Positions 1 through 64,000 of a DNA stretch of 64,000 nucleotides are shown piece after piece. Under the pieces are notes generated by a model that was not told where the DNA came from, searched no databases, and was given only the letters and a program-made list of their open reading frames with translations. The stretch is from Candidatus Eiseniibacteriota bacterium (GTDB lineage: Bacteria; Eisenbacteria; RBG-16-71-46; JABDJR01), in NCBI GenBank assembly GCA_942491735.1, contig CALOCN010000001.1, positions 1,030,071-1,094,070 of the forward strand. The letters are read 5' to 3'. Every line of letters starts with the position of its first letter. Within the stretch, counting starts at the first letter, position 1. Both the position numbers and the translations under genes were made by a program.

Positions 1-31
1 CCCTCCGCGACCTCTCCCGGACAGCGGTCAC

Positions 32-1219
32 GTGGCGTACCTGCGCACCGACTTCTGGTTCGGGGTCAAGGCGGGGGGCTCGGTCAGTCACATCCATGGG
101 TTTCTCAGCGGAATGCGCGAGTCCGGTCGCGAGCCCACCGTGGTGACCAGCGATCACCTGGCCGCGCTCCCCGACGGAGTGCGGGAGGTGGTGGTGCCGC
201 CCGCTTCCAGACCGTCGCTGGTCGAAGAAGCCGCGCTCATGGCCTACAACCGCCGGTTCACCCAGGGCGCGGTGGAGGCCCTGCGCAAGGACCCGCCGGA
301 CCTCGTGGTGCATCGTCATGCGGTCTTTGCCCTGGAAGGGGTCTTGGTGGCCCGCGCCCTGGATCGTCCCCTGGTATTGGAAGTCAACAGCAGTGAAGTT
401 TGGGTCAAGAAGAACTGGAGTCGTCTCCACTTCGAGTGGATCGCGTCCGCCATGGAACGCCGCGCCTTGGCCTGCGCGGACCGGGTGACCGTGGTTTCGA
501 GCGTGCTCCGCGATCAGATCGCGGCGCTGGGCGTGGATCCGGCGCGGATCGTCGTGAACCCCAACGGAACCGAACCGGAGCGGTTCGACCCCGGGAGCAC
601 CGGCGAGTCGCTCCGCGCCTACTACGGAATTCCCGGGGATGCCCTGGTCGCCGGCTTCCTGGGCACCTTCACCCGCTGGCATGGGGTGCTGTTCCTGGCC
701 GAGCAGGTTGCCGCGCTCTGTCGCGAGGAGCCGAAGCTCTACTTCCTGTTCATCGGCGACGGGGATCTCCGGGCCGCGGTCCAGGAGCGCATTACGTCCG
801 ACGGGATCGACAACCGCGCCCGGTTCACCGGGCTCATTGGCCCGGACGAGATTCCCGATCTCCTGGCCGCCTGCGACATCCTGGTCTCCCCGCACTTGCC
901 CTTCGAGGACGGTACGCCGTTTTTTGGTTCCCCGACCAAGCTGTTCGAGTACATGGCCGCCGGTCGTCCCATTGCCGCCTCGCGTCTGGGCCAGATCGGC
1001 GATCTGCTGGAGGATGGGGTCACGGCCAGGCTGTTCGAGCCCGGGGACGCCGAGGGACTGCGGGCCGCGATCCTCGACCTGGCGCGGGATCCCGAGCTGC
1101 GCTCCCGACTGGCCCGGACCGCCCGGGACACCGTGTCCCGGGACTACACCTGGGCCGCGAACGCGCGCCGGGCCCTCGATCCGTCCCCCAAATCGACTCG
1201 CGACACACCCCCCGATTGA
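32..1219 (+). CDS. glycosyltransferase family 4 (GT-B fold)
   Basis: 395-aa ORF; C-terminal GT4-type region (GSPTKLFEYMAAGRPIAAS) by eye; GTG start at 32 with no in-frame stop upstream, so the N-terminus may lie left of the window. Confidence 0.8.
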   Translation: MAYLRTDFWFGVKAGGSVSHIHGFLSGMRESGREPTVVTSDHLAALPDGVREVVVPPASRPSLVEEAALMAYNRRFTQGAVEALRKDPPDLVVHRHAVFALEGVLVARALDRPLVLEVNSSEVWVKKNWSRLHFEWIASAMERRALACADRVTVVSSVLRDQIAALGVDPARIVVNPNGTEPERFDPGSTGESLRAYYGIPGDALVAGFLGTFTRWHGVLFLAEQVAALCREEPKLYFLFIGDGDLRAAVQERITSDGIDNRARFTGLIGPDEIPDLLAACDILVSPHLPFEDGTPFFGSPTKLFEYMAAGRPIAASRLGQIGDLLEDGVTARLFEPGDAEGLRAAILDLARDPELRSRLARTARDTVSRDYTWAANARRALDPSPKSTRDTPPD

Positions 1220-1254
1220 TCCATTCCCCGCGCTGAGGCACAATCCAAGTCCTT

Positions 1255-2205
1255 ATGGCATCTTCATATCCGGGACGCGCCGTGGTCATGGGTGGCGCGG
1301 GGTTCCTCGGCTCCCATCTGACCGAAGCACTGCTGGCCCAGGGCCGGGGTGTCCGCGTCTTCGACCGCGAGAAGGCCAACCTGCGCAATGTGGAGGGGCT
1401 GGCCGGCGACTGGGAGTTCCAGGGGGGCGACTTCGCCAACGAAGCGGACCTCACCGCCGCGGTGGCCGGGGTGACCACGGTCTTCCATCTCATCTCCACC
1501 ACCATCCCGGCCAGCTCGAACCAGAACCCCATCTACGACGTGGAGACCAACCTCGTTTCCACGCTGCGCCTGCTCGAGGCGTCCCGCCGGGAAGGGGTGC
1601 GCAGCCTGGTCTTTCTCTCCAGCGGCGGCACCGTCTACGGACGCCCCCGTACCCTGCCCATCGCCGAGGATCATCCCACCGAACCCCGCGTGTCCTACGG
1701 CGCGGTCAAGTTGGCCATCGAGAAGTACCTGCGTCTCTATCACCACCTGCACGGACTCAACGTGCGCATCCTTCGTCTGAGCAATCCCTACGGGCCGCGT
1801 CAGGAAACGGGCGGGGCCCAGGGCGCGGCCTCGGTTTTCCTGGGACGGGTGTTGCGGGACGAACCCATCACCATCTGGGGCGACGGAAGCGTGGTTCGCG
1901 ACTACATCTACGTCGCCGATTCGGTGGAGGCCATGTTGGCGGCGGAACGCACCGAGGCCGGGGAGGGCGTGTGGAACATCGGCTCGGGAACCGGGGTGAG
2001 CCTGCGGGAGCTGGTGAGCACGATCCAGGAGGTGGTGGGCCGCGAGGTGCAGGTCGACTACAAACCGGGTCGCCCCTTCGACGTGCCCGAGAACGTCCTG
2101 GATGTGGGTCTGGCCGGCAAGGACCTGGGTTGGGTTCCCCGAACCGACCTGGCCACCGGGTTGCGCAAGACCTGGGACTGGCTCCAGGCGACGGCGTCTC
2201 CATGA
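1255..2205 (+). CDS. NAD-dependent sugar epimerase/dehydratase (SDR family, UDP-glucose 4-epimerase-like)
   Basis: Rossmann motif GGAGFLGSHL near N-terminus; catalytic YxxxK (YGAVK); ATG start. Confidence 0.85.
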   Translation: MASSYPGRAVVMGGAGFLGSHLTEALLAQGRGVRVFDREKANLRNVEGLAGDWEFQGGDFANEADLTAAVAGVTTVFHLISTTIPASSNQNPIYDVETNLVSTLRLLEASRREGVRSLVFLSSGGTVYGRPRTLPIAEDHPTEPRVSYGAVKLAIEKYLRLYHHLHGLNVRILRLSNPYGPRQETGGAQGAASVFLGRVLRDEPITIWGDGSVVRDYIYVADSVEAMLAAERTEAGEGVWNIGSGTGVSLRELVSTIQEVVGREVQVDYKPGRPFDVPENVLDVGLAGKDLGWVPRTDLATGLRKTWDWLQATASP

Positions 2206-2951
2206 GCGTGCTCGGCAAGGACGGACAGCCGATCAGCCTTTCCATTTTCTTTCCCGCCTACTACGACGAGCTCAACATCCCCAAGGTGGTGGCGGGATCG
2301 CTGCGCGTGGTGCAGGAACTCGGGATCGACGACTACGAGATCACCATCGTCGAGGACGGCAGCCCGGACCGGACGGGGGAGGTCGCCGACGAGCTGGCCG
2401 CGGAACACGAGCACGTCCGGGTCATCCACCACGAGACCAACCAGGGCTACGGCATGGCCCTGCGCACCGGGTTCCTCAGCGCGACCAAGGACTACGTCTT
2501 CTATACCGACGGGGACAACCAGTTCGACCTGGACGAACTCAAGAAGTTCGTCTCGCTGATCCCCTATACGGACATCGTCTCCGGCTTCCGGGTGCGCAAG
2601 CAGTACTCCAACTGGCGCAAGTTCACCTCGTCCACCTACAACCTGGTTCTGCGCACCCTCTTCGACATCCACGACCGGGACGTGGACTGTGCCTTCAAGC
2701 TCTATCCCACCCGTCTGTTCCGGGAGATCGAGATCGAATCGCGGGACGCCTTTATTGACGCCGAGATCGCCATCAAGGCGCGGCTGCTGGGCTATACCCA
2801 GACCGAGGTCGGGGTGACCCATCTGCCCCGTCTCGACGGCATCTCGACGGGGGCGCGCCCCTCGGTCATTCTCCGCACAATCGGTGAAATCAGAAGGGCG
2901 TATCGGAAGTACGGAAAGCAGATCCGGGAGGCCGGGCGCAAGGACGGTTGA
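2202..2951 (+). CDS. glycosyltransferase family 2 (polyprenyl-phosphate sugar synthase-like, GT-A fold)
   Basis: Real gene is the C-terminal 249 codons of track ORF 639..2951; ATG at 2202 overlaps upstream stop (ATGA); DxD-like YTDGDNQFD; rest of the long ORF is out-of-frame over genes 1-2. Confidence 0.8.
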   Translation: MSVLGKDGQPISLSIFFPAYYDELNIPKVVAGSLRVVQELGIDDYEITIVEDGSPDRTGEVADELAAEHEHVRVIHHETNQGYGMALRTGFLSATKDYVFYTDGDNQFDLDELKKFVSLIPYTDIVSGFRVRKQYSNWRKFTSSTYNLVLRTLFDIHDRDVDCAFKLYPTRLFREIEIESRDAFIDAEIAIKARLLGYTQTEVGVTHLPRLDGISTGARPSVILRTIGEIRRAYRKYGKQIREAGRKDG

Positions 2952-2993
2952 CACGGTGGACCCCCGCGGGGCGGCCCGGAGGATATAAGCGCT

Positions 2994-3737
2994 TTGGAGA
3001 CAGAGGTTTACGATTACTTCTACCACGCCGAAGAAGCCCACTGGTGGTTCCGGGCCCGGCGCCGGGTCCTGGCCTCGGTCCTGCGGGGAGTCCTCCCCAC
3101 CGGTTCGCTCCGCATCGCCGACGTGGGTTGCGGCACCGGGGGCATGCTGGGGGTGCTCTCCGAGCTGGGCACGGTCACCGGAGTCGACGCGGCGCCCGAG
3201 GCCCGCGACTATTGTCGTCGGCGGGGATTCGACAACGTCCTGGACCCGGATACCTGGGCCCGCGACGGCGCGTCCTATGATCTGGTCACCGCGTTCGATG
3301 TGGTGGAGCACGTCGAGGACGATGTGGGTTTTCTCCGCATGATGGCCAACCGCCTCGCCCCCGGGGGGCGTCTGTGCGTGACCGTCCCCGCCTACCAGTT
3401 TCTCTGGAGCACGTTCGACGAAATGAACCACCACAAACGTCGCTATTCCCGTCGGCGGTTGGTGGAAGCCATGAACGCGGCCGGGCTGCGCGTCACCCGC
3501 AGCACCCACTTCAACACGTTGCTGTTTCCGCCCATCGCCGCGGTGCGACTGTTGGAGAAGACCCTCCGCGCCGATCCCACCGACCCCGAGGAGAAGAAAC
3601 GTTCCCTGGCCCGTTGGTTCAAGGTGGGTCCCCTCAACGGTCCGCTGGAAGCGGTGTTCGCATCCGAACGACACGCACTGGCCGGTATGGATCTGCCGGT
3701 GGGTTGCTCCATCCTCGCCCTGGCGGAGTCCGCATGA
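2994..3737 (+). CDS. class I SAM-dependent methyltransferase
   Basis: SAM-binding motif I VGCGTGG; TTG start preceded by GGAGGA about 9 nt upstream. Confidence 0.75.
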   Translation: METEVYDYFYHAEEAHWWFRARRRVLASVLRGVLPTGSLRIADVGCGTGGMLGVLSELGTVTGVDAAPEARDYCRRRGFDNVLDPDTWARDGASYDLVTAFDVVEHVEDDVGFLRMMANRLAPGGRLCVTVPAYQFLWSTFDEMNHHKRRYSRRRLVEAMNAAGLRVTRSTHFNTLLFPPIAAVRLLEKTLRADPTDPEEKKRSLARWFKVGPLNGPLEAVFASERHALAGMDLPVGCSILALAESA

Positions 3738-5896
3738 AACAGGTCGTGACCAACAAGTCGGGAGAGCTGCGCATCCTCGAGGTCCCGGATCCGGCGCTGC
3801 AACCCGGCTTCGTGCTGGTGCGCACGGTCTGCTCCCTGGTCTCCCCGGGGACCGAGGGCGCCCAGGTCCGGGAAGGCAAGGCCGGTCTGCTGACCAAGGT
3901 GCGTGAACATCCGCGCGAGGTAAAGCAGGTCCTGGCCAAGCTCAAGAAGGAGGGCGTGCGCTCCGTGGCCAACCAGGTCCAGGAGAAGCTTGCCCAATGG
4001 CGTCCCCTGGGATACAGCCTGTCCGGCACCGTCATCGCGGTGGGGGAGGGCGTGGATGATCTGGCGGTGGGGGACGCGGTGGCCTGTGCCGGTGCGGGGT
4101 ATGCGATCCACGCGGAGCGGGTCTGTGTTCCCCGGAACCTCGTGGTACGCCACCCCGAGGGACTGACCCACGCGCAGGCCGCGTTCGTCACCCTGGGCGC
4201 GATCGCCCTTCAGGGGGTGCGGCGGGCCGAGCCCACCCTGGGCGAACGGGCGCTGGTGGTCGGGTTGGGTCTGGTCGGGCAACTGGCTACCCAGCTCCTG
4301 GTCGCCGCCGGGGTTCGGGTGCTGGTTCGCGACCTGGATCCGGCCCGGATCGCCCTGGCCCGCGAACTGGGAGCGGAGGCCGCGCTGGAAGGGGACGCGG
4401 ATCCCGAAGCCACCGCCGCCGCCTGGACCGGCGGGGTGGGGGTCGATCTGGCCCTGATCTGCGCCGCGACCCGCTCCAGCGCTCCGGTGGATGACGCGGC
4501 GCGCCTGCTGCGCGAACGGGGGCGGCTGGTCGTGGTCGGCGACGTGGGGCTGGAGTTGGAACGCGGCCCCTTCTACATGAAGGAACTCGACTTCACCCTG
4601 AGCAAGTCCTATGGCCCGGGCCGCTACGACCCGGTGTACGAGGAAGGCGGGGTGGATTACCCGGTGGGGTACGTGCGCTGGACCGAGGGCCGCAACATGG
4701 AAGCGGTGCTGGACCTGATCGCGCGCGGCCGCCTTTCGGTGGACCGTCTGGTGAGCGAAACCGTCGTCGTGGACGACGCCCCGGGCATCTACGAGAAGAT
4801 CGTCGCCGGCGAGGGTGGCCTGGCCAGCGTGATCACCTACCCCGAAACCAACGTGGCGCCCTCCCGCACGGTGCAGCTGACTCCGGCCGCGCCGGTCGAG
4901 GGCAAGGCCGGCGTGTTGGCGGTGGGAGCCGGCTACTTCGCCAAGGCCTTTCATCTTCCCAACCTCGCCCGGCAGGAGGCCCTGCACCTGGCCGGCGTGG
5001 TGAGCGGCACCGGCGCCAATGCCCGCCAGACCGCCGAACGCTACGGAGCTTCCTTCGCCGGCACGGACCTCGACGAAGCGCTGACCCAGCCCGGCGTGGA
5101 CGCGGTGCTGCTCTCGACCCGTCACCATCTTCATGTTCCCCAAGCCCTGGCCGCGATCCGCGCCGGCAAGCACGTTCTGGTGGAGAAGCCGCTGGCGCTG
5201 GACCGGGAGGGTCTGCGTGATCTGGCCCAGGCCCTGCAACGGAATCCGGTGCGGCTCGCGGTGGGGTTCAATCGCCGTCACGCACCCCTGGTGACGTCGT
5301 TGCGCGAGCTGCTTGCTGCCAGCGGCGGCCCCATCCACGGGGTCTACCGGATGAACGCGGGGCGCCTCCCCGCGGATCACTGGGTGAACGATCCGGTGGA
5401 AGGCGGGGGACGCATCCTCGGGGAGGGTGTCCACGTGTTCGACCTGTTCACCCATCTTGCGGGAACCCCGGTGCGGGTGCAGGCCTCCATGGTGCGTTCG
5501 GCCGACGACGCGGTCATCGATACCGACAACCTGACCGCCACCGTGACCTTCGAGAACGGATCGGTCCTCACGCTCCTCTACACCACCGCCGGTCCCAAGG
5601 GTTATCCCAAGGAACAGCTCGAGGTGTTCGCGCCCGGTCTGGCCGCCACGCTCATCGACTATCGCGAGCTGGCCTGGACCGGATCCCGAAGCGGGAAGAA
5701 GACCCTGCGCGCCGAGGACAAGGGGCAGGCCGCGGAGATGGACGCGTGGGCCGGGTATCTCACCGGCAAGGATGCAGCGGTCGCCGACTTCCAGGCCGCC
5801 GCGCTCTCCACCTGGCTCACCCTCATGGCCCTCGAGTCCGCGCGCACCGGGGAGCCCCGGGAGGTCGCGGCCACGCTGTCCGAGGTGCTTGGGTAG
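3734..5896 (+). CDS. bi-domain oxidoreductase (N-terminal MDR/zinc-ADH-like domain fused to Gfo/Idh/MocA-like domain)
   Basis: Internal ATG at 3734 (residue 121 of track ORF 3374..5896) overlaps upstream stop (ATGA); two dehydrogenase-like halves by eye. Confidence 0.75.
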   Translation: MKQVVTNKSGELRILEVPDPALQPGFVLVRTVCSLVSPGTEGAQVREGKAGLLTKVREHPREVKQVLAKLKKEGVRSVANQVQEKLAQWRPLGYSLSGTVIAVGEGVDDLAVGDAVACAGAGYAIHAERVCVPRNLVVRHPEGLTHAQAAFVTLGAIALQGVRRAEPTLGERALVVGLGLVGQLATQLLVAAGVRVLVRDLDPARIALARELGAEAALEGDADPEATAAAWTGGVGVDLALICAATRSSAPVDDAARLLRERGRLVVVGDVGLELERGPFYMKELDFTLSKSYGPGRYDPVYEEGGVDYPVGYVRWTEGRNMEAVLDLIARGRLSVDRLVSETVVVDDAPGIYEKIVAGEGGLASVITYPETNVAPSRTVQLTPAAPVEGKAGVLAVGAGYFAKAFHLPNLARQEALHLAGVVSGTGANARQTAERYGASFAGTDLDEALTQPGVDAVLLSTRHHLHVPQALAAIRAGKHVLVEKPLALDREGLRDLAQALQRNPVRLAVGFNRRHAPLVTSLRELLAASGGPIHGVYRMNAGRLPADHWVNDPVEGGGRILGEGVHVFDLFTHLAGTPVRVQASMVRSADDAVIDTDNLTATVTFENGSVLTLLYTTAGPKGYPKEQLEVFAPGLAATLIDYRELAWTGSRSGKKTLRAEDKGQAAEMDAWAGYLTGKDAAVADFQAAALSTWLTLMALESARTGEPREVAATLSEVLG

Positions 5897-5898
5897 CC

Positions 5899-7767
5899 GT
5901 GGGATTCCTGGGGGATCTCCGGTACTTCGGGCCCCGGTTGGGCCCAAACCGGGCCGTCCGACTCGTCGCGGCGAAGCTCTCCAAGACCCGTCGCAAACGC
6001 CGCCTGGCCGCGGATCTCGCCCGCCCCACCCCGCCGGACGCGGTGTGCCGCGGGTTGGGTTTGTCGAAGGACCCCCACGAACGGGTCGCGACCCTGCGCT
6101 CCTCCTGGGAGCAACTCGCCGCCGCCACCCTGCCTTCCCTGCCCGACCCGGACACCGCACGCCGCCACGCCGACGCAGTGCTGGCCGGTCGTCAGCACCT
6201 TTTCGACCAGGATCCCGACGTGGGTTGGCCCCCCAACTGGAACTGGCGCTGGGACGGAACCGACAACGCGGCGCGGTTCCGCGACGACATCCGCAGCACC
6301 TGGGAACTGCAACGTCTCCAGGGGCTGCTTCCGCTGGCCGTCGCGGCGCGGGCCCTGGCCAGCGAGGCGGATGCCGAGGCCTGGTTCACCGGGGTGGAGA
6401 GCTTCGCCGCGGCGCATCCCGGCCCGGGTGGAGTGGCCTGGGAAAGCGCGCTGGAGCTGGGACTCCGCTGCCTTGCCCTGGTCCAGGGGCTGGTCCTACT
6501 CGCGCCCACCGAGGCCTTTGCCACCCGGCACCTGAATGTCCTCACCGTGCTGGAGCGGCACCTGCGTTGGCTGGAGGCGGATCTGAGCCTGGACAAGGTA
6601 GTGCGCGGCAATCACCTCCTGGGCGAACTGGCCGGGCTGATCGCGGGGCGCCTTCTCTTTGCCGCGGACACGGGCAATCTGGAAACAGCCCGCCGGTCGC
6701 TGGACCTCCTGCACGGGGAAATCACAGCCCAGTTTCACCCGGACGGGGTCAACGTGGAGCAGTCCCTCACCTACGAGGCCTTCATCCTGGAGTTCCTGGT
6801 CGTCCCCCTAGCCATGGCCGACACCCTCGGGCGTGCGGTTCCCGCGGCAACCCGGGATCGCCTCACCCGGGCCGCTCACCATCTGGAATGCTGCACCGCG
6901 CCGGACGGATCGCTTCCCCGGGTGGGGGACGCCGATTCGGGCCGTGGAGCTGTCCTCGCCCCACCCAAAGAAGCCCTGCCCGGGCTTCTCGAGCGGGTCC
7001 GCCGGCTCGGCGGACCGGGCCCCGCCGCCTCCGGCGGGCCGTCCGGGGAACCCGCTTTGCCGCGCATCTTCCCCGACGGGGGCCATGTCACCTGGACCCC
7101 GGCCCCCGGGGCGTTCCTCTTCCTGCGGGGAGGGCCGTTTGGCTGGGGTCTTCCGGGACCGGCCTCGCACAGCCACGCGGACCTGCTGGCCCCGGTCCTC
7201 TACCTGGGCGGGGAGCCGCTCCTGGTGGATCCGGGGGTCTTTGGCTATCGCATCGGGGCCGATCGGGACGCGGATCGGGTCCGGGGGGCCCATTCGGCCC
7301 TGGATCCGGGGGCCTCGGTGGGGCCCTTCCCGGCCGGAACCTTCCGCTGGGCGGGCATTCCGGAGGATGCGAAGGTACACTCCCCGGCCCCGGACAGGGT
7401 CCAGGGGACGGTCCCCCTGGCCGGGCCAAACGGCCCTTTGATCTGGCAGAGGTCCATACGGTACAATCAATTAGACGAAACTTGGATAATCCTCGATCGC
7501 CTTCAAGGCAACCCACCCGGCCCCGTAACGTGGGGCTTTCGCTTTGCTCCAGGAATTCATATCGAGTCGGAGACGGAGGGCGTCTACCGGGTTCGTCTGG
7601 CTTCCGGTCGTACCCTGGATGTGCGTCTGGAACCGGTGGGAGAGACATGGGTCGAGGATGCATGGGTGGCGCCGGCCTACGGTCGGCGCGTCCAGGCGCC
7701 GGTTTTGAGGCGACGGATCGAAGGGGCCTTCGAAGAGACGGCCGTGACGTTCACCCCGCGGCGCTGA
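5899..7767 (+). CDS. heparinase II/III-like family protein
   Basis: GTG at 5899, 2 nt after upstream stop, in frame of track ORF 5746..7767; N-terminal [10 protein letters not shown] region and NHLLGE / EQSLTYE segments typical of the family by eye. Confidence 0.6.
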
Positions 7768-7795
7768 CCGCTCGGGGTTTTCAACAGGAGATCGT

Positions 7796-8728
7796 GTGAA
7801 CATCCTCATTACCGGGGGCGCGGGCTTTATCGGCTCCAATCTCTCCGAGTTCCTTCTGGGGCAGGGCCATCGCGTCATCGCCATGGACAACCTGCTGACC
7901 GGGAAGGTGGAGAACATCGAGCACATCCACCACCCGAAGTTCACGTTCATCGACTATGACGTGACCAACTTCATCTTTGTCGACGAGCCGCTGGACTACG
8001 TGCTGCACTTCGCCAGCCCGGCCAGCCCCATCGACTATCTCAAGCTTCCCATCGCCACCCTGAAGGTGGGGGCGATCGGGACCCACAAGGCGCTCGGGTT
8101 GGCCAAGGCCAAGGGGGCGAGCTTTCTCATCGCGTCGACCAGCGAGGTCTACGGGGATCCGCTGGTCCATCCCCAGGAGGAGTCGTACTGGGGAAACGTG
8201 AACCCCATCGGCATCCGCGGGGTCTATGACGAAGCCAAGCGGTTCGCCGAGGCCATGACCATGGCGTATCACCGGTACCACAAGGTGGACACCCGGATCC
8301 TGCGGATCTTCAACACCTTCGGACCGCGGATGCGCCGCAATGACGGTCGGGCGGTGCCCACCTTCATCAATCAGGCGCTGTCGAACCAGGACATCACGGT
8401 GTTCGGGGACGGATCGCAGACCCGCTCCTTCGGCTACATCGACGACCTGGTGGAGGGCATCTACAAGCTCATGCTCTCCAGCGAGAACGACCCGGTGAAC
8501 ATCGGCAATCCGCAGGAAATGACGGTGAAGGAGATGGCCGAGACCATCATCGAGCTCACCGGCTCCAAGAGCAAGATCATCTACGCGCCGCTTCCCGAGG
8601 ACGATCCCAAGGTGCGTCAGCCGGATATCTCCAAGGCCAAGCGGGTGTTGGACTGGGAACCCCGGACCCCGGTGCGCGAGGGCCTGATCAAGACGGTAGA
8701 ATGGTTCGCTGCCAACCACTCGAAGTGA
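7796..8728 (+). CDS. UDP-glucuronate decarboxylase (UDP-xylose synthase, ArnA-decarboxylase-like SDR)
   Basis: GTG start with AGGAG 5 nt upstream; TGGAGFIGS Rossmann motif, YDEAK catalytic motif; strong by-eye similarity to UXS proteins. Confidence 0.85.
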
Positions 8729-8732
8729 AGGA

Positions 8733-9452
8733 ATGCCTGTGAAGGGCCTCGTGGTCATTCCCACCTATAACGAAGCGGACAACATCCGCGAGCTCGTCCC
8801 CCGTGTCCTGGAACAGGACCCCGGTCTGGAGATCCTCGTCGTCGACGACAACTCGGTCGACGGCACGGGGGCGATCGTCGACGAGTTGCGGGCCACCGAG
8901 CCGCGCCTGCACATTCTCCACCGACCGGGCAAGATGGGTCTGGGTACGGCGTACGTGGACGGGTTCCGCTACGCCCTCGAGCGGGACTACGAAGTCGTGT
9001 TCGAGATGGACGCGGACTTCAGTCATGACCCGGACTCCCTGCCCGCGTTTCTCGAGGCCATCCAGGACAACGACCTGGTCATCGGCTCCCGGTATCTGCA
9101 CGGGGTCACGGTCGTCAACTGGCCGCTGACCCGTCTCATTCTTTCCTACGGGGCGAACGTCTACACCCGTCTCATCACCTGGATGCCGCTCAAGGACGCC
9201 ACCGGCGGCTTCAAGTGTTTCCGGCGGGAGACCCTCGAGGCGATCGACCTGGACCGGGTGGGTTCGGACGGGTACGGCTTCCAGATCGAGATGAACTTCA
9301 AGGTGTGGCGCAAGGGCTTCCGGGTGCGCGAGATCGGCATCGTCTTCGTGGATCGCCGGGTCGGTATCAGCAAGATGAACAACAAGATCATCTGGGAGGC
9401 GATGTGGTTGGTGTGGCGTCTGCGATTCCTCGATCTCGTGGGAAGGCTCTGA
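8733..9452 (+). CDS. polyprenol-phosphate sugar synthase (Dpm1/ArnC-like GT2)
   Basis: 239 aa; VIPTYNEADNI and DADFSHDP motifs characteristic of dolichol/polyprenol-phosphate mannosyl/glycosyl transferases. Confidence 0.8.
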   Translation: MPVKGLVVIPTYNEADNIRELVPRVLEQDPGLEILVVDDNSVDGTGAIVDELRATEPRLHILHRPGKMGLGTAYVDGFRYALERDYEVVFEMDADFSHDPDSLPAFLEAIQDNDLVIGSRYLHGVTVVNWPLTRLILSYGANVYTRLITWMPLKDATGGFKCFRRETLEAIDLDRVGSDGYGFQIEMNFKVWRKGFRVREIGIVFVDRRVGISKMNNKIIWEAMWLVWRLRFLDLVGRL

Positions 9453-9456
9453 GTCC

Positions 9457-11601
9457 GTGGTCGATCTCTCGATCGTCATCGTTTCCTACCGCACACCGGA
9501 GGTGTTGCGGGAGTGCCTGAAGGTGCTCACCACGGATACGGGGACACGCAGCCGCGAGATCCTGGTGGTGGACAACGACTCGGGAGACGAGAGCCCGGCC
9601 GTGGCCCGCTCCTTCGAGGGAGTCCGGGTCATCGAGACCGGTGACAACCTGGGATTTGCCGGCGGCGTCAATCGCGGACTGGCCGAGGCCGACGGCCGTT
9701 TCCTCCTCGTCCTCAACCCGGATATCGAGGTCCAGCCCGGCTCCCTGGACACCCTGATCGACTTCATGGAGGCGCACCCCGAGACCGGGATCGCCGCCCC
9801 CAAGCTGCTCAACACCGACGGCACCCTGCAGCACTCCTGCCGCCGCTTCTACACCCTGAGCACGATCATCCTGCGACGCTCCTTCCTGGGCCGGATCTTT
9901 CCCGATGCCGCGCCGCTGCGGCGGCACCTCATGTTGGACTACGACCACGAGACCCCGCGCGCGGTCGATTGGGTGGCCGGAGCGGCCATGCTGGTGCGTC
10001 GCGAGGCGCTGGACGATGTGGGTCCCATGGACGAGCGCTACTTCCTCTACTTCGAGGACGTGGACTGGTGCACCCGCATGCAGGCCCGCGGTTGGCTGGT
10101 GCACTACGTGCCGGACAGCGTCATGACCCACCATTGGCAACGGGCGAGCCGCACCCTGGGTCCGGCCGCGCGGCGCCACCTGCGCAGCGGGCTCCGCTTC
10201 TACGACCGCTGGGGCGGGTTCCTCCATGTGCTGCGGCAATCGGCCGGTGCGTGGCGGACCGGCGCCCTCGTGGCCCTGGACCTGTTGACCATCACCGCCG
10301 CGTTTCTCCTCGCCTTCCTCGCCCGTCAGCAGATGGCCTTCTGGCTCCAGAAACCGGTCTGGTCGCTCTCCTTCTACGGCAGCTTCTTCGCGGCGAGCGT
10401 GGTGGTGTACCTGGCCGGTTTCTCCATGCAGGGGCTGTACCGGGAAGTCCGCGAGGGGGACTGGGTGGATGTGGCCTTCAGGGTGATCAAGGGAGCGACC
10501 CTGGGCGCGTTGGTGCTGATGGCATCGACCTTCGTCCTGGACATGCGCTCCTACTCCCGCGCCATCGTGCTCGCCTCGTGGCCCCTGGCCGCCATGGGCG
10601 TGTTCCTCAACCGTCGCCTGGTCTACGCGCTCAGCGCGCGGGCGCGCCGCGAGCGGTGGAACCTGCGCCGGGTCGCCCTGATCGGCGAGGACCCGGCCAT
10701 GGATCGTCTGGAAGCCACGCTCCGGGAGAACACTGAGCTGGGCTGGGAACCGGTGCGGATTCGCCGCACTCCCTGGGTGGGTCTGCCGCCCCGGGACGCC
10801 GACGCGCTGCTCATCACCCTCCTGGCCCGGGAGCGGGTCACCGAAGTGGTGGTCAGCCCCACCGCGTTGGGTGTGGCCGAGGATGCCGTGGCCGAACGCA
10901 TTCTCCCGCTGCGCCGCGCCGGTCACGGGGTTCGTCTGGTCTCCAACTTCCTCTCCGCGCTGCCTCCGCGGGCCCGGGTGGAACGGATCGGTGACGTCAG
11001 CTGGCTCGCCCTGGAACGGCCCCGCCTGCAGCCCACCAAGACCAGCAAGCGGGTGCTGGATCTGGCGGGGGCCCTTGTGCTTGGTGGGTTGGGTCTCCTT
11101 CCCGTGTTGGCCCTGGGCGCGGCCCGTGGCCTCGCCCGGCGCGAGTTTCTGGAACCTGGGACCCCCTGGAAGGGTCGATGGGGGGAGACCCTGCGTGTCC
11201 GGCGGATTGCCGGCGGGGGTCGTCTCGCCGATTACCCCCTGCTGGGCGCCGTGCTGAGGGGGCGGCTCAGCCTGGTGGGACCACGTCCGCTGGCTCCGGG
11301 GGAAACGGTTCCCGGGGGAGACGCCTGGCTTCGGGTGCGTGAGCACCACCGTCCCGGTCTGGTGGGTCCCTGGTCGCTGGTCGCGACCCAGACCCCTGAA
11401 GAGGAGATGCAACAGGAACTTCGGTATCTCGAAGATTGGACTGCGGAACTCGATCTCAAGCTCCTGGCGCGGGTGGCACTTCGCCGCCCGGGAGGCGGTC
11501 ATGGCAGCGGGTCCAGTTCTCCCGCGCGTCGCACGGAGACCGCTCCCGATGGCCGACCCTCGGCCGCCCCGCGCAGTGCCCACCCCATGGGGACCTCCTG
11601 A
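9457..11601 (+). CDS. fusion protein: N-terminal GT2 glycosyltransferase + membrane region + C-terminal polyprenyl-phosphate sugar phosphotransferase (Bac_transf-like)
   Basis: GTG start; N-terminus IVIVSYRTPE...VVDNDSGD (GT2); central hydrophobic segments; C-terminal region with RVLDLAGALVLGGLGL and PGLVGPWSL resembling WbaP/WcaJ-type sugar transferases. Confidence 0.65.
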   Translation: MVDLSIVIVSYRTPEVLRECLKVLTTDTGTRSREILVVDNDSGDESPAVARSFEGVRVIETGDNLGFAGGVNRGLAEADGRFLLVLNPDIEVQPGSLDTLIDFMEAHPETGIAAPKLLNTDGTLQHSCRRFYTLSTIILRRSFLGRIFPDAAPLRRHLMLDYDHETPRAVDWVAGAAMLVRREALDDVGPMDERYFLYFEDVDWCTRMQARGWLVHYVPDSVMTHHWQRASRTLGPAARRHLRSGLRFYDRWGGFLHVLRQSAGAWRTGALVALDLLTITAAFLLAFLARQQMAFWLQKPVWSLSFYGSFFAASVVVYLAGFSMQGLYREVREGDWVDVAFRVIKGATLGALVLMASTFVLDMRSYSRAIVLASWPLAAMGVFLNRRLVYALSARARRERWNLRRVALIGEDPAMDRLEATLRENTELGWEPVRIRRTPWVGLPPRDADALLITLLARERVTEVVVSPTALGVAEDAVAERILPLRRAGHGVRLVSNFLSALPPRARVERIGDVSWLALERPRLQPTKTSKRVLDLAGALVLGGLGLLPVLALGAARGLARREFLEPGTPWKGRWGETLRVRRIAGGGRLADYPLLGAVLRGRLSLVGPRPLAPGETVPGGDAWLRVREHHRPGLVGPWSLVATQTPEEEMQQELRYLEDWTAELDLKLLARVALRRPGGGHGSGSSSPARRTETAPDGRPSAAPRSAHPMGTS

Positions 11602-13874
11602 TGCATCACACTCCACGACACGGTCGGCTTCTCCCGGCCGTCCTGGCCCTTCTCGCGATTGCCGTCGCCCTCCCGCCGAACGTCCGGGCCCAGAACGCCG
11701 CCGACGCGTTTACCCCGTTCGTCGCCGCGTTCGACCTCACCGAGATCACCACCACCGGGGGCGTCCTGTGGATCGCCACCAACGGGGGGGGCGCGTTGCG
11801 TTTCGATCCCAACGGCGGCGGGTTCACCCAGTACCCCAAGTTGTTGGGCACCGGGCCGAGGGGCAACGACCTCGTCACCACCTGCGTCGATTCGGAGGGC
11901 CGGGTCTGGTTCGGCAGCGCCACCCGGGGTTTCACCTTCTTTGATCCGCAGACGCAGACCTGGGATCGCCGCTCGGAGGAATGGCCCGACCCACGGATCC
12001 GGGTCATCCGCTGCCTCGAGGAAGGGGTCTACATCGGCACCCAGGAGGGGCTCTCCCTGAAACCCACCGCCAACCGGACCGACATCTGTGCACCGGCCGA
12101 CCCCAGCTGCATTGTTCCCTCGTTCATCGTCAACGACTACGCCCTCCTGGACGAGAGTCTCTGGGTGGCGACCCGCGAGGGGTTGGGACGGTTCAGCGAG
12201 GGGACGTGGGACTCGCTGAACACGCTGCCGGTCGGGTCCCAGGGGCAGAACTCGCTCTCGCTGGTCACCTTCGAGGGGCAGCTCTGGGAAGCGGCGGAGT
12301 TCGCCGCCTCGACCGGGGCGGTGCGACGCCTGGTGGACGGGGCCTGGCAGGTGTTCGAGCTGCCGGCGCACAGGTTGCGCGTCCTCGACGGATCGCTCTA
12401 CGCCATCGCGGCCGGGGATCTGTTCCGCTGGGACGGTACCGCGTTCCAGCCCCTGTCCGAGCCGGTGGACGATGACATTCGCGACGTAGCTCTCCTGGAC
12501 GGTGTCTATTGGTTGACCACCGGCAACGGGTTGGTTTCCTGGAACGGCACCGCGGCCACGTCGACCCGCTTCGTTCCGCCCGGGTTGGGGCTGGGGGGGG
12601 AGTTCCAGGCCCTCACCGTGGACAGCAAGGGGACGGTGTGGGCCGGCACCATCGGGAACCGGATCGGCATTGCCTCCCGGACCCGAACCGGCGAGTGGGA
12701 CACGATCCTGCCGGGAGCGAGCGGCCTGGAGAACGAGTGGATCTTCCAGCTGTATGCCGACAGTGGGGATCGGTTGTGGATCGGACACTGCTGTTGTCCC
12801 GAGGGACGCTGCCGACTCGAGGTGGATTGTGCCGGCGGCATCGGGAGTATCGCCACCTACCGCAACGGGTGGGCGTTCGCCGAGGACAACGCCCGCCGCA
12901 TGTGGGTGGGGACGGATCAACTCGGCGCGTTGGTCTTCCGGCGCACCACGGACTGTTCCTGGGAGCTCGAGGATCAACTGACCGCCTCGGACCCCGCCGG
13001 CGTCATGTCTTCCAACAGCGTGCGCGCCATCGCGGTCACCGGGGAAGGCACCTACTTCGGCCACCTGCAGAACGGGCTCGACTACTGGCCGCACCGCGGC
13101 AACCTGAGCACGGGGCGGGACGGGTCGAACTGGATCCATGTCGGAACCACCGGCTTCGGACTCCTCGACAACAACGTGGGCTCCATTGCCCTGGTGGGGG
13201 AGGATGCCTGGGTCGGCACCTCGAGCGGCCTGCACCGGTTCCGCGCCGGGGGTCTGGTGACCCGGTGTCCCTCGCGTATTCTCGACGACCTGGACGATCA
13301 GGCCCGTCGGGTCACCGCGGTCACCGTCGATCGGGACGGGAACCTCTGGGTGGGGACGGATTCGGGACTGCTGTTCCTGCGGCGCGGAGGAGCCTGTGAC
13401 GCGGGCGGCGGCGAGTTCCTGTCCTACACCCAGGACAACTCCGCACTCCCGGACAACAACGTGCTCTCGGCCACCCTCAACCCGGTGGATGGTTCGGTCT
13501 GGATGGGAACGTCCACCGGTCTGCTGCGGATTGACCCCGCCGTCTTCACCAGCGGAGGAGGGAGCGCACCGGACCAGTACGTGCTCTATCCGAACCCCGT
13601 CGATCTGACCCGGGTCGGGGCGCGGGTGAGTCTGGGACTGGAGTCCGGCGGCTCCGTGGATCGCGTTCCCCTGGCCGATGCCCAGCAGCCGGAGGTCCTC
13701 GACATGGCGGGTCAGGCGGTGGGCCGGTTCGATACCTTCATGGATGGCGGCGACGAGGGTTGGGTGTGGAACGGGAAGAACCTGACCGGGAGCGTGGTCG
13801 CCCCGGGACTCTATTTCGTGCGAACGCAGGTCGGAGGACAGACGGTGGTGCTCAAGCTCGGGGTAGTGCGATGA
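11601..13874 (+). CDS. secreted beta-propeller protein (two-component-regulator-propeller-like repeats) with C-terminal FlgD-Ig/T9SS-like domain
   Basis: Internal ATG 11601 (overlaps upstream stop, TGATG); signal-peptide-like MHHTPRHGRLLPAVLALLAIAVALPPNVRAQ; about 10 repeats of LW[IV]GT..GL..F type; C-terminal YPNP...WNGKN..G..V..GLYFV. Confidence 0.65.
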   Translation: MHHTPRHGRLLPAVLALLAIAVALPPNVRAQNAADAFTPFVAAFDLTEITTTGGVLWIATNGGGALRFDPNGGGFTQYPKLLGTGPRGNDLVTTCVDSEGRVWFGSATRGFTFFDPQTQTWDRRSEEWPDPRIRVIRCLEEGVYIGTQEGLSLKPTANRTDICAPADPSCIVPSFIVNDYALLDESLWVATREGLGRFSEGTWDSLNTLPVGSQGQNSLSLVTFEGQLWEAAEFAASTGAVRRLVDGAWQVFELPAHRLRVLDGSLYAIAAGDLFRWDGTAFQPLSEPVDDDIRDVALLDGVYWLTTGNGLVSWNGTAATSTRFVPPGLGLGGEFQALTVDSKGTVWAGTIGNRIGIASRTRTGEWDTILPGASGLENEWIFQLYADSGDRLWIGHCCCPEGRCRLEVDCAGGIGSIATYRNGWAFAEDNARRMWVGTDQLGALVFRRTTDCSWELEDQLTASDPAGVMSSNSVRAIAVTGEGTYFGHLQNGLDYWPHRGNLSTGRDGSNWIHVGTTGFGLLDNNVGSIALVGEDAWVGTSSGLHRFRAGGLVTRCPSRILDDLDDQARRVTAVTVDRDGNLWVGTDSGLLFLRRGGACDAGGGEFLSYTQDNSALPDNNVLSATLNPVDGSVWMGTSTGLLRIDPAVFTSGGGSAPDQYVLYPNPVDLTRVGARVSLGLESGGSVDRVPLADAQQPEVLDMAGQAVGRFDTFMDGGDEGWVWNGKNLTGSVVAPGLYFVRTQVGGQTVVLKLGVVR

Positions 13875-15325
13875 CTGAGAGTCGGGTCCTCATTGTCGGC
13901 GCGGGGAGCGCCGGGCGTATGACCCTGCGGGAGCTGCGCGCCCATCCGGAATCGGGAACGGTACCGGTCGGGTTCATCGACGATGGCGCCGCGCTGCACG
14001 GCACCGAGGTCGACGGCCTGCCGGTGCTGGGGGGACGCCAGGATCTCCCCGCCCATCTGGAGGCGACCGGCGCCGAGGGCATCCTCATCGCCCTTCCGTC
14101 GGTGCACGGAGCGGTGATCCGGGAGATCGTCGAGACCTGTCGTGAAGCGCGGATCCGCTTCACCATTGTCCCCGGGATCTGGGAGATCATCCGGGGCGAC
14201 GTGCACTTCGAGCACATCCGGCGTATCGAGCCCGAGGATCTGCTCGGTCGTCAGACCGTCGAGGCCGACGCCTCCGTCCTCACCCCGGCCTATCGCGGGA
14301 AGCGGATTCTCGTCACCGGCGCGGGCGGATCCATCGGACGCGAGCTGGCCCGTCAGGTGCTGGCCCTGGAACCGGAGCGGGTCACCCTGCTGGGCCGGGG
14401 GGAGAACAGCCTCTTCGAGAGCGAGCTGCACCTGCGCCCGCATGCCGGACGCACGCCGGTAAACCTGGCCCTGGTCGACGTGCGCGACGTGGCCGCGGTG
14501 ACGCGCACCCTGGCCTCGGTGAAGCCGGACATCGTGCTTCATGCCGCCGCCCACAAGCACGTGACCTTCATGGAGCGCCACCCGGAAGAGGCCATCCTCA
14601 ACAACGTGATCGCCACCCGCAATCTCGTCGTCGCGGCCGAGGCGGCCGGGACCGAGCGCTTCGTCATGCTCTCCACCGACAAGGCGGTGAACCCGCGCAG
14701 TGTCATGGGCGCCTCCAAGCGGGTCGCGGAGCTGGTCCTGGGGGACCGCACCCGTCAGGGCTCCCCGGTGCGTCTCATGGCGGTGCGGTTCGGCAACGTG
14801 CTGGGTAGCCGGGGGTCGGTGGTCCCGCTCTTCCAGCATCAGATCGCCCGGGGAGGGCCGGTCACCGTGTCCCATCAGGACGTGGCCCGCTACTTCATGA
14901 CGGTGAGCGAGGCGGCCATGCTGGTTCTGGAAGCGGGCGCACTGGGAGACGGGGGCGAGGTGTTCATCCTCGACATGGGCGAGCAGCTCTCCATCCTGGA
15001 GTTGGCGCGGGATCTCATCGTGCTTTCGGGCAAGCGGCCCGAGACCGACATCCCGGTGGTCATTACCGGTCTTCAGACCGGCGAGAAACTCCGCGAGGAG
15101 CTGGTCCACGACTTCGAGGAACTGGCTCCCACCCGTCTGGCCAAGATTTCCGCCGCCCGGCGCCGCGAGGGCTCCGATCCCGACCTGTCCCGGGCCCTGG
15201 AAGAGCTGGAGTCGCTGGCGTTGAACGCCGATCGCCGGGGCATCGTCCATGCGCTGACCGCGTTGCTCCCCGAAGCCGAACTGGTACTCCCCGACAAGCC
15301 GGTCGCCGCGGACAGCGACGCCTGA
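13871..15325 (+). CDS. polysaccharide biosynthesis protein CapD/PglF/WbpM family (nucleotide-sugar 4,6-dehydratase), soluble form
   Basis: Internal ATG 13871 (ATGA overlap); two Rossmann-like regions (VGAGSAG, TGAGGSIG) and FGNVLGSRGSV motif. Confidence 0.8.
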   Translation: MTESRVLIVGAGSAGRMTLRELRAHPESGTVPVGFIDDGAALHGTEVDGLPVLGGRQDLPAHLEATGAEGILIALPSVHGAVIREIVETCREARIRFTIVPGIWEIIRGDVHFEHIRRIEPEDLLGRQTVEADASVLTPAYRGKRILVTGAGGSIGRELARQVLALEPERVTLLGRGENSLFESELHLRPHAGRTPVNLALVDVRDVAAVTRTLASVKPDIVLHAAAHKHVTFMERHPEEAILNNVIATRNLVVAAEAAGTERFVMLSTDKAVNPRSVMGASKRVAELVLGDRTRQGSPVRLMAVRFGNVLGSRGSVVPLFQHQIARGGPVTVSHQDVARYFMTVSEAAMLVLEAGALGDGGEVFILDMGEQLSILELARDLIVLSGKRPETDIPVVITGLQTGEKLREELVHDFEELAPTRLAKISAARRREGSDPDLSRALEELESLALNADRRGIVHALTALLPEAELVLPDKPVAADSDA

Positions 15326-15333
15326 GCGGGGCG

Positions 15334-16311
15334 GTGGTGGACGTTCTGGACGCCGACGCGCCCCCCGAGGGAATGGACGCGCTCTGGACCTCGGTGCCCG
15401 GGGCCACCCTGTTCCTGCAACCGAGATGGACCGAGACCCTTTCCCGCGCCTTTCCCGGGCTTCGGTCCCGTTATCTGATCGCCCGCGAGGGGAACCGCCT
15501 GACCGGCGTGTTGCCCTACACCCTCAAACGCAAGCTGGGTCTGGATCAGGTGCTTTCCTCCCCCTTCGGGACCCACGGGGGTCCGCTCACCGCCGACGGT
15601 CCCACCGCATCCCGTCTCGCCGAGGCGTTCCACAAGCGCGCCACCCGCCCCACCGTGGTCCGCTGCGAGCTCACCGTATTCGATCCCTCCTCGGAACTGA
15701 CCGAGGCCCTGCGCCCGTCCCTGGGCACGTGGTTCCAGGAGTTCCAGACCCACGTCATCGACCTCACCCCGGGGCACGAGGAACTCTGGCTTCACCGGTA
15801 TCGGCGCAACACCCGCAACTGTGTCCGGATGGCCGAACGGGCCGGGCTGCTCTACACGGTGGAGCGGGACGAGGCGGCGCTTGCCTTCCTCGCCCGTACC
15901 CACGCCGAACAGGCCGAGGCCTGGACCGGCATTCCTCCCGTCCCCCTGGAGGCGCTGCGGGTGGTGATGGACGCCTACGGTAATGACGCACGCATTCTGG
16001 TGGGACGCCGGGAGGGGGAGCCGGTGTGCGCCATTCTCATGCTGGAACAGTCGGGGCGGGAAACCCACGCCTGGGTCAGCGGAGCGGTGCCCGAAGCACG
16101 GCCCTTGCGCGCCTATCACGGGCTGATCGACGCCACCATCAAGGACGCCTGCTCCCGCGGGGTAGCCGCGTATCACTTCGGCGGAAGCGGTCGGAAGGAA
16201 AAGCTCGAGTTCTTCAAGGAGACCTTCGCCGCCAAACCGGTCCCCGTCTTGCGTTGCTTCCACATGGCGGGCTGGTTTCGCAGGCTCCGCCGGGGGCCGG
16301 CATGGGACTGA
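15334..16311 (+). CDS. FemAB-like / BioF2-like GNAT-fold acyl- or aminoacyl-transferase
   Basis: GTG start; by-eye resemblance to Acetyltransf_6/FemAB family proteins common in EPS loci. Confidence 0.55.
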   Translation: MVDVLDADAPPEGMDALWTSVPGATLFLQPRWTETLSRAFPGLRSRYLIAREGNRLTGVLPYTLKRKLGLDQVLSSPFGTHGGPLTADGPTASRLAEAFHKRATRPTVVRCELTVFDPSSELTEALRPSLGTWFQEFQTHVIDLTPGHEELWLHRYRRNTRNCVRMAERAGLLYTVERDEAALAFLARTHAEQAEAWTGIPPVPLEALRVVMDAYGNDARILVGRREGEPVCAILMLEQSGRETHAWVSGAVPEARPLRAYHGLIDATIKDACSRGVAAYHFGGSGRKEKLEFFKETFAAKPVPVLRCFHMAGWFRRLRRGPAWD

Positions 16312-17891
16312 GCCGGCTCCTGCCCCTGGCCCTGGTCCTGGTCGCCGTCCTGTTGGGGATCGTGCTCGTTGAGCCCTATCGCGCGGTCACGGTCGAGTTC
16401 GACGACGGACGCACCCTGTCCGTGGTGAACCCGGAACGTCTCAACCACACCTCGGACGTGTGGGACTACCTGCAGCTGGGACGCCGGTTGTTCGAGGGAT
16501 ACGGCTTCAGCAGCCGCTTCACCTATGTCCCGTTCCTGCCGGAGTCCGCCGCGTATCTGGAGGAGCATGACGCGTTCCCGCTCCTCTGGCGCCAACCCGG
16601 CTATCCGGCGCTGCTCGCCCTGGGCTACCGGTTGGCCGGGGGGCCGGACCCCAACGTCCTGCTGGCCCTGCAGCTCCTGTGGGTGATCCTGCTCCCCCTG
16701 GCCACGCTCTACCTGGCCCGCGCCCTGCTCCCGCCGGGAGGCGCCGCGCTGGCCGCCGGGCTCGCCCTGGCTTCGCCGCTCGTGCTGGGTGTACGGGAAC
16801 CCTTGGTGGCGACCACCTTCTTTGCCTGCTGGACCGCGCTCCTTTTCGGTACCGCGCTTCGGGTGCGGGGGCCCATGGGGGTGATCGGGTTGGGGCTGTT
16901 GATCGGGGTGGGGGCCTTGTTCCGCCAGGAGACCTGGCTTCTCGTTCCCGCACTGTTCACCGTGTGGTGGGTGCGAGGCGAGCGGGGGCGGGTGAGCGGG
17001 GTGGCCATCGCCGCGGTCACGGTCCTCCTCGTGCTGCTCCCCTGGATGGTTCGCACCGCGCAGATCACCGGGCACCCGTTCTACAACGCGGCGTCGCTGA
17101 TCTACCACGACACCCCGTCCTTTCCCGGCTGGGCCGCCTCGCGCACCCTGGCCATCCGCGAAACGACCCCGCTCGCGTTCATCCTGGCCCATCCCCTCGA
17201 CATCCTGGCCAAGAGTGCGCTGAACCTGCTCCGGTTCGGCAGGGACCTGCTGCTGCTGCCGGGACCTGCCGCGGCCCTGTTCGCCTGGTGGTTCCTCATT
17301 CGTCCCCAGTCGACCCAACCGCGGGTTCGCGCGTACCGGTGGGGCTACCTGGTTGCCCTTGCCGTTCCGGTACTCGTACTGGCCCCCATGGAGTACGCCC
17401 CCCGTTTTCTCGCCCCCATGGTTCCCCTGGGGGCCACCGCGGCCGCCTTCGCCCTGTCCCGGATTCCCGGTCGGTCGCGTCTGTTGACCGTCGTGGTGCT
17501 CGTGGTGTCCCTGGTCGTGCTGGTCTCCGCGATTCGCAACCGACCGGTCCGGGGAACCGCTCCCGAGGCGATTCGCGACCTGCAGGAACTGGTGTTGCAG
17601 GTGGGGCCCCGCGCACTGGAGCCGGACCAGGTCGTGGTGAGCGATGCCCCGACCCTCTTTGCCTATCTCTGGGATCGGCCGGCAGTGTGGGCACCGGTGC
17701 CGTTGAGCATGCCGGCGGTTCGGGAACTGGTCCCGGTCCGGCTCGGTCTCCTCACCTGCACGGGCGGCATCTATGACGGTCTGCCCCCGGAACTCCTGGG
17801 GCGCTACGCGGCCTACGGCCGGGTGACCCCGCATGGGTGTCGGGCCTGGGTGGACTTCGCTGACCCGCCCGCGGAAGCGACCACCCCATGA
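16302..17891 (+). CDS. polytopic membrane protein, putative GT-C glycosyltransferase (ArnT/PMT-like)
   Basis: Internal ATG 16302; many hydrophobic segments; first-loop motif DVWDYLQLGRRLFEGYG resembling the D(E)xxYxxxAR motif of GT39/GT83 enzymes; assignment tentative. Confidence 0.4.
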   Translation: MGLSRLLPLALVLVAVLLGIVLVEPYRAVTVEFDDGRTLSVVNPERLNHTSDVWDYLQLGRRLFEGYGFSSRFTYVPFLPESAAYLEEHDAFPLLWRQPGYPALLALGYRLAGGPDPNVLLALQLLWVILLPLATLYLARALLPPGGAALAAGLALASPLVLGVREPLVATTFFACWTALLFGTALRVRGPMGVIGLGLLIGVGALFRQETWLLVPALFTVWWVRGERGRVSGVAIAAVTVLLVLLPWMVRTAQITGHPFYNAASLIYHDTPSFPGWAASRTLAIRETTPLAFILAHPLDILAKSALNLLRFGRDLLLLPGPAAALFAWWFLIRPQSTQPRVRAYRWGYLVALAVPVLVLAPMEYAPRFLAPMVPLGATAAAFALSRIPGRSRLLTVVVLVVSLVVLVSAIRNRPVRGTAPEAIRDLQELVLQVGPRALEPDQVVVSDAPTLFAYLWDRPAVWAPVPLSMPAVRELVPVRLGLLTCTGGIYDGLPPELLGRYAAYGRVTPHGCRAWVDFADPPAEATTP

Positions 17892-19438
17892 GCCGCATCC
17901 GCACCAACACCGCGGCCCTTACCGTGAGTTTCTTCGCCACCGCGGCGTTCTACTTCGTCCAGCTCAAGATCATCACCAATTTCCTCAGTCAGACGCAGGT
18001 GGGCGCGTGGACCGCGGTGACCGCGACCGCGCTCCTCCTCATTCCCTTTGCCGAATTGGGGATGGCCCAGGTCCTGGTGCGCTACGGCGCCAAGTACGAG
18101 GCCGAGGGACGCGCCGGTCGATTGGTGGGGTTGTTCGTGCTCTCGTTGAAGGTTCTCGCCGGGGGCGCGCTGGTCGCGGCGGGTGTCCTGCTCCTGACCG
18201 GCCCCTCCCTGGCCGAGTTCCTCGGGAAGGGGGATGAGGAGATCAACCGATGGCTGCTGTTGTTGGGCTTCGCCGCGCTGACCACCGGTTCGCTTCGCGC
18301 CCTGAACAACGCCGCCCTGAGAGGTCTGCGTCGCATGCCGGCCATGGCCGGGTTGGAGATCGGTTTCGGCGCGCTGGTCACGGTGGGTTACTTCCTCTTT
18401 CGTGACCGTCTGGATGTGGGCATGGTGTTCGTGCTCTGGGGTGCGGCGAGCCTCGGGGTCGCGGTGAGCGGCATGGTCTATCTGGTGCGACAGTTCCGCG
18501 CGCTCCCCCCCGATCCCGCGCCCGGAGGGATCCTGCGCGAAGTGCAGGGGTTCTGGCAGGGGGCGGCGACCGGCGGCATTTTCCTCATCGCCATCGAACA
18601 ACTCGACAAGCCCATCCTGGCCGGAATGGTCACCCTGGACCAGCTCGCCCTCTTCCATGTCGCGTCGCGGCTTGCGTTGTTCCCGAGGCGATTGGCCTAT
18701 GTTCCGCTCCAGGTGCTCTACCCGGAAATCACCCACAAGTGGGAGGGGCCCCGGCGTCACGAGTTGCGCGCGGACATGGAGTTGTTCACCAAGCTGATGC
18801 TGGGACTGGGGCTGGCCATGGTCGCGGTCCTGGCCGTCTTCGCCGAACCCCTGCTCCGTCTCAGCTCCAAACCCGAGTACGTGAGCGCAGCCCCGGTGCT
18901 GTGGATGTTCCTGGCCGTGCTGCCGCTCATCTCGCTGCATCAGCCCATGGTCGTCTTCCTGCGTGCCACCGGCATGGTCTGGTACGCCTTCGTGGCCGAG
19001 GCGGCGTGGCTCGTTTCCTACCTGGGAGTGGGGATGCTGCTCCTGTCCCGGTTCGGTCTTCCCGGTTTCGTGGGTGGGCAACTGGTCGCCTCGAGCCTGG
19101 TGCTGGTCTACCTCCTGTTCATCTTCCACCGCCTGGAACTGCCCCGTCCCACCGTGGTCTTCTACCTCAAGCGCTTCCTGGTTTCGACCTTGGTGTGGGT
19201 TCCCTCCGTGGCCATCGGTTCCCGCTTCACCCCGGAGACGATTCCCGCGGCCCTGGTTGCGGTGGTGGGTCTGCTGCTGGTGGGGAATCTGATGGTGGTG
19301 TTGGGCGGTTTCCTCACCCGGGACGAGGAGGACCGGACCCTGGCCATGTTGGCCGGCCGGGGTCGTCTGGGGAGCCTGATCGGATTCTTCTTCGCCTGGC
19401 CACGACGCTTGCTGGGCCTGCGGGGGACGAGCGGGTGA
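17888..19438 (+). CDS. Wzx-like flippase (MOP-superfamily polysaccharide biosynthesis protein)
   Basis: 516 aa, hydrophobic throughout with multiple predicted TM helices; ATG overlaps upstream stop (ATGA). Confidence 0.7.
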   Translation: MSRIRTNTAALTVSFFATAAFYFVQLKIITNFLSQTQVGAWTAVTATALLLIPFAELGMAQVLVRYGAKYEAEGRAGRLVGLFVLSLKVLAGGALVAAGVLLLTGPSLAEFLGKGDEEINRWLLLLGFAALTTGSLRALNNAALRGLRRMPAMAGLEIGFGALVTVGYFLFRDRLDVGMVFVLWGAASLGVAVSGMVYLVRQFRALPPDPAPGGILREVQGFWQGAATGGIFLIAIEQLDKPILAGMVTLDQLALFHVASRLALFPRRLAYVPLQVLYPEITHKWEGPRRHELRADMELFTKLMLGLGLAMVAVLAVFAEPLLRLSSKPEYVSAAPVLWMFLAVLPLISLHQPMVVFLRATGMVWYAFVAEAAWLVSYLGVGMLLLSRFGLPGFVGGQLVASSLVLVYLLFIFHRLELPRPTVVFYLKRFLVSTLVWVPSVAIGSRFTPETIPAALVAVVGLLLVGNLMVVLGGFLTRDEEDRTLAMLAGRGRLGSLIGFFFAWPRRLLGLRGTSG

Positions 19439-20403
19439 CGGTGCGGTTCGGTTGGGGACTCGCCCAAGCCGAGCCCCTGCTGGAGCGGGCGCCCAGCCTG
19501 TTCCAGACGCCCCGTTGGCTGCACGCGTTGGCCGGCGCCTATCCCCGGTTTCGGCTCGGGGCGTTCCGGGTGGAACGGGATGGGGTGGTGACAGCGGTGC
19601 TCCCGGTGGCCCGGGCCAGGCCCTCGGGCCTGCACGAGTGGGTCTCGCTTCCCTTCGGCACCGACGGGGGGCCGGTGTTCCGGGAGACTCCCGATCCCGA
19701 GGCAGCTACGCAGCTGTTCCGGGCCTTTCGCGACCGGGTGGGGGGACTGCGGGTGGCCCGGTACGAGATGGTCATCCCCCAACCGGGTGAAACGGTGGCG
19801 CGTGCGTTTCGCGACGTGTTCTCCACCCGGGTGCGCGAGGACCGGGTGCGGGTGTTGGAATTGACCGAGGGACCCCGGGCGATCTGGGATGGCTACGCCG
19901 GTACCATGCGCACCCGGATCCGCCGTGCCCGGGAACTCGGGGTCCGGGTGGAGTCCATGCCGGCCTCGGCCCAGGCCCTGGCCCGGTTCTATCCCCCTTA
20001 CGAACGCCTCAGCCACGCATGGGATCTGTCCTGGCGTCACGACCGGGAGACCCTGGAGGCCTTGACCGCCGGTCTCGGGGATGGGGCGCGGATCTGGGTG
20101 GGATCGGTGGAGGGCCGGGTGGTCACCACCGAACTCATGCTCTACGACCGGGGCACCACCGCGCACACCTGGCTCTGCGGCGCGGTTCCCGAGTCCCGGG
20201 ATGTCTTTGCCCGCCATCTGTTGTTGCACACGGTGATCGAGAACGCCGCGCGGGAGGGCTACCGGCGGATGGTCTTCGGGGCCAGCGGGGGGAGCGACGG
20301 GGTGGACGGGTTCAAGCGCGGGTTCGGGGGCTCTCCGCGCCCCGTGCTGCGGGCCTTCCATCAGGCCCGTTGGGTCGATTGGGTGCAGCGGGCCCGATGG
20401 TGA
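19435..20403 (+). CDS. FemAB-like / BioF2-like GNAT-fold transferase (second copy)
   Basis: GTG at 19435 overlapping flippase stop (GTGA); C-terminal half resembles gene 15334-16311 (TWLCGAVPESR vs AWVSGAVPEAR; FGASGGSDG vs FGGSGRKEK). Confidence 0.55.
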   Translation: MTVRFGWGLAQAEPLLERAPSLFQTPRWLHALAGAYPRFRLGAFRVERDGVVTAVLPVARARPSGLHEWVSLPFGTDGGPVFRETPDPEAATQLFRAFRDRVGGLRVARYEMVIPQPGETVARAFRDVFSTRVREDRVRVLELTEGPRAIWDGYAGTMRTRIRRARELGVRVESMPASAQALARFYPPYERLSHAWDLSWRHDRETLEALTAGLGDGARIWVGSVEGRVVTTELMLYDRGTTAHTWLCGAVPESRDVFARHLLLHTVIENAAREGYRRMVFGASGGSDGVDGFKRGFGGSPRPVLRAFHQARWVDWVQRARW

Positions 20404-20435
20404 TACACTTTTTCGGATTTTGCCCCGGGAGACCC

Positions 20436-21464
20436 ATGAACAGACACCACATCCTCCGCCGTCCGACCGCGATCCACGCGCTGAGCCTTCTCGTTCTTGT
20501 CGCCTTCGGCTGCTCGGGAGAGCCGGGCCAGAGCGGGGAACTTGGTCCCGGGGCCTATGTCGACGAGCACGTGCCCCCGACGGTGCGTACCTCCCTCGAG
20601 GAAGCGGCAGGCAAGTTCTATGCCTCCATCCGCTCCGGGAACCCGGAGATGGTTCTCGCCCAGGTTGCCCTGGCTGCGCGCAGTCAGATCACCGCCGACC
20701 AGTTCCTCGAGTCCGTGCAACGCATCGCCGGAACCTTCGGGATGCCGGAGGACATGTCCACGGACTCGGTGGTCCTGGTGAAGTTCGGCCCGGGCTACCC
20801 GCACGCGGCCCGGGTGCGGGCCCCGGTCGAGGGGATGGACGACGACGCGGAGCTGTTGCTGACCCCGCATCCGGAGCAGGCCTCGCTGGTCCAGATCGGG
20901 CGGGTGGGCGAGGAGCGGGCCTATTTCTCGACCCTGTGGTTCAAGGAGGAAGCCGGGTGGCGGGTCGCCGCCTTCTTTGCCAAGCCGGCCACCATGGTGG
21001 GGCGCGACTGGCGCGACTACTCCGAGGAAGCGGCGTCCCAGCGACTGGCCAAGAACAACCGCAACGCGGCGATTCTCTACAACCTCGCCATCGATCTCAC
21101 CGTTCCGGCGGCGTGGATCAAACCGGCCGGGGTGGCCGAGCTGCAACGCGCGCAGAAGCGCATCATGGTCACCCAGCTTCCCACCGGAAAGCCGGAGGTC
21201 TGGGGGGCCGCACCCGACACCTTCTCCGTGGCCCGGGTCGGCTATGGCTGGGTTCCCGAGGGCCTGACCGTCTACGTGCAGTACCAGGCGACCGGCACCG
21301 ACAGCCTGTCCGAGGCTCCGCACAGCGAGCGGCTCAGGGACTATGTCGTGGAGACCTTCCCGGAGTACCGTGAAGTGTTCACCGGCATGTCCGCGGTGGG
21401 CTATCGCCCGGGGGAATCCACCCCGGTCCTGTCCCGCAACTTCTTCTGGAAGGACGGGTCGTGA
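20436..21464 (+). CDS. hypothetical lipoprotein
   Basis: ATG 20436; signal peptide with lipobox LVAFGC; preceded by an AT-rich stretch (tgatacactttttcggattttg); no recognisable domain. Confidence 0.55.
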   Translation: MNRHHILRRPTAIHALSLLVLVAFGCSGEPGQSGELGPGAYVDEHVPPTVRTSLEEAAGKFYASIRSGNPEMVLAQVALAARSQITADQFLESVQRIAGTFGMPEDMSTDSVVLVKFGPGYPHAARVRAPVEGMDDDAELLLTPHPEQASLVQIGRVGEERAYFSTLWFKEEAGWRVAAFFAKPATMVGRDWRDYSEEAASQRLAKNNRNAAILYNLAIDLTVPAAWIKPAGVAELQRAQKRIMVTQLPTGKPEVWGAAPDTFSVARVGYGWVPEGLTVYVQYQATGTDSLSEAPHSERLRDYVVETFPEYREVFTGMSAVGYRPGESTPVLSRNFFWKDGS

Positions 21465-22606
21465 CCGGGGAGGCCTCGGCCGAGCCCCGCAAGTTGACTC
21501 TGGCGTACCTCTCGATCGGCCGACACATCCACACCGAGCGGTGGCTGACCTGGTTCGCCCGGCAGGGGCACGACGTGCATCTGCTCACCGTGCAGCCGGG
21601 GCCCATGCCGGGAGTGACCGTCCACGACATCACCACCCCGTTCGGGCCCAAGCCGCTGCGCTACGCGCTCAGCCTGGCCAAGGTGAAACGCATCCTCACC
21701 GGTCTGGACCCGGATCTGCTCCACACCCATTTCCTGACCGGTTATGGATACTGGGGCGTGTTCAGCGGACGGCGTCCGTTCATGCTCACCGTCTGGGGGG
21801 ACGACGTCTACGTGACCCCGTTCGAGAGCGGGATGAAGAATCGCCTCGCCCGCAAGGCCCTCCGCGAGGCGGACTACGTGACCGGGGACTCGGTCGACAT
21901 CATTGATGCCTGCATCGAACTGGGTTCCGACCCGGCCCTGAGCGAGGTCGTGCAGTGGGGGGTGGACTTCACCCGGTTTACCCATGAGGTGGACGGCTCC
22001 GCAGTACGACAGAAGCTGGGCATCCCGGTCGATGCCCCGGTGGTGCTCTCCACCCGTTCGTTCACCCAGGCGTACTACAACATCGACCTCGTAGTGGACA
22101 CCGCGCCCAGGGTGCGGGAGCGCATCCCCGGGGTGCACTACATCATCGCCGGGAACGAGGGGGACGACACCGCGTTTCGCGCCCATGCCGCCTCGGTCGG
22201 GCTCACCGACCGGGTGCACTGGGTGGGACGCATTCCCCACGGGGAACTTCCCGCGTACCTCACCGCGAGCGATGTCTTTCTCACCATCCCCTCGGTGGAC
22301 GCGACCGCGGTCAGCCTGCTCGAGGCCATGGCCTGTCGCTGCGCCATCGTGGCCACCGATCTCCCCTCCGCGGCCGAGTGGGTGCTGAACGGGGAGACCG
22401 GTCTTACCGTGACCCCGCGCGACGCGGAGGGTCTGGTCACCGCCATCTGCCGCTTCCTCGAGGATCCGGTCCTTGGAGAGAAGGTGGGCGTCGCGGCCCA
22501 GACCCTGGTCCGGGGCAAGGCGGACCATGACCGCAACATGGCCCGGGTCGAAACCATCTACTACGACCTCGTGGCCGGGCGCAAACCGGTTCCGCCCACC
22601 GGGTGA
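21461..22606 (+). CDS. glycosyltransferase family 4
   Basis: GTG start overlapping upstream stop; C-terminal GT-B region LLEAMACRCAIVATDLPSAAEWVLNGETG. Confidence 0.8.
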   Translation: MTGEASAEPRKLTLAYLSIGRHIHTERWLTWFARQGHDVHLLTVQPGPMPGVTVHDITTPFGPKPLRYALSLAKVKRILTGLDPDLLHTHFLTGYGYWGVFSGRRPFMLTVWGDDVYVTPFESGMKNRLARKALREADYVTGDSVDIIDACIELGSDPALSEVVQWGVDFTRFTHEVDGSAVRQKLGIPVDAPVVLSTRSFTQAYYNIDLVVDTAPRVRERIPGVHYIIAGNEGDDTAFRAHAASVGLTDRVHWVGRIPHGELPAYLTASDVFLTIPSVDATAVSLLEAMACRCAIVATDLPSAAEWVLNGETGLTVTPRDAEGLVTAICRFLEDPVLGEKVGVAAQTLVRGKADHDRNMARVETIYYDLVAGRKPVPPTG

Positions 22607-23547
22607 CCATGCGGATCTCGGTCGTCACCCCCACCTACAACAAGCCGGACCTGCTCGCCCGGACCCTGACCGCGCTGGAAGCCCAGGACCTGGAGCCCAC
22701 CACGTTCGATGTGGTGGTCGTCGACGATGGATCGGACAACGTCCGGACGGCGGAGTTGTTGGCGACCCATCGACCCCGCCACGGATTCACCGTGGTGCGG
22801 GTGGAGGAGAACCGGGGACGCGCCGCGGCGCGCAATCGCGGGTTGGAACGGGCCGAGGGGGAGTTGGTCGTCTTTCTCGACGACGACATGGAACTGGTGC
22901 CGGGATTCCTGGGCGCCCACGCCGACCTGCACCGGCGGATGAACAAGGTGGCCGGAGTGGGGGATGTGCAGAACCATCCCGAGATCACCATGGCCCCCAT
23001 TGATCGCTACATGTCGACCCGGGGGGCGCAGAAGATACGGGACCGGGGGGCGCTCCCCTGGAAGTACTTCAGCACCAACAACTCCTCGGTGCGTCGTGAC
23101 GACCTGGTCGCGGTGGGCGGGTTCGACGAGAATTTCCGCTACTACGGGTTCGAGGACCTCGAGCTGGCCTATCGTCTGGAGCAGAAGCGGGAGGTCACCC
23201 TGCGCTTCGTGGAGGGGGCGAAGTCGCTCCACATCCACCCCCACACCCTGGACGAGGTGCTCGACAAGAAGACCCTGTGCGGGCGGTCCTCCTTGCCCTA
23301 CCTCTTCGACAAGCATCCCGAGACCCGGGCCGCGCTGGGGTACACACGCTTCGATCCGCCTCGGGCGGGGGACCCCCTGGGATTGAACCTGCAACGACTG
23401 TTCCTGCGCATCCTGCTCACCCGGCCCGTCTACACCCTGGTGAAGCCTCTGGCCCTGCTTCCCCTGGGCGCACTCACCAACCGGGCCATCGACTTCCTGG
23501 TGCAGTACCACTATCTGGAAGGACTGCGCGCCCCGCGCCTGCCATGA
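22603..23547 (+). CDS. glycosyltransferase family 2
   Basis: ISVVTPTYNKPDLL and VVDDGSDN motifs, DxD-like FLDDDME; start GTG 22603 or ATG 22609. Confidence 0.8.
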   Translation: MTMRISVVTPTYNKPDLLARTLTALEAQDLEPTTFDVVVVDDGSDNVRTAELLATHRPRHGFTVVRVEENRGRAAARNRGLERAEGELVVFLDDDMELVPGFLGAHADLHRRMNKVAGVGDVQNHPEITMAPIDRYMSTRGAQKIRDRGALPWKYFSTNNSSVRRDDLVAVGGFDENFRYYGFEDLELAYRLEQKREVTLRFVEGAKSLHIHPHTLDEVLDKKTLCGRSSLPYLFDKHPETRAALGYTRFDPPRAGDPLGLNLQRLFLRILLTRPVYTLVKPLALLPLGALTNRAIDFLVQYHYLEGLRAPRLP

Positions 23548-24401
23548 AAACAGCCGAACGTGCCGAAGCCACCCTCGTGCGTCTCACCGCCGTATTTCCC
23601 CGGCCCGAATGCGCGTTGATCCACCGCAACGCGTTCGAGCTGCTCATCGCCACCATCCTCAGCGCCCAGTGCACGGACGAGCGGGTGAACATGACCACGC
23701 CGGCCCTGTTCAAGCGCTTTCCGACCCCCAAACGCATGGCTGCCGCGTCCACCCCCGAGGTCGAGGAGCTGATCCGCTCCACCGGGTTCTACCGCAACAA
23801 GACCAAGTCGATCATCGGGGCCGCGCACCGCATCACCGAGGAGTTCGGCGGCAAGGTGCCGGCGACCATGGACGAGCTGCTCAGCCTGCCCGGGGTGGCC
23901 CGCAAGACCGCGAACGTGGTGCTGGGAAATGCGTTCGGGATCAACGTGGGCGTGGTGGTGGACACCCACGTGCAGCGGCTTTCGAGGCTGATCGGGCTCA
24001 CCCGTCAGACGACCCCGGAGAAGATCGAACAGGATCTGATGAAGCGGTTTCCCCGGGAGGAGTGGACCCACCTCAGCCACCGGTTGATCCTTCATGGGCG
24101 GGCCACCTGTATCGCCCGGCGTCCCCGCTGCGCCGAGTGCGTGCTGGGCCCGGACGTCTGCCGTTCCTGGGATCCGGTGCCGGAGCACTGGAAAGGAAAG
24201 GCGGCCCGGGCCACGGCGAAGAAGAAGGCGGCGGGGAAGACGAAGGCGAGTCCCGCCAAGGCGAAACCCGCACGCAAGACACAGGCAACCCCGAAGACAA
24301 AGCCTACTCCGAAGGCAAAGCCTGCACGGAAGGCGCAACCTGCCCCGAAGGCGCAACCTGCCCCGAAGGCCAAGCTCGCCCGCAAGACCCGGCGGTCCTA
24401 G
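23544..24401 (+). CDS. nth: endonuclease III (DNA glycosylase/AP lyase) with C-terminal Lys/Ala/Pro-rich tail
   Basis: Internal ATG 23544 (ATGA overlap); HhH-GPD region LPGVARKTANVVL; 4Fe-4S loop CIARRPRCAECVLGPDVC; last ~70 aa are KAKP/AQPAPK repeats. Confidence 0.85.
   Translation: MKTAERAEATLVRLTAVFPRPECALIHRNAFELLIATILSAQCTDERVNMTTPALFKRFPTPKRMAAASTPEVEELIRSTGFYRNKTKSIIGAAHRITEEFGGKVPATMDELLSLPGVARKTANVVLGNAFGINVGVVVDTHVQRLSRLIGLTRQTTPEKIEQDLMKRFPREEWTHLSHRLILHGRATCIARRPRCAECVLGPDVCRSWDPVPEHWKGKAARATAKKKAAGKTKASPAKAKPARKTQATPKTKPTPKAKPARKAQPAPKAQPAPKAKLARKTRRS
24331..24366 (+). repeat. perfect 18-bp tandem repeat (2 copies) inside nth tail
   Basis: aaggcgcaacctgccccg x2, encoding KAQPAP KAQPAP. 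Confidence 0.8.
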
Positions 24402-25306
24402 GGAGCGGCGATCGTCTGTAGCCCCGTCGGGTCCAGGCGAACGGTCAACCGGCGAATCTCCATGTCGATGAACTCGCCGTCCACGTAGCCGGGGATTCCT
24501 TGCGGTGCCTCCACCGTGAACGCGGCGGCGCGGGCGCTGTCCACCCGGGTGGACTCGGTGTGGCTCCCCTTGAGGGTGCGCGGGAGCAGGGCCAGCATCT
24601 GCCACCAGCGCAGCCGCTCGGCGGTCATGAGATCCAGCAGGCCGTCGGCCGGATCCGCGTGCGGGGCGAGCAGGAACGCACCCCCCACCCGGCGCCCATT
24701 GAGAAAGCTGACCATCGCCATCGCGTCATCCAGGGCGCCCTCCTCCCAGGTCACCCGGGCCGGATAGCAGCGGAAGTGTCGCAGGGTGCGCACCAGGGCC
24801 ACTACGTAGAGGAGCGGCCCCTTGATCGCGGTGATCCGGTGACTCTCGTAGTTCACCACCGCCTCGAACCCGAGTCCCACGCTGTTGTGAAATCGGCCGG
24901 ACTCGGTTCGCCCATCGGCCATTTCGGCGTTCCACAGACCCAGGTCAATGCGCTTGCGCAGCCCGCGGCTGAGCCGATCCACGATTGCCGTGGGGTCCGT
25001 GGGCCAGTCGTGCAGCCACGCGAAGTCGTTGCCGGTCCCCCAGGGGACCACCGCCAGGGCATGTCGGGAAGGATCGAGGCCCTGCAGGACCTCGTGCAGG
25101 GTCCCGTCCCCGCCCACCGCGACCACCACGTCCGTCTCGTCGCCGTGGGCCCGTACGAGGTCGGGAGCGTGGCCGGGGTGCTCGGTGAGGACGAGCCGGG
25201 TGGGGTGCCCCCGCCCTTCCAGCAGGGCGGCCAGGGCGCGGGGATCGCGATCCGCCCGTCCACGACCGGCGTGAGGGTTGGCGACGAGCAGGAAGCGGCT
25301 TGCCAT
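24398..25306 (-). CDS. diacylglycerol kinase-family lipid kinase (YegS/DagK-like)
   Basis: Internal ATG at 25306 (residue 49 of track ORF); GGDGT motif (VVAVGGDGTLHEV); convergent 4-bp overlap with nth. Confidence 0.8.
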   Translation of the reverse strand: MASRFLLVANPHAGRGRADRDPRALAALLEGRGHPTRLVLTEHPGHAPDLVRAHGDETDVVVAVGGDGTLHEVLQGLDPSRHALAVVPWGTGNDFAWLHDWPTDPTAIVDRLSRGLRKRIDLGLWNAEMADGRTESGRFHNSVGLGFEAVVNYESHRITAIKGPLLYVVALVRTLRHFRCYPARVTWEEGALDDAMAMVSFLNGRRVGGAFLLAPHADPADGLLDLMTAERLRWWQMLALLPRTLKGSHTESTRVDSARAAAFTVEAPQGIPGYVDGEFIDMEIRRLTVRLDPTGLQTIAAP

Positions 25307-25382
25307 ACGCAACAGCGTAGTGCAGCCTCTGGGGAACGTCGAGCGGATCACGCGCCGGGATTCGCGTGCGAAGGAGGTTTTC

Positions 25383-26021
25383 ATGTACAGACGCGTCGCG
25401 CCGTTCCTGTTGGCTGCCTTCCTGATCCCGTCCAGTGGGTCGGCGATCACCCTGGATCAGATCGACACCTTCGAGGACGGTACGGTCCAGGGCTGGGTCG
25501 AGGGCAGCACGAGCCCCAACATGCCGACCAACGTGGCTACGGACGGCCCGGCGGGTGCCGGGGACCACTACCTGTCGAACCAGTCTTCCGGGATCTTCGG
25601 CCCCGGCGGCAAGCTGGTCATGTTCAACGCGACGCAATGGGCCGGCGACTATGTCGCGGCCGGGGTGGAGCGCATCTCCCTGGACGTGCGGAACACCGGA
25701 AACGCGGACGTCCAGCTTCGAATCGGGGTCGAGGGTTTGAACACCCGCTTCGTGAGCACGACGGCGCATCCTGTCAGTCCCAGCGCCGAGTGGCAGAACG
25801 TGGTCTTTGATCTCAGCGAAATGTCCCTGGTGGGAGGCGCGGCCTCGCTACTGGAGGTGCTGGGCGCGGTCGATCGCATCCGGATTCTCTCCGCGAACAC
25901 CGTGGTCTGGCAGGGGGATCAGATCGTCGGCTGGCTCTGTGTCGACAACATCCACGCCCTGGACGACGGGGTTCCGGTGGAGCCCACCACCTGGGGACAG
26001 GTGAAGGACCTCTACCGCTAG
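25383..26021 (+). CDS. secreted hypothetical protein
   Basis: Internal ATG 25383 with GAAGGAGG 7 nt upstream; signal peptide MYRRVAPFLLAAFLIPSSGSA; no recognisable catalytic motif. Confidence 0.55.
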   Translation: MYRRVAPFLLAAFLIPSSGSAITLDQIDTFEDGTVQGWVEGSTSPNMPTNVATDGPAGAGDHYLSNQSSGIFGPGGKLVMFNATQWAGDYVAAGVERISLDVRNTGNADVQLRIGVEGLNTRFVSTTAHPVSPSAEWQNVVFDLSEMSLVGGAASLLEVLGAVDRIRILSANTVVWQGDQIVGWLCVDNIHALDDGVPVEPTTWGQVKDLYR

Positions 26022-26060
26022 TCGCAGTTCTTCGCCGAGCTGGCCTTCGCCGATCTGGCC

Positions 26061-27740
26061 TCAGCCGAGCTGGGTTGCCATGAACTCGGCAACCTGATCG
26101 GCCCCCTCGCGGGCCTTGGCCACCAGGGTTTCCGCCTTGGAACGGGTGGAGTCGAGCCACGCGTCGTCCCCCTGGATGCCTCCCAGGTTGATGAGCACGT
26201 TGTAGTAGGCCCCTTCCGCGCAGGCGCGGGCGGCCAGCGCGGCAACGCCGGCATCGCTGACCGAGTTCGGGTTACCGTGCTGCACGCAGGTCAGGGCCAA
26301 CCCGAAGATCGGTACGGTGCGCTCGAGCACCCGCAGGGGAACCCGGGTTGCGCCCCGGTTGGCCTCCATGAGCGCCTGGTTCTTGGCGTTCATTTCCTCT
26401 TCCGTGGTGGCGCGGGTGCGGATGGCGTCCATGACCTTGTTGAAGGCGGCCGTATCCTCGTCGACCGCGCGCAGGAGCTGGTCCTTGATGTCCTGGGCAT
26501 CCTCGGCGATGTCCGCCATGCGTTCCCAGTGCTCCTCGTGCCCCGCCCGGCCCAGGGTCAGGTTGGCCACCATGCTGGTCAGGGCCGCTCCCAGCGCGCC
26601 GCACAACGCGGCCACGCTGCCGCCGCCGGGAGCCGGGGCGTCGGTGGAGAGTTCGTCGGCGAACTCGGCCAGGGTCCGGGACGCCAGCCGGTTGGCTCCG
26701 GAGTCGCGGGCGAGGCGGAACTCGATGATCTTCTCGTCCGGGTCGAACGCGGCGATCTCCCTTAGGCCCAGGGACTGGATCGCGGTCTCGACGACCTGAC
26801 GCACCGGGATACCGGTCGACTTGCCTTGCCGCTTGAGATAGTGCTTTCCCGCCTCCAGCATCGGCTCCAGGGGAATGAGCCCCACCAGCTCCGATCCGGT
26901 GACCCGCAGCCCCCGCTTGCGCGCTTCCTCCTCGATGACATCGAAGGCGGTGTGGGGCGGGGTGATCTTGGTGTTGACGAGGTTGATGGAGACCTGGGCC
27001 CGGTCGTACTCCTCGATGAACCAGCCCACGCCCTTGAAGGCCTTCAGCCGGCCGGGGACCTTCACCGCGGTGCCGTCCGGGTGGCGGATGATCTCGCCGT
27101 GGGCGTCCCGCTTGGCGCGCCCCGCCTCGCGCACGTCCAGGGCGATGTCCTGGGCCAGGCGGCGGTCGCGGGTGTTGAGATTCACGTTGTAGGCGATGAG
27201 GAACTCCCGCGCGCCAATGGCCGTTGCTCCCGACTTGGCGTTGTGTACGGGCGGGCCGAAGTCCGGGGCCCACTGCGGGTTCGTCACCTTGGCCGGCAGC
27301 CCCTCGTACTCGCCCTGGCGTACGTCGGCCAGGTTCTGCCGCTCCGGCCTGGACGCCGCTTCCTCGTAGAGATAGACCGGGATCCCCAGCTCGTCACCGA
27401 CCCGCTTGCCCAGACGCCGGGCCAGCTCCGCGCACTCGGCCATGGTGATGTCCGACACCGGGACAAAGGGACAGACATCGGTGGCGCCCATGCGGGCGTG
27501 CGCTCCGGTGTGCTGGCGCATGTCGATGAGCGTCGCGGCGGTTCGGATCCCGTTGAACGCCGCCTCCAGGACTGCCTCGGGCTCACCGACGAAGGTCACC
27601 ACGGTCCGGTTGGTGGCCTGCCCCGGATCGACGTCCAGGAGCGTGGCTCCCTCGGTGTCGCCGATGGCGGCGGTGATCTGATCGATGACGGCCTTGTTGC
27701 GACCTTCGGAGAAGTTGGGGACGCACTCGACGATGGGCAT
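26061..27740 (-). CDS. ftcD: bifunctional glutamate formimidoyltransferase-cyclodeaminase
   Basis: Internal ATG at 27740; N-terminus MPIVECVPNFSEGRNKAVID and C-terminal PGGGSVAA / YYNVLINLGG closely resemble FTCD transferase and cyclodeaminase domains. Confidence 0.85.
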   Translation of the reverse strand: MPIVECVPNFSEGRNKAVIDQITAAIGDTEGATLLDVDPGQATNRTVVTFVGEPEAVLEAAFNGIRTAATLIDMRQHTGAHARMGATDVCPFVPVSDITMAECAELARRLGKRVGDELGIPVYLYEEAASRPERQNLADVRQGEYEGLPAKVTNPQWAPDFGPPVHNAKSGATAIGAREFLIAYNVNLNTRDRRLAQDIALDVREAGRAKRDAHGEIIRHPDGTAVKVPGRLKAFKGVGWFIEEYDRAQVSINLVNTKITPPHTAFDVIEEEARKRGLRVTGSELVGLIPLEPMLEAGKHYLKRQGKSTGIPVRQVVETAIQSLGLREIAAFDPDEKIIEFRLARDSGANRLASRTLAEFADELSTDAPAPGGGSVAALCGALGAALTSMVANLTLGRAGHEEHWERMADIAEDAQDIKDQLLRAVDEDTAAFNKVMDAIRTRATTEEEMNAKNQALMEANRGATRVPLRVLERTVPIFGLALTCVQHGNPNSVSDAGVAALAARACAEGAYYNVLINLGGIQGDDAWLDSTRSKAETLVAKAREGADQVAEFMATQLG

Positions 27741-27810
27741 GCGGGCTCCTGTGGGACATGGGCGAAAGGGGAAAGAGGCAACGAGTCTAGGGAGCGGGGG
27801 AGACGGGGTC

Positions 27811-28385
27811 AAGCACGCGCCCCGAGCATCAGCGACCACCCCAAGCGAAGGCCCCGCAGACCACCCGGGAGGGGCGCGAGGGGGTTCCGACGACGAAAGC
27901 CTGCGCGTGGAATGGGTCGGCCGGCGCCCCAGGCTACACGCTGCGAGAAGCAACGAGCGCAGCCGGCCGGGGCCCCATTTCGCGCGCAGTAGCGAGTGGA
28001 GACCGTCCAGTGGACGGTCTCCGCGAGCGACTGAGGAGGAGGAACCCCCTCGTGGCCCGGACGGTGGGAAGCGCGCGCCCCGGGCGGGTGGGAAGCAAGC
28101 GCCCCGGGCGGGTGGAAGCACGCGCCCCGAGCATCAGCGACCTCCCCAAGCGAAGGCCCCGCAGACCACCCGGGAGGGGCGCGAGGGGGTTCCGACGACG
28201 AAAGCCTGCGCGTGGAATGGGTCGGCCGGCGCCCCAGGCTACACGCTGCGAGAAGCAACGAACGCAGCCGGCCGGGGCCCCATTTCGCGCGCAGTAGCGA
28301 GTGGGGACCGTCCAGTGGACGGTCTCCGCGAGCGACTGAGGAGGAGGAACCCCCTCGTGGCCCGGACGGGTGGGAAGCGCGCGCG
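27811..28385. repeat. tandem direct repeat: two copies of a ~305-bp unit, each carrying an 11-bp-stem hairpin
   Basis: Copy 1 27811-28115, copy 2 28116-~28385; 3 substitutions over ~270 aligned bp by eye; hairpins GGAGACCGTCC-AGT-GGACGGTCTCC at 27998-28022 and 28303-28327 (copy 2 has A to G giving a G-U wobble); junction is 2.5 copies of a ~25-bp GGGAAGC..GCGCCCCGGGCGGGTG motif. Confidence 0.85.
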
Positions 28386-28513
28386 TCAGGCGGGTGCGAA
28401 GCGCCGCCTCCCGGATGGTGTGGAGGGCCCCTTGCCCGGTGGGATGGGCGCGGATTGCGAAACTGCTAGACTGCGAATGCCCCCCGTCACTCGACCCCGC
28501 CGCGGAGGACGCC

Positions 28514-29449
28514 ATGCGTACGCCAGTTGCCCTGCTTGCCGCCACCATGCTTCTTGCCGCCGCAACCGCGAGCGCCCAGCCCTGCTGCAGTCTTCCGGAC
28601 AACGGCACCGGCACCGCCGACTTGCCGCCCTCCTGTCCCCCGACCGGATACCTGGGCACCCTGCAGGTCATCGACGGCCTTCCCGCCGGGGGAACCCTGG
28701 CCCTGGAAGCGACCCTGAGCAACTTCGTTGCCTCGTCGGTTCCCGGCGGGTCGCTGGGGGGCACCATCGAGACCTGGACCGCCTCGGTCACGCTGCAGGT
28801 GACGGGCGGTGGCACGCTGGCCGGATTCAACCGGGTCATCGTCATGCCGGTCACGGGGGAGACCCACAGTGGGCCACGCACTCCGGGGGATGCCGTCCAG
28901 ACCGTCCCCATTCGGGTCACTGCGTTCGACGGATTGCTCACCGGCGACTCGGATTTTTCCCTCCTCCAATGGGAACGGGATCTCAACCTGAGCCCCGGTC
29001 AGACCACGCTCAGTCGTCAGGGGGGACCCGGGACCGATTTCGAGGCGAGCAGTTTCTTCGACTACCGCTATCGGATCCAGTTCGAGGGGCAGTACGAGAG
29101 TGCGTGGCTCGACGGGTACCGCGGGATCACCCAGGACCTGGAGGCGCGGTTCGATCTTTGCCCGGCCACCGCCTCGACCCCCGGCGTATCGTCTGGCCTG
29201 CGCCCCATCGCGCGTCCCAACCCCATGCGGTCCCTGACCCATCTGGACATTCCGGATGACCTGCAGGCTCACGTGGTGGAGGTGTTCGACACGCGAGGCC
29301 GGTTGTTGCGGCGGATCCAGCCGGAGGGAACCCGGGTGATCTGGGATGGCCGGGATGTGCTGGGCGTTCCCGCACCGGCCGGGGTCTATCTCCTGCGGGT
29401 GCGCGGCACGCGCGAGTCCCGCTCGGTGCGTGTGATCAAACTGCCCTGA
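28514..29449 (+). CDS. secreted protein with C-terminal FlgD-Ig/T9SS-like domain
   Basis: Internal ATG 28514 with GGAGGA 5 nt upstream; signal peptide MRTPVALLAATMLLAAATASA; C-terminal RPNPMRS...VIWDGRDVLGVPAPAGVYLL. Confidence 0.65.
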   Translation: MRTPVALLAATMLLAAATASAQPCCSLPDNGTGTADLPPSCPPTGYLGTLQVIDGLPAGGTLALEATLSNFVASSVPGGSLGGTIETWTASVTLQVTGGGTLAGFNRVIVMPVTGETHSGPRTPGDAVQTVPIRVTAFDGLLTGDSDFSLLQWERDLNLSPGQTTLSRQGGPGTDFEASSFFDYRYRIQFEGQYESAWLDGYRGITQDLEARFDLCPATASTPGVSSGLRPIARPNPMRSLTHLDIPDDLQAHVVEVFDTRGRLLRRIQPEGTRVIWDGRDVLGVPAPAGVYLLRVRGTRESRSVRVIKLP

Positions 29450-30514
29450 CTACGGAACCCGCGCCGGCACCACGGTCAGGGCGATCGGTCCGTCCCCCCG
29501 GGCAATCATCTCCTGGGTGACGACGAGGGACCGGGTGTCGAGCACGATCACCGCATCGGCGTCGAAGTTCCCCAGATAGAGCCGCTCCTCCCAGAGCGCG
29601 ATTCCGGTGTACCCCGGGACGGTGAGCCGGTCGTCGGTTCCCAGGGAAACCGTGCGCAGGGTCAGGGTGTCGTAGGCGCGCACGCCGCCCCAGAAACCGG
29701 TCACGTAGGCGATGCCGTCCTCGTCCACCACCGCCCTGGCCGGGCCGCCGCCCAGATCCAGCGTGTCCAACACCGCCGAGCCCTCGGCGTTCAAGCGCAC
29801 GACCCGTCCGTTGTCCGTGTCGCGTTGATTGTTTCCGGTGCAGATCACGTGCAGACGCTCATCGCGTCCCAGGACGATCGACTGTGGGTTCGTGGGAACG
29901 GGGTGGCGGGCGAGCTCCACCAAGTCCGGAATGCGAAGCAGCACCACATAGCCCTGCCCGTAGTCCCCCTCGGTTCCGTTGAACCCGGTCAACGTCACGG
30001 CCAGGCGGTCCACCCCGGCCCAGATCCCTTCCAGCGCCGGCCCCACCGTGACCCGCCGCACCACGCGCATTGCGGCCAGGTCCAGCTCCACCACCTCGCC
30101 GCTGACGAACGTGGTCACCCACGCCCGGTTCGCATCGGTGGGATCCACGGTCAGCTCCCAGGGGTTGCTGCCGGCACCGATCTGGATACAACCGAGGGTC
30201 CTGCCGGTCAGCGGATCCACCACGCTCACCGTATTGTCCCCCGAGTTCACCACCACGAGGCGGTCCCCGGCGACGTCCACGTCGTTGGGCACCTGACCCG
30301 TGAGCCCGGTCGTGTTGATGGGTGTGGCCTGCTCGCCCAGGGTGGCCGCCCACCACGTTTCCCCCAGGCTGTTGGCCACCACGAGGTGCGCGGCATCCGG
30401 GGACAGGGGCGGCCCCGTGTCCCCCTCGATGGGACAGGCCCCGGTAGGCAGCGTGTCCTGCGAGGAACAGCCGGCGAGGACCCACAACACGGCGGCGAGA
30501 ACCAGCGTCTTCAT
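29450..30514 (-). CDS. lipoprotein, YVTN-type beta-propeller
   Basis: Internal ATG at 30514 (ATGA overlap with upstream gene); lipobox VLAGC; repeats of VVNSGDNTVSVVD type. Confidence 0.65.
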   Translation of the reverse strand: MKTLVLAAVLWVLAGCSSQDTLPTGACPIEGDTGPPLSPDAAHLVVANSLGETWWAATLGEQATPINTTGLTGQVPNDVDVAGDRLVVVNSGDNTVSVVDPLTGRTLGCIQIGAGSNPWELTVDPTDANRAWVTTFVSGEVVELDLAAMRVVRRVTVGPALEGIWAGVDRLAVTLTGFNGTEGDYGQGYVVLLRIPDLVELARHPVPTNPQSIVLGRDERLHVICTGNNQRDTDNGRVVRLNAEGSAVLDTLDLGGGPARAVVDEDGIAYVTGFWGGVRAYDTLTLRTVSLGTDDRLTVPGYTGIALWEERLYLGNFDADAVIVLDTRSLVVTQEMIARGDGPIALTVVPARVP

Positions 30515-32043
30515 CGTGATCGCACCACGCGTCCCACGGAGTGCCAGCCGGTGCCGGTGCGTGCAGCCAGCAGATACACGCCGGGCGGGACCGGGACGCC
30601 GTGCTCGTCGCGGCCGTCCCAGACGGATTCCCCGTTGCTCACCCGCAGGGTCGCCCGCAGACGGCCATGGATGTCGAACACGGAGAGGGAGCGTGTGTCG
30701 GAATCGAGCGCGCTCAGCACGGTGCGGGAGCGAAACGGGTTGGGATAGGCATGGACGAGGACCCGCGGGGTGACGGTCGAGGTGGCCGTCGATGGATCCT
30801 GGGCGGCGCGAAAGTAGATCTCCTCCTTGGTGTGCCGGGTGTCCTGCCACAGCACGAAGACGCGTCCGGCGCCGTCGGCGTGCAGGGTGGGCCGGGACGA
30901 CTTGCCCGAAACGCCGAAGCTGATCTGGGTGTCGCCGGCCCCGGTGGAGTCCCACCCGGCCCCCGCCGCAGCGCTCTGATAGAACACCTGCCGGTTGAAC
31001 ACCGACACCCGTCCATCCTGCCACGCCACATGGCGGCGGCCGGAGGGGTCCACGCTGATATCCGGCTCTTCCGCGCCCACGGCGGCGGGGGAGACGCGGG
31101 TCGGCGGGCCCCATACCCCGCCCGGGGTGCGCTCCCGCAGATAGACCGCCTTGGTTCCCTCCCGCGGATCGGCCCACACCGCGACCAGGGTGCCGTCCGG
31201 CGCCACATCCAGGGCGACCCCGTCCGCCGCGGCGCTGGGAGGGGAGAGGGTGTCGGGGGCCGACCATGCGTCTCCCGGGGGGCGGTGCCGATAGAGGATA
31301 CGGAACCCTCCGTTGGCGTTGTCCCGCCATGCCGCATGCAACGCTCCGTCCGGTCCGCTGGCCAGGGCGGGGAAATTGGAATCGCTGGGGTTCGCCGAGA
31401 CGTTCTCGTCCGGACCGTCACCCGGGGTCGTGTCCCAGGCTCCACCGGTTCGGCTCTTGAACAGGATTTCCGCGTTATCCCCGTCGTAGCGGAAGTCGTA
31501 CCAGGCCACATGCGCGGTGCCGTCCGGTGCAACGACCAGGTTCGGCAGGTATGAGTTGTCCCCGTCGGTCTCGGGATGCGCGGTCGTGGTGAGGCGGGTC
31601 TCGGTGGTGCTGTCCCCCCACGCCTCGCCGCCCGCGCGCACCTTGGTGAACAGCTCCAGGTTGTTGATGCCGGCAACCCGATAGTCGTGCCACACCATGA
31701 GCAGGGTGTCGCCCGGCAACGTGACCAGGGAGGGGAACTTCGCCCCCAGGCCTTCCCCGATGTAGGTCGCGTTGAACACCACCGCGGTCTCGTCCGGTCC
31801 CCAGACCCCGCCCAACTCCCGCGTGCGGGTGTTGATCTGGAAGTTGGAGTTGGGGCCGTCCTGTTCGGCCCATGCCGCGGTGAGTCGTCCCCACGAATCC
31901 ATGGCCAACGCGCCGTGATTCAGCCCGGTCTCGCTGACCGTCCCCTTCGTGGTGAGTCGTTCCTCCGGACCCCAATCCAGAGCCCGGGCCGGGCTGCCCA
32001 GGGCCATCCATGCCAGCGTGAGGAGGCAAACCCCGCGCCTCAT
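30511..32043 (-). CDS. secreted repeat protein (DG..HVAW.D repeats, probable beta-propeller) with C-terminal FlgD-Ig/T9SS-like domain
   Basis: Internal ATG at 32043 overlapping TonB-receptor stop (ATGA); signal peptide MRRGVCLLTLAWMALGSPARA; C-terminal YPNPFRS...VWDGRDEHGVPVPPGVYLL. Confidence 0.65.
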   Translation of the reverse strand: MRRGVCLLTLAWMALGSPARALDWGPEERLTTKGTVSETGLNHGALAMDSWGRLTAAWAEQDGPNSNFQINTRTRELGGVWGPDETAVVFNATYIGEGLGAKFPSLVTLPGDTLLMVWHDYRVAGINNLELFTKVRAGGEAWGDSTTETRLTTTAHPETDGDNSYLPNLVVAPDGTAHVAWYDFRYDGDNAEILFKSRTGGAWDTTPGDGPDENVSANPSDSNFPALASGPDGALHAAWRDNANGGFRILYRHRPPGDAWSAPDTLSPPSAAADGVALDVAPDGTLVAVWADPREGTKAVYLRERTPGGVWGPPTRVSPAAVGAEEPDISVDPSGRRHVAWQDGRVSVFNRQVFYQSAAAGAGWDSTGAGDTQISFGVSGKSSRPTLHADGAGRVFVLWQDTRHTKEEIYFRAAQDPSTATSTVTPRVLVHAYPNPFRSRTVLSALDSDTRSLSVFDIHGRLRATLRVSNGESVWDGRDEHGVPVPPGVYLLAARTGTGWHSVGRVVRSR

Positions 32044-34016
32044 GATCCGGCCGGAGTCCAGCGCACGCCCAGACGAATCACCCGCCCGGTGGTGGCATAG
32101 CCGCGCAGATCCTCGTAGGCCACCGCGCCCAGATTCTCCCCCTCGACCTCCAGCCGCACCCGTGGGGTGACCGCGAACCGCAGCCGGGCATGCCAGAGCG
32201 TGTAGCCGGGTTGCCACTTCGTGTTGGCCGCGGTGACCGGCACCGCGCTGGTGGTCCGCGCACCGGCGGCGGCGGACCAGGGGCCGTGGGTCAGCGAAAG
32301 CTCGGCGAATGCGGTGGTGGCGGCGCGCCCCACCAACTGACGACCACCGGTCACCGGATCCCCGGTGGCATCCTCGGCTTCGACCCAGGTCAGGGACCCA
32401 TCCAGCCGCCAATCCAGGGAACCGGTGTTGAAACCCACCGAGGCATCCGACTCCACGCCGCGAAAGGTAGCCTGGGCCACGTTGTGTGGTCGCCACACCC
32501 CGTCCGCTCCGGGGACCCACTGGATCAGGTCATCCACCCGCGAGGCGAACAGACCAACCTGGGCCCGGGAGCCTTTCCATGTTCCTTCCAGTCCCAGGTC
32601 GGCGTCGTAGGCACGCTCGGGACGGAGGTCGGGGTTGCCGGCCGCACTGGCCCGGGCCGGCCAGAAGAGATCGTCGAAGGTGGGGGGGCGAAACCCGGTT
32701 CCCAGGCCGCCCCGGGCCCGCAACGAGGTGGTGTCGTCCAGTTCCCAGGATCGGGTGAGCGTGACCCGGGCGCTCGGCTCGGGGGAGAGCCCCTCGATCG
32801 CGTCGCCGCGACCGGCCAAGGTGATCCCCCACGCGCCCCGGGTCAGACCCAGTTCCGCACCCAGGGATCCGCGCGGACGGGTGCGGGTTCCATCGGTCGT
32901 GCTCTCCAGACGGTCGATCGCCGCTTCCGAACGGATGTCCAACGACGCGTTGTCCAGGACCTGGGCCCACTCGAGGGCGGCGCGCCCGCGCTCGTTGCGG
33001 TGGGTGTCGTCGATCGCCCCCAACGGACTGCCCGGATCGCCGTAGTGACGGCGAAAGGACTGCCCGCTGAGATCCAGGGTCCAAAGACCCGGCAGGTCGC
33101 TTAGCGTGGCTCCGCGCAGGGTGGCCACTGCTTCGGCGAAGGTGTCTTCCCGCATGGCCTCGGGCGAGGGAAAGAATCGGGACCCGGGCACATCCCGTTT
33201 GTCCCTGCGTGCCTCCACCGAGAGCTCCAGTGCCCCGGCCCAGGTCGGGTGATGGGACACCCGGGCGCGCAACCCGCCGGTGCGCACCGAGCCCTGGAGT
33301 TCCCCAAGGATCGGCGAGGCCGTTTCCAGTCGTAGCGCGGTCTCCCCGGACCAACGACCCGAAGCCACCCCGCCGCGGGCCCAGAGCAATCCGCGCTCCT
33401 GGGTTCCGGCCATGATCCGCAGGGATGCGTTGGTCTCCCGGTCCTGACGTCGCACGAGATTGACCGCGCCCCCCAGGGCATAGAATCCGTACTGGGCTCC
33501 CACGCTTCCGCGGCTCACCTCGATGCGCTCCAGCCCATCGGGATCCAGGGCGTACAGATCCACCGCGCCACCCTGGGCCGAGTTGAGCGGCCGGCCGTCC
33601 AGCATTACCGCCACCCGGTCGGCACGGTAGCCGCGGATGGAAACGACCTGGCTCGCCCCGTCGCCCAGACCGGTCACCCGCACTCCGGCCACCGGGGATA
33701 GGGCCTGCCCCAATTCCACCGGATCCAGCCGTTCCAACCACGCGCGATCCAGCACGGTGCGTGGGCCCAGTGTGGGCCGACCCACCGCGACCCGCGGGGC
33801 CTCGGTGCGTACGACCGGAAGGGTGTATACGGCCAGGGTGTCCGTGCGGGCCGTGGAATCGCGAAGGGCGGCCGACGTGGGAGCCGGTGCAAGCACGGTT
33901 GTGGAACGAGCCCCGATTCCCGGTCCCAGGACCGAGGATCGGAGGGCAGGGGCCGAAACGGATGCAGACCCCAGGACCACCACGCCAGCCGCCAACGCGA
34001 TCCGGAAACGTGTCAT
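32040..34016 (-). CDS. TonB-dependent outer-membrane receptor
   Basis: 658 aa; signal peptide; TonB-box-like TLPVVRTEA; plug region VVSIRGYRADRVAVMLDGRPLNSAQGGAVDLYALDPDGLERIEVSRG. Confidence 0.8.
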   Translation of the reverse strand: MTRFRIALAAGVVVLGSASVSAPALRSSVLGPGIGARSTTVLAPAPTSAALRDSTARTDTLAVYTLPVVRTEAPRVAVGRPTLGPRTVLDRAWLERLDPVELGQALSPVAGVRVTGLGDGASQVVSIRGYRADRVAVMLDGRPLNSAQGGAVDLYALDPDGLERIEVSRGSVGAQYGFYALGGAVNLVRRQDRETNASLRIMAGTQERGLLWARGGVASGRWSGETALRLETASPILGELQGSVRTGGLRARVSHHPTWAGALELSVEARRDKRDVPGSRFFPSPEAMREDTFAEAVATLRGATLSDLPGLWTLDLSGQSFRRHYGDPGSPLGAIDDTHRNERGRAALEWAQVLDNASLDIRSEAAIDRLESTTDGTRTRPRGSLGAELGLTRGAWGITLAGRGDAIEGLSPEPSARVTLTRSWELDDTTSLRARGGLGTGFRPPTFDDLFWPARASAAGNPDLRPERAYDADLGLEGTWKGSRAQVGLFASRVDDLIQWVPGADGVWRPHNVAQATFRGVESDASVGFNTGSLDWRLDGSLTWVEAEDATGDPVTGGRQLVGRAATTAFAELSLTHGPWSAAAGARTTSAVPVTAANTKWQPGYTLWHARLRFAVTPRVRLEVEGENLGAVAYEDLRGYATTGRVIRLGVRWTPAGS

Positions 34017-34017
34017 C

Positions 34018-35529
34018 TCAGCGAACGACCGCTACCCGGGTCACTGCGGTGTGGCTGCCGTCTGTCAGGTGAACGAAGTAGATGCCGTTGGCGAACGGGG
34101 TGGTGTCCAGGGCGAGGGCACCGTCGGCCACCCCGTCGCGGGACAGGAGCACCCGTCCGCGCACATCGACGAGACGCACCGTGGCCTTTCCCTGGATGCC
34201 GCGCAGGGCGAGCCGCAAGGCACCGCGGGAGGGGTTGTCCAGGGCGCGCGCCGCCAGCGGCAACGCGGCCACCGTGATCCGGCGCTCCCCCAGGGTCTCC
34301 AGTCCTCCGGTGCGAAGCCGGGCGACCAGACGGTAGGCCACCTCCCCGCGCACGGGGTCCTCGTCGCGCCAGGTACCCCTTTCCGCGGCAACGAGGTCCG
34401 CGACGGTTCGCCAGTCGGCTGCGCCCCCGCTGCGCTCGACCTGGATGCGGGAGGCTTCGTGGACGTCGCCCAGGGTCCAGTCGAGCCGGACTCCGGCCTC
34501 GGTGGCTTCCACCGAGAACGTGGTGAGCTGCACCGGCACCGGCTTGTCCTCATGGACGGCCAGACAGCCGGGACCGTCGCCGGTGGCATACGTGTCGATG
34601 ACCTGCTCATCGCTCAGGCGAAGCCGCACCAGGAGGTCGTCGGCGAACAGGGTGAAGAGGAGGTTGCCCATGCCGTCGAACGCGAGTCCGGTGTACCCGG
34701 TACCTCCGACCAGCAGAGCGTTGCCGGAATCCCGGATCACCGTGCGGGTATCGGCGTCGTAGGTGTAGAGCCCCCCGAAGTAGTCCGTGGTGACCGCGAG
34801 TCCGTCGCCGATGGCGATCTTGCCCGGGCTCCCTCCCAGGACCAGGGTGTCCTGCGGCGCGTGCGTGGCCCCGTCGATGACGTGCGCCTCCCCGAACACG
34901 GAGAAGTAGTTCCCGGTGCACATCACGTGGAGGTCGTTGTTCCAGGCGGCCAGCCACTGGGGGTTCATCCCCACCGCTAGGGTGTCGGTAATCGCGAGCG
35001 TACCCGGGTCCAGGGCGAACACCGTCCCCGGGTCGTAACCGAAGTCGCTGGGCCGGAACCCGGTGTTGGCCACATAGCAGACGCCGTTCAGGAGGAGCAC
35101 GTCTTCCGGTGAGCCGCCGACCCCCACCCGGCCGGTCTCGGTGCCGGTGGCGTCGAAGCGGACCAGTTCGTGGGTGTTGAGCAACGACACGTAGACGTTG
35201 CCCGCGTCGTCCACGTCGAGGGCGTAGGGGTTTGAGCCGGCTCCCGTGGAGAGGGTCTGCAACAGCGTGAGCGTGGCGGTGTCCAGGACCTCCACCGCGT
35301 CCGCGCCGGAGACCACCACGTAGAGCTTGCCCGCCTTCACCACCGCCTCGCTGGGAAACCCGGCGAAGGCGTGCGGTCCCAGTTGCACCGCGCCCGTGGT
35401 CAGGTCCGCGGTGGAGATCGTGTTGTCGATTCCGTTCATGACGAGGGCGGTCGGTGTGGCGTGAGCCACGGGGGATTGGACCCCGGGGGCGAGCAGAAGC
35501 AAGAAGCAGACAGCAATGAAGCGTGGCAC
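34018..35529 (-). CDS. secreted YVTN-type beta-propeller protein with C-terminal sorting-like domain
   Basis: GTG start at 35529; signal peptide MPRFIAVCFLLLLAPGVQSPVAHA; stop 1 nt before receptor start; C-terminal ...GIYFVHLTDG... Confidence 0.65.
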   Translation of the reverse strand: MPRFIAVCFLLLLAPGVQSPVAHATPTALVMNGIDNTISTADLTTGAVQLGPHAFAGFPSEAVVKAGKLYVVVSGADAVEVLDTATLTLLQTLSTGAGSNPYALDVDDAGNVYVSLLNTHELVRFDATGTETGRVGVGGSPEDVLLLNGVCYVANTGFRPSDFGYDPGTVFALDPGTLAITDTLAVGMNPQWLAAWNNDLHVMCTGNYFSVFGEAHVIDGATHAPQDTLVLGGSPGKIAIGDGLAVTTDYFGGLYTYDADTRTVIRDSGNALLVGGTGYTGLAFDGMGNLLFTLFADDLLVRLRLSDEQVIDTYATGDGPGCLAVHEDKPVPVQLTTFSVEATEAGVRLDWTLGDVHEASRIQVERSGGAADWRTVADLVAAERGTWRDEDPVRGEVAYRLVARLRTGGLETLGERRITVAALPLAARALDNPSRGALRLALRGIQGKATVRLVDVRGRVLLSRDGVADGALALDTTPFANGIYFVHLTDGSHTAVTRVAVVR

Positions 35530-35614
35530 GTCGAAAACCTCCCGTTCGAGATGCAGGGACGTCTTCGGGGCGGGGAACGCCGGACGAGTGACGCGGGGGG
35601 ATCAGCGCACGGCA

Positions 35615-35634
35615 CGGAACCACGGGGGGTTCCG
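35615..35634. promoter_or_regulatory. perfect inverted repeat CGGAACC-N6-GGTTCCG in divergent intergenic region
   Basis: Read directly: cggaaccacggggggttccg; lies between the minus-strand receptor operon (start 35529) and the ECF sigma gene (start 35952); function unknown. Confidence 0.3.
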
Positions 35635-35951
35635 ACCCGGCGCCGGTCGGCGTCGAACCACGTCATGCGTCCTCAGCACTCCTCGAAGGACGTCAGACAT
35701 CGTCCGTGGCCGGTCTCCTGACTTGCGGGTCATCCTCGGGTCGCCCCTTCCCGGAAACGTGTTCCAGTGGGATTCTTGCGACCGTTGTCACCGCTTACAG
35801 TGGCGGGTCCGTGCCGGATTCTCACCGGCTTCCCGTGCACCACGGACGAGATGTGAGTGAGGCGCAGTCTAGGGATGCGGGAGGGGGGGGTCAATGAGGA
35901 ACAGGGAATCGGTTACGGTTAGGCGGGATACAGGTTCGGGAAGGAGCAGCG

Positions 35952-36737
35952 GTGGCCGACCAATCACAGTGGAATCTCCCCGCCGATCAGGCGGTCGATC
36001 GACTCATGCGCGACTACGGGGGACAGATCTACCGTCTTGGGCTCTCGGTTTGCGGGAACCCGGACGAGGCCCAGGATCTGGTCCAGGACGTGTTCCTGGC
36101 CGCCTATCGCAAGTGGGACCAGTTCGAGGGGCGTTCCAAGCCCACCACCTGGCTCTTCACCATTGCCACCCGGCGCTGTCAGCGGTTACACCGCAAGCGG
36201 GCCGGGGAACCCCGGCATATGGAGTCCCTGGACGAACTCCTGCCCTTTGACGAACCCACCCTGCCGGTCCTCGACGACGGCCGGTCGCGCGGGGAAGTGG
36301 AACGGCAGGTCGGAACGGCCATCGCCACCCTTCCCGAGGCGTTTCGGGTTCCGCTCCTCCTCAAGGACATCGTGGGACTTCCGGTGAGCGACGTGGCCGA
36401 GATCCTGGGCCTCAAGGAGGCCACCGTGAAGACCCGTCTCCACCGCGCCCGGCTCAAGCTGCGCAAGGTCATCGTGGAGAACCTTCCCCGGGAAACCGAC
36501 GCGGCTCCCGCACCGGCCTATCCGCTTCAGGTGTGTCTGGACCTCCTGGAGGCCAAGCAGGAGTCGCTCGATCGCGGCGTCCCCTTCGCCGAGGGGGACG
36601 CGGTGATCTGCGAACGGTGTCGCAGCGTCTTTCGCACCCTGGACCTCGGGGCGGATGTGTGCCTGACCCTGGGGGGCGGCGATCTCCCCGCGGGCCTGGC
36701 CGAGAGCCTGCGCAAGCGGATTCACGAGTCACCCTAA
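35952..36737 (+). CDS. ECF-type RNA polymerase sigma factor with ~80-aa Cys-containing C-terminal extension
   Basis: GTG start with AAGGAG 5 nt upstream; sigma-2 region (DLVQDVFLAAYRKWDQF) and sigma-4 HTH (VSDVAEILGLKEATVKTRLHRAR); extension with C-x28-CxxC-x11-C. Confidence 0.75.
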   Translation: MADQSQWNLPADQAVDRLMRDYGGQIYRLGLSVCGNPDEAQDLVQDVFLAAYRKWDQFEGRSKPTTWLFTIATRRCQRLHRKRAGEPRHMESLDELLPFDEPTLPVLDDGRSRGEVERQVGTAIATLPEAFRVPLLLKDIVGLPVSDVAEILGLKEATVKTRLHRARLKLRKVIVENLPRETDAAPAPAYPLQVCLDLLEAKQESLDRGVPFAEGDAVICERCRSVFRTLDLGADVCLTLGGGDLPAGLAESLRKRIHESP

Positions 36738-36779
36738 CTCGTTTCATGGCAACTGATTAAGAAATTGTCCGCTCCCAAC

Positions 36780-36806
36780 GGGAACCTCCCGACGCCTGCG
36801 TGTCTC
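36780..36806 (+). promoter_or_regulatory. candidate ECF-type promoter (GGGAAC-N16-GTCTC) upstream of sulfur-oxidation genes
   Basis: gggaac ctcccgacgcctgcgt gtctc, about 37 nt upstream of ATG 36843; motif match only. Confidence 0.35.
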
Positions 36807-36842
36807 TCACCTCATGAAGCACGTATCCACCCAGGAGGACCC

Positions 36843-38231
36843 ATGTTTTTCAAGCAGTACTATCTCGATTGCCTATCCCACGCCTCGTACATGATTGCCG
36901 ACGAGACCACCGGAAGCGCGGTGGTCGTCGATCCGCAACGGGATATCGACCACTATCTCGCCGACGCCCAGCTGCACGGTCTTCGCATCGAGCACGTTCT
37001 GTTGACCCACTTCCACGCCGACTTCGTGGCCGGCCACCTCGAGCTGCGTGACCGGTTCGGCGCCACCATTCATCTGGGCCGGCGGGCCGAGGCCGAGTTC
37101 CCCTTCCACGCGGTGGGAGACGGAGACCGCATCGAACTGGGACGCGTGGTGCTCGAGGCGATGGAGACGCCCGGCCACACCCCGGAGTCCACCTCGTTCG
37201 TGGTCATCGATCGCGATCGCGGCGAAACGCCCTACGCCGTGTTGACCGGCGACACCCTGTTCATCGGCGATGTCGGGCGACCCGACCTGCTCGCGTCGCT
37301 GGGGCACACCGCCGACGAGTTGGCCGACATGCTGTATGACTCGGTGACCAACCGCCTGATGCGGCTCCCGGACGACACGCTGGTCTATCCCGCTCACGGG
37401 GCCGGCTCCATGTGCGGCAAGAACCTGGGCACGGAGACCGTCTCCACCCTCGGTGAGCAACGCCTGATGAATCCCGCGCTCAAGTTCGACGACCTGGCCT
37501 CCTTCAAGGCCTATGTCACCTCGGAACAGCCGGCGGCGCCCGCGTACTTTGCCTTCGATGCGGTGCTCAACCGCAAGGAACGCCCGGTCCTGGACACCAA
37601 TCTGGAGCACGCGAATCGTTCGCTGACCCTGGACCAGGTTCTCACCCATCGCGAGCAGGGTGCCCAGCTCCTGGATACCCGGCCGGCGGACACGTTCGCC
37701 CGGGGACATCTGGTCGGAAGCCTCAATGTTCCCCTGGAGGGGCGCTACGCCACCTGGGCGGGTACCCTGCTCGACCCCGAACGTCCCATTGTCCTCGTTG
37801 CCGATCCCGGTCGCGAGGAAGAGTCGGCCATGCGTCTGGGACGCATCGGATTCGATTCGGTGGTGGGGCATCTCGAGGGTGGGTTCAACGCCACGCGCCG
37901 TCGCCAGGACGTGGTGGCCCGGGCGGAGCGACTCAGCGGTCCGGACCTGGGCGAGGCACTCGGGTCGTCGGGTCCTCCGGTCCTGCTGGACGTGCGCACC
38001 GCGGGAGAGCGGAACGCCGCTCCCATCCCGGGCAGCCTGACCATTCCTCTCGACGAGCTGCCGTCCCGTCTCGGCGAGATTCCCCGGGATCGACCCGTGG
38101 TCCTCGTCTGCGCCGGCGGGTATCGCTCGGGCATCGCCAACAGCGTGCTCATGCAGAACGGCTTTACCCGTACCGCGGATCTGTTGGGAGGGTATCCTAC
38201 GTGGGCTTCCCACATGGCTCCCTCGTCCTGA
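36843..38231 (+). CDS. persulfide dioxygenase (MBL fold) fused to two rhodanese domains (CstB-like)
   Basis: Internal ATG 36843 with AGGAGG 4 nt upstream; metallo-beta-lactamase motif LTHFHADFVAGH; C-terminal rhodanese active-site loop VCAGGYRSG, first rhodanese-like domain lacks the Cys. Confidence 0.8.
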   Translation: MFFKQYYLDCLSHASYMIADETTGSAVVVDPQRDIDHYLADAQLHGLRIEHVLLTHFHADFVAGHLELRDRFGATIHLGRRAEAEFPFHAVGDGDRIELGRVVLEAMETPGHTPESTSFVVIDRDRGETPYAVLTGDTLFIGDVGRPDLLASLGHTADELADMLYDSVTNRLMRLPDDTLVYPAHGAGSMCGKNLGTETVSTLGEQRLMNPALKFDDLASFKAYVTSEQPAAPAYFAFDAVLNRKERPVLDTNLEHANRSLTLDQVLTHREQGAQLLDTRPADTFARGHLVGSLNVPLEGRYATWAGTLLDPERPIVLVADPGREEESAMRLGRIGFDSVVGHLEGGFNATRRRQDVVARAERLSGPDLGEALGSSGPPVLLDVRTAGERNAAPIPGSLTIPLDELPSRLGEIPRDRPVVLVCAGGYRSGIANSVLMQNGFTRTADLLGGYPTWASHMAPSS

Positions 38232-38235
38232 CCTT

Positions 38236-38835
38236 GTGGCAAGCACTTTCATCCCCGGAGGCATCGTGTCCGTTGCATCTGTTCCCGCCCGAATCCAGAC
38301 CGTAAGCCCGGCCGTCCTGCACGAGTGGCTGGAGTCCGACGAGGCCATCGTGGTCGACGTCCGCGAAGCCACCGAACATGCGGCCGAGCGCATCCCCGAG
38401 AGCTGGCTGGTGTCGCTCTCCGCCTTCGACGCCACCCGTTTGCCTTCGGTCCATGAAGGCAAACGCCTGGTGCTGCATTGCCAGTCCGGCAACCGCTCGG
38501 CCAAGGCGGCCAAGGTCCTGCTCAATTGCGGGTTCGAGGAAGTCATTCACCTGGAGGGGGGCATCGGGGCCTGGAAGCAGGCCGGACTCCCGGTCGAGTC
38601 CAGCGGCAAGGCTCCGCTCAACCTCATGCGACAGGTCCAGATCGTGGCCGGGTCCATGACGCTGCTCGGCACGGCCCTCGCCGTGGCGGTGTCGCCGGCC
38701 TGGATGGTCCTGCCGGCGATCGTCGGCGCGGGGTTTCTCTTTGCCGGGGTCACCGGGACCTGCGGGATGGCCACCCTGCTGTCACTCCTGCCGTACAACA
38801 AACAGGCCTGCCCGCTGCCAGTGAAGGGGCGCTAG
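38236..38835 (+). CDS. rhodanese-domain sulfurtransferase with C-terminal membrane hairpin (YgaP/DUF2892-like)
   Basis: GTG start; rhodanese active site HCQSGNRS; hydrophobic C-terminus. Confidence 0.7.
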   Translation: MASTFIPGGIVSVASVPARIQTVSPAVLHEWLESDEAIVVDVREATEHAAERIPESWLVSLSAFDATRLPSVHEGKRLVLHCQSGNRSAKAAKVLLNCGFEEVIHLEGGIGAWKQAGLPVESSGKAPLNLMRQVQIVAGSMTLLGTALAVAVSPAWMVLPAIVGAGFLFAGVTGTCGMATLLSLLPYNKQACPLPVKGR

Positions 38836-38837
38836 CG

Positions 38838-39614
38838 ATGGCGTTTCTCATTGGGGGGGCGCTGGTGGTGGGACTCAGCCTGGGGCTGCTCGGCTCGGGG
38901 GGGTCCATCCTCACCGTGCCGGTCCTGGTCTACCTGTTGAACCACGTGGACAAGGTGGCCATCGCCGAGTCGTTGGCCATCGTGGGCGGGATCGCCCTGG
39001 TGGGCGCCCTCCCGTACGCGCGCCAGCGTCTGGTCAATTGGCGCAGCGTGCTGCTGTTCGGCGTTCCCGGAATGGCCGGGACCTTCTTCGGGGCGTGGGT
39101 CTCCCAGTGGGTCCCCGGAGCGGTCCAGCTGGTGGTCTTCGCGGCGGTGATCCTGGTCGCGGCGTGGATGATGTTTCGCCAACGCGAGCTGGCCTTGGAC
39201 AATGCCAAGCGGCGTCATGCGATCCATGTCGCCCTGGACGGGTTGGCGGTGGGAGTGCTCACCGGGTTCGTCGGCGTGGGGGGCGGATTTCTCATTGTCC
39301 CGGCCCTGGTGCTCCTGGGGAATCTCCCCATGCGGGAAGCCATCGGGACGAGCCTGCTCATCATTGCCCTGAAGTCGGCCACGGGGCTGGTCAAGTATCT
39401 CGGTGTTCTGGAGAAGCTGGAACTCGGGGTCGACTGGACGGTGATCGCCGTCTTCGTCGCGGTCGGCGTGGTGGGAAGCGCGGTGGGTCACCGCATCGGG
39501 GGCCGGCTCAACGGCAACCAGCTGCGACGCGCGTTTGCCGTGGTGCTGGTGGTCATGGGTCTGTTCATCTTCTCGCGTGAGCTGCCTGGACTGGTTTCGG
39601 CTGCGACGCGATAG
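38838..39614 (+). CDS. TauE/SafE-family sulfite/anion exporter
   Basis: Internal ATG 38838; 258 aa, internally duplicated hydrophobic halves with GGS/GGGF motifs. Confidence 0.75.
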   Translation: MAFLIGGALVVGLSLGLLGSGGSILTVPVLVYLLNHVDKVAIAESLAIVGGIALVGALPYARQRLVNWRSVLLFGVPGMAGTFFGAWVSQWVPGAVQLVVFAAVILVAAWMMFRQRELALDNAKRRHAIHVALDGLAVGVLTGFVGVGGGFLIVPALVLLGNLPMREAIGTSLLIIALKSATGLVKYLGVLEKLELGVDWTVIAVFVAVGVVGSAVGHRIGGRLNGNQLRRAFAVVLVVMGLFIFSRELPGLVSAATR

Positions 39615-39626
39615 GGACCGTACCCT

Positions 39627-41669
39627 CTACGGGATCAACACGAGCCGCTGGACCGATTGGAACCCTCCCGCGCGAAGCCGGTACAGGTAGACCCCCGCCG
39701 GTGCCTTGCGTCCCAGATCATCCACGCCGTTCCACCGCGCGGTATGCGAGCCCGCGCCCAGATTCGTGCGAACCAGTTCCCGCACCCGCCGCCCGGCCAG
39801 GTCGAACACCTCCAGGGTCGCCGGACCGCTCTCGGCCAGGGTGAACCCGATCGTCGTGCTGGAACGGAACGGGTTGGGTACCGCGGAGTGCAGGGTCACC
39901 GCGGGGGTGATTTCCGGGTCGGGCGCGGCGAGGGGAGTGGCCTGGTACCCGAAGTCCTGGTCGGTCAGGCTGCCCGAGCAATCGGCGGCCAGTTTCGCCT
40001 CGTCCGGGGTGAGGATCCCATCCGGGTCGTAGGTCGGGGCGGCACCGCTGGGAACGGTGGTGTTGTCCACCCGCACCGTGTAGCGCCCGGCGGCCAGACC
40101 GGAGAAGGCGTAGGCGCCGCTTCCCGTGGTCGTTGCCGTGTCCAGGACGGCAAGCGATTCATCCAGGAGTTCCACCGTGACTCCCGGGAGTCCCGGCTCC
40201 CCGCTGCGGGTCTGGTCGCCGTTCTGATCGTCCCAGACTACGCCGGCCACCGTGCCGTCCCTGCGCGTGAACTCCCAGCGATCGGTGCGGAAGGTGATGC
40301 TTGCCCCGCTGTTGCTGATGAGGGTCGCCACCACGTTGATCAGCTCCCCGTTGCCCCCGTTGGAAACGGCGAACGGATCCAGGATGTCGTTGCCACCCCA
40401 GAGGTACGAGTCGTCGTTCACGAAGTCGGCCAGGGGAATGGTGATCTTCTGCCAGCCTCCGCCGGCGACCAGGTCACCTCCCGTGGCCTTGACGGTGAGC
40501 GTCGTCTCGAACTCGTCGTCCGCGCTCGGGGAGATGTTCCCGTCCCCGTTGTCGTCCTCCTGGAGCTGGATGATCAGGTTGTAGTCCTGCCCCGCATCCG
40601 GCTCGACCCACAGGCTGAAGTGGGTCATGCCGGTGAGGTCGTGGTGATTCTCCCGGCCAAAGCCGCCGAAGTAGCCGGGGCTGCCCCCGGCTCCCCAACC
40701 CACGTCGATGGAGCCGGCGCAACCCTCTCCCGGGGCCGAGGTGGTGGTGTTCTGGCCGATTCCGCCGCCGCCGATCCCGTTGAAGGAGAACCAGCCGTCC
40801 CCGTTGGGATTCCCGTTGTCCCCACCCGCGAAGATGATCGAACACCCCTCGAACTCCGGTCGTTGGTAGACGCGAACGTAGTCCACCACCAGTTCCTGCG
40901 GGAACACCGTGGTCCCGTCGGGAGGCCCGGGCAGGTTGCCGCCCACCGCCATGTTGAGCAGGATGTGCATGTCATGGTTGAACGGCGCGGGGTACTCGCC
41001 GCCGGTGGAATACCAGGTCTGCTGGCACGCGTAGAGTTCACCATCCACGAACCAGCGAAGTTCGTTGGGGGACCACTCGAGGGCGAAGGTGTGGAAGGCA
41101 TCGTTGAAGGTGCCGCTGGGGAGAACGTAGTCGTTCCCCGAGTAGACGTTCCCGGGAAACGCGTCGCCGTAGTGGATGGTCCCGAACACCTCGTCCGGGT
41201 TCTGCCCCACGTACTCCATGATGTCGATCTCGCCGCCCGCCGCCCAGCCCCCGTAGTTGTTGTCGGTGAAGAGAAGCCAGAAGGCGGGCCAGATTCCCTG
41301 GCCGATCGGCAGCTTGGCCCGCATCTCGAATCGGCCGTAGGTGAAGCTCATCGTGTTGCGGGTGACGAGCCGGGCCGACGTGTAGTTCCTCCCGCCAATC
41401 GACTCCTGCTTGGCGGTGATGGTGAGGTGTCCACCGGCCACCGTGGCGTTCTGGCTGCGGTAGTACTGCAGTTCGTTGTTTCCCCAGCCGCACAGGCTCG
41501 GACACCCGGTTCCGAGGTCGAACCCCCATTTGGTGCCGTCGACGGAGCTTCCATTGAACTCGTCCGACCAGACCAACTCGTAGTCCTGGGAGAGGGCCAA
41601 GGCGGGGCATAGGCCCATAAGCCCGGCGCAAGCCAGGACGACGATCGCAGCGCGGTGACATGCACCCAT
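39627..41669 (-). CDS. glycoside hydrolase family 16 (beta-glucanase/laminarinase-like), multidomain, with C-terminal FlgD-Ig/T9SS-like domain
   Basis: Internal ATG 41669 with AGGAG about 10 nt upstream; signal peptide; GH16 catalytic motif GEIDIMEY (ExDxxE); Gly/Asp-rich middle; Cna-B-like segment; C-terminal VPNPFRS...WNGVDDLGRKAPAGVYLY. Confidence 0.8.
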   Translation of the reverse strand: MGACHRAAIVVLACAGLMGLCPALALSQDYELVWSDEFNGSSVDGTKWGFDLGTGCPSLCGWGNNELQYYRSQNATVAGGHLTITAKQESIGGRNYTSARLVTRNTMSFTYGRFEMRAKLPIGQGIWPAFWLLFTDNNYGGWAAGGEIDIMEYVGQNPDEVFGTIHYGDAFPGNVYSGNDYVLPSGTFNDAFHTFALEWSPNELRWFVDGELYACQQTWYSTGGEYPAPFNHDMHILLNMAVGGNLPGPPDGTTVFPQELVVDYVRVYQRPEFEGCSIIFAGGDNGNPNGDGWFSFNGIGGGGIGQNTTTSAPGEGCAGSIDVGWGAGGSPGYFGGFGRENHHDLTGMTHFSLWVEPDAGQDYNLIIQLQEDDNGDGNISPSADDEFETTLTVKATGGDLVAGGGWQKITIPLADFVNDDSYLWGGNDILDPFAVSNGGNGELINVVATLISNSGASITFRTDRWEFTRRDGTVAGVVWDDQNGDQTRSGEPGLPGVTVELLDESLAVLDTATTTGSGAYAFSGLAAGRYTVRVDNTTVPSGAAPTYDPDGILTPDEAKLAADCSGSLTDQDFGYQATPLAAPDPEITPAVTLHSAVPNPFRSSTTIGFTLAESGPATLEVFDLAGRRVRELVRTNLGAGSHTARWNGVDDLGRKAPAGVYLYRLRAGGFQSVQRLVLIP

Positions 41670-41777
41670 GAATGGGACTCCTGAGGTTGCGGTGGGCCTA
41701 CGAGCATACCACTTTGATCTCTTATCGAACAAAGTCTTTAGTCAACTGCAACCGGTTGCTGGATATGCGTTTGTGGC

Positions 41778-43547
41778 CTATTGTCGCCCGAACAGGTTCA
41801 GCAACCCCAGGGTAAGCCATGGCACGTAGGTGATGAGCAGGACCCCCAGACCCAGGATGGCCAACATCGGCAGTGCCGCCCGGTAGATGCTCAACAACGG
41901 CTTCTCGAACCGGTAGGACGCGAAGAACAGGTTGAGACCGACCGGTGGGGTGAGGTATCCGAGCTCCAGGTTGGCGATGAAGATGATGCCGAGATGGATC
42001 GGGTGGATATCGAAGGCCGCGCCGAGATCCTTGATCAGCGGCACCACCACCACCGTAGCCGAGAAGATGTCCATCATGCAGCCCACCAGGAGCAGGAAGA
42101 CGTTCATGGTGAGCAGGAAGAGCCACTTGGACTCGATGTTGTTCTCCACCCAGTCCAGCAGGTGGGCCGGAACCTCGGCGTCCACCATGAAGCTCGAGAA
42201 TCCCATGGCCACGCCCAGGATCAGGATGACGCCGCCGATCAGGGCGATGCACTTGGTAAACACCCGGGGAAGGTCGCCGCGAAGCGAGAGATCCCGGTGG
42301 ATGAAGGTCTGGGTCACGAACGTATAGATCACCGTCACCGCGGAGGCCTCCACGATGGTGGCCATCCCGGTGTACAGGGCGATGAGCGGCACGAGAGGGA
42401 CTCCCAGTTCCCACTTCGCCTCCCACAGCGCGCTCATGGCCTCGCGGAAGTGGAACGCACTGCGGGTTACCCCCGAAGTGATCCCGGCCCGCATGCCCCA
42501 GGCCGCGACCATGGCGACGAGGACCACACCCGGAACGATGCCGCCGAGGAACAGATCCTCGATGGAGATGCCGGCGACGATGGCGTAGAGAATGAGCGGA
42601 AGCGCCGGGGGAAAGAGCAGTCCCAGCGAGCCCGATCCGGTGAGCAGCCCCAGGGAAAACCGGTCCGCATAGCCGTCCTGTCGCAGCGCCTGGTAGAGCA
42701 GCCCGCCCACCGCGAGAATCGTCACCCCGGAGCCGCCGGTGGGGATGGTGAAGAAGACGCAGATCAGAACGCAGACCAGTGCGGTTCCGCCCGGAATGAA
42801 ACCGAAGAAGGCCCTGAAGAATCGCAACAGTCGGTGCGACGAGTTCCCTTCGGCCAGAAGGAAACCCACCAGGGTGAACATGGGAAGGGCGGCCAGGGTC
42901 GGGTTGACCGCCAGCCGGTAGGTCTCCACCAGAACCGCGGCCGGTGTGGTCCCGTCCAGCATGAAGAGCAGGGCGGCGATGCCGCCGAGAGCCGCAAAGA
43001 TGGGGCCGCCGGCAAAGGTGGCGGCGAGGATGAGGATCAAGCCCGGAAGGAGTGCACTCCCTTCGATCAGCTCGTAGTTTCCACCCAGGAAGATCCCGCC
43101 GGCGAAGGCGGCGACGGCAAGGCCCTTCCCGATCCACCCCCCCTCGTTCTTCAGGGCAAGCCGAAGACCGATCAGGGCAAACGCCGCGGGAAGCACCACC
43201 TGGGTCGCCCACACCGGGATGTTGGCGGTGACAAAGGTGGGGAACTCCCGCTCGATCTGGACCAGTTCGAGACCGCCCCGTAGCAGCACCCCGGAGATGA
43301 GGGCGGCGACCAGGTTGGCAAAGCCCAGGAGAAGGGTCTTGGAACGACCCTCCCGGAGGATCTCCTTGGAGGCGAAGGAGAGCAGATTCCCTTCACGGGC
43401 AGCGAGGGCCGAGCCCAGGAACCCCACCCACAGGGTGAGGTGCTGGGTAATGGGCCCGGATCCACGCACCCCCCCCTCAAAGAAATTACGGGCAATGATG
43501 TTGGCGATGGGCAGGATGACCATGGCGGCGAGACAAAGGCTCACCAC
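41778..43547 (-). CDS. TRAP transporter fused small/large permease (DctQ-DctM fusion)
   Basis: 589 aa, hydrophobic throughout; N-terminal DctQ-like 4-TM segment followed by DctM-like domain. Confidence 0.8.
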   Translation of the reverse strand: MVSLCLAAMVILPIANIIARNFFEGGVRGSGPITQHLTLWVGFLGSALAAREGNLLSFASKEILREGRSKTLLLGFANLVAALISGVLLRGGLELVQIEREFPTFVTANIPVWATQVVLPAAFALIGLRLALKNEGGWIGKGLAVAAFAGGIFLGGNYELIEGSALLPGLILILAATFAGGPIFAALGGIAALLFMLDGTTPAAVLVETYRLAVNPTLAALPMFTLVGFLLAEGNSSHRLLRFFRAFFGFIPGGTALVCVLICVFFTIPTGGSGVTILAVGGLLYQALRQDGYADRFSLGLLTGSGSLGLLFPPALPLILYAIVAGISIEDLFLGGIVPGVVLVAMVAAWGMRAGITSGVTRSAFHFREAMSALWEAKWELGVPLVPLIALYTGMATIVEASAVTVIYTFVTQTFIHRDLSLRGDLPRVFTKCIALIGGVILILGVAMGFSSFMVDAEVPAHLLDWVENNIESKWLFLLTMNVFLLLVGCMMDIFSATVVVVPLIKDLGAAFDIHPIHLGIIFIANLELGYLTPPVGLNLFFASYRFEKPLLSIYRAALPMLAILGLGVLLITYVPWLTLGLLNLFGRQ

Positions 43548-43563
43548 CAGGTCCTCGGTTCGG

Positions 43564-43599
43564 CGGAGTCCCGTCCGCAGGGCCCCCCCCTTGGACTCC
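43564..43599 (-). promoter_or_regulatory. intercistronic stem-loop between TRAP binding-protein and permease genes
   Basis: ggagtcc ...22 nt... ggactcc inverted repeat in the 57-bp gap. Confidence 0.3.
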
Positions 43600-43606
43600 G
43601 TTGGCG

Positions 43607-44632
43607 TCAGCGGGAACCTCCCCCGGACGCATTGCCGGCCCGGAACTCGGCGCGGTACTTGACGGCCAGATCGAACACATCGGCCGGGACCAGTTCCTTC
43701 TGCATTTCGGTGGCAAACCTGGCCGCGGTGTTGGTCCAGCCCGGATCATTCCGGTCCACTTCCAGGACGGTCAGGCCCTTCTCCTTCATCGCCTCGATGG
43801 CCTCGACGTCCCCCACCTGGATGTCGTGGGTGAGGGCATCCTCGGACGCCTGGCTCGAGGTGAGAATGACCTGCTGGTCCTGGGGGGAGAGTTTTTCCCA
43901 GGCCTTGAGACTGACCACGTTGCCCCCGACCAGCGGCGCCAGACCAAGCCCCACCATGTAGGGAACCTGTCGGTACCACTGCAGCGCCAACGCGGCGAAC
44001 GGCGTGGTCGGCATGGCCTCGATGAGCCCCGTCTCGAGGCCGGTCATGATATCGGTGACCGCGAGCGGAACCGGGCTGAACCCGACCGAGGAGTAGACCT
44101 GTGCCATCCGGTCGTCACCGGCCCAGGTGAAGAACTTGATGTTGTTCATGTCGTTGACGCTGGTGATGGGCCGGGTCGAGAAGACATGGATCCACCCGCC
44201 GTGTCCCCAGTTGACGAACTTGAACCCCTTGGCCTCCACCCGTTCCCGGATCAGTGGGGTGAGCTTTCCGCGCACGTAGAGGAACTCGTCGATGGAATCG
44301 AAGAAGAGGGGGATCGAGAAGACGTTGAACACCTCGTCGATGGAAGTGAGCCCGGCCACGGTGAGCGCCGCGCCCTGGAGCTGTCCGATGCGCATCTTGC
44401 GCACCACGTCCGGATCGTCCCCGGCCACGCCGCCGGGATAGATGCGGACCTTGACCCGGCCGTCGGTCTCGGTCTGCCACTCGCTGCCCATCTGCTTGAG
44501 CAGCTTGTCCCAGGCGGATCCGTCCGGGGCGAGGGTGGCGAACTTGAGGGTGGTCTTCTTCGCCGCGGTCGCGGGAGAGATGACGCCCAGGGTGAGGATC
44601 GCGGCCAGCGCCGCGGTAGCAAGATGTCGCAT
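43607..44632 (-). CDS. TRAP transporter substrate-binding protein (DctP/TatP family)
   Basis: Signal peptide MRHLATAALAAILTLGVISPATA; DctP-like periplasmic binding protein by eye; start overlaps upstream stop by 1 nt. Confidence 0.75.
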   Translation of the reverse strand: MRHLATAALAAILTLGVISPATAAKKTTLKFATLAPDGSAWDKLLKQMGSEWQTETDGRVKVRIYPGGVAGDDPDVVRKMRIGQLQGAALTVAGLTSIDEVFNVFSIPLFFDSIDEFLYVRGKLTPLIRERVEAKGFKFVNWGHGGWIHVFSTRPITSVNDMNNIKFFTWAGDDRMAQVYSSVGFSPVPLAVTDIMTGLETGLIEAMPTTPFAALALQWYRQVPYMVGLGLAPLVGGNVVSLKAWEKLSPQDQQVILTSSQASEDALTHDIQVGDVEAIEAMKEKGLTVLEVDRNDPGWTNTAARFATEMQKELVPADVFDLAVKYRAEFRAGNASGGGSR

Positions 44633-45600
44633 CAGTCTGATTCCCCTTCCTCGAAGTCGTCGCTGAGGATGTAATCGTCAGCGTGCTCCAGCAGGTAGGT
44701 AGCCTTGCGTTGGGCCAGGATGTTGACGAGGCGGTATTGCGGCGCCTCGTCCACGTCCACCTTGAGCGCCCGCTCAAGGAGCCCGACGAATTCCGGTTTG
44801 TTCTGGGTCTGGATGGACACGCTCTGTGCCATGGTGACAAAGGTGCCGGCCTTCTCTCCCTTGGAGAGCTCGACCGCCCGGGCAAAGTGTCTGCGGGCGG
44901 CTTCGAGATCACCGCCCATCTCCTCGGGGAGCGCCTTGAGGATGATCATCACCTCGTGCAGCGCCCCCGCATCATAGGTTTCGTCCAGGACCAGGCAGTG
45001 GGTCAGCATGGCGGTGGGAATGGGTGCATCGGCGAGCAAATCCGCCCGATCCATCCCCAAACCGATCGCCGATCCCCAGGCGGCGGCAGTCCAGTAGAGA
45101 AAGTCGATGTGCTCGACCTTGACCCGGGTTACTGCCCCCTCCGGGTTGACCGCCAGGGAGTCCGAGAAGTGCTTGTAGTCGAGATCCAACGCCCGCATCC
45201 CGTAGTCGCGGCCCCGGAGATAGAGCTTCAGTGCCCGGGCCCGGAGCTCCTCGGCCCGTACCCAGTCCTCGTCCTCGATGAGGTCGGCCTCGGACTGGAC
45301 AAAGGCGTTGGCGTAGGAAGTGAATCCGGAACAGGCTGCCAGCAGGAGGGTCCGGTTCTCCGGAACATCGACCAGCAGCGTTTCCATCGTCTTGAGGGCA
45401 AATGGAAGGGCGTCACGCACGAGCTCGGGGTCGTCGTCGGTCGCGAAGACCTCGGCCGAGCCGGCGAACGTACCCGCCATGCTGTTGACCGCCATCTTCT
45501 TGATCGAACAACCATTGGCCACCAGGGCCAAGCCCACGAGCGCAAGCGCTGCAAAACCCCGCCATGCCCCCGGCTCGGGCCTGTGAAGCATCGGTTTCAT
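44632..45600 (-). CDS. TRAP-transporter-associated TPR-like lipoprotein (TatT-like)
   Basis: Lipobox LVANGCS; helical TPR-like composition; position directly upstream of dctP-like gene; assignment tentative. Confidence 0.5.
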   Translation of the reverse strand: MKPMLHRPEPGAWRGFAALALVGLALVANGCSIKKMAVNSMAGTFAGSAEVFATDDDPELVRDALPFALKTMETLLVDVPENRTLLLAACSGFTSYANAFVQSEADLIEDEDWVRAEELRARALKLYLRGRDYGMRALDLDYKHFSDSLAVNPEGAVTRVKVEHIDFLYWTAAAWGSAIGLGMDRADLLADAPIPTAMLTHCLVLDETYDAGALHEVMIILKALPEEMGGDLEAARRHFARAVELSKGEKAGTFVTMAQSVSIQTQNKPEFVGLLERALKVDVDEAPQYRLVNILAQRKATYLLEHADDYILSDDFEEGESD

Positions 45601-45778
45601 CTTCTACTACCTCTCGGGAGGTGGATTCCCTCCAAACAACGACCCCTGATAAATGCGCGAAAACCATACCTTATTGGCACCCTTGAGGATAGGGGCCATG
45701 TTGGATCGTTCAAGGGGCGGAAACCGATGCTACGATGAGGCTCCCCGGTGTCTCGACCACTCGAAGAGGATCCTTGTC

Positions 45779-47821
45779 ATGAGTGTGCATCCCAGCGTGT
45801 GCCCCCTGGATTGTCCCGACGCCTGCAGTCTCGAGGTGACGGTGGAGGGGGGCCAGGTCACCACCGTCGACGGCGGCCACGCCAATCCCCTCACCGAAGG
45901 CTACATCTGCGCCAAGGTGCGCCGTTTTCCGGAGGCCATGTACGGTCCGGAGCGGGTGATGCACCCGGCCATCCGCGTCGGGGAAAAGGGATCCGGGCGG
46001 TTCGAGGACGTCTCCTGGGATGTCGCCCTGGACCGGATTGCTGAGCGGTTCGCCGCCGATCGGGACCGGTTGGGGGGGGAGTCCATCCTGCCCCTTTCCT
46101 ACGGGGGGTCCAACGGGCTGCTCTCCCAGGACACCACCGATGCCCGGCTTTTCCGCCGCCTGGGGGCGTCCCGGCTGGCCCGCACGGTGTGCGCGATTCC
46201 CACCGGATTGGCCGCGAAGGGGCTCTACGGGAAGATGGCGGGGGTGGCCTACCAGGACTATCGCGAAGCGGAGCTGGTGGTGGTGTGGGGAATGAACCCC
46301 CATGCCAGCGGCATTCATCTGGTGCCGCACCTGCAGGCGGCCCAGGACCGGGGAGCGAAGCTGGTCGTGGTGGATCCGCGTCGGATCAAGCTGGCCGATC
46401 GGGCCGATCTCCACCTCGCGCCCTATCCCGGCACCGACGTGGCTCTGGCCATGGCGGTGATCCATTGGCTGTTCGAGAACGGACACGCGGATACGGAGTT
46501 CCTCGCCGCCCACGCCGTCGGCACGGAGGCGCTGCGTGAGCGGGCGGCCGGGTGGACCCTGGAGAAGGCGGCCGGAGTGTGTCGCATGACACCGCAGGAA
46601 ATCGAGACCTTTGCCGGGTGGTTCGCGGAGGCCAACCCTGCGGTGATTCGCTGTGGATGGGGACTGGAACGGAATCGCAACGGAGGTTCCGCGGTGGCCT
46701 CGGTGCTTGCCTTGCCCGCGGTGGGAGGGAAGTTCGGGGTCCGTGGCGGGGGCTACACCATGAGCAACTCCGGCGTGTGGCCGCTCGAGTCGGATGCCGG
46801 CGCCGGGGTGAAGGAGACGAACACCCGCGTCGTCAACATGAACCGGATCGGTCGCGCCCTGACCGGGGACATGGATCCCCCGGTGACCAGTCTCTTTGTC
46901 TACAACTGCAACCCGGTGGCCACCCTTCCCAATCAGGATCTGGTGCGGCGGGGGATGCAGCGCGAAGACCTGTTCACGGTGGTGTTCGACTCGTTCTGGA
47001 CGGACAGCGCGCGGTTGGCCGATGTGGTGTTGCCCGCGTCCACGTTCCTGGAGCGGCGCGATGTCCGCAAGACCTACGGTGCCTTCGCCCTGCAACAGGC
47101 GCATGCGGTGGTGCCGGGAGTGGGGGAGTCGCGGAGCAACCACGACGTGTTCCTGGATCTGTGCCGGCGTCTGGAGCTGGAAGAGTCCGGGGATGCCATC
47201 TCCGAGGACGCCATGCTGGACGCGATGCTGGTCGGCAACCCGGACGGCGAGCGGATCGGGAGGGAGCTGCGGGAGAACGGGATCACCCTGCCTGCGTTCG
47301 GGGATCGGCCGGTGCAGTTCGTGGATGTGTTTCCCGGGACGCCGGACCGGAAGGTCCACCTGATCCCTGATGACCTGGATCGGGAAGCGCCCGAGGGTCT
47401 CTACGCATTCCGCAACGAGGCGCGACAGAAGACGTATCCGCTGGCGCTGATCTCCCCGTCCTCGAAGAAGATGATCAGCTCCACCCTGGGTCAGTTGGTG
47501 GAGGGGCAGGTTCCTTTGGATATCAACCTGGCCGACGCCAAGCCGCGGGGGATCTCGTCGGGGGACGAGGTGCGGGTATGGAACGATTACGGCGAGGTGC
47601 GTTGCCAGGCGCGGGTTTCCGGGAAGGTGCGGTTGGGGGTGGTGCAATTGCCCAAGGGGCTATGGGCCCGTCACACCACGAACGGGAACACCTCGAACGC
47701 GCTCGCCCCGGACACCCTGACCGACGTGGGGGGCGGTGCCTGCTTCAACGACGCCAGGGTCCAGGTGGAGAAGGCCGGGGGTGACGAGGCGGGGGCCGGA
47801 TTCCTCAGGCCAGTAAATTAA
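45779..47821 (+). CDS. molybdopterin-dependent oxidoreductase (DMSO-reductase superfamily)
   Basis: Internal ATG 45779; N-terminal 4Fe-4S motif CPLDCPDACSLEV; molybdopterin-binding C-terminal domain by eye; alternative start ATG 45698. Confidence 0.8.
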   Translation: MSVHPSVCPLDCPDACSLEVTVEGGQVTTVDGGHANPLTEGYICAKVRRFPEAMYGPERVMHPAIRVGEKGSGRFEDVSWDVALDRIAERFAADRDRLGGESILPLSYGGSNGLLSQDTTDARLFRRLGASRLARTVCAIPTGLAAKGLYGKMAGVAYQDYREAELVVVWGMNPHASGIHLVPHLQAAQDRGAKLVVVDPRRIKLADRADLHLAPYPGTDVALAMAVIHWLFENGHADTEFLAAHAVGTEALRERAAGWTLEKAAGVCRMTPQEIETFAGWFAEANPAVIRCGWGLERNRNGGSAVASVLALPAVGGKFGVRGGGYTMSNSGVWPLESDAGAGVKETNTRVVNMNRIGRALTGDMDPPVTSLFVYNCNPVATLPNQDLVRRGMQREDLFTVVFDSFWTDSARLADVVLPASTFLERRDVRKTYGAFALQQAHAVVPGVGESRSNHDVFLDLCRRLELEESGDAISEDAMLDAMLVGNPDGERIGRELRENGITLPAFGDRPVQFVDVFPGTPDRKVHLIPDDLDREAPEGLYAFRNEARQKTYPLALISPSSKKMISSTLGQLVEGQVPLDINLADAKPRGISSGDEVRVWNDYGEVRCQARVSGKVRLGVVQLPKGLWARHTTNGNTSNALAPDTLTDVGGGACFNDARVQVEKAGGDEAGAGFLRPVN

Positions 47822-47895
47822 GTACTTTCTTGACAATAGTTTATGACTTTCCCTGGGGAAAGTCGCTCGGGTTTCGGCGGCGGTAGGTGCCTGTT

Positions 47896-48646
47896 TGTCC
47901 ACCCGGGTGGACAGTGTTCGCCCTCTCTCCGACGCCTGGTAGAGTCACCGCATGCTCGACGACCGCCACGATCACCGGGTTCATTGTTGGCGACAACCCT
48001 GCCGAGTTGACCTTCGCCGTTGAGGTCGACGACCATCGGACGTTGGATGCGACCTTGCCCGCGGTGCCGATCGTCGCCGACGCCGGAGCTACGGAGCGTC
48101 GGCGCTACGTCACTTTCGAGGCACGCCGGCGATACTCCCACCCACGCGGCATTCGACCAGGACATCCTGGGCATCCACCCCGACTATCGGGTGGAGATTC
48201 GACTCGACATCCTGGAGGAGATTGACGGTCCCATGTTGCGGCACGGCCTTCAGGAGATGCACGGGGTTCAGCTTCAGGTGCCGGCCCGCAGGGAGCTCAG
48301 ACCGGATCGCGATCGACTTGCGGTTCGGTACGACCAGTTTCGCGCCGGGGGATCCGGGTCGTCACCGGTCCACCCGGGTGGACGCTCACCCGAACGTACC
48401 GGCGGTTGCTCGTGCTTCCCTAAACGTGTCAGCCACCGGGGTCATCTCCACGGAACAGGTGCTGGGCGTGTGGGGACTCCGACGCGCGTTGCTGCATCCC
48501 AGTTCAACAGCCCGTGGGGCTCCAGTGAGTTTGAGTGCGTCGCCGCCCTCGACTCAGCGCTCTTCACACCCGTCCACCCGGGGCGAATCCACGCTAAGTG
48601 CGCCTCCCAGTCCCCTTGAACCGGGCCATGGTCCACCCGGGTGGAC
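47896..48646. repeat. three copies of a 16-bp perfect palindrome GTCCACCCGGGTGGAC (plus one half-site) in an 880-bp gene-poor gap
   Basis: Copies at 47897-47912 (18-bp version 47896-47913), 48368-48383, 48631-48646; half-site 48572-48583. Confidence 0.8.
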
Positions 48647-48701
48647 TCAGCCACCCGGCCTCGGGTCCCCCCGCCGGTTTCACCTGCGCTAGAATCCCGT
48701 C

Positions 48702-49691
48702 ATGCCAACCAACGTACCGCCGCAATGGCGTGCCCTCGAAGAGGAGTATCGCCAGGCCACCGATCACGACGAGAAGATCCGCCTCCTGGAAGAGCTGCTC
48801 CGGACCGTCCCCAAACACAAGGCGACCGACCGGCTCCAGGCGGACCTCAAGTCCAAGCTGGCCAAGCTCCGCAAGGAACCCAAGAAGAAGGCCGGGGCCG
48901 GGGCGGGTCCCAGCCACACCATCGCGCGCGAGGGGGCCGGCCAGATCGCCCTGGTGGGGCCGCCCAACGGGGGGAAGTCGTCGCTGCTTGCGGCCCTGAC
49001 CCACGCCGAGCCCAGGATCGCCGACTACCCCTTCACCACCCGCGAACCCCAGCCCGGCATGATGCGACACGAGGACGTCCCGATACAGCTGGTGGACCTC
49101 CCGCCGCTTTCGGACGAGCACGTGGAGCCGTGGGTCTACGACAACATCCGTCGCGCCGACGTGGTGTGGCTGGTCTCGGACAGCGGCCAGGCGCTGGATG
49201 GAGTGGAGCTGTGTCTGCGCCTCACCGATCCCAAGCACGTGGGTCTGGTCCCGGCCGGGCGCGAGGTGGACGGGGAAGGCAAGCCCATGGGCTGGATGCC
49301 CAAGCCCACTTTCCTGGTGGTTACCGGCATGGACAAGCCGGATGCCGCCGGGAATCTGGAGATCCTGCGGGAGTTGCTGGAGATCCCGTTTCCTGTCTTC
49401 CCCGTTTCCGCCCCCACTCTTGCAGGAACTCCCGAGCTGGCCGCCGCCACCTGGAACCAGCTCGGCAGGATCCGCATCTACACCAAGGAACCGGGCAAGG
49501 AGGTGGACCGCACCACCCCGTTCATCGTTCCCCTGGACTCCACCGTCGAGGACCTCGCACGTCACATCCACAAGGACCTTGCCGAGCGGCTCAAGTTCGC
49601 CAAGGTGTGGGGAACCGGCGTGTTCGACGGCCAGCAGGTCCACGCTGAACACACCCTGCACGACAAGGACGTCGTCGAGCTTCACGACTAG
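48702..49691 (+). CDS. DRG-family GTPase (Obg-related, with C-terminal TGS domain)
   Basis: G1 motif [11 protein letters not shown]; N-terminal coiled-coil and C-terminal IRIYTKEPG...[11 protein letters not shown] aligning by eye with DRG proteins; TAGAAT 6 nt upstream of ATG. Confidence 0.75.
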
Positions 49692-49739
49692 ATCCCCAGT
49701 CTTGCCGCCGCCTTCCCGATCCGTCAGTATCCCCCGACC

Positions 49740-50672
49740 ATGACCTCCGTCGGCACGCCTCCCATCGAAGCGATAGGCCTCGTCAAGCGCTACGGCGACC
49801 TGACCGCGGTGGCCGGTATCGACTTCGCGGTGGCGCCCGGGACCTGTCTCGGGCTGCTCGGTCCCAACGGGGCCGGCAAGACGACCACCATCGAGATCCT
49901 GGAGGGGCTGCTGGATCCGGACGCCGGCGAGGTCCGGGTCATGGGGCGCACCTGGAAGGAGGGCGGCGATGCCATCCGTCAGGGCATTGGGGTGCAGCTC
50001 CAGGAAACCAAGCTACCCGAGAAGCTCACCGTCATCGAGGTGCTCAACCTCTTTCGCAGCTTCTACCGCGAGGGGCGGGATCCGGAAGAGGTCATGGACC
50101 TGATCGGCCTCACCGAGAAACGCACCGCCCGGGTGACCACCCTTTCCGGGGGGCAGCAACAACGTCTCGCCCTCGGTTGCGCCCTGATCAACCACCCCAA
50201 ACTGCTGTTTCTCGACGAACCCACCACCGGTCTGGATCCCCAGGCCCGCCGTCGGGTGTGGGAGATCGTCGAGGAGTTCAAGGCCGAAGGAGGAACCGTC
50301 CTCCTCACCACGCACTACATGGACGAGGCCGAGCGGCTCGCCGACGACCTGGTCATCATCGACCATGGCAAGGTCATCGCCACCGGGAGCCCGGCCGAGA
50401 TCATCGCCTCCCTGGGGGTGGCCAGCATTGTTTCGTTCCAGACCCTGGAGGCGGTGCACGATATCGCCTTCGACGGCCTGCCCGGCGTGGCCTCGGCGCG
50501 TGCCGACGGGGAACGGACCGAGCTCACCGTCTCCGAACCCCATCTCGCCCTGCAGGCCCTTCTGGATGCCCTGCGCGACCGCGACCTGAGCGTGGCCGAT
50601 CTGCGGACCCATCGACCGACGCTCGAGGATGTGTTCGTTTCCCTCACCGGCAGGCACCTGCGCGATGAGTAG
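49740..50672 (+). CDS. ABC transporter ATP-binding protein (ABC-2/DrrA-like)
   Basis: Walker A GPNGAGKTT, signature LSGGQQQRL, Walker B LLFLDEPT. Confidence 0.9.
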   Translation: MTSVGTPPIEAIGLVKRYGDLTAVAGIDFAVAPGTCLGLLGPNGAGKTTTIEILEGLLDPDAGEVRVMGRTWKEGGDAIRQGIGVQLQETKLPEKLTVIEVLNLFRSFYREGRDPEEVMDLIGLTEKRTARVTTLSGGQQQRLALGCALINHPKLLFLDEPTTGLDPQARRRVWEIVEEFKAEGGTVLLTTHYMDEAERLADDLVIIDHGKVIATGSPAEIIASLGVASIVSFQTLEAVHDIAFDGLPGVASARADGERTELTVSEPHLALQALLDALRDRDLSVADLRTHRPTLEDVFVSLTGRHLRDE

Positions 50673-50696
50673 GGTGATCCCGGCGGCGTGCTCCCG

Positions 50697-51731
50697 ATGA
50701 AGCGCAACCAGCTCTACCAACTCACCCTCATGCGGCTCATCCTGTTCTGGCGCGAGCCCGAGGCGGTGTTCTGGGTCTTTCTCTTTCCGTTGATCCTTGC
50801 CCTGGTCCTGGGCTTCGCCTTCAAGAACCGCGGGGTGGAGCCGAGCCGGGTCGGTGTCATCTCGGGGGTAACCGACGATCGCTGGATCGCCGCCCTGGAC
50901 TCCTCGGCCAGTGTGGAAACCGTTCGTTTCGTGGACGGCGACGTCGCGGCGAAGAAGCTTCGCACCGGCGGGGTCGAGGTTCTGGTTCTCGACGGCGACC
51001 CGATCGTACTGCGTCTGGACCCGACCCGCCCCGAAGCGGAAACGGCGCGTCTGCGGATCCACGAGCTCATCCAACGGGACGCGGGGCAGCCGGATCTGGT
51101 TCCCACCACCACCGAACCCATCACGGAGCGCGGTTCCCGCTATATCGACTTCCTCATCCCGGGGCTGCTCGGCATGAACCTCATGGGCACCGGCATGTGG
51201 GGGACCGGGTTCGCCATCGTGGACATGCGGCAGAAGAAGCTGCTCAAGCGGTTCCTGGTCACCCCCATGCGTCGCTCCAATCTCATGCTGGGGCAGATGC
51301 TCTCCCGGCTGGCCTTCCTGGTCATGGAAGTCTCCCTCATCACCGCCTTCGGCGCCCTGGTCCTGGGCGTCCCGTTCCGGGGCGCGGTGGGGACCTACGC
51401 CCTGTTCTGCGTGCTGGGCGCCCTCGTCTTCTCCGGGTTGGGGCTCCTGACCGCGTCCCGGGTGCGGACCATCGAAGGCGCGAGCGGGCTCATGAACTTC
51501 GTCATGATGCCCATGTGGCTTCTCTCGGGGGTCTTCTTTTCCTACGAGCGTTTCCCCGAGTTCCTCCACCCGTTCATCCGGGCCCTTCCCCTCACCGCGC
51601 TCAACGACGCGTTGCGGGGTCTGATGCTGGAGGGGGACAGACTGCTCGACCGGGGACCGGAACTGGCGGTGCTGACGGTTTGGACCCTGGGTTCCTTTGC
51701 GGTGGCCCTGCGTATTTTCCGCTGGCGTTGA
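50697..51731 (+). CDS. ABC-2 family transporter permease
   Basis: Six hydrophobic segments; follows the ATPase gene; ATG 50697 (GTG 50688 alternative). Confidence 0.75.
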   Translation: MKRNQLYQLTLMRLILFWREPEAVFWVFLFPLILALVLGFAFKNRGVEPSRVGVISGVTDDRWIAALDSSASVETVRFVDGDVAAKKLRTGGVEVLVLDGDPIVLRLDPTRPEAETARLRIHELIQRDAGQPDLVPTTTEPITERGSRYIDFLIPGLLGMNLMGTGMWGTGFAIVDMRQKKLLKRFLVTPMRRSNLMLGQMLSRLAFLVMEVSLITAFGALVLGVPFRGAVGTYALFCVLGALVFSGLGLLTASRVRTIEGASGLMNFVMMPMWLLSGVFFSYERFPEFLHPFIRALPLTALNDALRGLMLEGDRLLDRGPELAVLTVWTLGSFAVALRIFRWR

Positions 51732-51802
51732 CGCGTCGTCCCGGTTGCGCGGAGCGCCCGGATTGGACGCCCCGCGCGGGGTAGGCCCCCCCGAGACTCG
51801 GT

Positions 51803-54800
51803 TCAGCGCACCCGCACCACGCGCCGCATCGCGGTCACGTCCGGGGTTTCCACCCGGACCAGATACACCCCGGCCGCCACAAGCGCCCCCTGCGTGTTAC
51901 GTCCATCCCAACGCAACTCGTGGGCTCCGCTTTTCAGCACGCCGTCCTTGAGCGATCGCACCAGTCGCCCGGACGCGTCGAACACCCGCACCCGCACCGG
52001 TCCCGCGGTCGCCATCTCGAACTGAAGTCGCGTGCCCAGTGAGAACGGGTTCGGGAACGCGGCCAGCGCCACCGGCGACACGACGGGCGTATCCGCGGCA
52101 AGGATGGGCTCGGCGGTGCGGAAGTGTCCCTGGTTGCGGCCGGCCACCCCGGGCCGGAACCAGCGCGTGGCGGGGAAGTAGGGCGACGGCGTTCGCAGCC
52201 GCCACTGCACGGAGTAGAGCGTGGATGGATTGAGCCCGGTGAGCTGGTTCAGGAGCTCCGTGGAGGAACCCAGGCTCCCCACCACCGGTCCGGTCTCGGC
52301 CCAGCCGCTGTACCAACTGATGCTGAGATCTCCCAGGTAGGGGTGGTCCGAGGTCGGATAGATCCACCACTCCTGCCGGATCCGGGTGCGCCCGGCCGGG
52401 CTCTGGGCACGCCCGGTATGGATCTGGATCTGATCCGGTAGGTCGGTCGTTCCCAGACGGGAAACCGGTTGCCCCCCACTGTTCCGGATCTGGGGCCGGT
52501 GTGGAGTCTGCCAGAACTGCGAGGTCCCTCCGCCGGGGTAGCTCCACACCCGCCCCCGCTGACTGATTCCTCCATTGAGGTAATCGACTGCGGACCCGGC
52601 CGGATCGCAGAAACCATCCCCGTTGAAGTCACCGGCCGCCACCGCCCAACCACCGTGCGCGCCCGCCTGGTTGGACCCCGACCACCACGCGCCAAACCCG
52701 CCCACCTCCATCACGCCCCACCGGCCTTCCGTGTTCTGGCCGTCGGTGTAGTAGGGCGCCCCCGCGACCAGGTCTCCCAGCCCGTCCGCGTTCACGTCCC
52801 CGGCGTCGGCCAACGCGAATCCCAGGTTGGCTCCGGTCTGGCCGCCCCACTCGGAGCGGCTGATGTTCTGGTATTCCAGCCGCACCATGCCTTCGTTGCT
52901 GAAGGTGCTGGTGGCCCACGGTGCTCCCATGGCCACGCCGTCCTCGTGGCCGTTGGGGGAGGCCACGGCGGCGAGCGCGTAGCCCAGCTGGATCCCGGTC
53001 GGGAACGGAGTCAACGACGACCCCTGCCATTCCCAGGTGGGGGTGGTCTCCGGTCCGGTGGGTCCGCCTCGGTACCCCCGCACCAGTCCCTCGTCATCCG
53101 CATTGTCGTCGAAGAGCGGGGCCGAGACGAACAGGTCGGTGTACCCGTCCCCATCCTTGTCGCAGGCCGTAACCGCGAAGCCGAACGCGCACCCGGAGTG
53201 CGGCCCGGTGACCGTCCATACCGGGGTGGCGGCCAGCCCGGTCGGCGACCCCAGGTAGCAGAACGCCGCGCCCAGGTTGCTCGACCCGTAGTCCTTCGCC
53301 CCGACGATCACATCGGCGTAGCCGTCTCCGTTGACGTCACCCGCCGAGGCCACCGCGTTCCCCACGAAATCCGAGACGCCCCCCACGGTGCTGAACCAGT
53401 TCGCCACGGCTCCCGGACCGGTGGCCGATCCGTGAAACAGGTACGCCCTCCCGGAGTTCGCACCACCTCCGTTGTCCCCGCGCGCCCCCACCAGCACGTC
53501 GTCGAACCCATCCCCGTTCACGTCTCCGGCGATGGCCACCGAGGAGCCGTGCCAGTCGTAGACCGCGTTCCCTTCATGGGTCCAGGGAGCGGGGAGGGTC
53601 GTGCTGAGCCCCAGGGACCCGCCATAGACCAGCTCCACCCGTCCCGCCTCCGTACCATGGATCCCGTCGTAGAACGGCGATCCCACCAGGAGATCCTCGT
53701 ACCCATCCCCGTTGACATCCCCCCCGCTCCCCAGGGACTGGCCGTATTGTTCGCCGGTCTGGTCCCCGAAGATGGCGAATCCGCCCGTGGTGGCCAGGCC
53801 CTCGGCCCCGCCCTTGAAGAGCCGGACCCGACCCGCGTTGATGTTGGCTCCATCGTCGTAGATGTATTCCGCTGCGAGGTATTCCGAGAACCCGTTTCCA
53901 TCGACGTCACCGGCGGTGGCCACGCAGTGACCCAGGGCCGCCCAGTCCTGGGTGCCGTTCAGGTACCAATCGAAGTTCGCGCCGATCCCCGTCGCCGATC
54001 CCGAGTAGCCCAGGATGCGCCCCGCGTTGGTGGCCCCGTACCAGGGGACGCCCACCATGAGATCGGCGTAGCCGTTCCCGTCCAGGTCGCCGGCCGGGGC
54101 GACCGAGAACCCGAACTGGTCGCCGCTCCCTCCGCTGAGGATACGGCTACCGGTGTTGGTGAGCCCCGTCGCCGTGCCGTAGCAGACGATGACCCGCCCG
54201 GCCTGGGTGGCCAGGGGGTAATCCGGAGCGCCGATGGCGGCGTCGGCATAGCCGTCCCGATTGACGTCGCCGGCCAACGAGACACAGTGACCGTAGCGTG
54301 CGTTGGCCGCGGGCCCGACCAGGGTCCAGGTGTCCAGGGCGTAGGTTCCGGTGGAGCTCCCCAGATACAATTGGACCTGGCCCGCCTCGGGCGAGGCAAG
54401 ACCGGGATTGTAGCCGGGGGATCCCACCAGCCAGTCGGAGTAGCCGTCGCCGTTGACGTCCCCGCAGGTCGACACGCTGTAGCCGAACTCGGAACCACTC
54501 GTGCCGCCTCCCACCCATCCGGTGCTGGTGGAGAGGCCGGTCGAGGAACCCAGGTGCAGATAGGCGCGACCCGGAGAGCCGAAGGTGGCTCCCCATTCCG
54601 GAGCGCCGATCAACACGTCGCAGTACCCATCCCCGTTGACGTCGCCCGCGGTGGCGACCGAGAACCCGGTCCTGGATTGGCTGCTCCCCACGCGCTCCCA
54701 ATCCGGGGTGGTGGAAAGCCCGGTCGCCGAACCCAGGTAGAGATAGGCGTACCCGCGGTTGGAGTCCGCGAACGGAGCCCCCACCAGGACGTCGTCGTAG

Positions 54801-55159
54801 CCGTCGCCGTTCACATCCCCGGCCGGGGCCACCGAGTAGCCGAACTGCGCTCCTGATCCACCGTGGGTCACGTCCCAATCCGGCGTTGCCCCGAGACCGG
54901 GGTAGGCATTGCCGTGGTAGACATACGCGCGGCCGTCCCCGTCCATGGGTGCCCCCACGATGACATCGGTGAACCCATCGCCGTTGACGTCACCGGCCGG
55001 AGCCACCGATTCGCCGAAGCGGCTCCACGCCGGGCCGGACTCGGACCAGCCGCCATAGGTGATGGCGGGGGTGGCGTCGACGACGTTCGGGGTGGTCTGC
55101 GCGGCGAGGATCAGAACGAGTAGAGCCCGGATGGCGGGCCGGCGGAAAACCGATCTCAT
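51803..55159 (-). CDS. large secreted FG-GAP/VCBS-repeat protein with C-terminal FlgD-Ig/T9SS-like domain
   Basis: 1118 aa; signal peptide; more than 12 repeats of AGDVNGDGY.D..VGAP; AGGAGG 6 nt upstream of ATG; C-terminal FPNPFS...RWDGRNTQGALVAAGVYLV. Confidence 0.8.
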   Translation of the reverse strand: MRSVFRRPAIRALLVLILAAQTTPNVVDATPAITYGGWSESGPAWSRFGESVAPAGDVNGDGFTDVIVGAPMDGDGRAYVYHGNAYPGLGATPDWDVTHGGSGAQFGYSVAPAGDVNGDGYDDVLVGAPFADSNRGYAYLYLGSATGLSTTPDWERVGSSQSRTGFSVATAGDVNGDGYCDVLIGAPEWGATFGSPGRAYLHLGSSTGLSTSTGWVGGGTSGSEFGYSVSTCGDVNGDGYSDWLVGSPGYNPGLASPEAGQVQLYLGSSTGTYALDTWTLVGPAANARYGHCVSLAGDVNRDGYADAAIGAPDYPLATQAGRVIVCYGTATGLTNTGSRILSGGSGDQFGFSVAPAGDLDGNGYADLMVGVPWYGATNAGRILGYSGSATGIGANFDWYLNGTQDWAALGHCVATAGDVDGNGFSEYLAAEYIYDDGANINAGRVRLFKGGAEGLATTGGFAIFGDQTGEQYGQSLGSGGDVNGDGYEDLLVGSPFYDGIHGTEAGRVELVYGGSLGLSTTLPAPWTHEGNAVYDWHGSSVAIAGDVNGDGFDDVLVGARGDNGGGANSGRAYLFHGSATGPGAVANWFSTVGGVSDFVGNAVASAGDVNGDGYADVIVGAKDYGSSNLGAAFCYLGSPTGLAATPVWTVTGPHSGCAFGFAVTACDKDGDGYTDLFVSAPLFDDNADDEGLVRGYRGGPTGPETTPTWEWQGSSLTPFPTGIQLGYALAAVASPNGHEDGVAMGAPWATSTFSNEGMVRLEYQNISRSEWGGQTGANLGFALADAGDVNADGLGDLVAGAPYYTDGQNTEGRWGVMEVGGFGAWWSGSNQAGAHGGWAVAAGDFNGDGFCDPAGSAVDYLNGGISQRGRVWSYPGGGTSQFWQTPHRPQIRNSGGQPVSRLGTTDLPDQIQIHTGRAQSPAGRTRIRQEWWIYPTSDHPYLGDLSISWYSGWAETGPVVGSLGSSTELLNQLTGLNPSTLYSVQWRLRTPSPYFPATRWFRPGVAGRNQGHFRTAEPILAADTPVVSPVALAAFPNPFSLGTRLQFEMATAGPVRVRVFDASGRLVRSLKDGVLKSGAHELRWDGRNTQGALVAAGVYLVRVETPDVTAMRRVVRVR

Positions 55160-55252
55160 GGAGCACCTCCTGGGAGCTATCCAGAGACGCGCATTTTCCG
55201 CGGCGACGAGGCCATCCTGACCGTGAAGCCGTCCACGAAAACCCCTGCCCCG

Positions 55253-57613
55253 CTAGGACTCCGGTCCCGCAAGTCCCCGATACCGTTCGGCTTCCGTGGG
55301 TTGATTCAGGGTTTCGTAGAGGTCGGCCAGCACGCCGGCGATCTTCCGGGTGTTGGGGTGCTCCGGTCCCGACAGGCCCACCATCGCGTCGTAGACCCCG
55401 GTAAGGATCGGCTCCGCCTCGGCCGGCCGTCCCAGATCGATCAGGGACAGAGCGAACGAGCCGCGGAAGCTCTGGGTGCGCACATCCGCGTCTCCCAGAA
55501 GGCTGTCGGCGATGGCCAGGGCCCGTTCGTGGAAGGGGATCGCTTCCGCCGGTCGATCCATGTTGTAGAGCTGCTTGGCCACCGCGTTGTATCCCATGGC
55601 GGTGCTGGAGTTGAGTTCTCCCAACACCCGGATCTTGTCCTTGAGGACCTGCTCGAACGTCTCCAGGGCCAGGGCCTGGTCCCCGTTGGCGTTGTAGAGA
55701 TAGGCCAGGTTGTTGTGCATGACCAGCACGTCGGGGTTGTCGGCGCCATAGAGAGCGATTCCCATTTCGCAGGCCGCCGCCATGAGCGGGGTGGCCTCGT
55801 CCAGCCGGTCCACCTGCCAGAGCAGGTTCCCCAGGGCGCCGGCCATGACGAAGGTGACCTCGCTCTGGTTCCCAAAGGACGCCCGTGCCCGGGCCAACGC
55901 GTCCTCGATGTGCGGGATGGCCTCCTCCAGACGTCCGTGCGCTTCCTCGAGCCCCCCCAGGAAATGCAGCGCATCGATGATCTCCACCCCGCGCGGATCC
56001 AGGCGGGGCATCACGCCCCGGATGCGTACCGCCATGGAGTCGGCCGAGTCCAGCCGCCCCGTGTCGATGAACACGTCTCCCAGGGACTCCAGGGGTGGGT
56101 AGAGCCGCGGATCCCCCGGCTCCAGGATCGCGTCGAGCCGGGCCAGGGCGTGGCGGAAGTGGTGCTCCGCGTCCTCGTACCGCCCCATGCCGCGATAGGT
56201 GTCTCCCAGGGACAGGTGGGCGCTGGCCGCGACTTCCGGCAGATCTCCCAGCTCGCGGTCGATCACCGAGGTCGCGTTGCCCAGGACATCCAGGACCCGG
56301 ACGTCCGGGCCCGACTCCCAGGGATCCGGGGATTCCAGCAGGGTGACCATGAACTCGCTCAGCACCCGGGACTTCTCGGCTTCCGTCTCGGCCCGGGCGC
56401 GTGCGTGCTCGGCGCGCGACCAGCCGGCCACCGAAACGATCAGCCCGGCCAGGAGCACGGCCACCCCGGCCGCCCCGGTGAGCACCACGCCCCGGTTGCG
56501 CTTGGCGAACTTGCGGAACTGGTACACCGTGCTGGGGGGACGGGCCAGGATGGGCTCGCTGTCCAGGAACCGTTGCAGGTCGGCGGCCAGTTCACCGGGG
56601 GATCCGTAGCGCTGTTCCTTGTCCTTCTCCAGGCACTTGCGAACAATGGTCTCGAGGTCCGAGGGAAACCGCTGTTCCCCGTCCCCCAGCGAACTCGGCT
56701 CGTCCTCCTCGATCACCCGTGCCGCCTCGATGAGGCTCTTCCCCTGCAGCGCCTGCGGCAGGCGATCGGTCAACACCTCATAGCACAACACACCGAGGGC
56801 ATAGACGTCGGACCGGGTGTCCAGTTCGTCCTGCTGCCCGCGCACCTGCTCGGGGCTCATGTAGGGGAGGGTGCCCACGACCTGTCCCGCGTCGGTGCGG
56901 AAGGTGGTGGCCCGGACATCGTCGTCGAGGTGGCGCGCCACCCCGAAGTCGAGAATCTTGGGTTGCCCGTCCGGGCGGACCAGGATGTTGGCCGGTTTCA
57001 GGTCGCGGTGGACAATGCCGTTCTGGTGCGCGTGGTTGACCCCTTCGCACACCCGGATCAGGAGCTCGATCCGGTCCTTCGTGGAGAGCTTCATCTCGCG
57101 GGCAAACTCGGTCAGGGGGAGCCCGTCGATCAACTCCATGACGAAGTAGGGTTGCTGCCCCAGGGCCGCTCCGGTGGTCCCCGCATCGTAGACCCTGGCG
57201 ATCCCCGGGTGATCCAGTTGTCCTAGAAGCTCGGCCTCCAACTCGAATCTTTGCAATGCTTTGCGTGATAGGGCATCCCCTCGAATCAGCTTGAGGGCGA
57301 CGTCCCGGGAAGGCTGTTCCTGATGGGCGCGAAAGACCACACCCATGCCCCCTCCGGCGATGATGCCCTCGAGGCGGTAGCTGCCGATGGTCTTCCCCAA
57401 CCAGGCGTCCTCGCCTCCGATCGAGGCGATGGCGGAACCGCCCAGGAACTCTCCCGCCCGGGCGCCCGCCTGGAGCAGGGAGATCACCTCGGACTCGAGC
57501 TCGGTGTCCTCGCCGCTCTGATCCCGGACGAACGCCAGCCGCTCTTCCTCCGGAAGCTCGATGGCCTGATCGAACAACTCGCTGGCCCGGGCGAAGAGGT
57601 CGCGGGACGTCAT
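55253..57613 (-). CDS. Ser/Thr protein kinase with C-terminal TPR-like region and one transmembrane segment
   Basis: Internal ATG 57613 overlapping sigma stop (ATGA); catalytic loop HRDLKPANIL, DFGVA, SPEQ; TM segment GVVLTGAAGVAVLLAGLIVSVAG. Confidence 0.85.
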   Translation of the reverse strand: MTSRDLFARASELFDQAIELPEEERLAFVRDQSGEDTELESEVISLLQAGARAGEFLGGSAIASIGGEDAWLGKTIGSYRLEGIIAGGGMGVVFRAHQEQPSRDVALKLIRGDALSRKALQRFELEAELLGQLDHPGIARVYDAGTTGAALGQQPYFVMELIDGLPLTEFAREMKLSTKDRIELLIRVCEGVNHAHQNGIVHRDLKPANILVRPDGQPKILDFGVARHLDDDVRATTFRTDAGQVVGTLPYMSPEQVRGQQDELDTRSDVYALGVLCYEVLTDRLPQALQGKSLIEAARVIEEDEPSSLGDGEQRFPSDLETIVRKCLEKDKEQRYGSPGELAADLQRFLDSEPILARPPSTVYQFRKFAKRNRGVVLTGAAGVAVLLAGLIVSVAGWSRAEHARARAETEAEKSRVLSEFMVTLLESPDPWESGPDVRVLDVLGNATSVIDRELGDLPEVAASAHLSLGDTYRGMGRYEDAEHHFRHALARLDAILEPGDPRLYPPLESLGDVFIDTGRLDSADSMAVRIRGVMPRLDPRGVEIIDALHFLGGLEEAHGRLEEAIPHIEDALARARASFGNQSEVTFVMAGALGNLLWQVDRLDEATPLMAAACEMGIALYGADNPDVLVMHNNLAYLYNANGDQALALETFEQVLKDKIRVLGELNSSTAMGYNAVAKQLYNMDRPAEAIPFHERALAIADSLLGDADVRTQSFRGSFALSLIDLGRPAEAEPILTGVYDAMVGLSGPEHPNTRKIAGVLADLYETLNQPTEAERYRGLAGPES

Positions 57614-58170
57614 GCCTCGGGGCTCTCCGCGTTGAGTTCCCGGAAGAGCCAGGCGCGAGCGAAGGCCCACCGTCGGCGGACCGTGCGCACCCCGATGTCC
57701 AGCAGCTCGGCGATCTCCGTTTCCTTGAGTCCGGCGAAGTACTTGAGTTCCACGATGCGGCAGTCCTGGGGCGAACGATCGGCTAGGCGCTCCATGGCCT
57801 GGTTGAGCTCCAGCAGGTCGAAGTCCCGGTCCCCGGTGGTGATGTCGCTGAGGGTCACCCGGACCATCCCACCGCCCCGCTTGCGGCTGTTGTGCGCCCG
57901 GGCGTGATCCACCAGCACCCGCCGAATCTGCTGGGCGGCCACGCACATGAAGTGCCCCCGGTTCTGCCACCCCACCTGCTGTTGTGCCAGTCGCAGGTAC
58001 ACCTCGTGCACCAACGCCGTGGGCTGCAGGGTGTGGCTGCCCCGTTCATGCGCCATGTGATAGGCGGCCAGGGCGCGTAGCTCCTGGTAGACGACATCCA
58101 CCACCGAGTCGGTGCCGCTCAGGCTGGGGTCGGAAGGGGGGCCGGGCTCATTCGGGGTGTGTCGGGTCAT
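57610..58170 (-). CDS. ECF-type sigma factor of the Ser/Thr-kinase-associated class
   Basis: 186 aa; sigma-4-like HTH LKETEIAELLDIGVRTVRRRWAFAR; gene order sigma then kinase with 4-bp overlap. Confidence 0.7.
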   Translation of the reverse strand: MTRHTPNEPGPPSDPSLSGTDSVVDVVYQELRALAAYHMAHERGSHTLQPTALVHEVYLRLAQQQVGWQNRGHFMCVAAQQIRRVLVDHARAHNSRKRGGGMVRVTLSDITTGDRDFDLLELNQAMERLADRSPQDCRIVELKYFAGLKETEIAELLDIGVRTVRRRWAFARAWLFRELNAESPEA

Positions 58171-58536
58171 CGGCGTCTCCTGGCTGGGATGCCCGGACGG
58201 GACGTCCGAGACTAGCAGGAAACGCGTGAATGGAGGCCGGAACCGGCCAGGGACGCTGGCCCATACGGCGAAATTCCTTGTTGAAATCGAATCTGATGTC
58301 CTCTACTTTCGAGAACTGAGCCGAGTCTATTGCGGTTCCGGTCAGAATGCGCTCCGTGGATCCGCGGCCGAAATACTTGTTCGCCGCCACCATGTGATCC
58401 CGGGCACGGGCCGGACCCCCCACTCGACGCATCGAACGTTCTATTACGGTTTCGCGTGCGACCCGGGCCTCTCGCACGCGTTGTGGGAAGTGGTTTGTGC
58501 TTCCCGACCAGTGAAAAAACATCCAGGAGGCCCTCC

Positions 58537-61500
58537 ATGCGTGTCGCCGTATTTGCGACCTTGCTGCTGCTCGTCCTCACCCCCCTCGCCTTGGCCGCCC
58601 CACAACCGGGTCATCCCGATGGCGGCGAGGCCATTCCCGTTCTCCAGGTCGACCGGGGCGGGCCGCTGGCTCCCTCCGGGCCCACCGACATCATGAACCT
58701 GGATACCGGCAACACCTACGCCACCATCGCCGCGGCCCTTGCGGACCCACTCACCCTCGACGGGCATACCCTCGAGGTCCAGGTGGCCAGCCACGGCGAA
58801 GGGAGCGTCCTCGTCGACAAGAGCGTGACCCTGCAGGGACAGACCGGAACCGAGTCCGTCCTGGCCACCAGCAACACCTCCAGCAGCGGCGACGCGCGGG
58901 GATGGTTCCTGGTCACCGCGCCCAACGTCACCGTGCGCGACCTCAACTTCGACGGGGATGGGTTCCTGATCTGGCAGGGCTTCCGGGTCAAGTCGACCGG
59001 GACCGGGATCACCTTCGACGACTGCACCTTCAACGACATCCGGTTCCAGGCCTCGGGGTCCCCGTACGCCGGCAACGCGATCGTCTCCATCGACGCGGAG
59101 ATGGCGGTGACCGACTGCGACTTCTCCCTGATCGGCCGGCACGGCATCTTCTTCTTTGGCGCCGGGGTCACCGCGGGCGTGGCCAGCGGCAACACCTATA
59201 CCGGCAAGGGTGCCGGGGACTGGCTGGACTACGGGGTCGAGATCGGTGGGGGAGCGGTGGTGACGCTCACCGACAACACCATCACCGCCTGCACCGGCGT
59301 GGCCCTCTCCGACGGATCCACGTCGGCCGGCGTCCTGGCCAGCACCTTTTTCGGGGCGGGCACGACGGCCAACGCCACCGGTAACTTTCTCAACGCCAAT
59401 ACCACCGGGTTCTTCGCGGGCTACGATGCTTCGGACGTCACCGTGACCGCGATCAGCGACAACGACCTGTCCGGCAACACGGACTTCGGCATGGTCGCCA
59501 CCTCGACCACGGTGACCGCGGACGCCTCCGCCAACTGGTGGGGCAGCAACGTGGCCGCCTCGGTCTCCGCCGCCATCTCCGGCGACGTGGACTACACCCC
59601 CTGGCTGGACGTCGGCACCGACACCGGGGGCCCCGGGTTCGAGGGGGACTTCGCCGTTCTCCATGTGGACGACGACAGCCCGCAGACCGGAGCCACCGGC
59701 CGGATCCAGGAGGGGGTCGACCTCGTCACCGCGAGCACGGTCCTCGTTGAGCCGGGTACGTATGTGGAGCAGGTCATCGTGGATGGGATGGACGTGGAAA
59801 TCGTCGGTTCCGGCGACGGGGTCACCCTCGTCCATGCCCCGGCCAGCCTGGCCACGACCTTCACGACATCCGGGCCCAACAAGCCGGTCATCTCGGCCAT
59901 GAACACCGACTCGGTGATCATCCGCGACCTGACCGTGGACGGATTGGGCGTCGGAAACGCCAACAACCGGATCATGGGAGTCGGTTTCTGGAACGCCGGC
60001 GGCGCCCTGCTGGATGCCACGGTGCAGAACGTGATCGACACCCCGTTCTCCGGGGTCCAGCACGGGATCGGTATCCTGGCCGCCAACAACACGGGAGGTC
60101 CCTACGCCCTGGAGGTGGGGAACGTCGTCATCCAGGAATACCAGAAGAACGGAACCGCCTTCACCGGCGGCGGGCTGACCGTGGACATGCACGACTGCAC
60201 CGTGATCGGCAAGGGAGCCACCACGACCATCGCCCAGAACGGAATCCAGTTCAGTGGCGGCGCCGGGGGCGCGATCACCAACTGCGACGTTTCGGACATG
60301 GACTACACCCCGGACAGCTACGTCTCCAGCGGGATCCTCTGCATCGGCGCGACCCCGGTCGACATTTCCGGGGGCTCGGTCACCGACGTGCAGGAGTCGC
60401 TGTACTACATCGACACCGACGGGGCGATCGGTGACCTGACCGTCACCGGCGGGAGTGAGCCCTACGACGCGTTCTTCATCTACAACACTTCCACCAGCGC
60501 CGCGCTGAATCCGCTCGCCGCCGGCTCCCAGAAACCGGTCGCCTCCCCGTTCACGGTGGGCGGCGGCTCCGGCGCCGGCGCCGGGTCCGCCTCGGCCCCC
60601 AGCGCGGTCATGACGGTGACCATCGACCAGAGCTGCTTCACCGATCCCATTCCCGGGCCCGCCAACACGGGGATCTTCGCCTGGACCGACGGCGGTCCCC
60701 TGGACGTGACCGTCACCAACACGCGTGTTTCCGGGTACGACGGCGGAATGCGCACGGCCGGCGGGGCGGTGCTCACCGCGACCAACAACCACATCAGCGG
60801 CAACACCACCTCCGGATACGACAACACCGGCAGCGGCAACGCCCAGGTGGCGACGCTGAACTACTGGGGAGCCAACGACGGCCCGTCAGGGGACGGCCCC
60901 GGCAGCGGCAACGCCGTGCTGAGCGTGGGCGGCGAGGTAGACTTCTCGTCGTGGCGTACGGACGGGGCCTCCACCACCGCCTGTGCCTTCAACCCGGTCT
61001 CCGGCAACTCCGTGGATCCCGTTCCGGACGTGGACTGCGTGTCCACCGCGAATCCCTGTGTCGACGTCGACTTCGAGATCACCCGGGCCGACGCCATCGA
61101 CATGCGCGGGTTCAGCCTCACCTTCCAGTTGAGTCCGGAGCTGGAGCTCTGCAACGGTCTGGCCAGCATCACCGAGGGCACGTACCTCAACGCGATCGGG
61201 GGGACCAATTTCCAGGTCCTGGACAACGGTGGGGGGTCCTACACCGTGGACGCCGCGATCCTGGGGCTGCCCTGCGGCGCCACCGCGGCCACCGGGACCC
61301 TGTTCTCCATCGAGGTCACCAACACGGGTGGGGACGGCACCGGCACCATCACCGTGACCGGTCTCATCCTGCGTGACTGCGTGAACGTGGACATTCCGGG
61401 GATCGCCGGGTCGACCACCCTGCAGATCGACAACACCGCGGTGAGCGCGATCACGGATCTGGCCGCCGCCCAGCAGCTCACCGGAAACGACGGGGACGGG

Positions 61501-62742
61501 ACCACGGTCATCGACCTGTCCTGGACCGCTCCCGCCGAACCGGATGCCTACCAGACCCAGATCTGGCGGAAGGGCTTCGGGTTCTATCCCGAGTACGACG
61601 ACCTGGGGGGATCGGCGCCGACCGCTCCCGCCAACCCGGTCGACGCCCTCTCCCAGGGGTGGACCCTGGTCGCCACCCTTCCCGCCTCCTCCTCGAGCCA
61701 GGCGGACGAGACCGCGCTCGAGCGGGACTTCATGTACTTTGTCGCATTCGTCTCGGACAGCTGCGGCAACATCAGCGGTGTGTCCAACGTTACCGACGGG
61801 ACGCTGAACTATCACCTCGGGGATGTGGTGCCGGTGACTCCGCCTCCGTTCGGGGACAACCTGGTCGACGTGCTCGACATTTCCAAGCTTGGGGCGCACT
61901 ACGGCACCAGCGACGGGGACGCTCTCTATCTGGATACCCTGGACGTCGGTCCCACCTCCACCAACTTCGTGGATGGTCTTCCCGACACCGACGACAGCAT
62001 CCAGTTCGAGGACCTGATCCTCTTCGCCATCAACTTCGGTCAGGTCTCCAAGCCGGCGCCGCCGGTGGACGGCGAGGATCTCCTTGTGGTCCGTGTACCG
62101 GAACTCCCCGCGGCGGGGGACCTGGTGGTGTCGCTCGACATGACGGCCAGCGGACGCATCCAGGGTCTGAGCATTCCCCTGGGCTGGGACCCGGCGGTGG
62201 TCAAGCCGGTGAGCCTGGTTGGCGGGGAACTCCTGGACCGGCAGACCGGGGTCGGGGTGGCCCTTGCCCCCTCGCCCGGGACCGTCGACGTGGCGGTGTT
62301 CGGCTCCGCCCTGTCGGGGACGGGGACCGTGGCCCAGGTGCGTTTCGAGGTTCTCGGGGCCGGTGACCCGGGCATCAGCCTGGGCGAGGTGACCGCCCGG
62401 GATGGCAGGAACCAACCGGTGGAGTTGGTGGGTTCGGTTGAGGGGGACCGCCGGGTCGTCCCGGTTGCCACCCGGTTCCTGGGGGCGAGCCCGAATCCCT
62501 TCCGCGCGGCCACCCGGGTGAACTTCACCCTGGCGCAGGAGACGCCGGTCGTGGCGCGCATCCATTCGGTGGACGGTCGCCTGGTTCGCACCCTGTTCGA
62601 GGGTTCCCTCGGTGCGGGTGAGCGTTCGGTGAGCTGGAACGGGCTCGACGCCAACGGTCGGCCGGCGGCCGCCGGGGTCTACGTCCTCCAGTTCCGGGCC
62701 GGGACCCTGCAGGAAAGTCGACGGATCGTCCGTCTACGCTGA
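58537..62742 (+). CDS. giant secreted protein: parallel beta-helix repeats, cohesin-like modules, dockerin-like segment, C-terminal FlgD-Ig/T9SS-like domain
   Basis: Internal ATG 58537 with AGGAGG 6 nt upstream; signal peptide MRVAVFATLLLLVLTPLALA; Gly/Thr/Asn-rich beta-helix-like repeats; dockerin-like GDNLVDVLDISKL...DTDDSIQFEDLILFAINFG; C-terminal SPNPFRA...WNGLDANGRPAAAGVYVL. Confidence 0.7.
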   Translation: MRVAVFATLLLLVLTPLALAAPQPGHPDGGEAIPVLQVDRGGPLAPSGPTDIMNLDTGNTYATIAAALADPLTLDGHTLEVQVASHGEGSVLVDKSVTLQGQTGTESVLATSNTSSSGDARGWFLVTAPNVTVRDLNFDGDGFLIWQGFRVKSTGTGITFDDCTFNDIRFQASGSPYAGNAIVSIDAEMAVTDCDFSLIGRHGIFFFGAGVTAGVASGNTYTGKGAGDWLDYGVEIGGGAVVTLTDNTITACTGVALSDGSTSAGVLASTFFGAGTTANATGNFLNANTTGFFAGYDASDVTVTAISDNDLSGNTDFGMVATSTTVTADASANWWGSNVAASVSAAISGDVDYTPWLDVGTDTGGPGFEGDFAVLHVDDDSPQTGATGRIQEGVDLVTASTVLVEPGTYVEQVIVDGMDVEIVGSGDGVTLVHAPASLATTFTTSGPNKPVISAMNTDSVIIRDLTVDGLGVGNANNRIMGVGFWNAGGALLDATVQNVIDTPFSGVQHGIGILAANNTGGPYALEVGNVVIQEYQKNGTAFTGGGLTVDMHDCTVIGKGATTTIAQNGIQFSGGAGGAITNCDVSDMDYTPDSYVSSGILCIGATPVDISGGSVTDVQESLYYIDTDGAIGDLTVTGGSEPYDAFFIYNTSTSAALNPLAAGSQKPVASPFTVGGGSGAGAGSASAPSAVMTVTIDQSCFTDPIPGPANTGIFAWTDGGPLDVTVTNTRVSGYDGGMRTAGGAVLTATNNHISGNTTSGYDNTGSGNAQVATLNYWGANDGPSGDGPGSGNAVLSVGGEVDFSSWRTDGASTTACAFNPVSGNSVDPVPDVDCVSTANPCVDVDFEITRADAIDMRGFSLTFQLSPELELCNGLASITEGTYLNAIGGTNFQVLDNGGGSYTVDAAILGLPCGATAATGTLFSIEVTNTGGDGTGTITVTGLILRDCVNVDIPGIAGSTTLQIDNTAVSAITDLAAAQQLTGNDGDGTTVIDLSWTAPAEPDAYQTQIWRKGFGFYPEYDDLGGSAPTAPANPVDALSQGWTLVATLPASSSSQADETALERDFMYFVAFVSDSCGNISGVSNVTDGTLNYHLGDVVPVTPPPFGDNLVDVLDISKLGAHYGTSDGDALYLDTLDVGPTSTNFVDGLPDTDDSIQFEDLILFAINFGQVSKPAPPVDGEDLLVVRVPELPAAGDLVVSLDMTASGRIQGLSIPLGWDPAVVKPVSLVGGELLDRQTGVGVALAPSPGTVDVAVFGSALSGTGTVAQVRFEVLGAGDPGISLGEVTARDGRNQPVELVGSVEGDRRVVPVATRFLGASPNPFRAATRVNFTLAQETPVVARIHSVDGRLVRTLFEGSLGAGERSVSWNGLDANGRPAAAGVYVLQFRAGTLQESRRIVRLR

Positions 62743-62832
62743 GTGGACTCGTCGGGGGATCCGTTCCGGCCTGCCCGGATCGGGCGGGTCCCCCGGCCGT
62801 CCACGTTTTTGGGGGGAGGTGCCTGGAGGTTC

Positions 62833-63696
62833 ATGAACGCCGCAACACGATTTCTTCGAAAGTCCAGGTTCCTGCTCTGCCTGTTGTTCTGGGGGCTCGT
62901 CTTTGTCATTGGTGTCGCTCGCGCCGAAGGCAACGGCGTTGCCCTTCTCCTGGAGGCCGAGTCGTCCTGTGCCTGCCAGTCCGGGCAGGTCGTGCAGGTG
63001 GCGCCGCTCCAGGTCTTCGATCTCGAGGTCCGCGTCCCCGCACCATCGGACAGCTTCAATGCCTACGAGGTAACCCTTGTCTTCGACCCCGCCCATCTCC
63101 TGTTTCAGCAACTCGCACCCCTTTCGCTGCAGGAAGGGGCGCTCATGACCACGGCGTGCCCCAGCCGGTTCCACGTGTTCAGCGAGACCTCCGGGACCAT
63201 CGAGTTGACCCACTCCCTCCTGTGCGCGGGGGTCCGGGTTGCCGGGGAGGGCACGGTCTATCGTCTGCGGTTCCAGGCTGCGGACCACGCCTCGATCAGC
63301 ACCGTCGAGTTCACCTCGGCCCGTGTCGTCGACGCGGGGATCCCGCTGGGACCGATCACCACCACCGGTGTGGAGGTACGGGTCGGGGACGTTTCCGCCG
63401 CCCCGTCTCCACCACCGGGACCTCTGCTTGAGGGCCCGATGCCGAATCCGACCCGGGGGGCGGCGGGATTTTCCGTGCGCTTTCCCCGTCCCACCCGGGT
63501 TGTGTTCGGTATCTACGACTCCAGGGGGCGACGTGTGTCCCTGGTCTATGAGGGCGCCGTGGACTCCGGCTCGCGAACCTTCCGCTGGAACGGACGGGAT
63601 CGGCTTGGGCGGGACGTCCCTCCCGGGGTGTACTACGCCCGCCTGGATACGCAGGACGGGACCCTGTCCCGGCGTCTGGTTCGACTCTCACGCTGA
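62833..63696 (+). CDS. secreted cohesin-like domain protein with C-terminal FlgD-Ig/T9SS-like domain
   Basis: Internal ATG 62833 with GGAGG upstream; signal peptide; C-terminal MPNPTRG...RWNGRDRLGRDVPPGVYYA. Confidence 0.6.
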   Translation: MNAATRFLRKSRFLLCLLFWGLVFVIGVARAEGNGVALLLEAESSCACQSGQVVQVAPLQVFDLEVRVPAPSDSFNAYEVTLVFDPAHLLFQQLAPLSLQEGALMTTACPSRFHVFSETSGTIELTHSLLCAGVRVAGEGTVYRLRFQAADHASISTVEFTSARVVDAGIPLGPITTTGVEVRVGDVSAAPSPPPGPLLEGPMPNPTRGAAGFSVRFPRPTRVVFGIYDSRGRRVSLVYEGAVDSGSRTFRWNGRDRLGRDVPPGVYYARLDTQDGTLSRRLVRLSR

Positions 63697-63720
63697 CTGC
63701 GGATGCGAAAGGACGACACC

Positions 63721-64000
63721 ATGAGCGCTCGGCATCGCGGCTCTTCCCTGGCCGGCACCTTCCTGCTCCTGCTCCTCTGCGGGATCCCGGTGGCTTCCGT
63801 GGCCAACCTGGCCTTCGAATGCGATCCGCCCATCTGCGAGGTGGTGTTCGGAGACAGTCTGGACGTCTACGTGACCGTCGATGGGACGGTGACCGATCTG
63901 CGCGGCTTCTCGGTGGTCATCGGGTTCGACCCCTCGGTGGTCACGCCGCTCTCCATCAACCCCGGTGCCCTCATCGACGGGTCGTGCGCCTGGTACATGC
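63721..64000 (+). CDS. secreted cohesin-like protein, 5' partial (continues beyond window)
   Basis: ATG 63721; signal peptide MSARHRGSSLAGTFLLLLLCGIPVASVA; resembles N-terminus of the preceding protein. Confidence 0.45.
   Translation, partial: MSARHRGSSLAGTFLLLLLCGIPVASVANLAFECDPPICEVVFGDSLDVYVTVDGTVTDLRGFSVVIGFDPSVVTPLSINPGALIDGSCAWYM

Follow-up and report, generated by a model that had tools for sequence, protein, structure and literature searches.

[quoted passage not shown] PorZ carries a signal peptide and combines two consecutive seven-bladed Reg_prop β-propellers with a C-terminal seven-stranded β-sandwich (PDB 5M11; PMC5121618). The linking sugar of A-LPS is associated with the Wbp-Vim pathway of P. 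gingivalis and Tannerella forsythia, in which VimA, a member of the TIGR03019 FemAB family, adds Ser or Gly to the sugar (PMC7468200). The locus described here, in a 64-kb stretch of DNA (hereafter, the window) from a little-studied phylum, is a mostly ordinary glycan operon, and what sets it apart is a PorZ look-alike encoded in its middle.

This gene, g10 (11601-13874, on the plus strand like all genes of the cluster), encodes a protein of 757 residues, against 776 in PorZ, with the same succession of signal peptide, two seven-bladed Reg_prop β-propellers and C-terminal seven-stranded β-sandwich, the latter of the T9SS type. The g10 family profile aligns with PDB 5m11 (E 1.9e-38) in one collinear stretch that includes the C-terminal domain (residues 165-751 against 140-758), and a Foldseek search with its AF2 model (pLDDT 86.8) returned PorZ 5m11 as the top solved structure (TM 0.64/0.65). 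Sequence identity to PorZ is, however, only about 17-23%; the curated NCBIfam PorZ model reaches 83.8 bits, below its cut-off of 260 and over residues 571-757 only, and with TIGR04183 the C-terminal domain reaches 21.7 bits, just below the cut-off of 23. In contrast to PorZ, g10 carries a lineage-specific cysteine cluster (HCCCx4C) and comes from outside the Bacteroidota. [quoted passage not shown] Another PorZ-like gene, P0101, is closer to the canonical form and is found on a high-GC contig where, unlike g10, it is not part of a glycan cluster; its product matches the PorZ model over nearly the full length at 209 bits, also below the cut-off of 260, and aligns with g10 over 797 columns (E 3e-29). 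If P0101 derives from the same lineage, g10 would be a paralogue and not the PorZ.

Third-position GC frame analysis, together with Pfam and NCBIfam annotation, places g10 within a continuous series of plus-strand genes that extends from the start of the window to position 24401, which we regard with high confidence as comprising a conserved, probably Eisenbacteria-lineage, Wzx-dependent heteroglycan operon. Nucleotide-sugar tailoring in the cytoplasm would involve two NAD-dependent epimerase/dehydratases of the SDR family, g02 (1288-2205, with the start taken from the gene call on the overlapping contig L164; PF01370, E 2e-53; GalE/LegB-like) and g07 (7796-8728; PF16363/PF01370), the SAM-dependent methyltransferase g04 (2994-3737; Methyltransf_23/11/12/25), and g05 (3734-5896), a two-domain oxidoreductase that joins a Zn-ADH-like domain (PF00107) to a Gfo/Idh/MocA domain (PF01408/PF22725), resembles sugar 3-dehydrogenases and also matches inositol 2-dehydrogenase and archaeal UDP-GlcNAc 3-dehydrogenase below cut-off. 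To the same step we would assign the heparinase II/III-like g06 (5899-7767; PF16889, PF07940), whose N-terminus, read directly, holds no signal peptide, so that it is presumably cytoplasmic, and g11 (13871-15325; PF02719, E 1e-97; PseB 158 bits, FnlA 137 bits), a soluble CapD/PseB/FnlA-type UDP-HexNAc 4,6-dehydratase with no transmembrane (TM) segments. Undecaprenyl phosphate would be primed by the phosphoglycosyl transferase half of g09 (9457-11601; PF00535, PF13727, PF02397; TIGR03025 133 bits), in which a GT2 domain is fused to a polytopic WbaP/WcaJ-type enzyme with four hydrophobic segments in residues 270-554. The oligosaccharide could then be extended by this GT2 domain, by the GT4 enzymes g01 (1-1219, cut by the window edge; Glyco_transf_4, Glycos_transf_1), which has a membrane-anchored N-terminal extension, and g17 (21461-22606; PF00534/PF13477), by the EpsD-like GT2 g18 (22603-23547; PF00535; NF041875 191 bits, below cut-off) and perhaps by g03 (2202-2951; PF00535), and flipped to the periplasmic face by g14 (17888-19438), a Wzx-type flippase with about 12 TM segments (PF01943, 44.8 bits; cut-off 28.2). 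There, a side sugar would probably be added by the GT-C membrane glycosyltransferase g13 (16302-17891; PMT_2/ArnT-like, with about nine TM segments by hydropathy) together with g03 and/or g08 (8733-9452; PF00535, E 2e-34), two small GT2s of the polyprenyl-phosphate-sugar synthase type, of which g03 is ArnC/PgfS-like, with matches to PgfS, ArnC and dolichyl-phosphate hexose transferase that all fall below cut-off, and g08 is PpgS/AglJ-like. The remaining genes encode two FemAB-type, VimA-like transferases, g12 (15334-16311; acyl-/aminoacyl-transferase; PF13480, 58 bits, above cut-off) and g15 (19435-20403; PF13480, 48.5 bits), and a lineage-restricted lipoprotein with tandem NTF2/cystatin-like domains, g16 (20436-21464).

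The inner-membrane export genes at the locus are thus g14 and the g09 fusion. A sequence-only reading of this DNA had described the cluster as lacking classical export genes, which overlooks the flippase; its narrower statement that there is no Wza/Wzc/Wzz or ABC-type capsule exporter is borne out, as none of Wzy, WaaL, Wzz, Wzc, Wza or a capsule-type ABC transporter occurs among the genes called in the window, whose sole ABC-2 pair (49740-51731, DrrAB/NodIJ-like) lies 26 kb from the cluster. Nor did we find these polymerase, ligase and export genes immediately outside the window, where that reading had placed its possible refutation: a divergent FG-GAP/TPR gene is all that the 2.2-kb left flank contains, and in two relatives they are likewise absent from the 10 kb that precede the syntenic cluster, although absence within about 10 kb is compatible with a location elsewhere in the genome. 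With a polymerase, a chain-length regulator and an outer-membrane exporter all missing locally, the product is most likely a short lipid-linked glycan ending on a surface glycolipid. This agrees with the earlier suggestion that, instead of a secreted capsule, the cluster may make a lipid-linked oligosaccharide for decorating LPS, lipid or protein, a product that fits the presence of a priming transferase and Wzx in a window with no Wzy, WaaL, Wzz, Wzc or Wza.

The order g01-g18 is preserved in three independent relatives at orthologue identities of 35-83% (75-83% for g07), in contrast to hypervariable capsule and O-antigen loci, and this fits a housekeeping glycan. Gene g10 keeps its position in every syntenic relative examined and lies immediately 3' of the priming transferase in all six contexts, with fused gene calls in two of them. 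Variation includes the absence of g15 and the splitting of the g09 counterpart into two separate genes in one relative (L081), and the absence of g13 in another, syntenic one (L169). In relatives, g01 is adjoined by a WbpS-like amidotransferase of the Asn synthase type (TIGR03108, 538 bits, below the cut-off of 816.9), and additional GT-C proteins, YfhO and a TMEM260-like protein, are encoded upstream.

By analogy with A-LPS in P. gingivalis, we tentatively favour the reading that the operon both makes the anchor glycan to which T9SS cargo is attached and supplies its delivery protein. The FemAB-type enzymes g12 and g15 would modify an amino sugar with an amino acid or acyl group, providing the amine that accepts cargo C-termini, while g10, which would be secreted through Sec and, by means of its C-terminal domain, through the T9SS, may bind the cluster glycan at the surface and present it to a PorU-type sortase. 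Support comes from the conserved gene order of the operon, from the PorZ-like g10 and its tie to the priming transferase, from the match of g12 and g15 to the VimA family TIGR03019, and from the heavy use of type-A C-terminal domains, which tail seven further proteins in the window. Similarity to the Wbp-Vim pathway extends to WbpB, which resembles the Gfo/Idh/MocA domain of g05, to a WbaP-type priming enzyme and Wzx, and to the WbpS-like amidotransferase of the relatives. The cluster differs from that pathway in its additional enzymes, namely the heparinase-fold, CapD-type dehydratase, methyltransferase and GT-C proteins, and in forming one operon, where P. gingivalis gene numbers suggest separate loci. 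Against the proposal, most Wbp/Vim genes (WbpA, WbpE/PorR, WbpD, VimE) have no homologue in the cluster, and the T9SS core genes PorU/V/Q, Sov and PorKLMN are absent from the window. The proposal is further weakened by the shortfall of g10 on the PorZ and TIGR04183 models, by the more canonical P0101, and by the TIGR03019 scores of g12 (74 bits) and g15 (46.7 bits), both far below cut-off.

A more conventional but rather unlikely explanation is an O-antigen or exopolysaccharide operon that depends on distant genes for its polymerase, ligase and outer-membrane export, with g10 as a T9SS-secreted glycan-binding or accessory protein that has no part in cargo attachment. A priming transferase, several GT2/GT4 enzymes, tailoring enzymes and Wzx in a co-oriented operon are the standard Wzx-dependent toolkit, tight packing is ordinary, unlinked export genes are common, and the g01/g04/g05/g06 cassette recurs across polysaccharide loci of many phyla. 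The best NCBIfam matches also include families of exopolysaccharide loci (stp3, EPS_sugtrans, EpsD, pepcterm_femAB) and, as a set, recall PEP-CTERM/exosortase (XrtA) loci: TIGR04063 stp3 for g01 (142 bits) and g17, TIGR03019 for g12 and g15, TIGR03025 for g09 and TIGR03108 for the Asn synthase of the relatives. All of these score below cut-off, however, the window holds neither an exosortase nor a PEP-CTERM protein, and the sorting signal here is a T9SS C-terminal domain. Unlike Wzx/Wzy clusters, moreover, the locus has no WaaL nearby, here or in syntenic relatives, and is free of Wzy, Wzz, Wzc and Wza to a distance of about 10 kb in three genomes; it keeps its order across distant relatives, whereas surface-polysaccharide loci are typically variable, and a PorZ-like gene is fixed beside the priming enzyme in every context.

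General protein glycosylation, as in Bacteroidota O-glycosylation loci or the streptococcal Pgf system, appears unlikely; g13 would then transfer the flipped oligosaccharide, or single sugars borne on polyprenyl phosphate, to secreted proteins, with g10 as a substrate or accessory. The conservation of the locus, the upstream GT-C proteins of the relatives and a Wzx without Wzy, which suits en-bloc transfer, are in line with this, and the small GT2s g03 and g08 with the PMT_2-type g13 recall three-component periplasmic systems (ArnC/ArnT, GtrB/GtrC, PgfS/PgfM), although no dedicated small flippase was identified. However, the match of g13 is marginal (PF13231, 28.1 bits against a cut-off of 26.1) and the gene is missing in L169, none of the oligosaccharyltransferase families PglB, PglL and Wzy_C was identified, and the PorZ-like gene and two FemAB-type genes are left unexplained. 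That g10 is instead a periplasmic or extracellular carbohydrate sensor regulating the operon is highly improbable and already disfavoured by architecture. Hybrid two-component sensors typically carry Reg_prop repeats, and their ectodomains are at least as close to g10 as PorZ by raw sequence score, which also tempers the proposed role in anchoring; the g10 model, however, superposes on them with a TM of only about 0.34, domain and hydropathy analysis found neither a Y_Y_Y domain nor a kinase or output domain, the propellers are followed by a secretion-type β-sandwich and not by a TM helix, and no partner kinase is annotated among the neighbouring genes. "Regulator-propeller" was therefore a mislabel, while the signal peptide, Reg_prop repeats and sorting-type tail that went with it stand.

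The extent and packing of the cluster also differ from the initial description. Within 32-23547 there are 18 plus-strand glycan genes and not 19; the nineteenth, g19 (23544-24401), is endonuclease III (Nth; TIGR01083, 251.7 bits, above cut-off), no glycan gene, and shares 4 nt with the end of g18. The apparent start at 32 is an artefact of the window edge: on L164, identical to the window over 6771 bp with no mismatches, g01 begins 455 nt left of position 1 and encodes 557 residues (100% identical to P0121), and a 171-bp spacer separates it from the divergent FG-GAP/TPR gene, which is unrelated to glycans. From g01 to g19, the junctions measure 68, -4, 42, -4, 2, 28, 4, 4, -1, -4, 8, -10, -4, -4, 32, -4, -4 and -4 nt, so that overlaps of 1-10 nt occur at 10 of 18 and gaps of 2-68 nt at the other eight, which makes "mostly" overlapping generous. 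In the rest of the window, 4 of 16 co-directional pairs overlap; the cluster is denser but not exceptional, and its spacing is normal for an operon of 68% GC. Translational coupling, claimed from the overlaps alone, does not follow, as these are ordinary at this GC content and also join the unrelated nth. The dense packing continues into this DNA-repair gene, which ends the plus-strand run, and a convergent diacylglycerol-kinase-like gene (24398-25450, minus strand; DAGK_cat) comes next.

The left end of the window carries what is very probably a conserved operon for a Wzx-dependent, lipid-linked glycan without local polymerase or export genes. Because raw ORF lists are swamped by spurious frames at the GC content of the window (64-71% throughout), genes were delineated by third-position GC frame analysis, with the starts of g02 (1288) and g16 (20436) adjusted to the gene calls on identical contigs. 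Plus-strand genes run continuously from the start of the window to 24401 and are followed by a convergent, minus-strand diacylglycerol-kinase-like gene (24398-25450). The sequence-only reading had claimed nineteen genes; the plus-strand run stands, but the region it had marked, 32-23547, contains 18. Nor does the cluster start at position 32, where the ORF is open at the window edge: g01 truly begins 455 nt to the left of position 1, its truncated product being identical to residues of a 557-aa database protein (P0121). On L164, a 9-kb public contig with 0 mismatches to the window over 6771 bp, g01 is preceded by 171 bp of non-coding sequence and then by a divergent gene for a secreted TPR and FG-GAP protein, so that in this genome the operon extends no further left. 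Promoter and terminator scans gave no operon-border marks above the shuffled background.

The junctions between g01 and g19 measure 68, -4, 42, -4, 2, 28, 4, 4, -1, -4, 8, -10, -4, -4, 32, -4, -4 and -4 nt, with overlaps of 1-10 nt at 10 of 18 and a largest spacing of 68 nt. The genes are indeed densely packed, though not unusually so for an operon of high GC content, and start/stop overlaps were discarded as a functional signal: they also occur in 4 of the 16 co-directional gene pairs in the remainder of the window, and the last one in the run, of 4 nt (ATGA), joins the glycosyltransferase g18 to g19 (23544-24401), an unrelated endonuclease III (nth; TIGR01083, 252 bits, above cut-off) that also lies 3' of the cluster in the relative L081. 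Packing therefore cannot be taken as a sign that the genes act together. Towards the end of g06, over its last ~400 nt (7350-7650), the third-position GC signal becomes weaker; the sole sigma-70-like match (7438-7467) lies in this stretch, as do several hairpins resembling terminators, and it may be either a regulatory element inside the operon or no more than a C-terminus with little conservation.

The predicted roles of the individual enzymes follow from their families. The operon encodes two GT4 glycosyltransferases, g01, with a membrane-anchored N-terminal extension, and g17; a GT2 (g18); two small GT2s that resemble polyprenyl-phosphate-sugar synthases (g03 and g08; ArnC/PgfS, PpgS/AglJ); two SDR epimerase/dehydratases (g02 and g07); a soluble CapD/PseB-type 4,6-dehydratase (g11); a methyltransferase (g04); a two-domain oxidoreductase combining Zn-ADH and Gfo/Idh/MocA domains (g05); a heparinase II/III-fold protein without a signal peptide (g06); two FemAB-type transferases (g12 and g15; PF13480, best NCBIfam match TIGR03019); a GT-C membrane transferase with a marginal PMT_2 match (g13); and the propeller protein g10. 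The locus thus encodes those steps of a Wzx-dependent pathway that take place at the inner membrane. The priming enzyme g09 (9457-11601), in which an N-terminal GT2 is joined to a polytopic phosphoglycosyl transferase of the WbaP/WcaJ type, matches PF02397 and scores 133 bits against TIGR03025, below the subfamily cut-off of 295, and the flippase g14 matches PF01943 with 44.8 bits, above the cut-off of 28.2, and has ~12 TM segments. The lipoprotein g16 (20436-21464) is lineage-restricted, as just 8 homologues could be detected among 5.8 billion protein clusters; it always lies in this operon where the context is known, and is confidently predicted as two tandem NTF2/cystatin-like domains.

As the sequence-only reading had stated, the window contains no Wza/Wzc/Wzz and no ABC-type capsule exporter; Wzy, WaaL, Wzz, Wzc, Wza, Wzm/Wzt and KpsMT were all absent from the complete set of genes called in the 64 kb. 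Export or polymerase genes lying immediately outside it, which would make this an ordinary Wzx/Wzy locus, were sought as well, and neither the 2.2-kb left flank in the same organism nor the 10 kb upstream in two relatives holds Wzy, Wzz, Wzc or Wza. This absence covers the window and the flanks, and such genes may lie elsewhere in the genome. The only ABC-2 pair (49740-51731) is DrrA/DrrB/NodIJ-like rather than Wzm/Wzt- or KpsM/KpsT-like and lies 26 kb away among unrelated genes, and was thus rejected as the glycan exporter. Two further candidates were rejected: g16 as an unrecognised exporter or polymerase subunit, since it is a soluble lipoprotein of NTF2-like fold, and an extra 428-aa gene of the relative L083 as a Wzy polymerase, since it has no TM segments.

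A search with g10 recovered an identical protein, encoded on an NCBI contig of 1.38 Mb, together with 23 orthologues that share 41-54% identity with it. One g10 orthologue and g01 orthologues bear the label Candidatus Eisenbacteria (P0022, P0144, P0171 and P0172 in all), and the relatives probably belong to Eisenbacteria, a phylum of the FCB group, as judged only by the source names of these four orthologues. The order g01 to g18 is shared by three independent contigs (L081/L165, L083/L166 and L169), at protein identities of 35%-83%, and since relatives this divergent retain it, we infer that the glycan has a housekeeping role and that this is not a variable capsule locus. Two of the relatives have long contigs, and in both the operon reaches further upstream, with genes for an SDR, a GT2, a nucleotidyltransferase, a GHMP kinase, two GT4s, a GT-C of the YfhO type and an amidotransferase resembling asparagine synthase, whose best match is TIGR03108 (WbpS-like; 538 bits, below the cut-off of 816.9). 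The fusion of GT2 and priming transferase seen in g09 is also found in L083, while L081/L082 has two overlapping genes instead (L081 7870-10004); in P0004 and P0011, the gene calls fuse the priming transferase to the PorZ-like protein, possibly via frameshifts.

The propeller protein g10 (P0001, 11601-13874) has a signal peptide, Reg_prop repeats and no other hydrophobic segment, and is PorZ-like in architecture and fold. [quoted passage not shown] Its AlphaFold (AF2) model (pLDDT 86.8, pTM 0.77) displays ~56 strands in residues 37-644 followed by the C-terminal sandwich, and the best solved structure found for it with Foldseek is PorZ (5m11; E 6e-28, TM 0.64/0.65), sensor ectodomains reaching ~0.34. 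In line with this, a profile of 24 g10-family members aligns with 5m11 in one collinear stretch (residues 165-751 vs 140-758, E 1.9e-38); the ectodomains of hybrid two-component sensors outscore PorZ in this search, but as several repeated fragments only. The profile also touches the C-terminal domain of PorU (6za2). At the level of family models, g10 reaches 83.8 bits against the NCBIfam PorZ model (NF052228, cut-off 260), with only the last 187 residues (571-757) aligned, and its orthologues 68-104 bits. The C-terminal domain opens with 'YPNP', typical of sorting domains, and scores 21.7 bits against TIGR04183 (T9SS type A sorting; cut-off 23); FlgD_ig is recorded in the orthologues P0008 and P0016.

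A further database protein, P0101, is a more canonical PorZ-like protein: it matches the PorZ model almost end to end (209 bits) and aligns with the whole of g10 at 23% identity (E 3e-29). Its gene (L167 4709-6949) has priA and a DUF4159 gene as neighbours, with no glycan genes around it, on a contig of 69% GC. Given this protein, the score of 83.8 bits and the sub-cut-off C-terminal domain, we refer to g10 as PorZ-like; it is not a demonstrated PorZ. The 1117-aa neighbour of P0101 was considered as a PorU and dismissed, having no NCBIfam match. If the L167 contig is also from Eisenbacteria, there are two PorZ paralogues in the lineage. The g10 family further displays a nearly invariant cysteine cluster, W-x3-C-C-C-x4-C (GHCCCPEGRC; residues 393-404, 12780-12815), which P0101 lacks and which may bind a metal or form a disulfide knot in propeller 2, and it also has C163 and C170.

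PorZ is a component of the T9SS attachment complex at the cell surface, and is secreted with its C-terminal domain kept intact (PMC5121618); it binds the anchor glycolipid, A-LPS, and hands it to the PorU sortase, a function that rests on one organism, P. gingivalis (PMC8545088). In the A-LPS Wbp/Vim pathway, VimA belongs to the TIGR03019 FemAB family and WbpS is an Asn-synthase-like amidotransferase that produces the uronamide form, and the P. gingivalis anchor genes have locus numbers that are far apart (PMC7468200). The locus shares a WbpB-like gene and putatively VimA-like ones with this pathway, and its relatives a WbpS-like one, whereas WbpA, WbpE, WbpD and VimE are missing, as no UDP-sugar 6-dehydrogenase, DegT, LbH acetyltransferase or CE4 domain was found among g01-g19. 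The VimA-like genes are g12 and g15, placed around the PorZ-like gene; both pass PF13480 and score only 74 and 47 bits against TIGR03019 (cut-off 260), scores that refer to the family model and not to VimA itself. No T9SS core genes lie within the 64-kb window, and a T9SS type-A/FlgD_ig C-terminal domain is found on seven further proteins in it, encoded on the plus (28547-29449, 58495-62742 and 62809-63696) and minus strands (30511-32043, 34018-35529, 39627-41669 and 51803-55159) and including a GH16 glucanase, an FG-GAP protein, a β-helix protein and β-propeller proteins. The organism therefore clearly uses the T9SS sorting signal. This density of putative cargo is unusually high for an organism outside Bacteroidota, and a literature search for Eisenbacteria and T9SS returned nothing relevant.

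Based on the VimA-like genes around g10, the WbpS-like gene in the relatives and the T9SS tails in the window, the best-supported specific reading, a real possibility though short of probable, is that the operon makes the glycan to which T9SS cargo is attached and also codes for the presenting protein. The wider proposal, that a phylum of uncultured FCB-group bacteria, probably Eisenbacteria, has one conserved operon for both making a T9SS glycolipid anchor and producing a dedicated PorZ-like delivery protein, is tentative. In such an anchor, the two VimA-like enzymes (g12 and g15) would supply an aminoacylated linking sugar, and g10 would present the attachment glycan, with putative glycan binding and a putative link to a sortase. 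A periplasmic side-branch step may be carried out by g08/g03 together with g13. Compared with the Wzx/Wzy-dependent pathway, the locus has a priming transferase and Wzx and is without Wzy, Wzz and Wza features; PEP-CTERM/XrtA EPS loci are the source of many of the best family matches (stp3, femAB, EPS_sugtrans), all below cut-off, and the window contains no exosortase. A standard O-antigen or EPS locus whose polymerase and export genes are unlinked, and in which g10 is an accessory cargo protein, appears rather unlikely. General protein glycosylation, in which g13 would act as the transferase, would agree with the presence of GT-C and polyprenyl-phosphate-sugar synthase genes, but the PMT_2 match of g13 is marginal, the gene is absent from L169, and g10, g12 and g15 would be left unexplained, which makes it quite unlikely. 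That g10 is a sensor or regulator is very improbable, as it has no membrane or output module.

If the wider proposal is true, the presentation of glycans by PorZ-type proteins and the anchoring of cargo by sortases are older than Bacteroidota or reach beyond them, and a minimal anchor-glycan gene set could be read from one locus. The attachment-glycan reading would extend the attachment branch of T9SS to a phylum for which the literature searched holds no report, and would provide a compact candidate gene set for reconstitution of an anchor glycan. The literature searched holds no PorZ-like gene fixed in a glycan operon of a phylum outside Bacteroidota; its place in a conserved operon, by the priming enzyme and between VimA-like genes, would be independent genomic support for PorZ-type proteins as glycan handlers tied to one specific glycan. 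If the attachment-glycan reading is wrong, what remains is a well-conserved but ordinary Wzx-dependent glycan operon.

Several further features were observed. Between the genes for a molybdopterin oxidoreductase and an Obg/TGS-type GTPase, an 880-bp stretch (47822-48701) has no ORF with a Pfam match. Within the operon, g01, g04, g05 and g06 (1-7767) form a cassette of a ~550-aa GT4 with an N-terminal extension, a methyltransferase, a two-domain oxidoreductase and a cytoplasmic heparinase II/III-fold protein that recurs, with its members near one another, in Ignavibacteria, Acidobacteriota, Bacteroidota, Chloroflexota, Actinomycetota and other MAGs (L003, L013, L016, L021, L024, L027, L034, L039, L044, L046 and L063), as read from g01 homologues in other phyla, mostly 37-49% identical, in genome and metagenome contig scans. 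In the Eisenbacteria relatives L165 and L166, the WbpS-like Asn synthase lies beside it. The sugar product of the cassette appears to be uncharacterised, and a literature search for a heparinase-fold/oxidoreductase/Asn-synthase cassette found nothing relevant. Finally, 4 of the 9 secreted proteins read have a Gln at the predicted signal-peptide cleavage site (VRA|QN, ASA|QP, ALS|QD and ALA|QD; 11601-11700 in g10, 28547-28620, 41500-41669 on the minus strand and L164 1500-1612 on the minus strand), and for Q31 the conservation among g10-family members is at least 90%. The pattern is similar to the Q-rule, described as specific to Bacteroidetes (PMC5837995).

Follow-up and report, generated by a model that had tools for sequence, protein, structure and literature searches.

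A bi-domain oxidoreductase and a heparinase II/III-fold protein as a recurrent, putative sugar-tailoring gene pair in a glycan biosynthesis operon of Eisenbacteria

Introduction

The lyase fold can also serve biosynthesis. Human dermatan-sulfate C5-epimerase 1 (DS-epi1, PDB 6hzn) is a lyase-fold enzyme that epimerises a uronic acid at C5 during biosynthesis. Its catalytic residues are all common to heparinase II, the second His of its HxH motif (H452) is a Mn ligand, and its authors argue that small changes turn a lyase into an epimerase (PMC8006597). As for bacteria, the uronic acids of the D-manno and L-galacto series differ exactly at C3 and C5, and the WbmF/G/H proteins of Bordetella have been proposed to convert the former into the latter (PMC2279256). 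Galactosaminuronic acid is a constituent of the EPS I of Ralstonia solanacearum (PMC3759889), and in Acinetobacter the adjacent pair weeE/weeF (i.e., gnlA/gnlB) is postulated to make UDP-L-GalNAcA (PMC9676051). We found in the literature no biochemistry behind this last role.

Here, we describe two neighboring genes of an Eisenbacteria genome, located in a window (i.e., the whole stretch of DNA analysed) of 64 kb and encoding a bi-domain-containing oxidoreductase, called BiDom hereafter, and a heparinase II/III-fold protein, called HepLike. Such a gene arrangement is already known, the classical EPS I operon of Ralstonia being an example. A preliminary description presented the pairing as biochemically uncharacterised, and this appears to stand, no biochemical characterisation of BiDom or HepLike having been found in the literature. 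The most likely role of the pair is to modify an acidic sugar while this is being synthesised, and not to degrade a polysaccharide.

Results

The pair and its operon

Both genes are coded on the + strand, as seen in the GC3 frame plot. BiDom (3734..5896, +) starts with ATG and has 720 aa; HepLike (5899..7767, +) starts with GTG and has 622 aa, a start backed by a 622-aa NCBI protein (P0001) with which it shares full identity across its entire length (100%). The ATG of BiDom and the TGA ending the methyltransferase gene before it overlap (ATGA), and two nucleotides ('cc') lie between the BiDom TAG and the HepLike GTG. The spacing given in the preliminary description is thus correct, and Pfam matches bear out its identification of a fused MDR/Gfo-Idh-MocA protein followed by a heparinase II/III-family protein.

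The pair sits within a glycan biosynthesis operon of about 23 kb, surrounded, as had been claimed, by glycosyltransferases (GT4, GT2 x4, GT-C), and also by an initiating phosphotransferase, Wzx, and SDR enzymes. Its upstream part (32..3737, +) consists of a GT4 (32-1219), a GalE-like SDR (1255-2205), a GT2 (2202-2951), and a SAM-dependent methyltransferase assigned by Pfam matches (2994..3737) and translationally coupled to BiDom. This last gene is variable among related clusters, being present in loci L001, L004, and L006 and missing from L005, L007, L009, and L010. Directly after HepLike, here (7796..8728, +) as in every Eisenbacteria locus, comes a UDP-glucuronate decarboxylase (UXS), a full-length match to human UXS1 (E 1.9e-102, 346 bits). 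The downstream part (8733..23547, +) successively encodes a GT2, a GT2+Bac_transf fusion, and an exported PorZ-like T9SS protein; then a PglF-like 4,6-dehydratase, two FemAB-like transferases, and a PMT_2 GT-C; and finally Wzx, a lipoprotein, a GT4, and a GT2. Past about 23.5 kb of the window, the genes are unrelated. Syntenic loci carry an AsnB-like amidotransferase gene immediately before the GT4, a position that here would fall off the window start. The 64-kb window contains neither wecB nor wecC, nor any ugd or aminotransferase gene, so that we only infer a uronic-acid substrate here, a point against sugar tailoring. Catabolic partners (SusC/D, sulfatases, unsaturated glucuronyl hydrolase) were not found in the cluster either.

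BiDom, a fusion of two dehydrogenase folds

The N-terminal half of BiDom (3734..4858, +; about aa 1-375) has the MDR fold, of the zinc-less dehydrogenase type (Pfam ADH_N 91-141, 3.6e-5; ADH_zinc_N 181-298, 1e-17). The GxGxxG motif (G177, G179, G182) and D200 are invariant columns, and 'GYS' (93-95) stands where the zinc-binding 'GHE' is usual. An invariant loop (S290...E318) comes next; residues 290-320 are the sole low-confidence part of the AF2 model (pLDDT 89.8, pTM 0.86). The fold neighbours of the MDR half are polyol/secondary-alcohol dehydrogenases (TADH, 2,3-butanediol DH, threonine DH, galactitol-1-P DH) and not enoyl reductases.

The C-terminal half (4901..5896, +; about aa 390-720) has the Gfo/Idh/MocA sugar dehydrogenase fold, according to Pfam (GFO_IDH_MocA 394-512, 2e-23; GFO C-terminal domains 535-707) and NCBIfam. 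Its conserved motifs are G398xG400, E484-K485-P486, G511xNRR, and GGGxxxGExxHxxD (557-570). Its PDB neighbours include by sequence WbpB and a glucuronide 3-dehydrogenase, and by fold scyllo-inositol/L-glucose DH, DgpA1, levoglucosan DH, and GenD2; it resembles several sugar 3-dehydrogenases. Both halves, which keep their dinucleotide-binding and catalytic motifs, resemble sugar/polyol secondary-alcohol dehydrogenases. No PDB entry spanning the two was found. The C-terminal half scores far under every NCBIfam equivalog cut-off, and BiDom has relatives in many phyla at 40-50% identity.

HepLike, a cytoplasmic relative of heparinase III

HepLike is a genuine relative of the PL12 heparinase III, with the catalytic Asn, Tyr, and His kept. 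It combines an (alpha/alpha) toroid with a beta-sandwich (AF2 model, pLDDT 93.5; Pfam Hepar_II_III_N 113-349, 2.3e-13, and Hepar_II_III_C 390-598, 3.1e-18), its best Foldseek matches are PL12 HepIII structures (E 1e-17 to 2.5e-22), and its family profile matches HepIII with an E of 5.5e-50. In the profile alignment, N238-H239 of the 'GNHLL' motif (codons 6610..6615, +) correspond to heparinase III N240-H241; Y292 (6772..6774, +) aligns with Y294, the catalytic Tyr of the lyase/epimerase fold; and the first His of the 'HSHAD' motif (H424-S-H426-A-D428; 7168..7182, +) aligns with heparinase III H424. Among 64 biosynthetic HepLikes, H239, Y292, Y450, and H465 are invariant, and N238 is kept in all but two (62/64). 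The HxH motif is carried by the window clade and by intermediate clades; the Ralstonia-type clade differs at this place and lacks the motif as aligned, which counts against sugar tailoring. The HxH arrangement recalls the PL15 'SHSHGD', H450 and H452 of DS-epi1, and H406/H408 of heparinase II.

The protein is predicted from its sequence to be cytoplasmic. No signal peptide, lipobox, or transmembrane segment was found in the window's HepLike, and no signal peptide or transmembrane segment in any HepLike clade. The maximal 10-residue Kyte-Doolittle hydropathy over its first 50 aa is 1.22, versus 3.15 and 2.92 for two truly exported proteins of the same cluster, which confirms the claimed lack of an obvious signal peptide. 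The preliminary description had taken a cleavable signal peptide together with intact lyase residues as the mark of a conventional degradative enzyme. The former is absent and the latter are intact; however, intact residues do not imply degradation, because the C5-epimerase DS-epi1 keeps those of heparinase II. Active-site residues alone cannot tell a lyase from an epimerase.

A recurrent but not obligate association

The two genes are adjacent in six of the eight Eisenbacteria loci, whose proteins are only about 50% identical, and again in Proteobacteria (the Ralstonia solanacearum EPS I operon, Pseudomonas and Marinobacterium clusters); for these two reasons, the adjacency is not due to chance. 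As to co-occurrence, the check proposed in the preliminary description, the pair recurs across phyla, but only 11 of the 33 BiDom loci contain HepLike. It is absent from the other 22, and an AsnB-like amidotransferase is the commoner partner (17/33). These frequencies also speak against joint sugar tailoring. Conversely, BiDom is absent from L004 and L007, the two closest HepLike loci, whose clusters are otherwise colinear, and HepLike also occurs without BiDom in distant clades. BiDom and HepLike therefore form a recurrent, not an obligate, unit. Directly downstream of HepLike lies a GT4 in at least 14 of 33 evaluable loci and a UDP-sugar 6-dehydrogenase in three, and a GT4+HepLike fusion exists (P0057, from a cluster of 18 member sequences).

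In the Ralstonia eps operon, wecB and wecC are followed, four genes further, by BiDom and HepLike. The Ralstonia, Pseudomonas, and Marinobacterium pairs have the gene order of the window, the two genes overlapping by 4 nt or abutting directly, and their clusters share with it a Wzx/Wzy-type organisation with GT4, initiating transferase, and PglF-like dehydratase. The Pseudomonas and Marinobacterium pairs sit in O-antigen cassettes. The Ralstonia eps BiDom is 42% identical to that of the window over its full length. On the contrary, the Ralstonia-type HepLike belongs to a different clade (25% identity only) and is followed by a GT4, whereas that of the window is followed by UXS; this divergence, too, weighs against sugar tailoring. 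The window also lacks wecB/wecC and bacillosamine aminotransferase genes. The Acinetobacter weeE/weeF genes are probably another pair of the BiDom and HepLike type.

Discussion

A sugar-modifying, non-degradative role, as first suggested, is the best reading of a predicted cytoplasmic protein encoded in a conserved biosynthetic operon without catabolic genes, and the GT4 and UDP-sugar dehydrogenase genes adjoining HepLike relatives, as well as the GT4 fusion, back it further. Our proposal on the chemistry could well be right, and we hold it tentatively: HepLike would invert a hexuronic acid at C5, while a ring hydroxyl, probably that of C3, would be inverted by BiDom through oxidation and re-reduction. 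The two would be cytoplasmic sugar-tailoring enzymes of a Wzx-dependent glycan pathway. HepLike would abstract the C5 proton, a step common to the lyases and epimerases of this fold, and re-protonate C5 from the other face without eliminating the 4-O substituent, acting like the metazoan DS-epi1 as a C5-epimerase that takes uronates from the D to the L series. On the same sugar, the Gfo/Idh/MocA domain of BiDom would turn one hydroxyl, most likely at C3, into a ketone, which the polyol-dehydrogenase-type MDR domain would reduce from the opposite face. We infer both the epimerase over the lyase chemistry and the C3 specificity, and the substrate could be a UDP-sugar or a lipid-linked one; UDP-GlcA is expected in the pathway's pool since the UXS gene adjoins HepLike. 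Together with WecB/WecC in the Ralstonia eps operon, the pair could bring about a net conversion of D-ManNAcA into L-GalNAcA, by C3 and C5 inversion. The L configuration of the EPS I galactosaminuronic acid was reportedly given by Orgambide in 1991. HepLike without BiDom would produce the C5 epimer only, and clusters that are colinear except for the presence or absence of BiDom are in keeping with a second inversion that is optional. D-AltNAcA, the C3-only product of ManNAcA, is to our knowledge not a known polysaccharide sugar, a point against the proposal.

It is possible, though rather unlikely, that BiDom and HepLike have different sugars as substrates and lie side by side only as common accessory cassettes of uronic-acid glycan clusters, BiDom performing, for instance, a 3-oxidation that feeds AsnB-like amidation/amination. 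The many loci where one occurs without the other agree with this, as do the frequent AsnB-like partner and a Streptomyces plasmid carrying wecB, wecC, BiDom, and asnB together and no HepLike. Yet direct adjacency, with a 0-2 nt gap or a 4-nt overlap, recurs in distant phyla, one-third co-occurrence is far above chance for a rare family, and both genes are tied to uronic-acid supply genes.

Less probable still is a working cytoplasmic beta-eliminase with a biosynthetic or editing function. On an intermediate carried by UDP or undecaprenyl, a 4-linked uronate would be cleaved or trimmed to leave a 4,5-unsaturated uronate, which BiDom might reduce or process in another way. In favour of this, HepLike retains every catalytic residue of the lyases, its closest relatives of solved structure are without exception lyases, the gene before it encodes a redox enzyme and is translationally coupled to it, and exopolysaccharide operons are well known to harbour lyases or hydrolases, AlgL among them. 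However, the operon-embedded lyases known to us are periplasmic and bear a signal peptide, which HepLike does not; the MDR half of BiDom resembles polyol dehydrogenases and not enoyl reductases; and HepLike persists in loci devoid of BiDom. Moreover, cytoplasmic cleavage of a lipid-linked repeat unit would be wasteful, and we know of no native bacterial glycan with unsaturated or 4-deoxy uronates as a regular component.

A non-catalytic role in the assembly machinery, as a scaffold binding poly- or oligosaccharides or as a chain-length factor, would suit a large, cleft-containing fold associated with GT4 and fused to it in one case; it is very unlikely, as clades sharing only about 25% identity all keep the catalytic Asn/His/Tyr/His and the putative metal ligands, which argues for retained chemistry. 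Finally, a conventional secreted degradative enzyme of the heparinase/alginate-lyase type, present in the cluster by chance, is hardly credible: the Pfam and NCBIfam family names come from heparinases, and fold and catalytic residues match them, but HepLike has none of the export signals that are clear in the exported proteins of the cluster, its gene comes 2 nt after the preceding one in an operon, with the synteny kept at 50% identity, SusC/D, sulfatases, and unsaturated glucuronyl hydrolase are missing, and a relative is fused to GT4.

Comparison with known systems

By its Asn-His, Tyr, and His positions, HepLike aligns with HepIII/heparan-sulfate lyase HepC (PL12; PDB 4mmh, 4fnv, 5jmf), from which it differs by its low identity (about 17% with heparinase III), an HxHxD motif in place of HxQxD, and the lack of a signal peptide in a biosynthetic operon, heparinase III being the product of a catabolic one; its lyase activity is putative. 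As in the alginate operon, where AlgL is encoded, a lyase-like gene lies here in a glycan operon, and AlgG, a C5-epimerase with a lyase-like fold, can be likened to the role proposed for HepLike. AlgL and AlgG are periplasmic, and their folds are other than that of HepLike. The Gfo/Idh/MocA half of BiDom shares with the WbpB/WlbA-type sugar 3-dehydrogenases the Rossmann fold, the EKP motif, and the C-terminal catalytic His/Asp motif; unlike them, it is fused to an MDR dehydrogenase and has no partner aminotransferase. Bordetella is thought to make an analogous L-galacto sugar with the Wbm enzymes, which are SDRs, a point against sugar tailoring by the present pair, where a lyase fold and a GFO/MDR fusion would do this work. 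As for DS-epi1, no sequence-level similarity to HepLike is detectable, and it differs in being Golgi-luminal, in acting on a polymer, and in having an extra C-terminal domain. It has nevertheless the same fold, and it is to its C5 epimerisation of a uronic acid that we liken the putative reaction of HepLike.

Gene Organization of the Glycan Operon

A single operon, with all its genes on the + strand, runs from the start of the window to ~23.5 kb. Because the G+C content of the window is ~68%, genes were called by means of third-position GC frame plots. The operon opens with the genes of a GT4 glycosyltransferase (32-1219), a GalE-like SDR (1255-2205), a GT2 (2202-2951) and a SAM methyltransferase (2994-3737), the stop codon of the latter overlapping the ATG of the following gene (ATGA). 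This gene encodes BiDom, the fused bi-domain oxidoreductase (3734-5896), and its stop codon is followed, 2 nt later, by the GTG of HepLike, the heparinase II/III-fold protein (5899-7767), a start codon supported by the full-length identity of the product to a 622-aa NCBI protein. The gene calls and the operon map confirm the tight spacing of the pair and its position among glycosyltransferases, as put forward in the preliminary description, and the Pfam results match the domain content read there for both proteins. The closest HepLike relatives all come from Candidatus Eisenbacteria MAGs.

The next gene encodes an SDR (7796-8728) which, with an E-value of 1.9e-102 against human UXS1, is a true UDP-glucuronate decarboxylase (UXS). 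Since this user of UDP-GlcA adjoins HepLike, UDP-GlcA is probably available to the pathway. No wecB, wecC, ugd (6-dehydrogenase) or aminotransferase gene was found within the 64-kb window, nor were wecB/wecC homologues found in the flanks of the syntenic Eisenbacteria loci. On its other side, UXS adjoins a Dpm1/ArnC-like GT2 (8733-9452), and the operon also encodes a PMT_2 GT-C (16302-17891), which suggests that a polyprenyl-phosphate pentose, probably xylose, is synthesized on the cytoplasmic side and then transferred outside the cytoplasm.

The remainder of the operon comprises a GT2 + Bac_transf fusion (9457-11601), a PorZ-like T9SS protein (11601-13874), a PglF-like dehydratase (13871-15325), two FemAB-like transferases (15334-16311 and 19441-20403), Wzx (17888-19438), a lipoprotein (20397-21464), a GT4 (21461-22606) and a GT2 (22609-23547). 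The PorZ-like protein is an exported beta-propeller carrying a T9SS C-terminal sorting domain, and it is kept inside the glycan operon in all Eisenbacteria loci; in two of them (L004 and L007), its gene and that of the GT2 + Bac_transf fusion lie in one stop-to-stop ORF of ~1445 aa. As the PorZ-like gene occurs throughout, an apparent link between it and BiDom was dismissed as an artefact of ORF assignment. Together with the FemAB-like transferases, Wzx and the AsnB-like amidotransferase encoded 5' of the first GT4 gene in the syntenic Eisenbacteria loci, this gene set is like that of the A-LPS/linking-sugar logic of Bacteroidota type IX secretion. The product of the cluster may be an anchor glycan for T9SS cargo. 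The genes located 3' of the cluster (24398-39614) are unrelated to it. Their products are a DAG-kinase-like protein, a formiminotransferase-cyclodeaminase, a TonB-dependent receptor, an ECF-type sigma factor, rhodanese/metallo-beta-lactamase proteins and a further protein that carries a T9SS sorting domain.

BiDom, a Fusion of Two Dehydrogenases

According to Pfam and to its AlphaFold (AF2) model, BiDom joins two domains in one chain of ~720 aa, a Rossmann domain of the MDR type and a Gfo/Idh/MocA domain. It clearly belongs to the "bi-domain-containing oxidoreductase" family, the NCBI name carried by its full-length homologues (40-71% identity). This family is large and well conserved, with 40-50% identity across phyla, and has no more specific name. 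BiDom displays the family signature (SYGPGRYD...YE..G.DYP...VRWTE, EKP and GxNRR), whose columns are invariant in alignments of 99, 33 and 33 sequences, and both halves retain their nucleotide-binding/catalytic motifs (GxGxxG, D200, G398xG400, EKP, GxNRR and GGG..GE..H..D), the MDR half having "GYS" in place of the "GHE" of zinc enzymes. The model is of high confidence (pLDDT 89.8, pTM 0.86), loop 290-320 excepted. Residues 290-318 (window 4601-4687), the most conserved signature of the family and invariant across phyla, form the sole low-confidence stretch (pLDDT 48-61); this conserved and apparently mobile interdomain loop may act as a lid or bind a partner.

In the fold search, no PDB entry covered both halves. 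The neighbours of the Gfo/Idh/MocA half are scyllo-inositol/L-glucose dehydrogenase, DgpA1, levoglucosan dehydrogenase and GenD2, and its sequence matches include WbpB and glucuronide 3-dehydrogenase. Those of the MDR half are secondary-alcohol/polyol dehydrogenases, with no likeness to enoyl reductases, and we therefore set aside the idea that this half reduces a double bond made by a lyase. Two secondary-alcohol dehydrogenases in one chain are compatible with the inversion of a ring hydroxyl by oxidation and subsequent reduction.

HepLike, a Predicted Cytoplasmic Protein with a Lyase Fold

The structure prediction proposed as a check in the preliminary description returned a heparinase III (HepIII) fold, and a profile alignment showed the catalytic residues to be conserved. 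The HepLike model, built from a 42-sequence alignment (pLDDT 93.5), shows an (alpha/alpha) toroid and an anti-parallel beta-sandwich, as in PL12 HepIII. Foldseek placed PL12 heparinase III on top (E 1e-17 to 2.5e-22), followed by PL35, PL17, PL33 and PL15 lyases, the human dermatan-sulfate epimerase DS-epi1 (E 3e-11) and heparinase II, and the HepLike family profile matched Pedobacter heparinase III with an E-value of 5.5e-50. In the profile alignment, N238-H239, Y292 and H424 of HepLike face N216-H217, Y270 and H400 of the HepIII chain, i.e., N240/H241, Y294 and H424 once the 24 residues of the removed signal peptide are counted, which we take to be the mutationally important catalytic residues of heparinase III.

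Conservation was assessed on 64 HepLikes, from homologue searches or adjoining BiDom genes, representing at least three clades. H239, Y292, Y450, H465 and R190 are invariant; N238, D428, D444, R518 and D533 are nearly so. The clade of the window carries the motif H424-x-H426-x-D428, comparable to the "SHSHGD" of PL15, from which the Ralstonia-type clade departs, the alignment being uncertain there. Since the catalytic positions align with HepIII and stay conserved across clades, the active site of HepLike is intact. DS-epi1 has a similar HxH motif, in which H452 is a Mn ligand and H450 is presumably the catalytic histidine; by spacing, the HxH motif of HepLike and its conserved D444 and H465 may correspond to the DS-epi1 ligands H452 and E470. 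DS-epi1 itself has a lyase fold and shares its catalytic residues with heparinase II (PMC8006597).

We found no N-terminal hydrophobic segment in any of 23 HepLikes from all clades, the hydropathy maximum being at most 1.76. The absence of a signal peptide, already noticed from the sequence, is thus borne out for the window protein, which scores 1.22 against 2.9-3.2 for the exported proteins of the glycan cluster (PorZ-like protein, 3.15; lipoprotein, 2.92). HepLike has neither the signal peptide nor the lipobox expected of an exported PL12 enzyme, and no clade has a signal peptide; its N-terminus is, in the model, a conserved basic helix folded into the protein body. Moreover, in one relative (P0057, 1057 aa; cluster of 18 member sequences), a heparinase II/III-fold domain and a GT4 glycosyltransferase are naturally fused. 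The prediction that HepLike is cytoplasmic is clear.

The neighbourhood is not the catabolic one expected of PL12 either, and consists, with conserved synteny, of glycosyltransferases, SDRs, Wzx and an initiating transferase. HepLike is followed by UXS in every Eisenbacteria locus. Distant HepLikes (27-30% identity) are likewise found in glycan clusters, adjoining GT4s, Wzx and Wzy, and in three loci (L011, L013 and L014) the gene immediately after them encodes a UDP-sugar 6-dehydrogenase; GT4 is the next gene after HepLike in at least 14 of 33 evaluable loci. The source names of the HepLike cluster members give only "heparinase II/III family protein".

Co-occurrence of BiDom and HepLike

BiDom lies directly 5' of HepLike in six Eisenbacteria loci. 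L004 and L007 encode the closest HepLikes (52-53% identity) in clusters that are otherwise colinear and lack BiDom. The methyltransferase gene (2994-3737) and BiDom come and go independently among these colinear clusters (L001, L004-L010), which looks like a cassette-type, serotype-like glycan variation. Three of four sampled BiDom homologues have a Hepar_II_III gene within 6 kb and a UDP-sugar dehydrogenase. The BiDom signature motifs retrieved 599 metagenomic relatives, and the best 80 of these 599 were kept for locus counts. Among their 33 loci with flanks of 2.5 kb or more, 11 encode HepLike, 17 an AsnB-like protein and 25 either of them; when both flanks had to reach 9 kb (n = 15), these numbers are 5, 8 and 12. 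The co-occurrence check suggested in the preliminary description therefore gives a strongly non-random pairing (11/33), yet one that is optional in both directions.

The AsnB-like partner is commoner beside BiDom than HepLike (17/33 vs. 11/33) and is usually directly upstream; both are found together in three loci only. A Streptomyces plasmid (L021) carries wecB, wecC, BiDom and asnB and no HepLike. In S. coelicolor, an asparagine synthetase (SCO0386) and a bi-domain oxidoreductase (SCO0387) are listed next to each other within one sporulation-induced cluster (PMC3610822).

A Possible Route to L-Hexuronic Acids

The synthesis of L-configured amino-uronic acids in bacteria is largely unproven, e.g., for the L-GalNAcA of the Pseudomonas aeruginosa PA14 O-antigen and, reportedly, of Ralstonia EPS I. 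WecB and WecC together produce UDP-D-ManNAcA. To get from a D-manno to an L-galacto uronic acid, both C3 and C5 have to be inverted (PMC2279256). We infer that HepLike and BiDom could perform these two inversions. By analogy with DS-epi1 (PMC8006597), HepLike would take the C5 proton off a hexuronic acid and re-protonate it on the opposite face, leading to C5 epimerization, and BiDom would invert C3 via a keto intermediate. WecB, WecC, HepLike and BiDom would then lead to L-GalNAcA, and HepLike without BiDom to the C5 epimer. The pairing was described beforehand as biochemically uncharacterized, and our literature search indeed found no biochemical study of it.

More generally, and with rather less than even confidence, we propose that the cytoplasmic heparinase II/III-fold proteins of thousands of bacterial glycan clusters are the C5-epimerases still missing from the bacterial synthesis of L-hexuronic acids such as L-GalNAcA, L-GulNAcA, L-AltNAcA and L-IdoA. 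They would be functional counterparts, possibly evolutionary relatives, of the dermatan-sulfate epimerase of metazoans. The second inversion would be added by BiDom, as an epimerase that both oxidises and reduces on its own, and its presence or absence, which varies between Eisenbacteria strains, would switch the sugar configuration and hence the serotype.

Several rival explanations have to be weighed. HepLike could be a cytoplasmic biosynthetic or editing lyase, a reading that shares the cytoplasmic location and the lyase residues, DS-epi1 being the precedent for an epimerase built on the same fold. HepLike and BiDom could also be functionally independent cassettes, in keeping with the optional character of the pairing and at variance with its non-random frequency. 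A scaffold role for HepLike is a further rival, to be set beside both the GT4 fusion and the conservation of the catalytic positions. Lastly, a conventional secreted lyase, which in the preliminary description would have been indicated by a signal peptide together with intact catalytic residues, is effectively excluded: the residues are intact (N238/Y292/H424) and the PL12 fold matches, but there is no signal peptide and the gene context differs, so that HepLike is not classed as a degradative heparinase.

If these lyase-fold proteins are C5-epimerases, the annotation "heparinase" misnames a very large family, glycan structures could be better predicted from gene clusters, and glyco-engineering would gain a soluble bacterial analogue of dermatan-sulfate epimerase. 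The window, one of thousands of instances, contributes a divergent Eisenbacteria clade and a natural comparison between clusters with and without BiDom.

Comparison with Ralstonia, Pseudomonas and Acinetobacter

A tblastn search of plasmids with BiDom matched 132 Ralstonia megaplasmids, and in the annotated record the match sits in the EPS I (eps) operon. Read in order, the genes encode an export protein, a phosphatase and a tyrosine kinase, followed by wecB and wecC and by those of an MFS transporter and an EpsG-family protein. A GT4, an acyltransferase, the bi-domain oxidoreductase and a heparinase II/III-family protein follow, the last two genes overlapping by 4 nt, and then a GT4, a sugar transferase, an acetyltransferase and a DegT aminotransferase, with a PglF-like protein further along. 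In Pseudomonas mosselii and Marinobacterium, the order is AsnB-like, BiDom, HepLike, GT4, Bac_transf, PglD-like, DegT and PglF-like. The uronic acid of EPS I was reportedly identified as L-GalNAcA by Orgambide in 1991. The components of EPS I are described as GalNAc, a bacillosamine derivative and galactosaminuronic acid (PMC3759889).

In Acinetobacter, the adjacent RAG-1 genes weeE and weeF were postulated to synthesize UDP-L-GalpNAcA and were renamed gnlA and gnlB in the Kaptive update, gnlB being found alone in KL215 (PMC9676051). The RAG-1 repeat unit contains GalNAc, GalNAcA and QuiNAc4NHb, given as D forms (PMC3628348), and thus has three sugar types in common with EPS I. WeeE and WeeF are likely members of the BiDom and HepLike families. 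As for Pseudomonas aeruginosa, the PA14 O-antigen locus may hold a pair of the BiDom-HepLike type. L-GalNAcA occurs in this O-antigen (PMC2997053).

In both the Ralstonia eps type and the window, BiDom lies directly 5' of the heparinase II/III-fold gene, and the two BiDoms are orthologous, with 42% identity. On the other hand, the window HepLike falls outside the Ralstonia/Pseudomonas clade (25% identity over 346 aa, 43 bits), a tight clade with 53-60% identity among its members, and groups with other clades; the wecB/wecC supply genes of the eps cluster are missing from the window.

Follow-up and report, generated by a model that had tools for sequence, protein, structure and literature searches.

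Two polyprenyl-phosphate glycosyltransferases and a GT-C enzyme encoded in a Wzx-dependent surface-glycan operon of Candidatus Eisenbacteria

Related glycosylation systems and the Eisenbacterial operon

The Arn pathway (ArnA, ArnB, ArnC, ArnD, ArnE/F and ArnT) places L-Ara4N on lipid A, and the characterised PMT_2 members, ArnT and the PMTs, use polyprenyl-monophosphate-linked monosaccharides. Wzx-type flippases normally flip Und-PP-oligosaccharides. The three-component Gtr system consists of the GtrA flippase, the Und-P-Glc synthase GtrB and a serotype-specific GT-C enzyme (PMC11127046). DPM1/Ppm1 synthases are found with GT-C mannosyltransferases of the PMT family in eukaryotes, archaea and Actinobacteria (PMC5526996, PMC3485146). 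In the three-component GT136 pentofuranose systems, a polyprenyl phosphoribose synthase uses PRPP to make the donor, which a small transporter resembling EmrE/ArnE then flips (Kelly et al. 2024, PMC11127046). In the Wbp/Vim pathway of Porphyromonas gingivalis, the A-LS linking saccharide anchors T9SS cargo, and this linker bears an unexplained pentose branch (PMC7468200, PMC13086638).

Here, we analysed 64,000 nucleotides of a genome from the uncultured phylum Candidatus Eisenbacteria, referred to as the window. A single plus-strand gene run from 32 to 24401, backed by GC3 periodicity, contains a Wzx-dependent surface-glycan operon of approximately 24 kb (32-23547), the left end of which lies beyond the window edge. 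It encodes two polyprenyl-phosphate GT2 enzymes, each directly preceded by an SDR, and one GT-C_A enzyme:

32..1219, +, GT4a, GT4 glycosyltransferase, first visible operon gene (PF13692, PF00534)
1255..2205, +, SDR2, short GalE-like NDP-sugar 4-epimerase (PF01370)
2202..2951, +, GT2a, ArnC/GtrB-type polyprenyl-phosphate glycosyltransferase without TM segments (sequence, residues, fold)
2994..3737, +, SAM-dependent methyltransferase (PF13489)
3734..5896, +, two-domain oxidoreductase, zinc-ADH and Gfo/Idh/MocA (PF00107, PF01408)
5899..7767, +, heparinase II/III-like protein (PF07940, PF16889)
7796..8728, +, UXS, UDP-glucuronate decarboxylase (UDP-xylose synthase), 310 aa (human UXS1 match)
8733..9452, +, DPM1-type polyprenyl-phosphate glycosyltransferase, 239 aa (PF00535, PfDPMS match)
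9457..11601, +, fusion of GT2, 4 TM, CoA_binding_3-like and WbaP-like PGT parts (PF00535, PF13727, PF02397)
11601..13874, +, PorZ-like beta-propeller protein with N-terminal signal or TM segment and T9SS-type C-terminal domain (PF07494)
13871..15325, +, PglF/PseB-like UDP-GlcNAc 4,6-dehydratase (PF02719, E 1e-97)
15334..16311, +, Fem1, FemAB-family acyl or aminoacyl transferase (PF13480)
16302..17891, +, GT-C_A glycosyltransferase, divergent PMT_2/ArnT-like subfamily, 529 aa (PF13231)
17888..19438, +, Wzx/MOP-family flippase, 516 aa (PF01943, E 1.4e-11)
19435..20403, +, Fem2, second FemAB-family transferase (PF13480)
20397..21464, +, family-less protein with one N-terminal hydrophobic segment (TM prediction)
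21461..22606, +, GT4b, GT4 glycosyltransferase (PF00534, PF13477)
22603..23547, +, EpsD-like Leloir-type GT2, last biosynthetic operon gene (PF00535)

Successive genes of the run are separated by 35, -4, 42, -4, 2, 28, 4, 4, -1, -4, 8, -10, -4, -4, -7, -4, -4 and -4 nt, and the tightly packed operon appears to be translationally coupled. It is syntenic across Candidatus Eisenbacteria MAGs, and as genes in this order were met again in over 12 independent loci from MAGs or metagenomes, the arrangement is more than chance. Several family matches stay below their curated cutoffs: TIGR04063, a glycosyltransferase of the PEP-CTERM/XrtA system and the best NCBIfam match of GT4a, TIGR03589 for the dehydratase (158 bits) and NF041875 EpsD for the last GT2 (191 bits).

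The operon resembles the Gtr system in that a GT2-family polyprenyl-phosphate glycosyltransferase and a GT-C enzyme are encoded in or beside a Wzx-dependent glycan locus, and in the variable presence of the GT-C gene, as expected for a decoration enzyme. It differs in lacking a GtrA-like small membrane protein, in having two synthases for one GT-C enzyme, and in that both synthases are without the C-terminal TM hairpin of GtrB. With the P. gingivalis pathway it shares FemAB-family genes, which like VimA match TIGR03019 (pepcterm_femAB; Fem1 74 bits, Fem2 46.7 bits), a Gfo/Idh/MocA oxidoreductase, a WbaP-like protein, GT4 enzymes, Wzx, a PorZ-like protein (T9SS_PorZ, 83.8 bits over the C-terminal 190 aa, cutoff 260; PorZ 5m11, E 2.5e-9) and, in relatives, an upstream asparagine synthase. 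However, these family matches are all below curated cutoffs, the putative likeness is one of gene context, and a VimE-like deacetylase, WbpA and an aminotransferase were not found in the window.

Two candidate donor arms

The initial annotation had proposed that a pentose, xylose from the UXS product or another one, is loaded onto a polyprenyl carrier by the adjacent GT2, flipped and transferred in the periplasm by a GT-C enzyme, as in the Arn pathway. All four genes that it described (UXS, GT2, GT-C and flippase) are confirmed by homology and profile matches. UXS aligns over its full length with human UXS1 (4gll, 2b69; 346 bits, E 1.9e-102), including catalytic motifs such as QTRSF, and judged by its sequence it is a true UDP-xylose synthase, as had been suggested. 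The parallel to the Arn pathway extends to the homology of UXS to the ArnA decarboxylase domain, to ArnC as the closest solved relative of GT2a and to the GT-C enzyme, whose best structural matches include ArnT. Beyond this it breaks down: UXS is an orthologue of true UDP-xylose synthases (57% identity class, human UXS1) and not an ArnA-type 4-keto-pentose producer, its neighbour is of the DPM1 type and not the ArnC type, and the window contains no aminotransferase, formyltransferase, deformylase, ArnE/F, GtrA-like ORF or Ugd.

The GT2 enzyme downstream of UXS (PF00535, E 1.6e-34) resembles Dpm1 rather than a processive synthase, in agreement with the initial annotation. Its residues 4-231 match the catalytic domain of the Pyrococcus furiosus Dol-P-Man synthase (PfDPMS, 5mlz; E 3.2e-33), whereas the matches to ArnC (E 8e-6) and GtrB (E 4e-4) are weaker. 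All DPMS signature residues are retained: Y12, E14, D39, G69-L70, D93-A-D95, H98, R120, R134, S138, R208 and K214 align with PfDPMS Y10, E12, D39, G68-L69, D89-A-D91, H94, R117, R131, S135, R202 and K208. These include the guanine contacts D39, G69 and L70 and the contacts D93, H98 and R120 to mannose O2, O3 and O6. The protein is 37% identical to human DPM1, and its homologues are named polyprenol monophosphomannose synthase or dolichol-phosphate mannosyltransferase by NCBI and JGI. It comprises the catalytic domain and interface helices without predicted TM segments, which is credible since a PfDPMS variant lacking the TM domain still reaches the membrane and retains activity (PMC5526996). 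With UDP-Glc, PfDPMS shows only residual activity, inside the error estimate (PMC5526996). The enzyme is most likely a polyprenyl-P-mannose synthase, although sequence cannot settle the donor sugar of either this enzyme or GT2a, as the DPM1-like residues checked are largely part of a shared catalytic architecture. In contrast to the described DPM1/PMT pairs, the synthase is encoded in an FCB-group polysaccharide operon directly after UXS, the window contains no gene for GDP-mannose synthesis, and the GT-C enzyme, unlike true PMTs, has no MIR domain.

A second arm, which the initial annotation did not mention, is formed by SDR2 and GT2a (1255-2951), the genes of which overlap by 4 bp. SDR2 matches the UDP-glucose 4-epimerases 7ys8 and 4zrm (192 bits) and TIGR01179 GalE (165 bits, cutoff 262). 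The best PDB sequence matches of GT2a are ArnC (E 8e-13, residues 12-207), PfDPMS and GtrB, and the top 18 Foldseek matches of its AF2 model (pLDDT 90) are all ArnC, GtrB or PfDPMS (TMq 0.61-0.78). D103-G-D105-N-Q107, R130, R139, S143 and R210 correspond to D100-A-D102-L-Q104, R128, R137, S141 and R205 of ArnC and are invariant in 22 homologues, except for the nearly invariant N106. An SDR2 homologue stays adjacent in 10 of the 11 loci whose GT2a homologue is a close one, and methyltransferase homologues adjoin GT2a homologues in other phyla (L021, L022 and L091). A same-strand protein with at least 6 TM segments and at least 350 aa lies within 1.1 kb in 34 of 53 metagenomic GT2a-type loci, against a background of 5 of 75 large ORFs farther off; two of these neighbours exceed the Pfam gathering scores of GT-C families (GT87, 36.4 bits; PMT_2, 34.7 bits) and several more match GT-C profile A2. 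The SDR2-GT2a pairing also holds in unrelated organisms of 25-37% GC, and an SDR-GT2 order can thus reflect substrate channelling; in these organisms the pair lies beside a polytopic GT-C-like protein. We consider SDR2-GT2a at least as good a candidate for the donor arm of the GT-C enzyme.

The GT-C enzyme and glycan export

The protein encoded at 16302-17891 had been suspected to be a GT-C enzyme, and both profile and structure bear this out. It scores above the PMT_2 gathering score (PF13231, 28.1 versus 26.1 bits), contains 9 or more hydrophobic segments, and in AlphaFold2 (pLDDT 93) it gives a model that matches GT-C_A structures exclusively, at 8-15% identity to solved GT-C enzymes. The motif DVWDYLQLGRRLFEGYG spans residues 52-68; D52, D55, Y56, Q58 and R61 show no variation across 24 homologues, and D52-x-x-D55, which opens the first periplasmic-loop helix, is the probable catalytic acidic motif. 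GT-C orthologues are 36-53% identical, compared with about 76-85% for UXS, the DPM1-like synthase and GT2a, and in L018 the GT-C gene is missing from an otherwise intact operon that includes UXS-GT2. Based on this divergence and absence, it behaves as an accessory gene.

The flippase that had been noted is present, with at least 12 hydrophobic segments, but it is of the Wzx type, and an ArnE/F- or GtrA-like ORF that could serve a lipid-monophosphate sugar was not found in the window. Nor does the operon contain a gene for Wzy or for a WaaL-like protein; the only polytopic products it encodes are the fusion, GT-C and Wzx, and an extra 428-aa gene of relatives encodes a soluble protein. In the fusion protein, the PF02397 match covers profile positions 88-172 only, TIGR03025 (133 bits) is below cutoff, and the Asp-Glu dyad is absent: WbaP 'SLDELPQL' aligns with 'RLADYPLL', and orthologues carry RE, RS, RH, RL or QG at the dyad position. 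The absence of Wzy together with a PGT domain without the catalytic dyad indicates that this is not a textbook Wzx/Wzy pathway. The protein encoded at 20397..21464 had no match in Pfam and NCBIfam searches, and its counterpart is fused to the Wzx C-terminus in L018.

One might speculate that the GT-C enzyme replaces Wzy or WaaL and transfers the Wzx-flipped Und-PP-oligosaccharide en bloc to a lipid or to a protein such as T9SS cargo or the PorZ-like product. The lack of a Wzy or WaaL-like gene and of a further polytopic protein, the best Foldseek E-values, obtained with AglB and STT3, which are oligosaccharyltransferases, the overlap of the GT-C gene with the Fem1 end (10 bp) and the Wzx start, and the presence of the PorZ-like gene within the operon would all be consistent with such a ligase. 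However, the enzyme belongs by sequence to PMT_2, with only approximately 90 residues after its last TM helix it is without the large C-terminal domain present in STT3, PglB and AglB, and one would expect L018 to have retained an essential ligase. We regard this role as very unlikely.

Donor sugar and proposed pathway

With a true UDP-xylose synthase and a Dpm1-like, non-processive GT2, a route from a polyprenyl-P-sugar to the GT-C enzyme is plausible, and this part of the initial proposal is well supported. Its pentose part is not. Here, 4 nt separate the UXS gene from that of the DPM1-like GT2, and the two are adjacent in every Eisenbacteria locus examined (UXS identity 77-84%), including L017, where the heparinase-UXS-GT2 trio is separate from the operon core. 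This adjacency and the parallel order of SDR2 and GT2a, a pairing that also holds at 25-37% GC, suggest that an SDR may feed the polyprenyl-phosphate glycosyltransferase downstream of it, which favours the xylose route. In a variant, SDR2 would convert UDP-Xyl to UDP-L-arabinose for loading by GT2a, whose closest solved relative ArnC uses a UDP-L-arabinose derivative. Against this reading stands that the DPM1-like GT2 is nearer to GDP-Man-dependent DPMS than to the UDP-dependent ArnC and GtrB and keeps the guanine and mannose contacts. Furthermore, UXS-GT2 adjacency was found within Eisenbacteria only and may therefore be inherited synteny, UXS homologues do not adjoin GT2a in any of the 80 metagenomic loci, and the proposed tie to this GT-C enzyme is not supported in either direction, as a GT-C core occurs without UXS-GT2 beside it in L014 and UXS-GT2 without GT-C in L018. 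Neither a precedent for a UDP-Xyl/GT2 route nor a mention of Und-P-Xyl or Dol-P-Xyl was found in the searched literature. The GT136 system shares the concept of a GT-C enzyme that draws on a lipid-monophosphate donor for extracytoplasmic pentose addition, but genes for its polyprenyl phosphoribose synthase and EmrE/ArnE-like transporter are absent here. Polyprenyl-phosphate xylose is possible at low probability, and the xylose route together with its arabinose variant is rather unlikely. UDP-xylose probably feeds a cytoplasmic glycosyltransferase; most simply, it would be spent by one of five Leloir-type domains (those named are GT4a, GT4b, GT2c and the GT2 domain of the fusion), adding a xylose residue in the cytoplasm.

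The DPM1-like GT2 might also be the general polyprenyl-P-mannose synthase of the phylum and serve other GT-C enzymes, its location here being inherited synteny, with UXS feeding a cytoplasmic xylosyltransferase and the GT-C donor coming from GT2a or from outside the operon. With more than 120 clusters at 73% identity or above, compared with 26 homologues of this GT-C enzyme, the synthase is far more widespread; it occurs without GT-C in L018, and other GT-C paralogues are encoded elsewhere on an Eisenbacteria chromosome (L012). This lack of a functional link is unlikely, as among the loci examined the synthase was always in this operon context, and the operon is tightly packed and apparently translationally coupled.

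We favour, with about even confidence, a Wzx-dependent operon in which a GT2-loaded lipid-P-sugar, its donor being a hexose rather than xylose, is used for side-branch decoration by the GT-C enzyme. To this end, one or both GT2 enzymes would use a nucleotide sugar to charge undecaprenyl phosphate with a monosaccharide on the inner side of the membrane. The lipid-P-sugar would then move to the outer face, and the GT-C enzyme would pass the sugar to the operon's own glycan once Wzx has exported it, as an accessory decoration of the Gtr type. A hexose is more likely than xylose as the lipid-linked sugar; the DPM1-type enzyme would supply mannose, and/or the SDR2-GT2a arm a hexose or HexNAc epimerised at position 4. 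Taken together, the proposed pathway is of a known kind, three-component periplasmic glycosylation, of which the Eisenbacterial operon would be a further member.

Layout of the operon

The region from 7796 to 17891 lies centrally within one ~24 kb operon, as the genes are tightly spaced and all on one strand. According to GC3 periodicity and the inspection of start codons, genes on the plus strand run unbroken from 32 to 24401, and neighbouring genes mostly overlap by 1-10 nt or stand 2-42 nt apart. The GC content of the window is 64-71% and the closest relatives of its genes are found in Candidatus Eisenbacteria (Eiseniibacteriota) MAGs. The following operon genes are considered here:

1255-2205, plus strand: SDR2, short GalE-like epimerase
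2202-2951, plus strand: GT2a, ArnC/GtrB-type polyprenyl-phosphate glycosyltransferase (Pren-P GT)
3734-7767, plus strand: bi-domain oxidoreductase and heparinase II/III-like protein
7796-8728, plus strand: UDP-xylose synthase (UXS)
8733-9452, plus strand: DPM1-like GT2
9457-11601, plus strand: fusion of a GT2 and a WbaP-like phosphoglycosyl transferase (PGT) domain
11601-13874, plus strand: PorZ-like propeller
15334-16311, plus strand: first FemAB-like protein, Fem1
16302-17891, plus strand: GT-C protein
17888-19438, plus strand: Wzx/MOP flippase
19435-20403, plus strand: second FemAB-like protein, Fem2
20397-21464, plus strand: 355-aa protein

The initial annotation had drawn a parallel to the Arn (L-Ara4N) pathway. 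In contrast to that pathway, no ArnB aminotransferase, ArnA formyltransferase domain, ArnD deformylase or ArnE/F was found in the window by Pfam and NCBIfam matches, and the parallel is not supported. The same matches revealed no ManB/ManC, no Wzy and no UDP-glucose dehydrogenase (Ugd) in the 64 kb. The window also differs from the three-component Gtr system, as no GtrA-family small flippase adjoins the synthase or the GT-C protein; a GtrA or ArnE/F candidate is also missing among the ORFs of 70-220 aa in the 64 kb, none of which has three or more TM segments. The sole flippase of the operon is the 17888-19438 protein, a Polysacc_synt (Wzx/MOP) protein, in agreement with the initial annotation. 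A Wzy or WaaL candidate was found neither anywhere in the operon (32-23547) nor in the homologous loci L003, L004, L007-L011, L016 and L020. Wzx is present, but with no Wzy found and with other residues in place of the PGT dyad, the gene set is not that of a complete Wzx/Wzy-dependent pathway. In the PGT domain of the fusion protein, RLADYPLL stands at the site of SLDELPQL in WbaP and the Asp-Glu dyad is lost; the dyad position reads RE, RS, RH, RL or QG in seven orthologues (L001, L003, L004, L007, L010, L011, L013), and the PF02397 match covers profile positions 88-172 only. Judging from these residues, the WbaP-like domain is probably a pseudo-enzyme and not an active phosphoglycosyl transferase, which leaves the operon without an evident initiating transferase.

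Among loci with a GT-C protein of 36-53% identity the gene order is kept: heparinase-like protein, UXS, DPM1-like GT2, GT2-PGT fusion, propeller, PglF-like protein, FemAB-like protein, GT-C, Wzx, FemAB-like protein, the counterpart of the 355-aa protein, GT4 and GT2. Between these loci, identity is about 76-85% for UXS, the DPM1-like GT2 and GT2a. The components of the operon can nevertheless be uncoupled. Locus L014 has the core, GT-C gene included, running from the fusion gene through the last GT2; upstream lie just an aminotransferase and a symporter, on the opposite strand. Conversely, in L018 both SDR-GT2 pairs and the remaining operon genes are present, but the GT-C gene is missing and Wzx directly follows a FemAB-like gene. 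In L017, heparinase, UXS and GT2 are kept together (7028-10720), 6.5 kb from the fusion gene, and the heparinase-like gene stays with UXS and the DPM1-like GT2 where the operon splits. That the genes are co-located without any functional link is a reading to which we give a minor share of our belief.

Also conserved in the operon are the oxidoreductase, with its zinc-ADH and Gfo/Idh/MocA domains, and the heparinase II/III-like protein. In most relatives, two additional genes lie between GT-C and Wzx, one coding for a soluble 424-428-aa protein without a Pfam match and one for an Acetyltransf_9 protein; both are missing from the window and from L001. The 428-aa gene was considered as a Wzy and rejected, as its product has no TM segment. 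The 355-aa protein has one N-terminal hydrophobic segment and no database matches. In L018 it forms a C-terminal extension of Wzx (17482-19998), implying that it associates physically with the flippase.

UDP-xylose synthase and the adjoining DPM1-like synthase

The protein encoded at 7796-8728 aligns over its full length with human UXS1 (346 bits, E 1.9e-102), followed by the next family at 152 bits and ArnA at about 84 bits. The [15 protein letters not shown] and QTRSF motifs are aligned, and the catalytic Thr/Ser-Glu, Tyr-x3-Lys and Arg residues are present. By sequence it is a true UXS, as had been proposed initially.

The DPM1-like GT2 starts 4 nt past UXS and is a protein of 239 aa without hydrophobic segments. 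Residues 4-231 align with the catalytic domain of the Pyrococcus furiosus Dol-P-Man synthase (PfDPMS; E 3.2e-33), ahead of ArnC (8e-6) and GtrB (4e-4). In PfDPMS, R117, R131 and S135 contact the acceptor phosphate and R202 and K208 belong to the A-loop (PMC5526996). Mapping these roles through the alignment, we found the DAD motif conserved in the DPM1-like GT2 as D93-A-D95. The acceptor-phosphate residues correspond to R120, R134 and S138 and those of the A-loop to R208 and K214, and E14 is kept as well. Guanine contacts (D39, G69, L70) and mannose contacts (D93, H98, R120) are likewise kept; position K178 is a Q, as it is in human DPM1. Identity to human DPM1 amounts to 37%, and homologues of the DPM1-like GT2, which far outnumber those of the operon GT-C protein, are publicly annotated as polyprenol monophosphomannose synthases. 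The lack of a TM segment is compatible with function, since a PfDPMS truncation lacking this domain continued to localise to the membrane and retained activity (PMC5526996). A processive GT2 synthase was rejected on the absence of a TM segment and on matches to PgaC and chondroitin synthase that cover the N-terminal ~110 residues only. By homology, GDP-mannose would most likely be the donor; the conserved positions are also compatible with a UDP-sugar.

These residues bear on the suggestion of the initial annotation that this synthase loads xylose from UXS onto polyprenyl phosphate. The idea is kept alive by the order of an SDR gene followed by a Pren-P GT gene, which is repeated within the operon. 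However, the active site is DPMS-like and the suggestion is based on gene adjacency within one phylum only, and we regard it as unlikely. A search of the literature for Und-P-Xyl, Dol-P-Xyl and related terms yielded no description. A polyprenyl-phosphate xylose donor, if real, would count as a novel lipid intermediate, but it is not what the evidence favours.

The GT-C protein

The GT-C protein has 529 aa and many TM segments, and the loop motif noticed in the initial annotation corresponds to residues 52-68. It reaches 28.1 bits against PF13231 (PMT_2) in Pfam, compared with a gathering score of 26.1, and 31 of its 41 nearest out-group relatives match the same family (best E 2.1e-17). D52 and D55 are invariant across 24 homologues, and D52 is at least 90% conserved in 41 distant relatives. 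An AlphaFold2 model from the 24 homologues (pLDDT 93.4, pTM 0.92) places the D52/D55 motif after TM1, at the N-terminus of helix 52-64 and presumably on the periplasmic side. At E <= 0.001, a Foldseek search with this model returned GT-C_A enzymes only, namely AglB, STT3, PglB, ArnT, AftA, AftD, ALG9 and DPY19. The predicted GT-C identity is therefore borne out on three counts: the curated family threshold, the GT-C_A membrane fold and a conserved acidic motif in the predicted first extracytoplasmic loop. By sequence, no PDB chain was matched with the single protein, and with its profile A1 only a spurious designed protein (E 0.78).

A word search recovered 26 homologues only, and a profile search of 1.84 billion representatives found 4791 relatives at E <= 1e-3, of which 42 had E <= 1e-30. 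The few close relatives and the PMT_2 matches of the out-group indicate a small, divergent and phylum-restricted branch of PMT_2/ArnT-like GT-C proteins. The gene context of the nearest out-group protein (P0160) contains no GT2. On a complete Eiseniibacteriota chromosome of 6.45 Mb (L012 7808-11503), a paralogue with 39% identity and another PMT_2-like GT-C gene (195 bits, profile A2) are arranged head-to-head; the paralogue adjoins a GT4, away from any UXS or DPM1-like gene.

A Wzy polymerase, an O-antigen ligase (WaaL) or a SEDS protein was rejected as the identity of the GT-C protein; it shows neither a Wzy_C/ligase family match nor a GT-C_B/SEDS fold. It could instead transfer a whole glycan en bloc, and the missing Wzy and WaaL and the fold matches to AglB and STT3 would fit such a role. 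Its membership in PMT_2, its small C-terminal domain and its absence from L018 argue against this, and we consider an en-bloc transferase very improbable.

A second SDR-synthase pair and the proposed pathway

GT2a (249 aa) overlaps the end of SDR2, a short GalE-like 4-epimerase (192 bits to 7ys8 and 4zrm), by 4 bp. Its best PDB sequence matches are ArnC (E 8e-13, residues 12-207), PfDPMS and GtrB, and the top 18 Foldseek matches of its AlphaFold2 model (pLDDT 90) all belong to these three enzymes. Helices 137-154 and 220-248 are present in the model, which has the Pren-P GT fold. D103-G-D105-N-Q107, R130, R139, S143 and R210 correspond to D100-A-D102-L-Q104, R128, R137, S141 and R205 of ArnC and are invariant in 22 homologues, except for the nearly invariant N106. 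The C-terminal TM helix pair of GtrB and ArnC was not found in GT2a, which has no hydrophobic segment and ends in a basic amphipathic helix. Sequence, residues and fold thus show that the operon encodes two polyprenyl-phosphate GTs, each directly after an SDR.

A metagenome scan with GT2a yielded 80 loci of 42-80% identity from organisms with 25-67% GC. Where enough flanking sequence was available, 34 of 53 loci have a protein of at least 350 aa with at least 6 TM segments on the same strand within 1.1 kb, against a background of 5 of 75 large ORFs further away; a UXS neighbour was found in none of the 80. This makes GT2a-type synthases habitual partners of GT-C-like proteins, unlinked to UXS. 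Among close homologues (at least 57% identity), SDR2 homologues are adjacent in 10 of 11 loci, joined in 7 of the 11 by a ~540-aa polytopic protein; L022 has this arrangement of SDR2, GT2a and polytopic protein. Some of the membrane proteins next to GT2a homologues are recognised as GT-C (PF09594 GT87, 36.4 bits; PF13231, 34.7 bits), and for others the match is to profile A2, scoring 28-44 bits, again in proteins of high compositional bias. The GT-C status of the L022 protein is based on its architecture and a 35.9-bit profile match, also with high compositional bias, and an hhalign comparison of profile A1 with it was not significant.

A GalE-like SDR and a Pren-P GT of ArnC/GtrB type without TM segments, frequently accompanied by a methyltransferase, recur as a cassette at 58-71% identity in genomes of 25-54% GC (1255-3737 in the window; L021, L022, L024, L026-L032, L037, L038, L091), where a polytopic GT-C-like protein of ~540 aa usually comes immediately before them. 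This SDR/Pren-P GT/GT-C-like cassette appears to be undescribed. Distant GT2a homologues (42-48% identity) lie just downstream of membrane proteins of ~760-1230 aa with 8-18 predicted TM segments (L053, L054, L058, L060, L061, L068, L073, L077, L080, L084, L085, L098-L100, L102); none of the four tested had a Pfam match.

The operon provides both partner types, which lends good support to the Gtr/Arn/PMT logic. The initial interpretation is supported in part; xylose as the lipid-linked sugar is its unsupported element. We propose that the GT-C protein would add a hexose-type branch, with the donor made by the DPM1-type synthase, GT2a or both. The acceptor would be the operon's own glycan after its export by Wzx, and UDP-xylose would be consumed by a cytoplasmic GT. 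For these three elements jointly, we put the chances at about even.

Several genes recall the T9SS. The PorZ-like protein, a putative double propeller with a T9SS-type C-terminal domain (757 aa, compared with a 758-residue chain in 5m11, E 2.5e-9), matches the T9SS PorZ equivalog over its C-terminal part only, at 83.8 bits against a cutoff of 260. Fem1 and Fem2 match TIGR03019, the family to which VimA is assigned, below curated cutoffs. An asparagine synthase is encoded upstream in relatives. At least five other window proteins end in Por_Secre_tail or FlgD_ig (34018-35601, 39627-41741, 51803-55252, 58297-62742, 62743-63696); with the PorZ-like protein and the two VimA-family FemAB-like genes, these C-terminal domains suggest a glycan anchor for T9SS cargo outside the Bacteroidota. 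The cargo linker of the P. gingivalis T9SS, a pentasaccharide present as a single copy, bears a pentose branch that is unexplained (PMC13086638), and by analogy the operon may build a comparable anchor glycan. As all family matches fall below curated cutoffs, we treat this as a lead only. One might further speculate that the operon makes a polyprenyl-phosphate pentose not described in the literature searched, either Und-P-xylose (UXS and DPM1-like GT2) or Und-P-L-arabinose (SDR2 and ArnC-like GT2a), which the GT-C protein would add in the periplasm as a branch on such a glycan; we think this rather unlikely. Such a branch would recall the labile and unexplained pentose on the A-LS linker of Porphyromonas gingivalis.

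Taken together, FemAB/VimA-like genes, a PorZ-like protein and UXS in one operon provide a candidate for a T9SS-cargo-tethering glycan outside the Bacteroidota. If the pathway proposed above is right, this would be a routine extension, in which a candidate phylum without cultured members decorates a surface glycan via a polyprenyl-phosphate sugar and a GT-C enzyme. The cassette in which a TM-less ArnC/GtrB-type synthase is paired with a 4-epimerase-like SDR and with a polytopic protein resembling GT-C enzymes occurs in organisms of 25% to 70% GC and makes a convenient genomic marker for periplasmic glycosylation.
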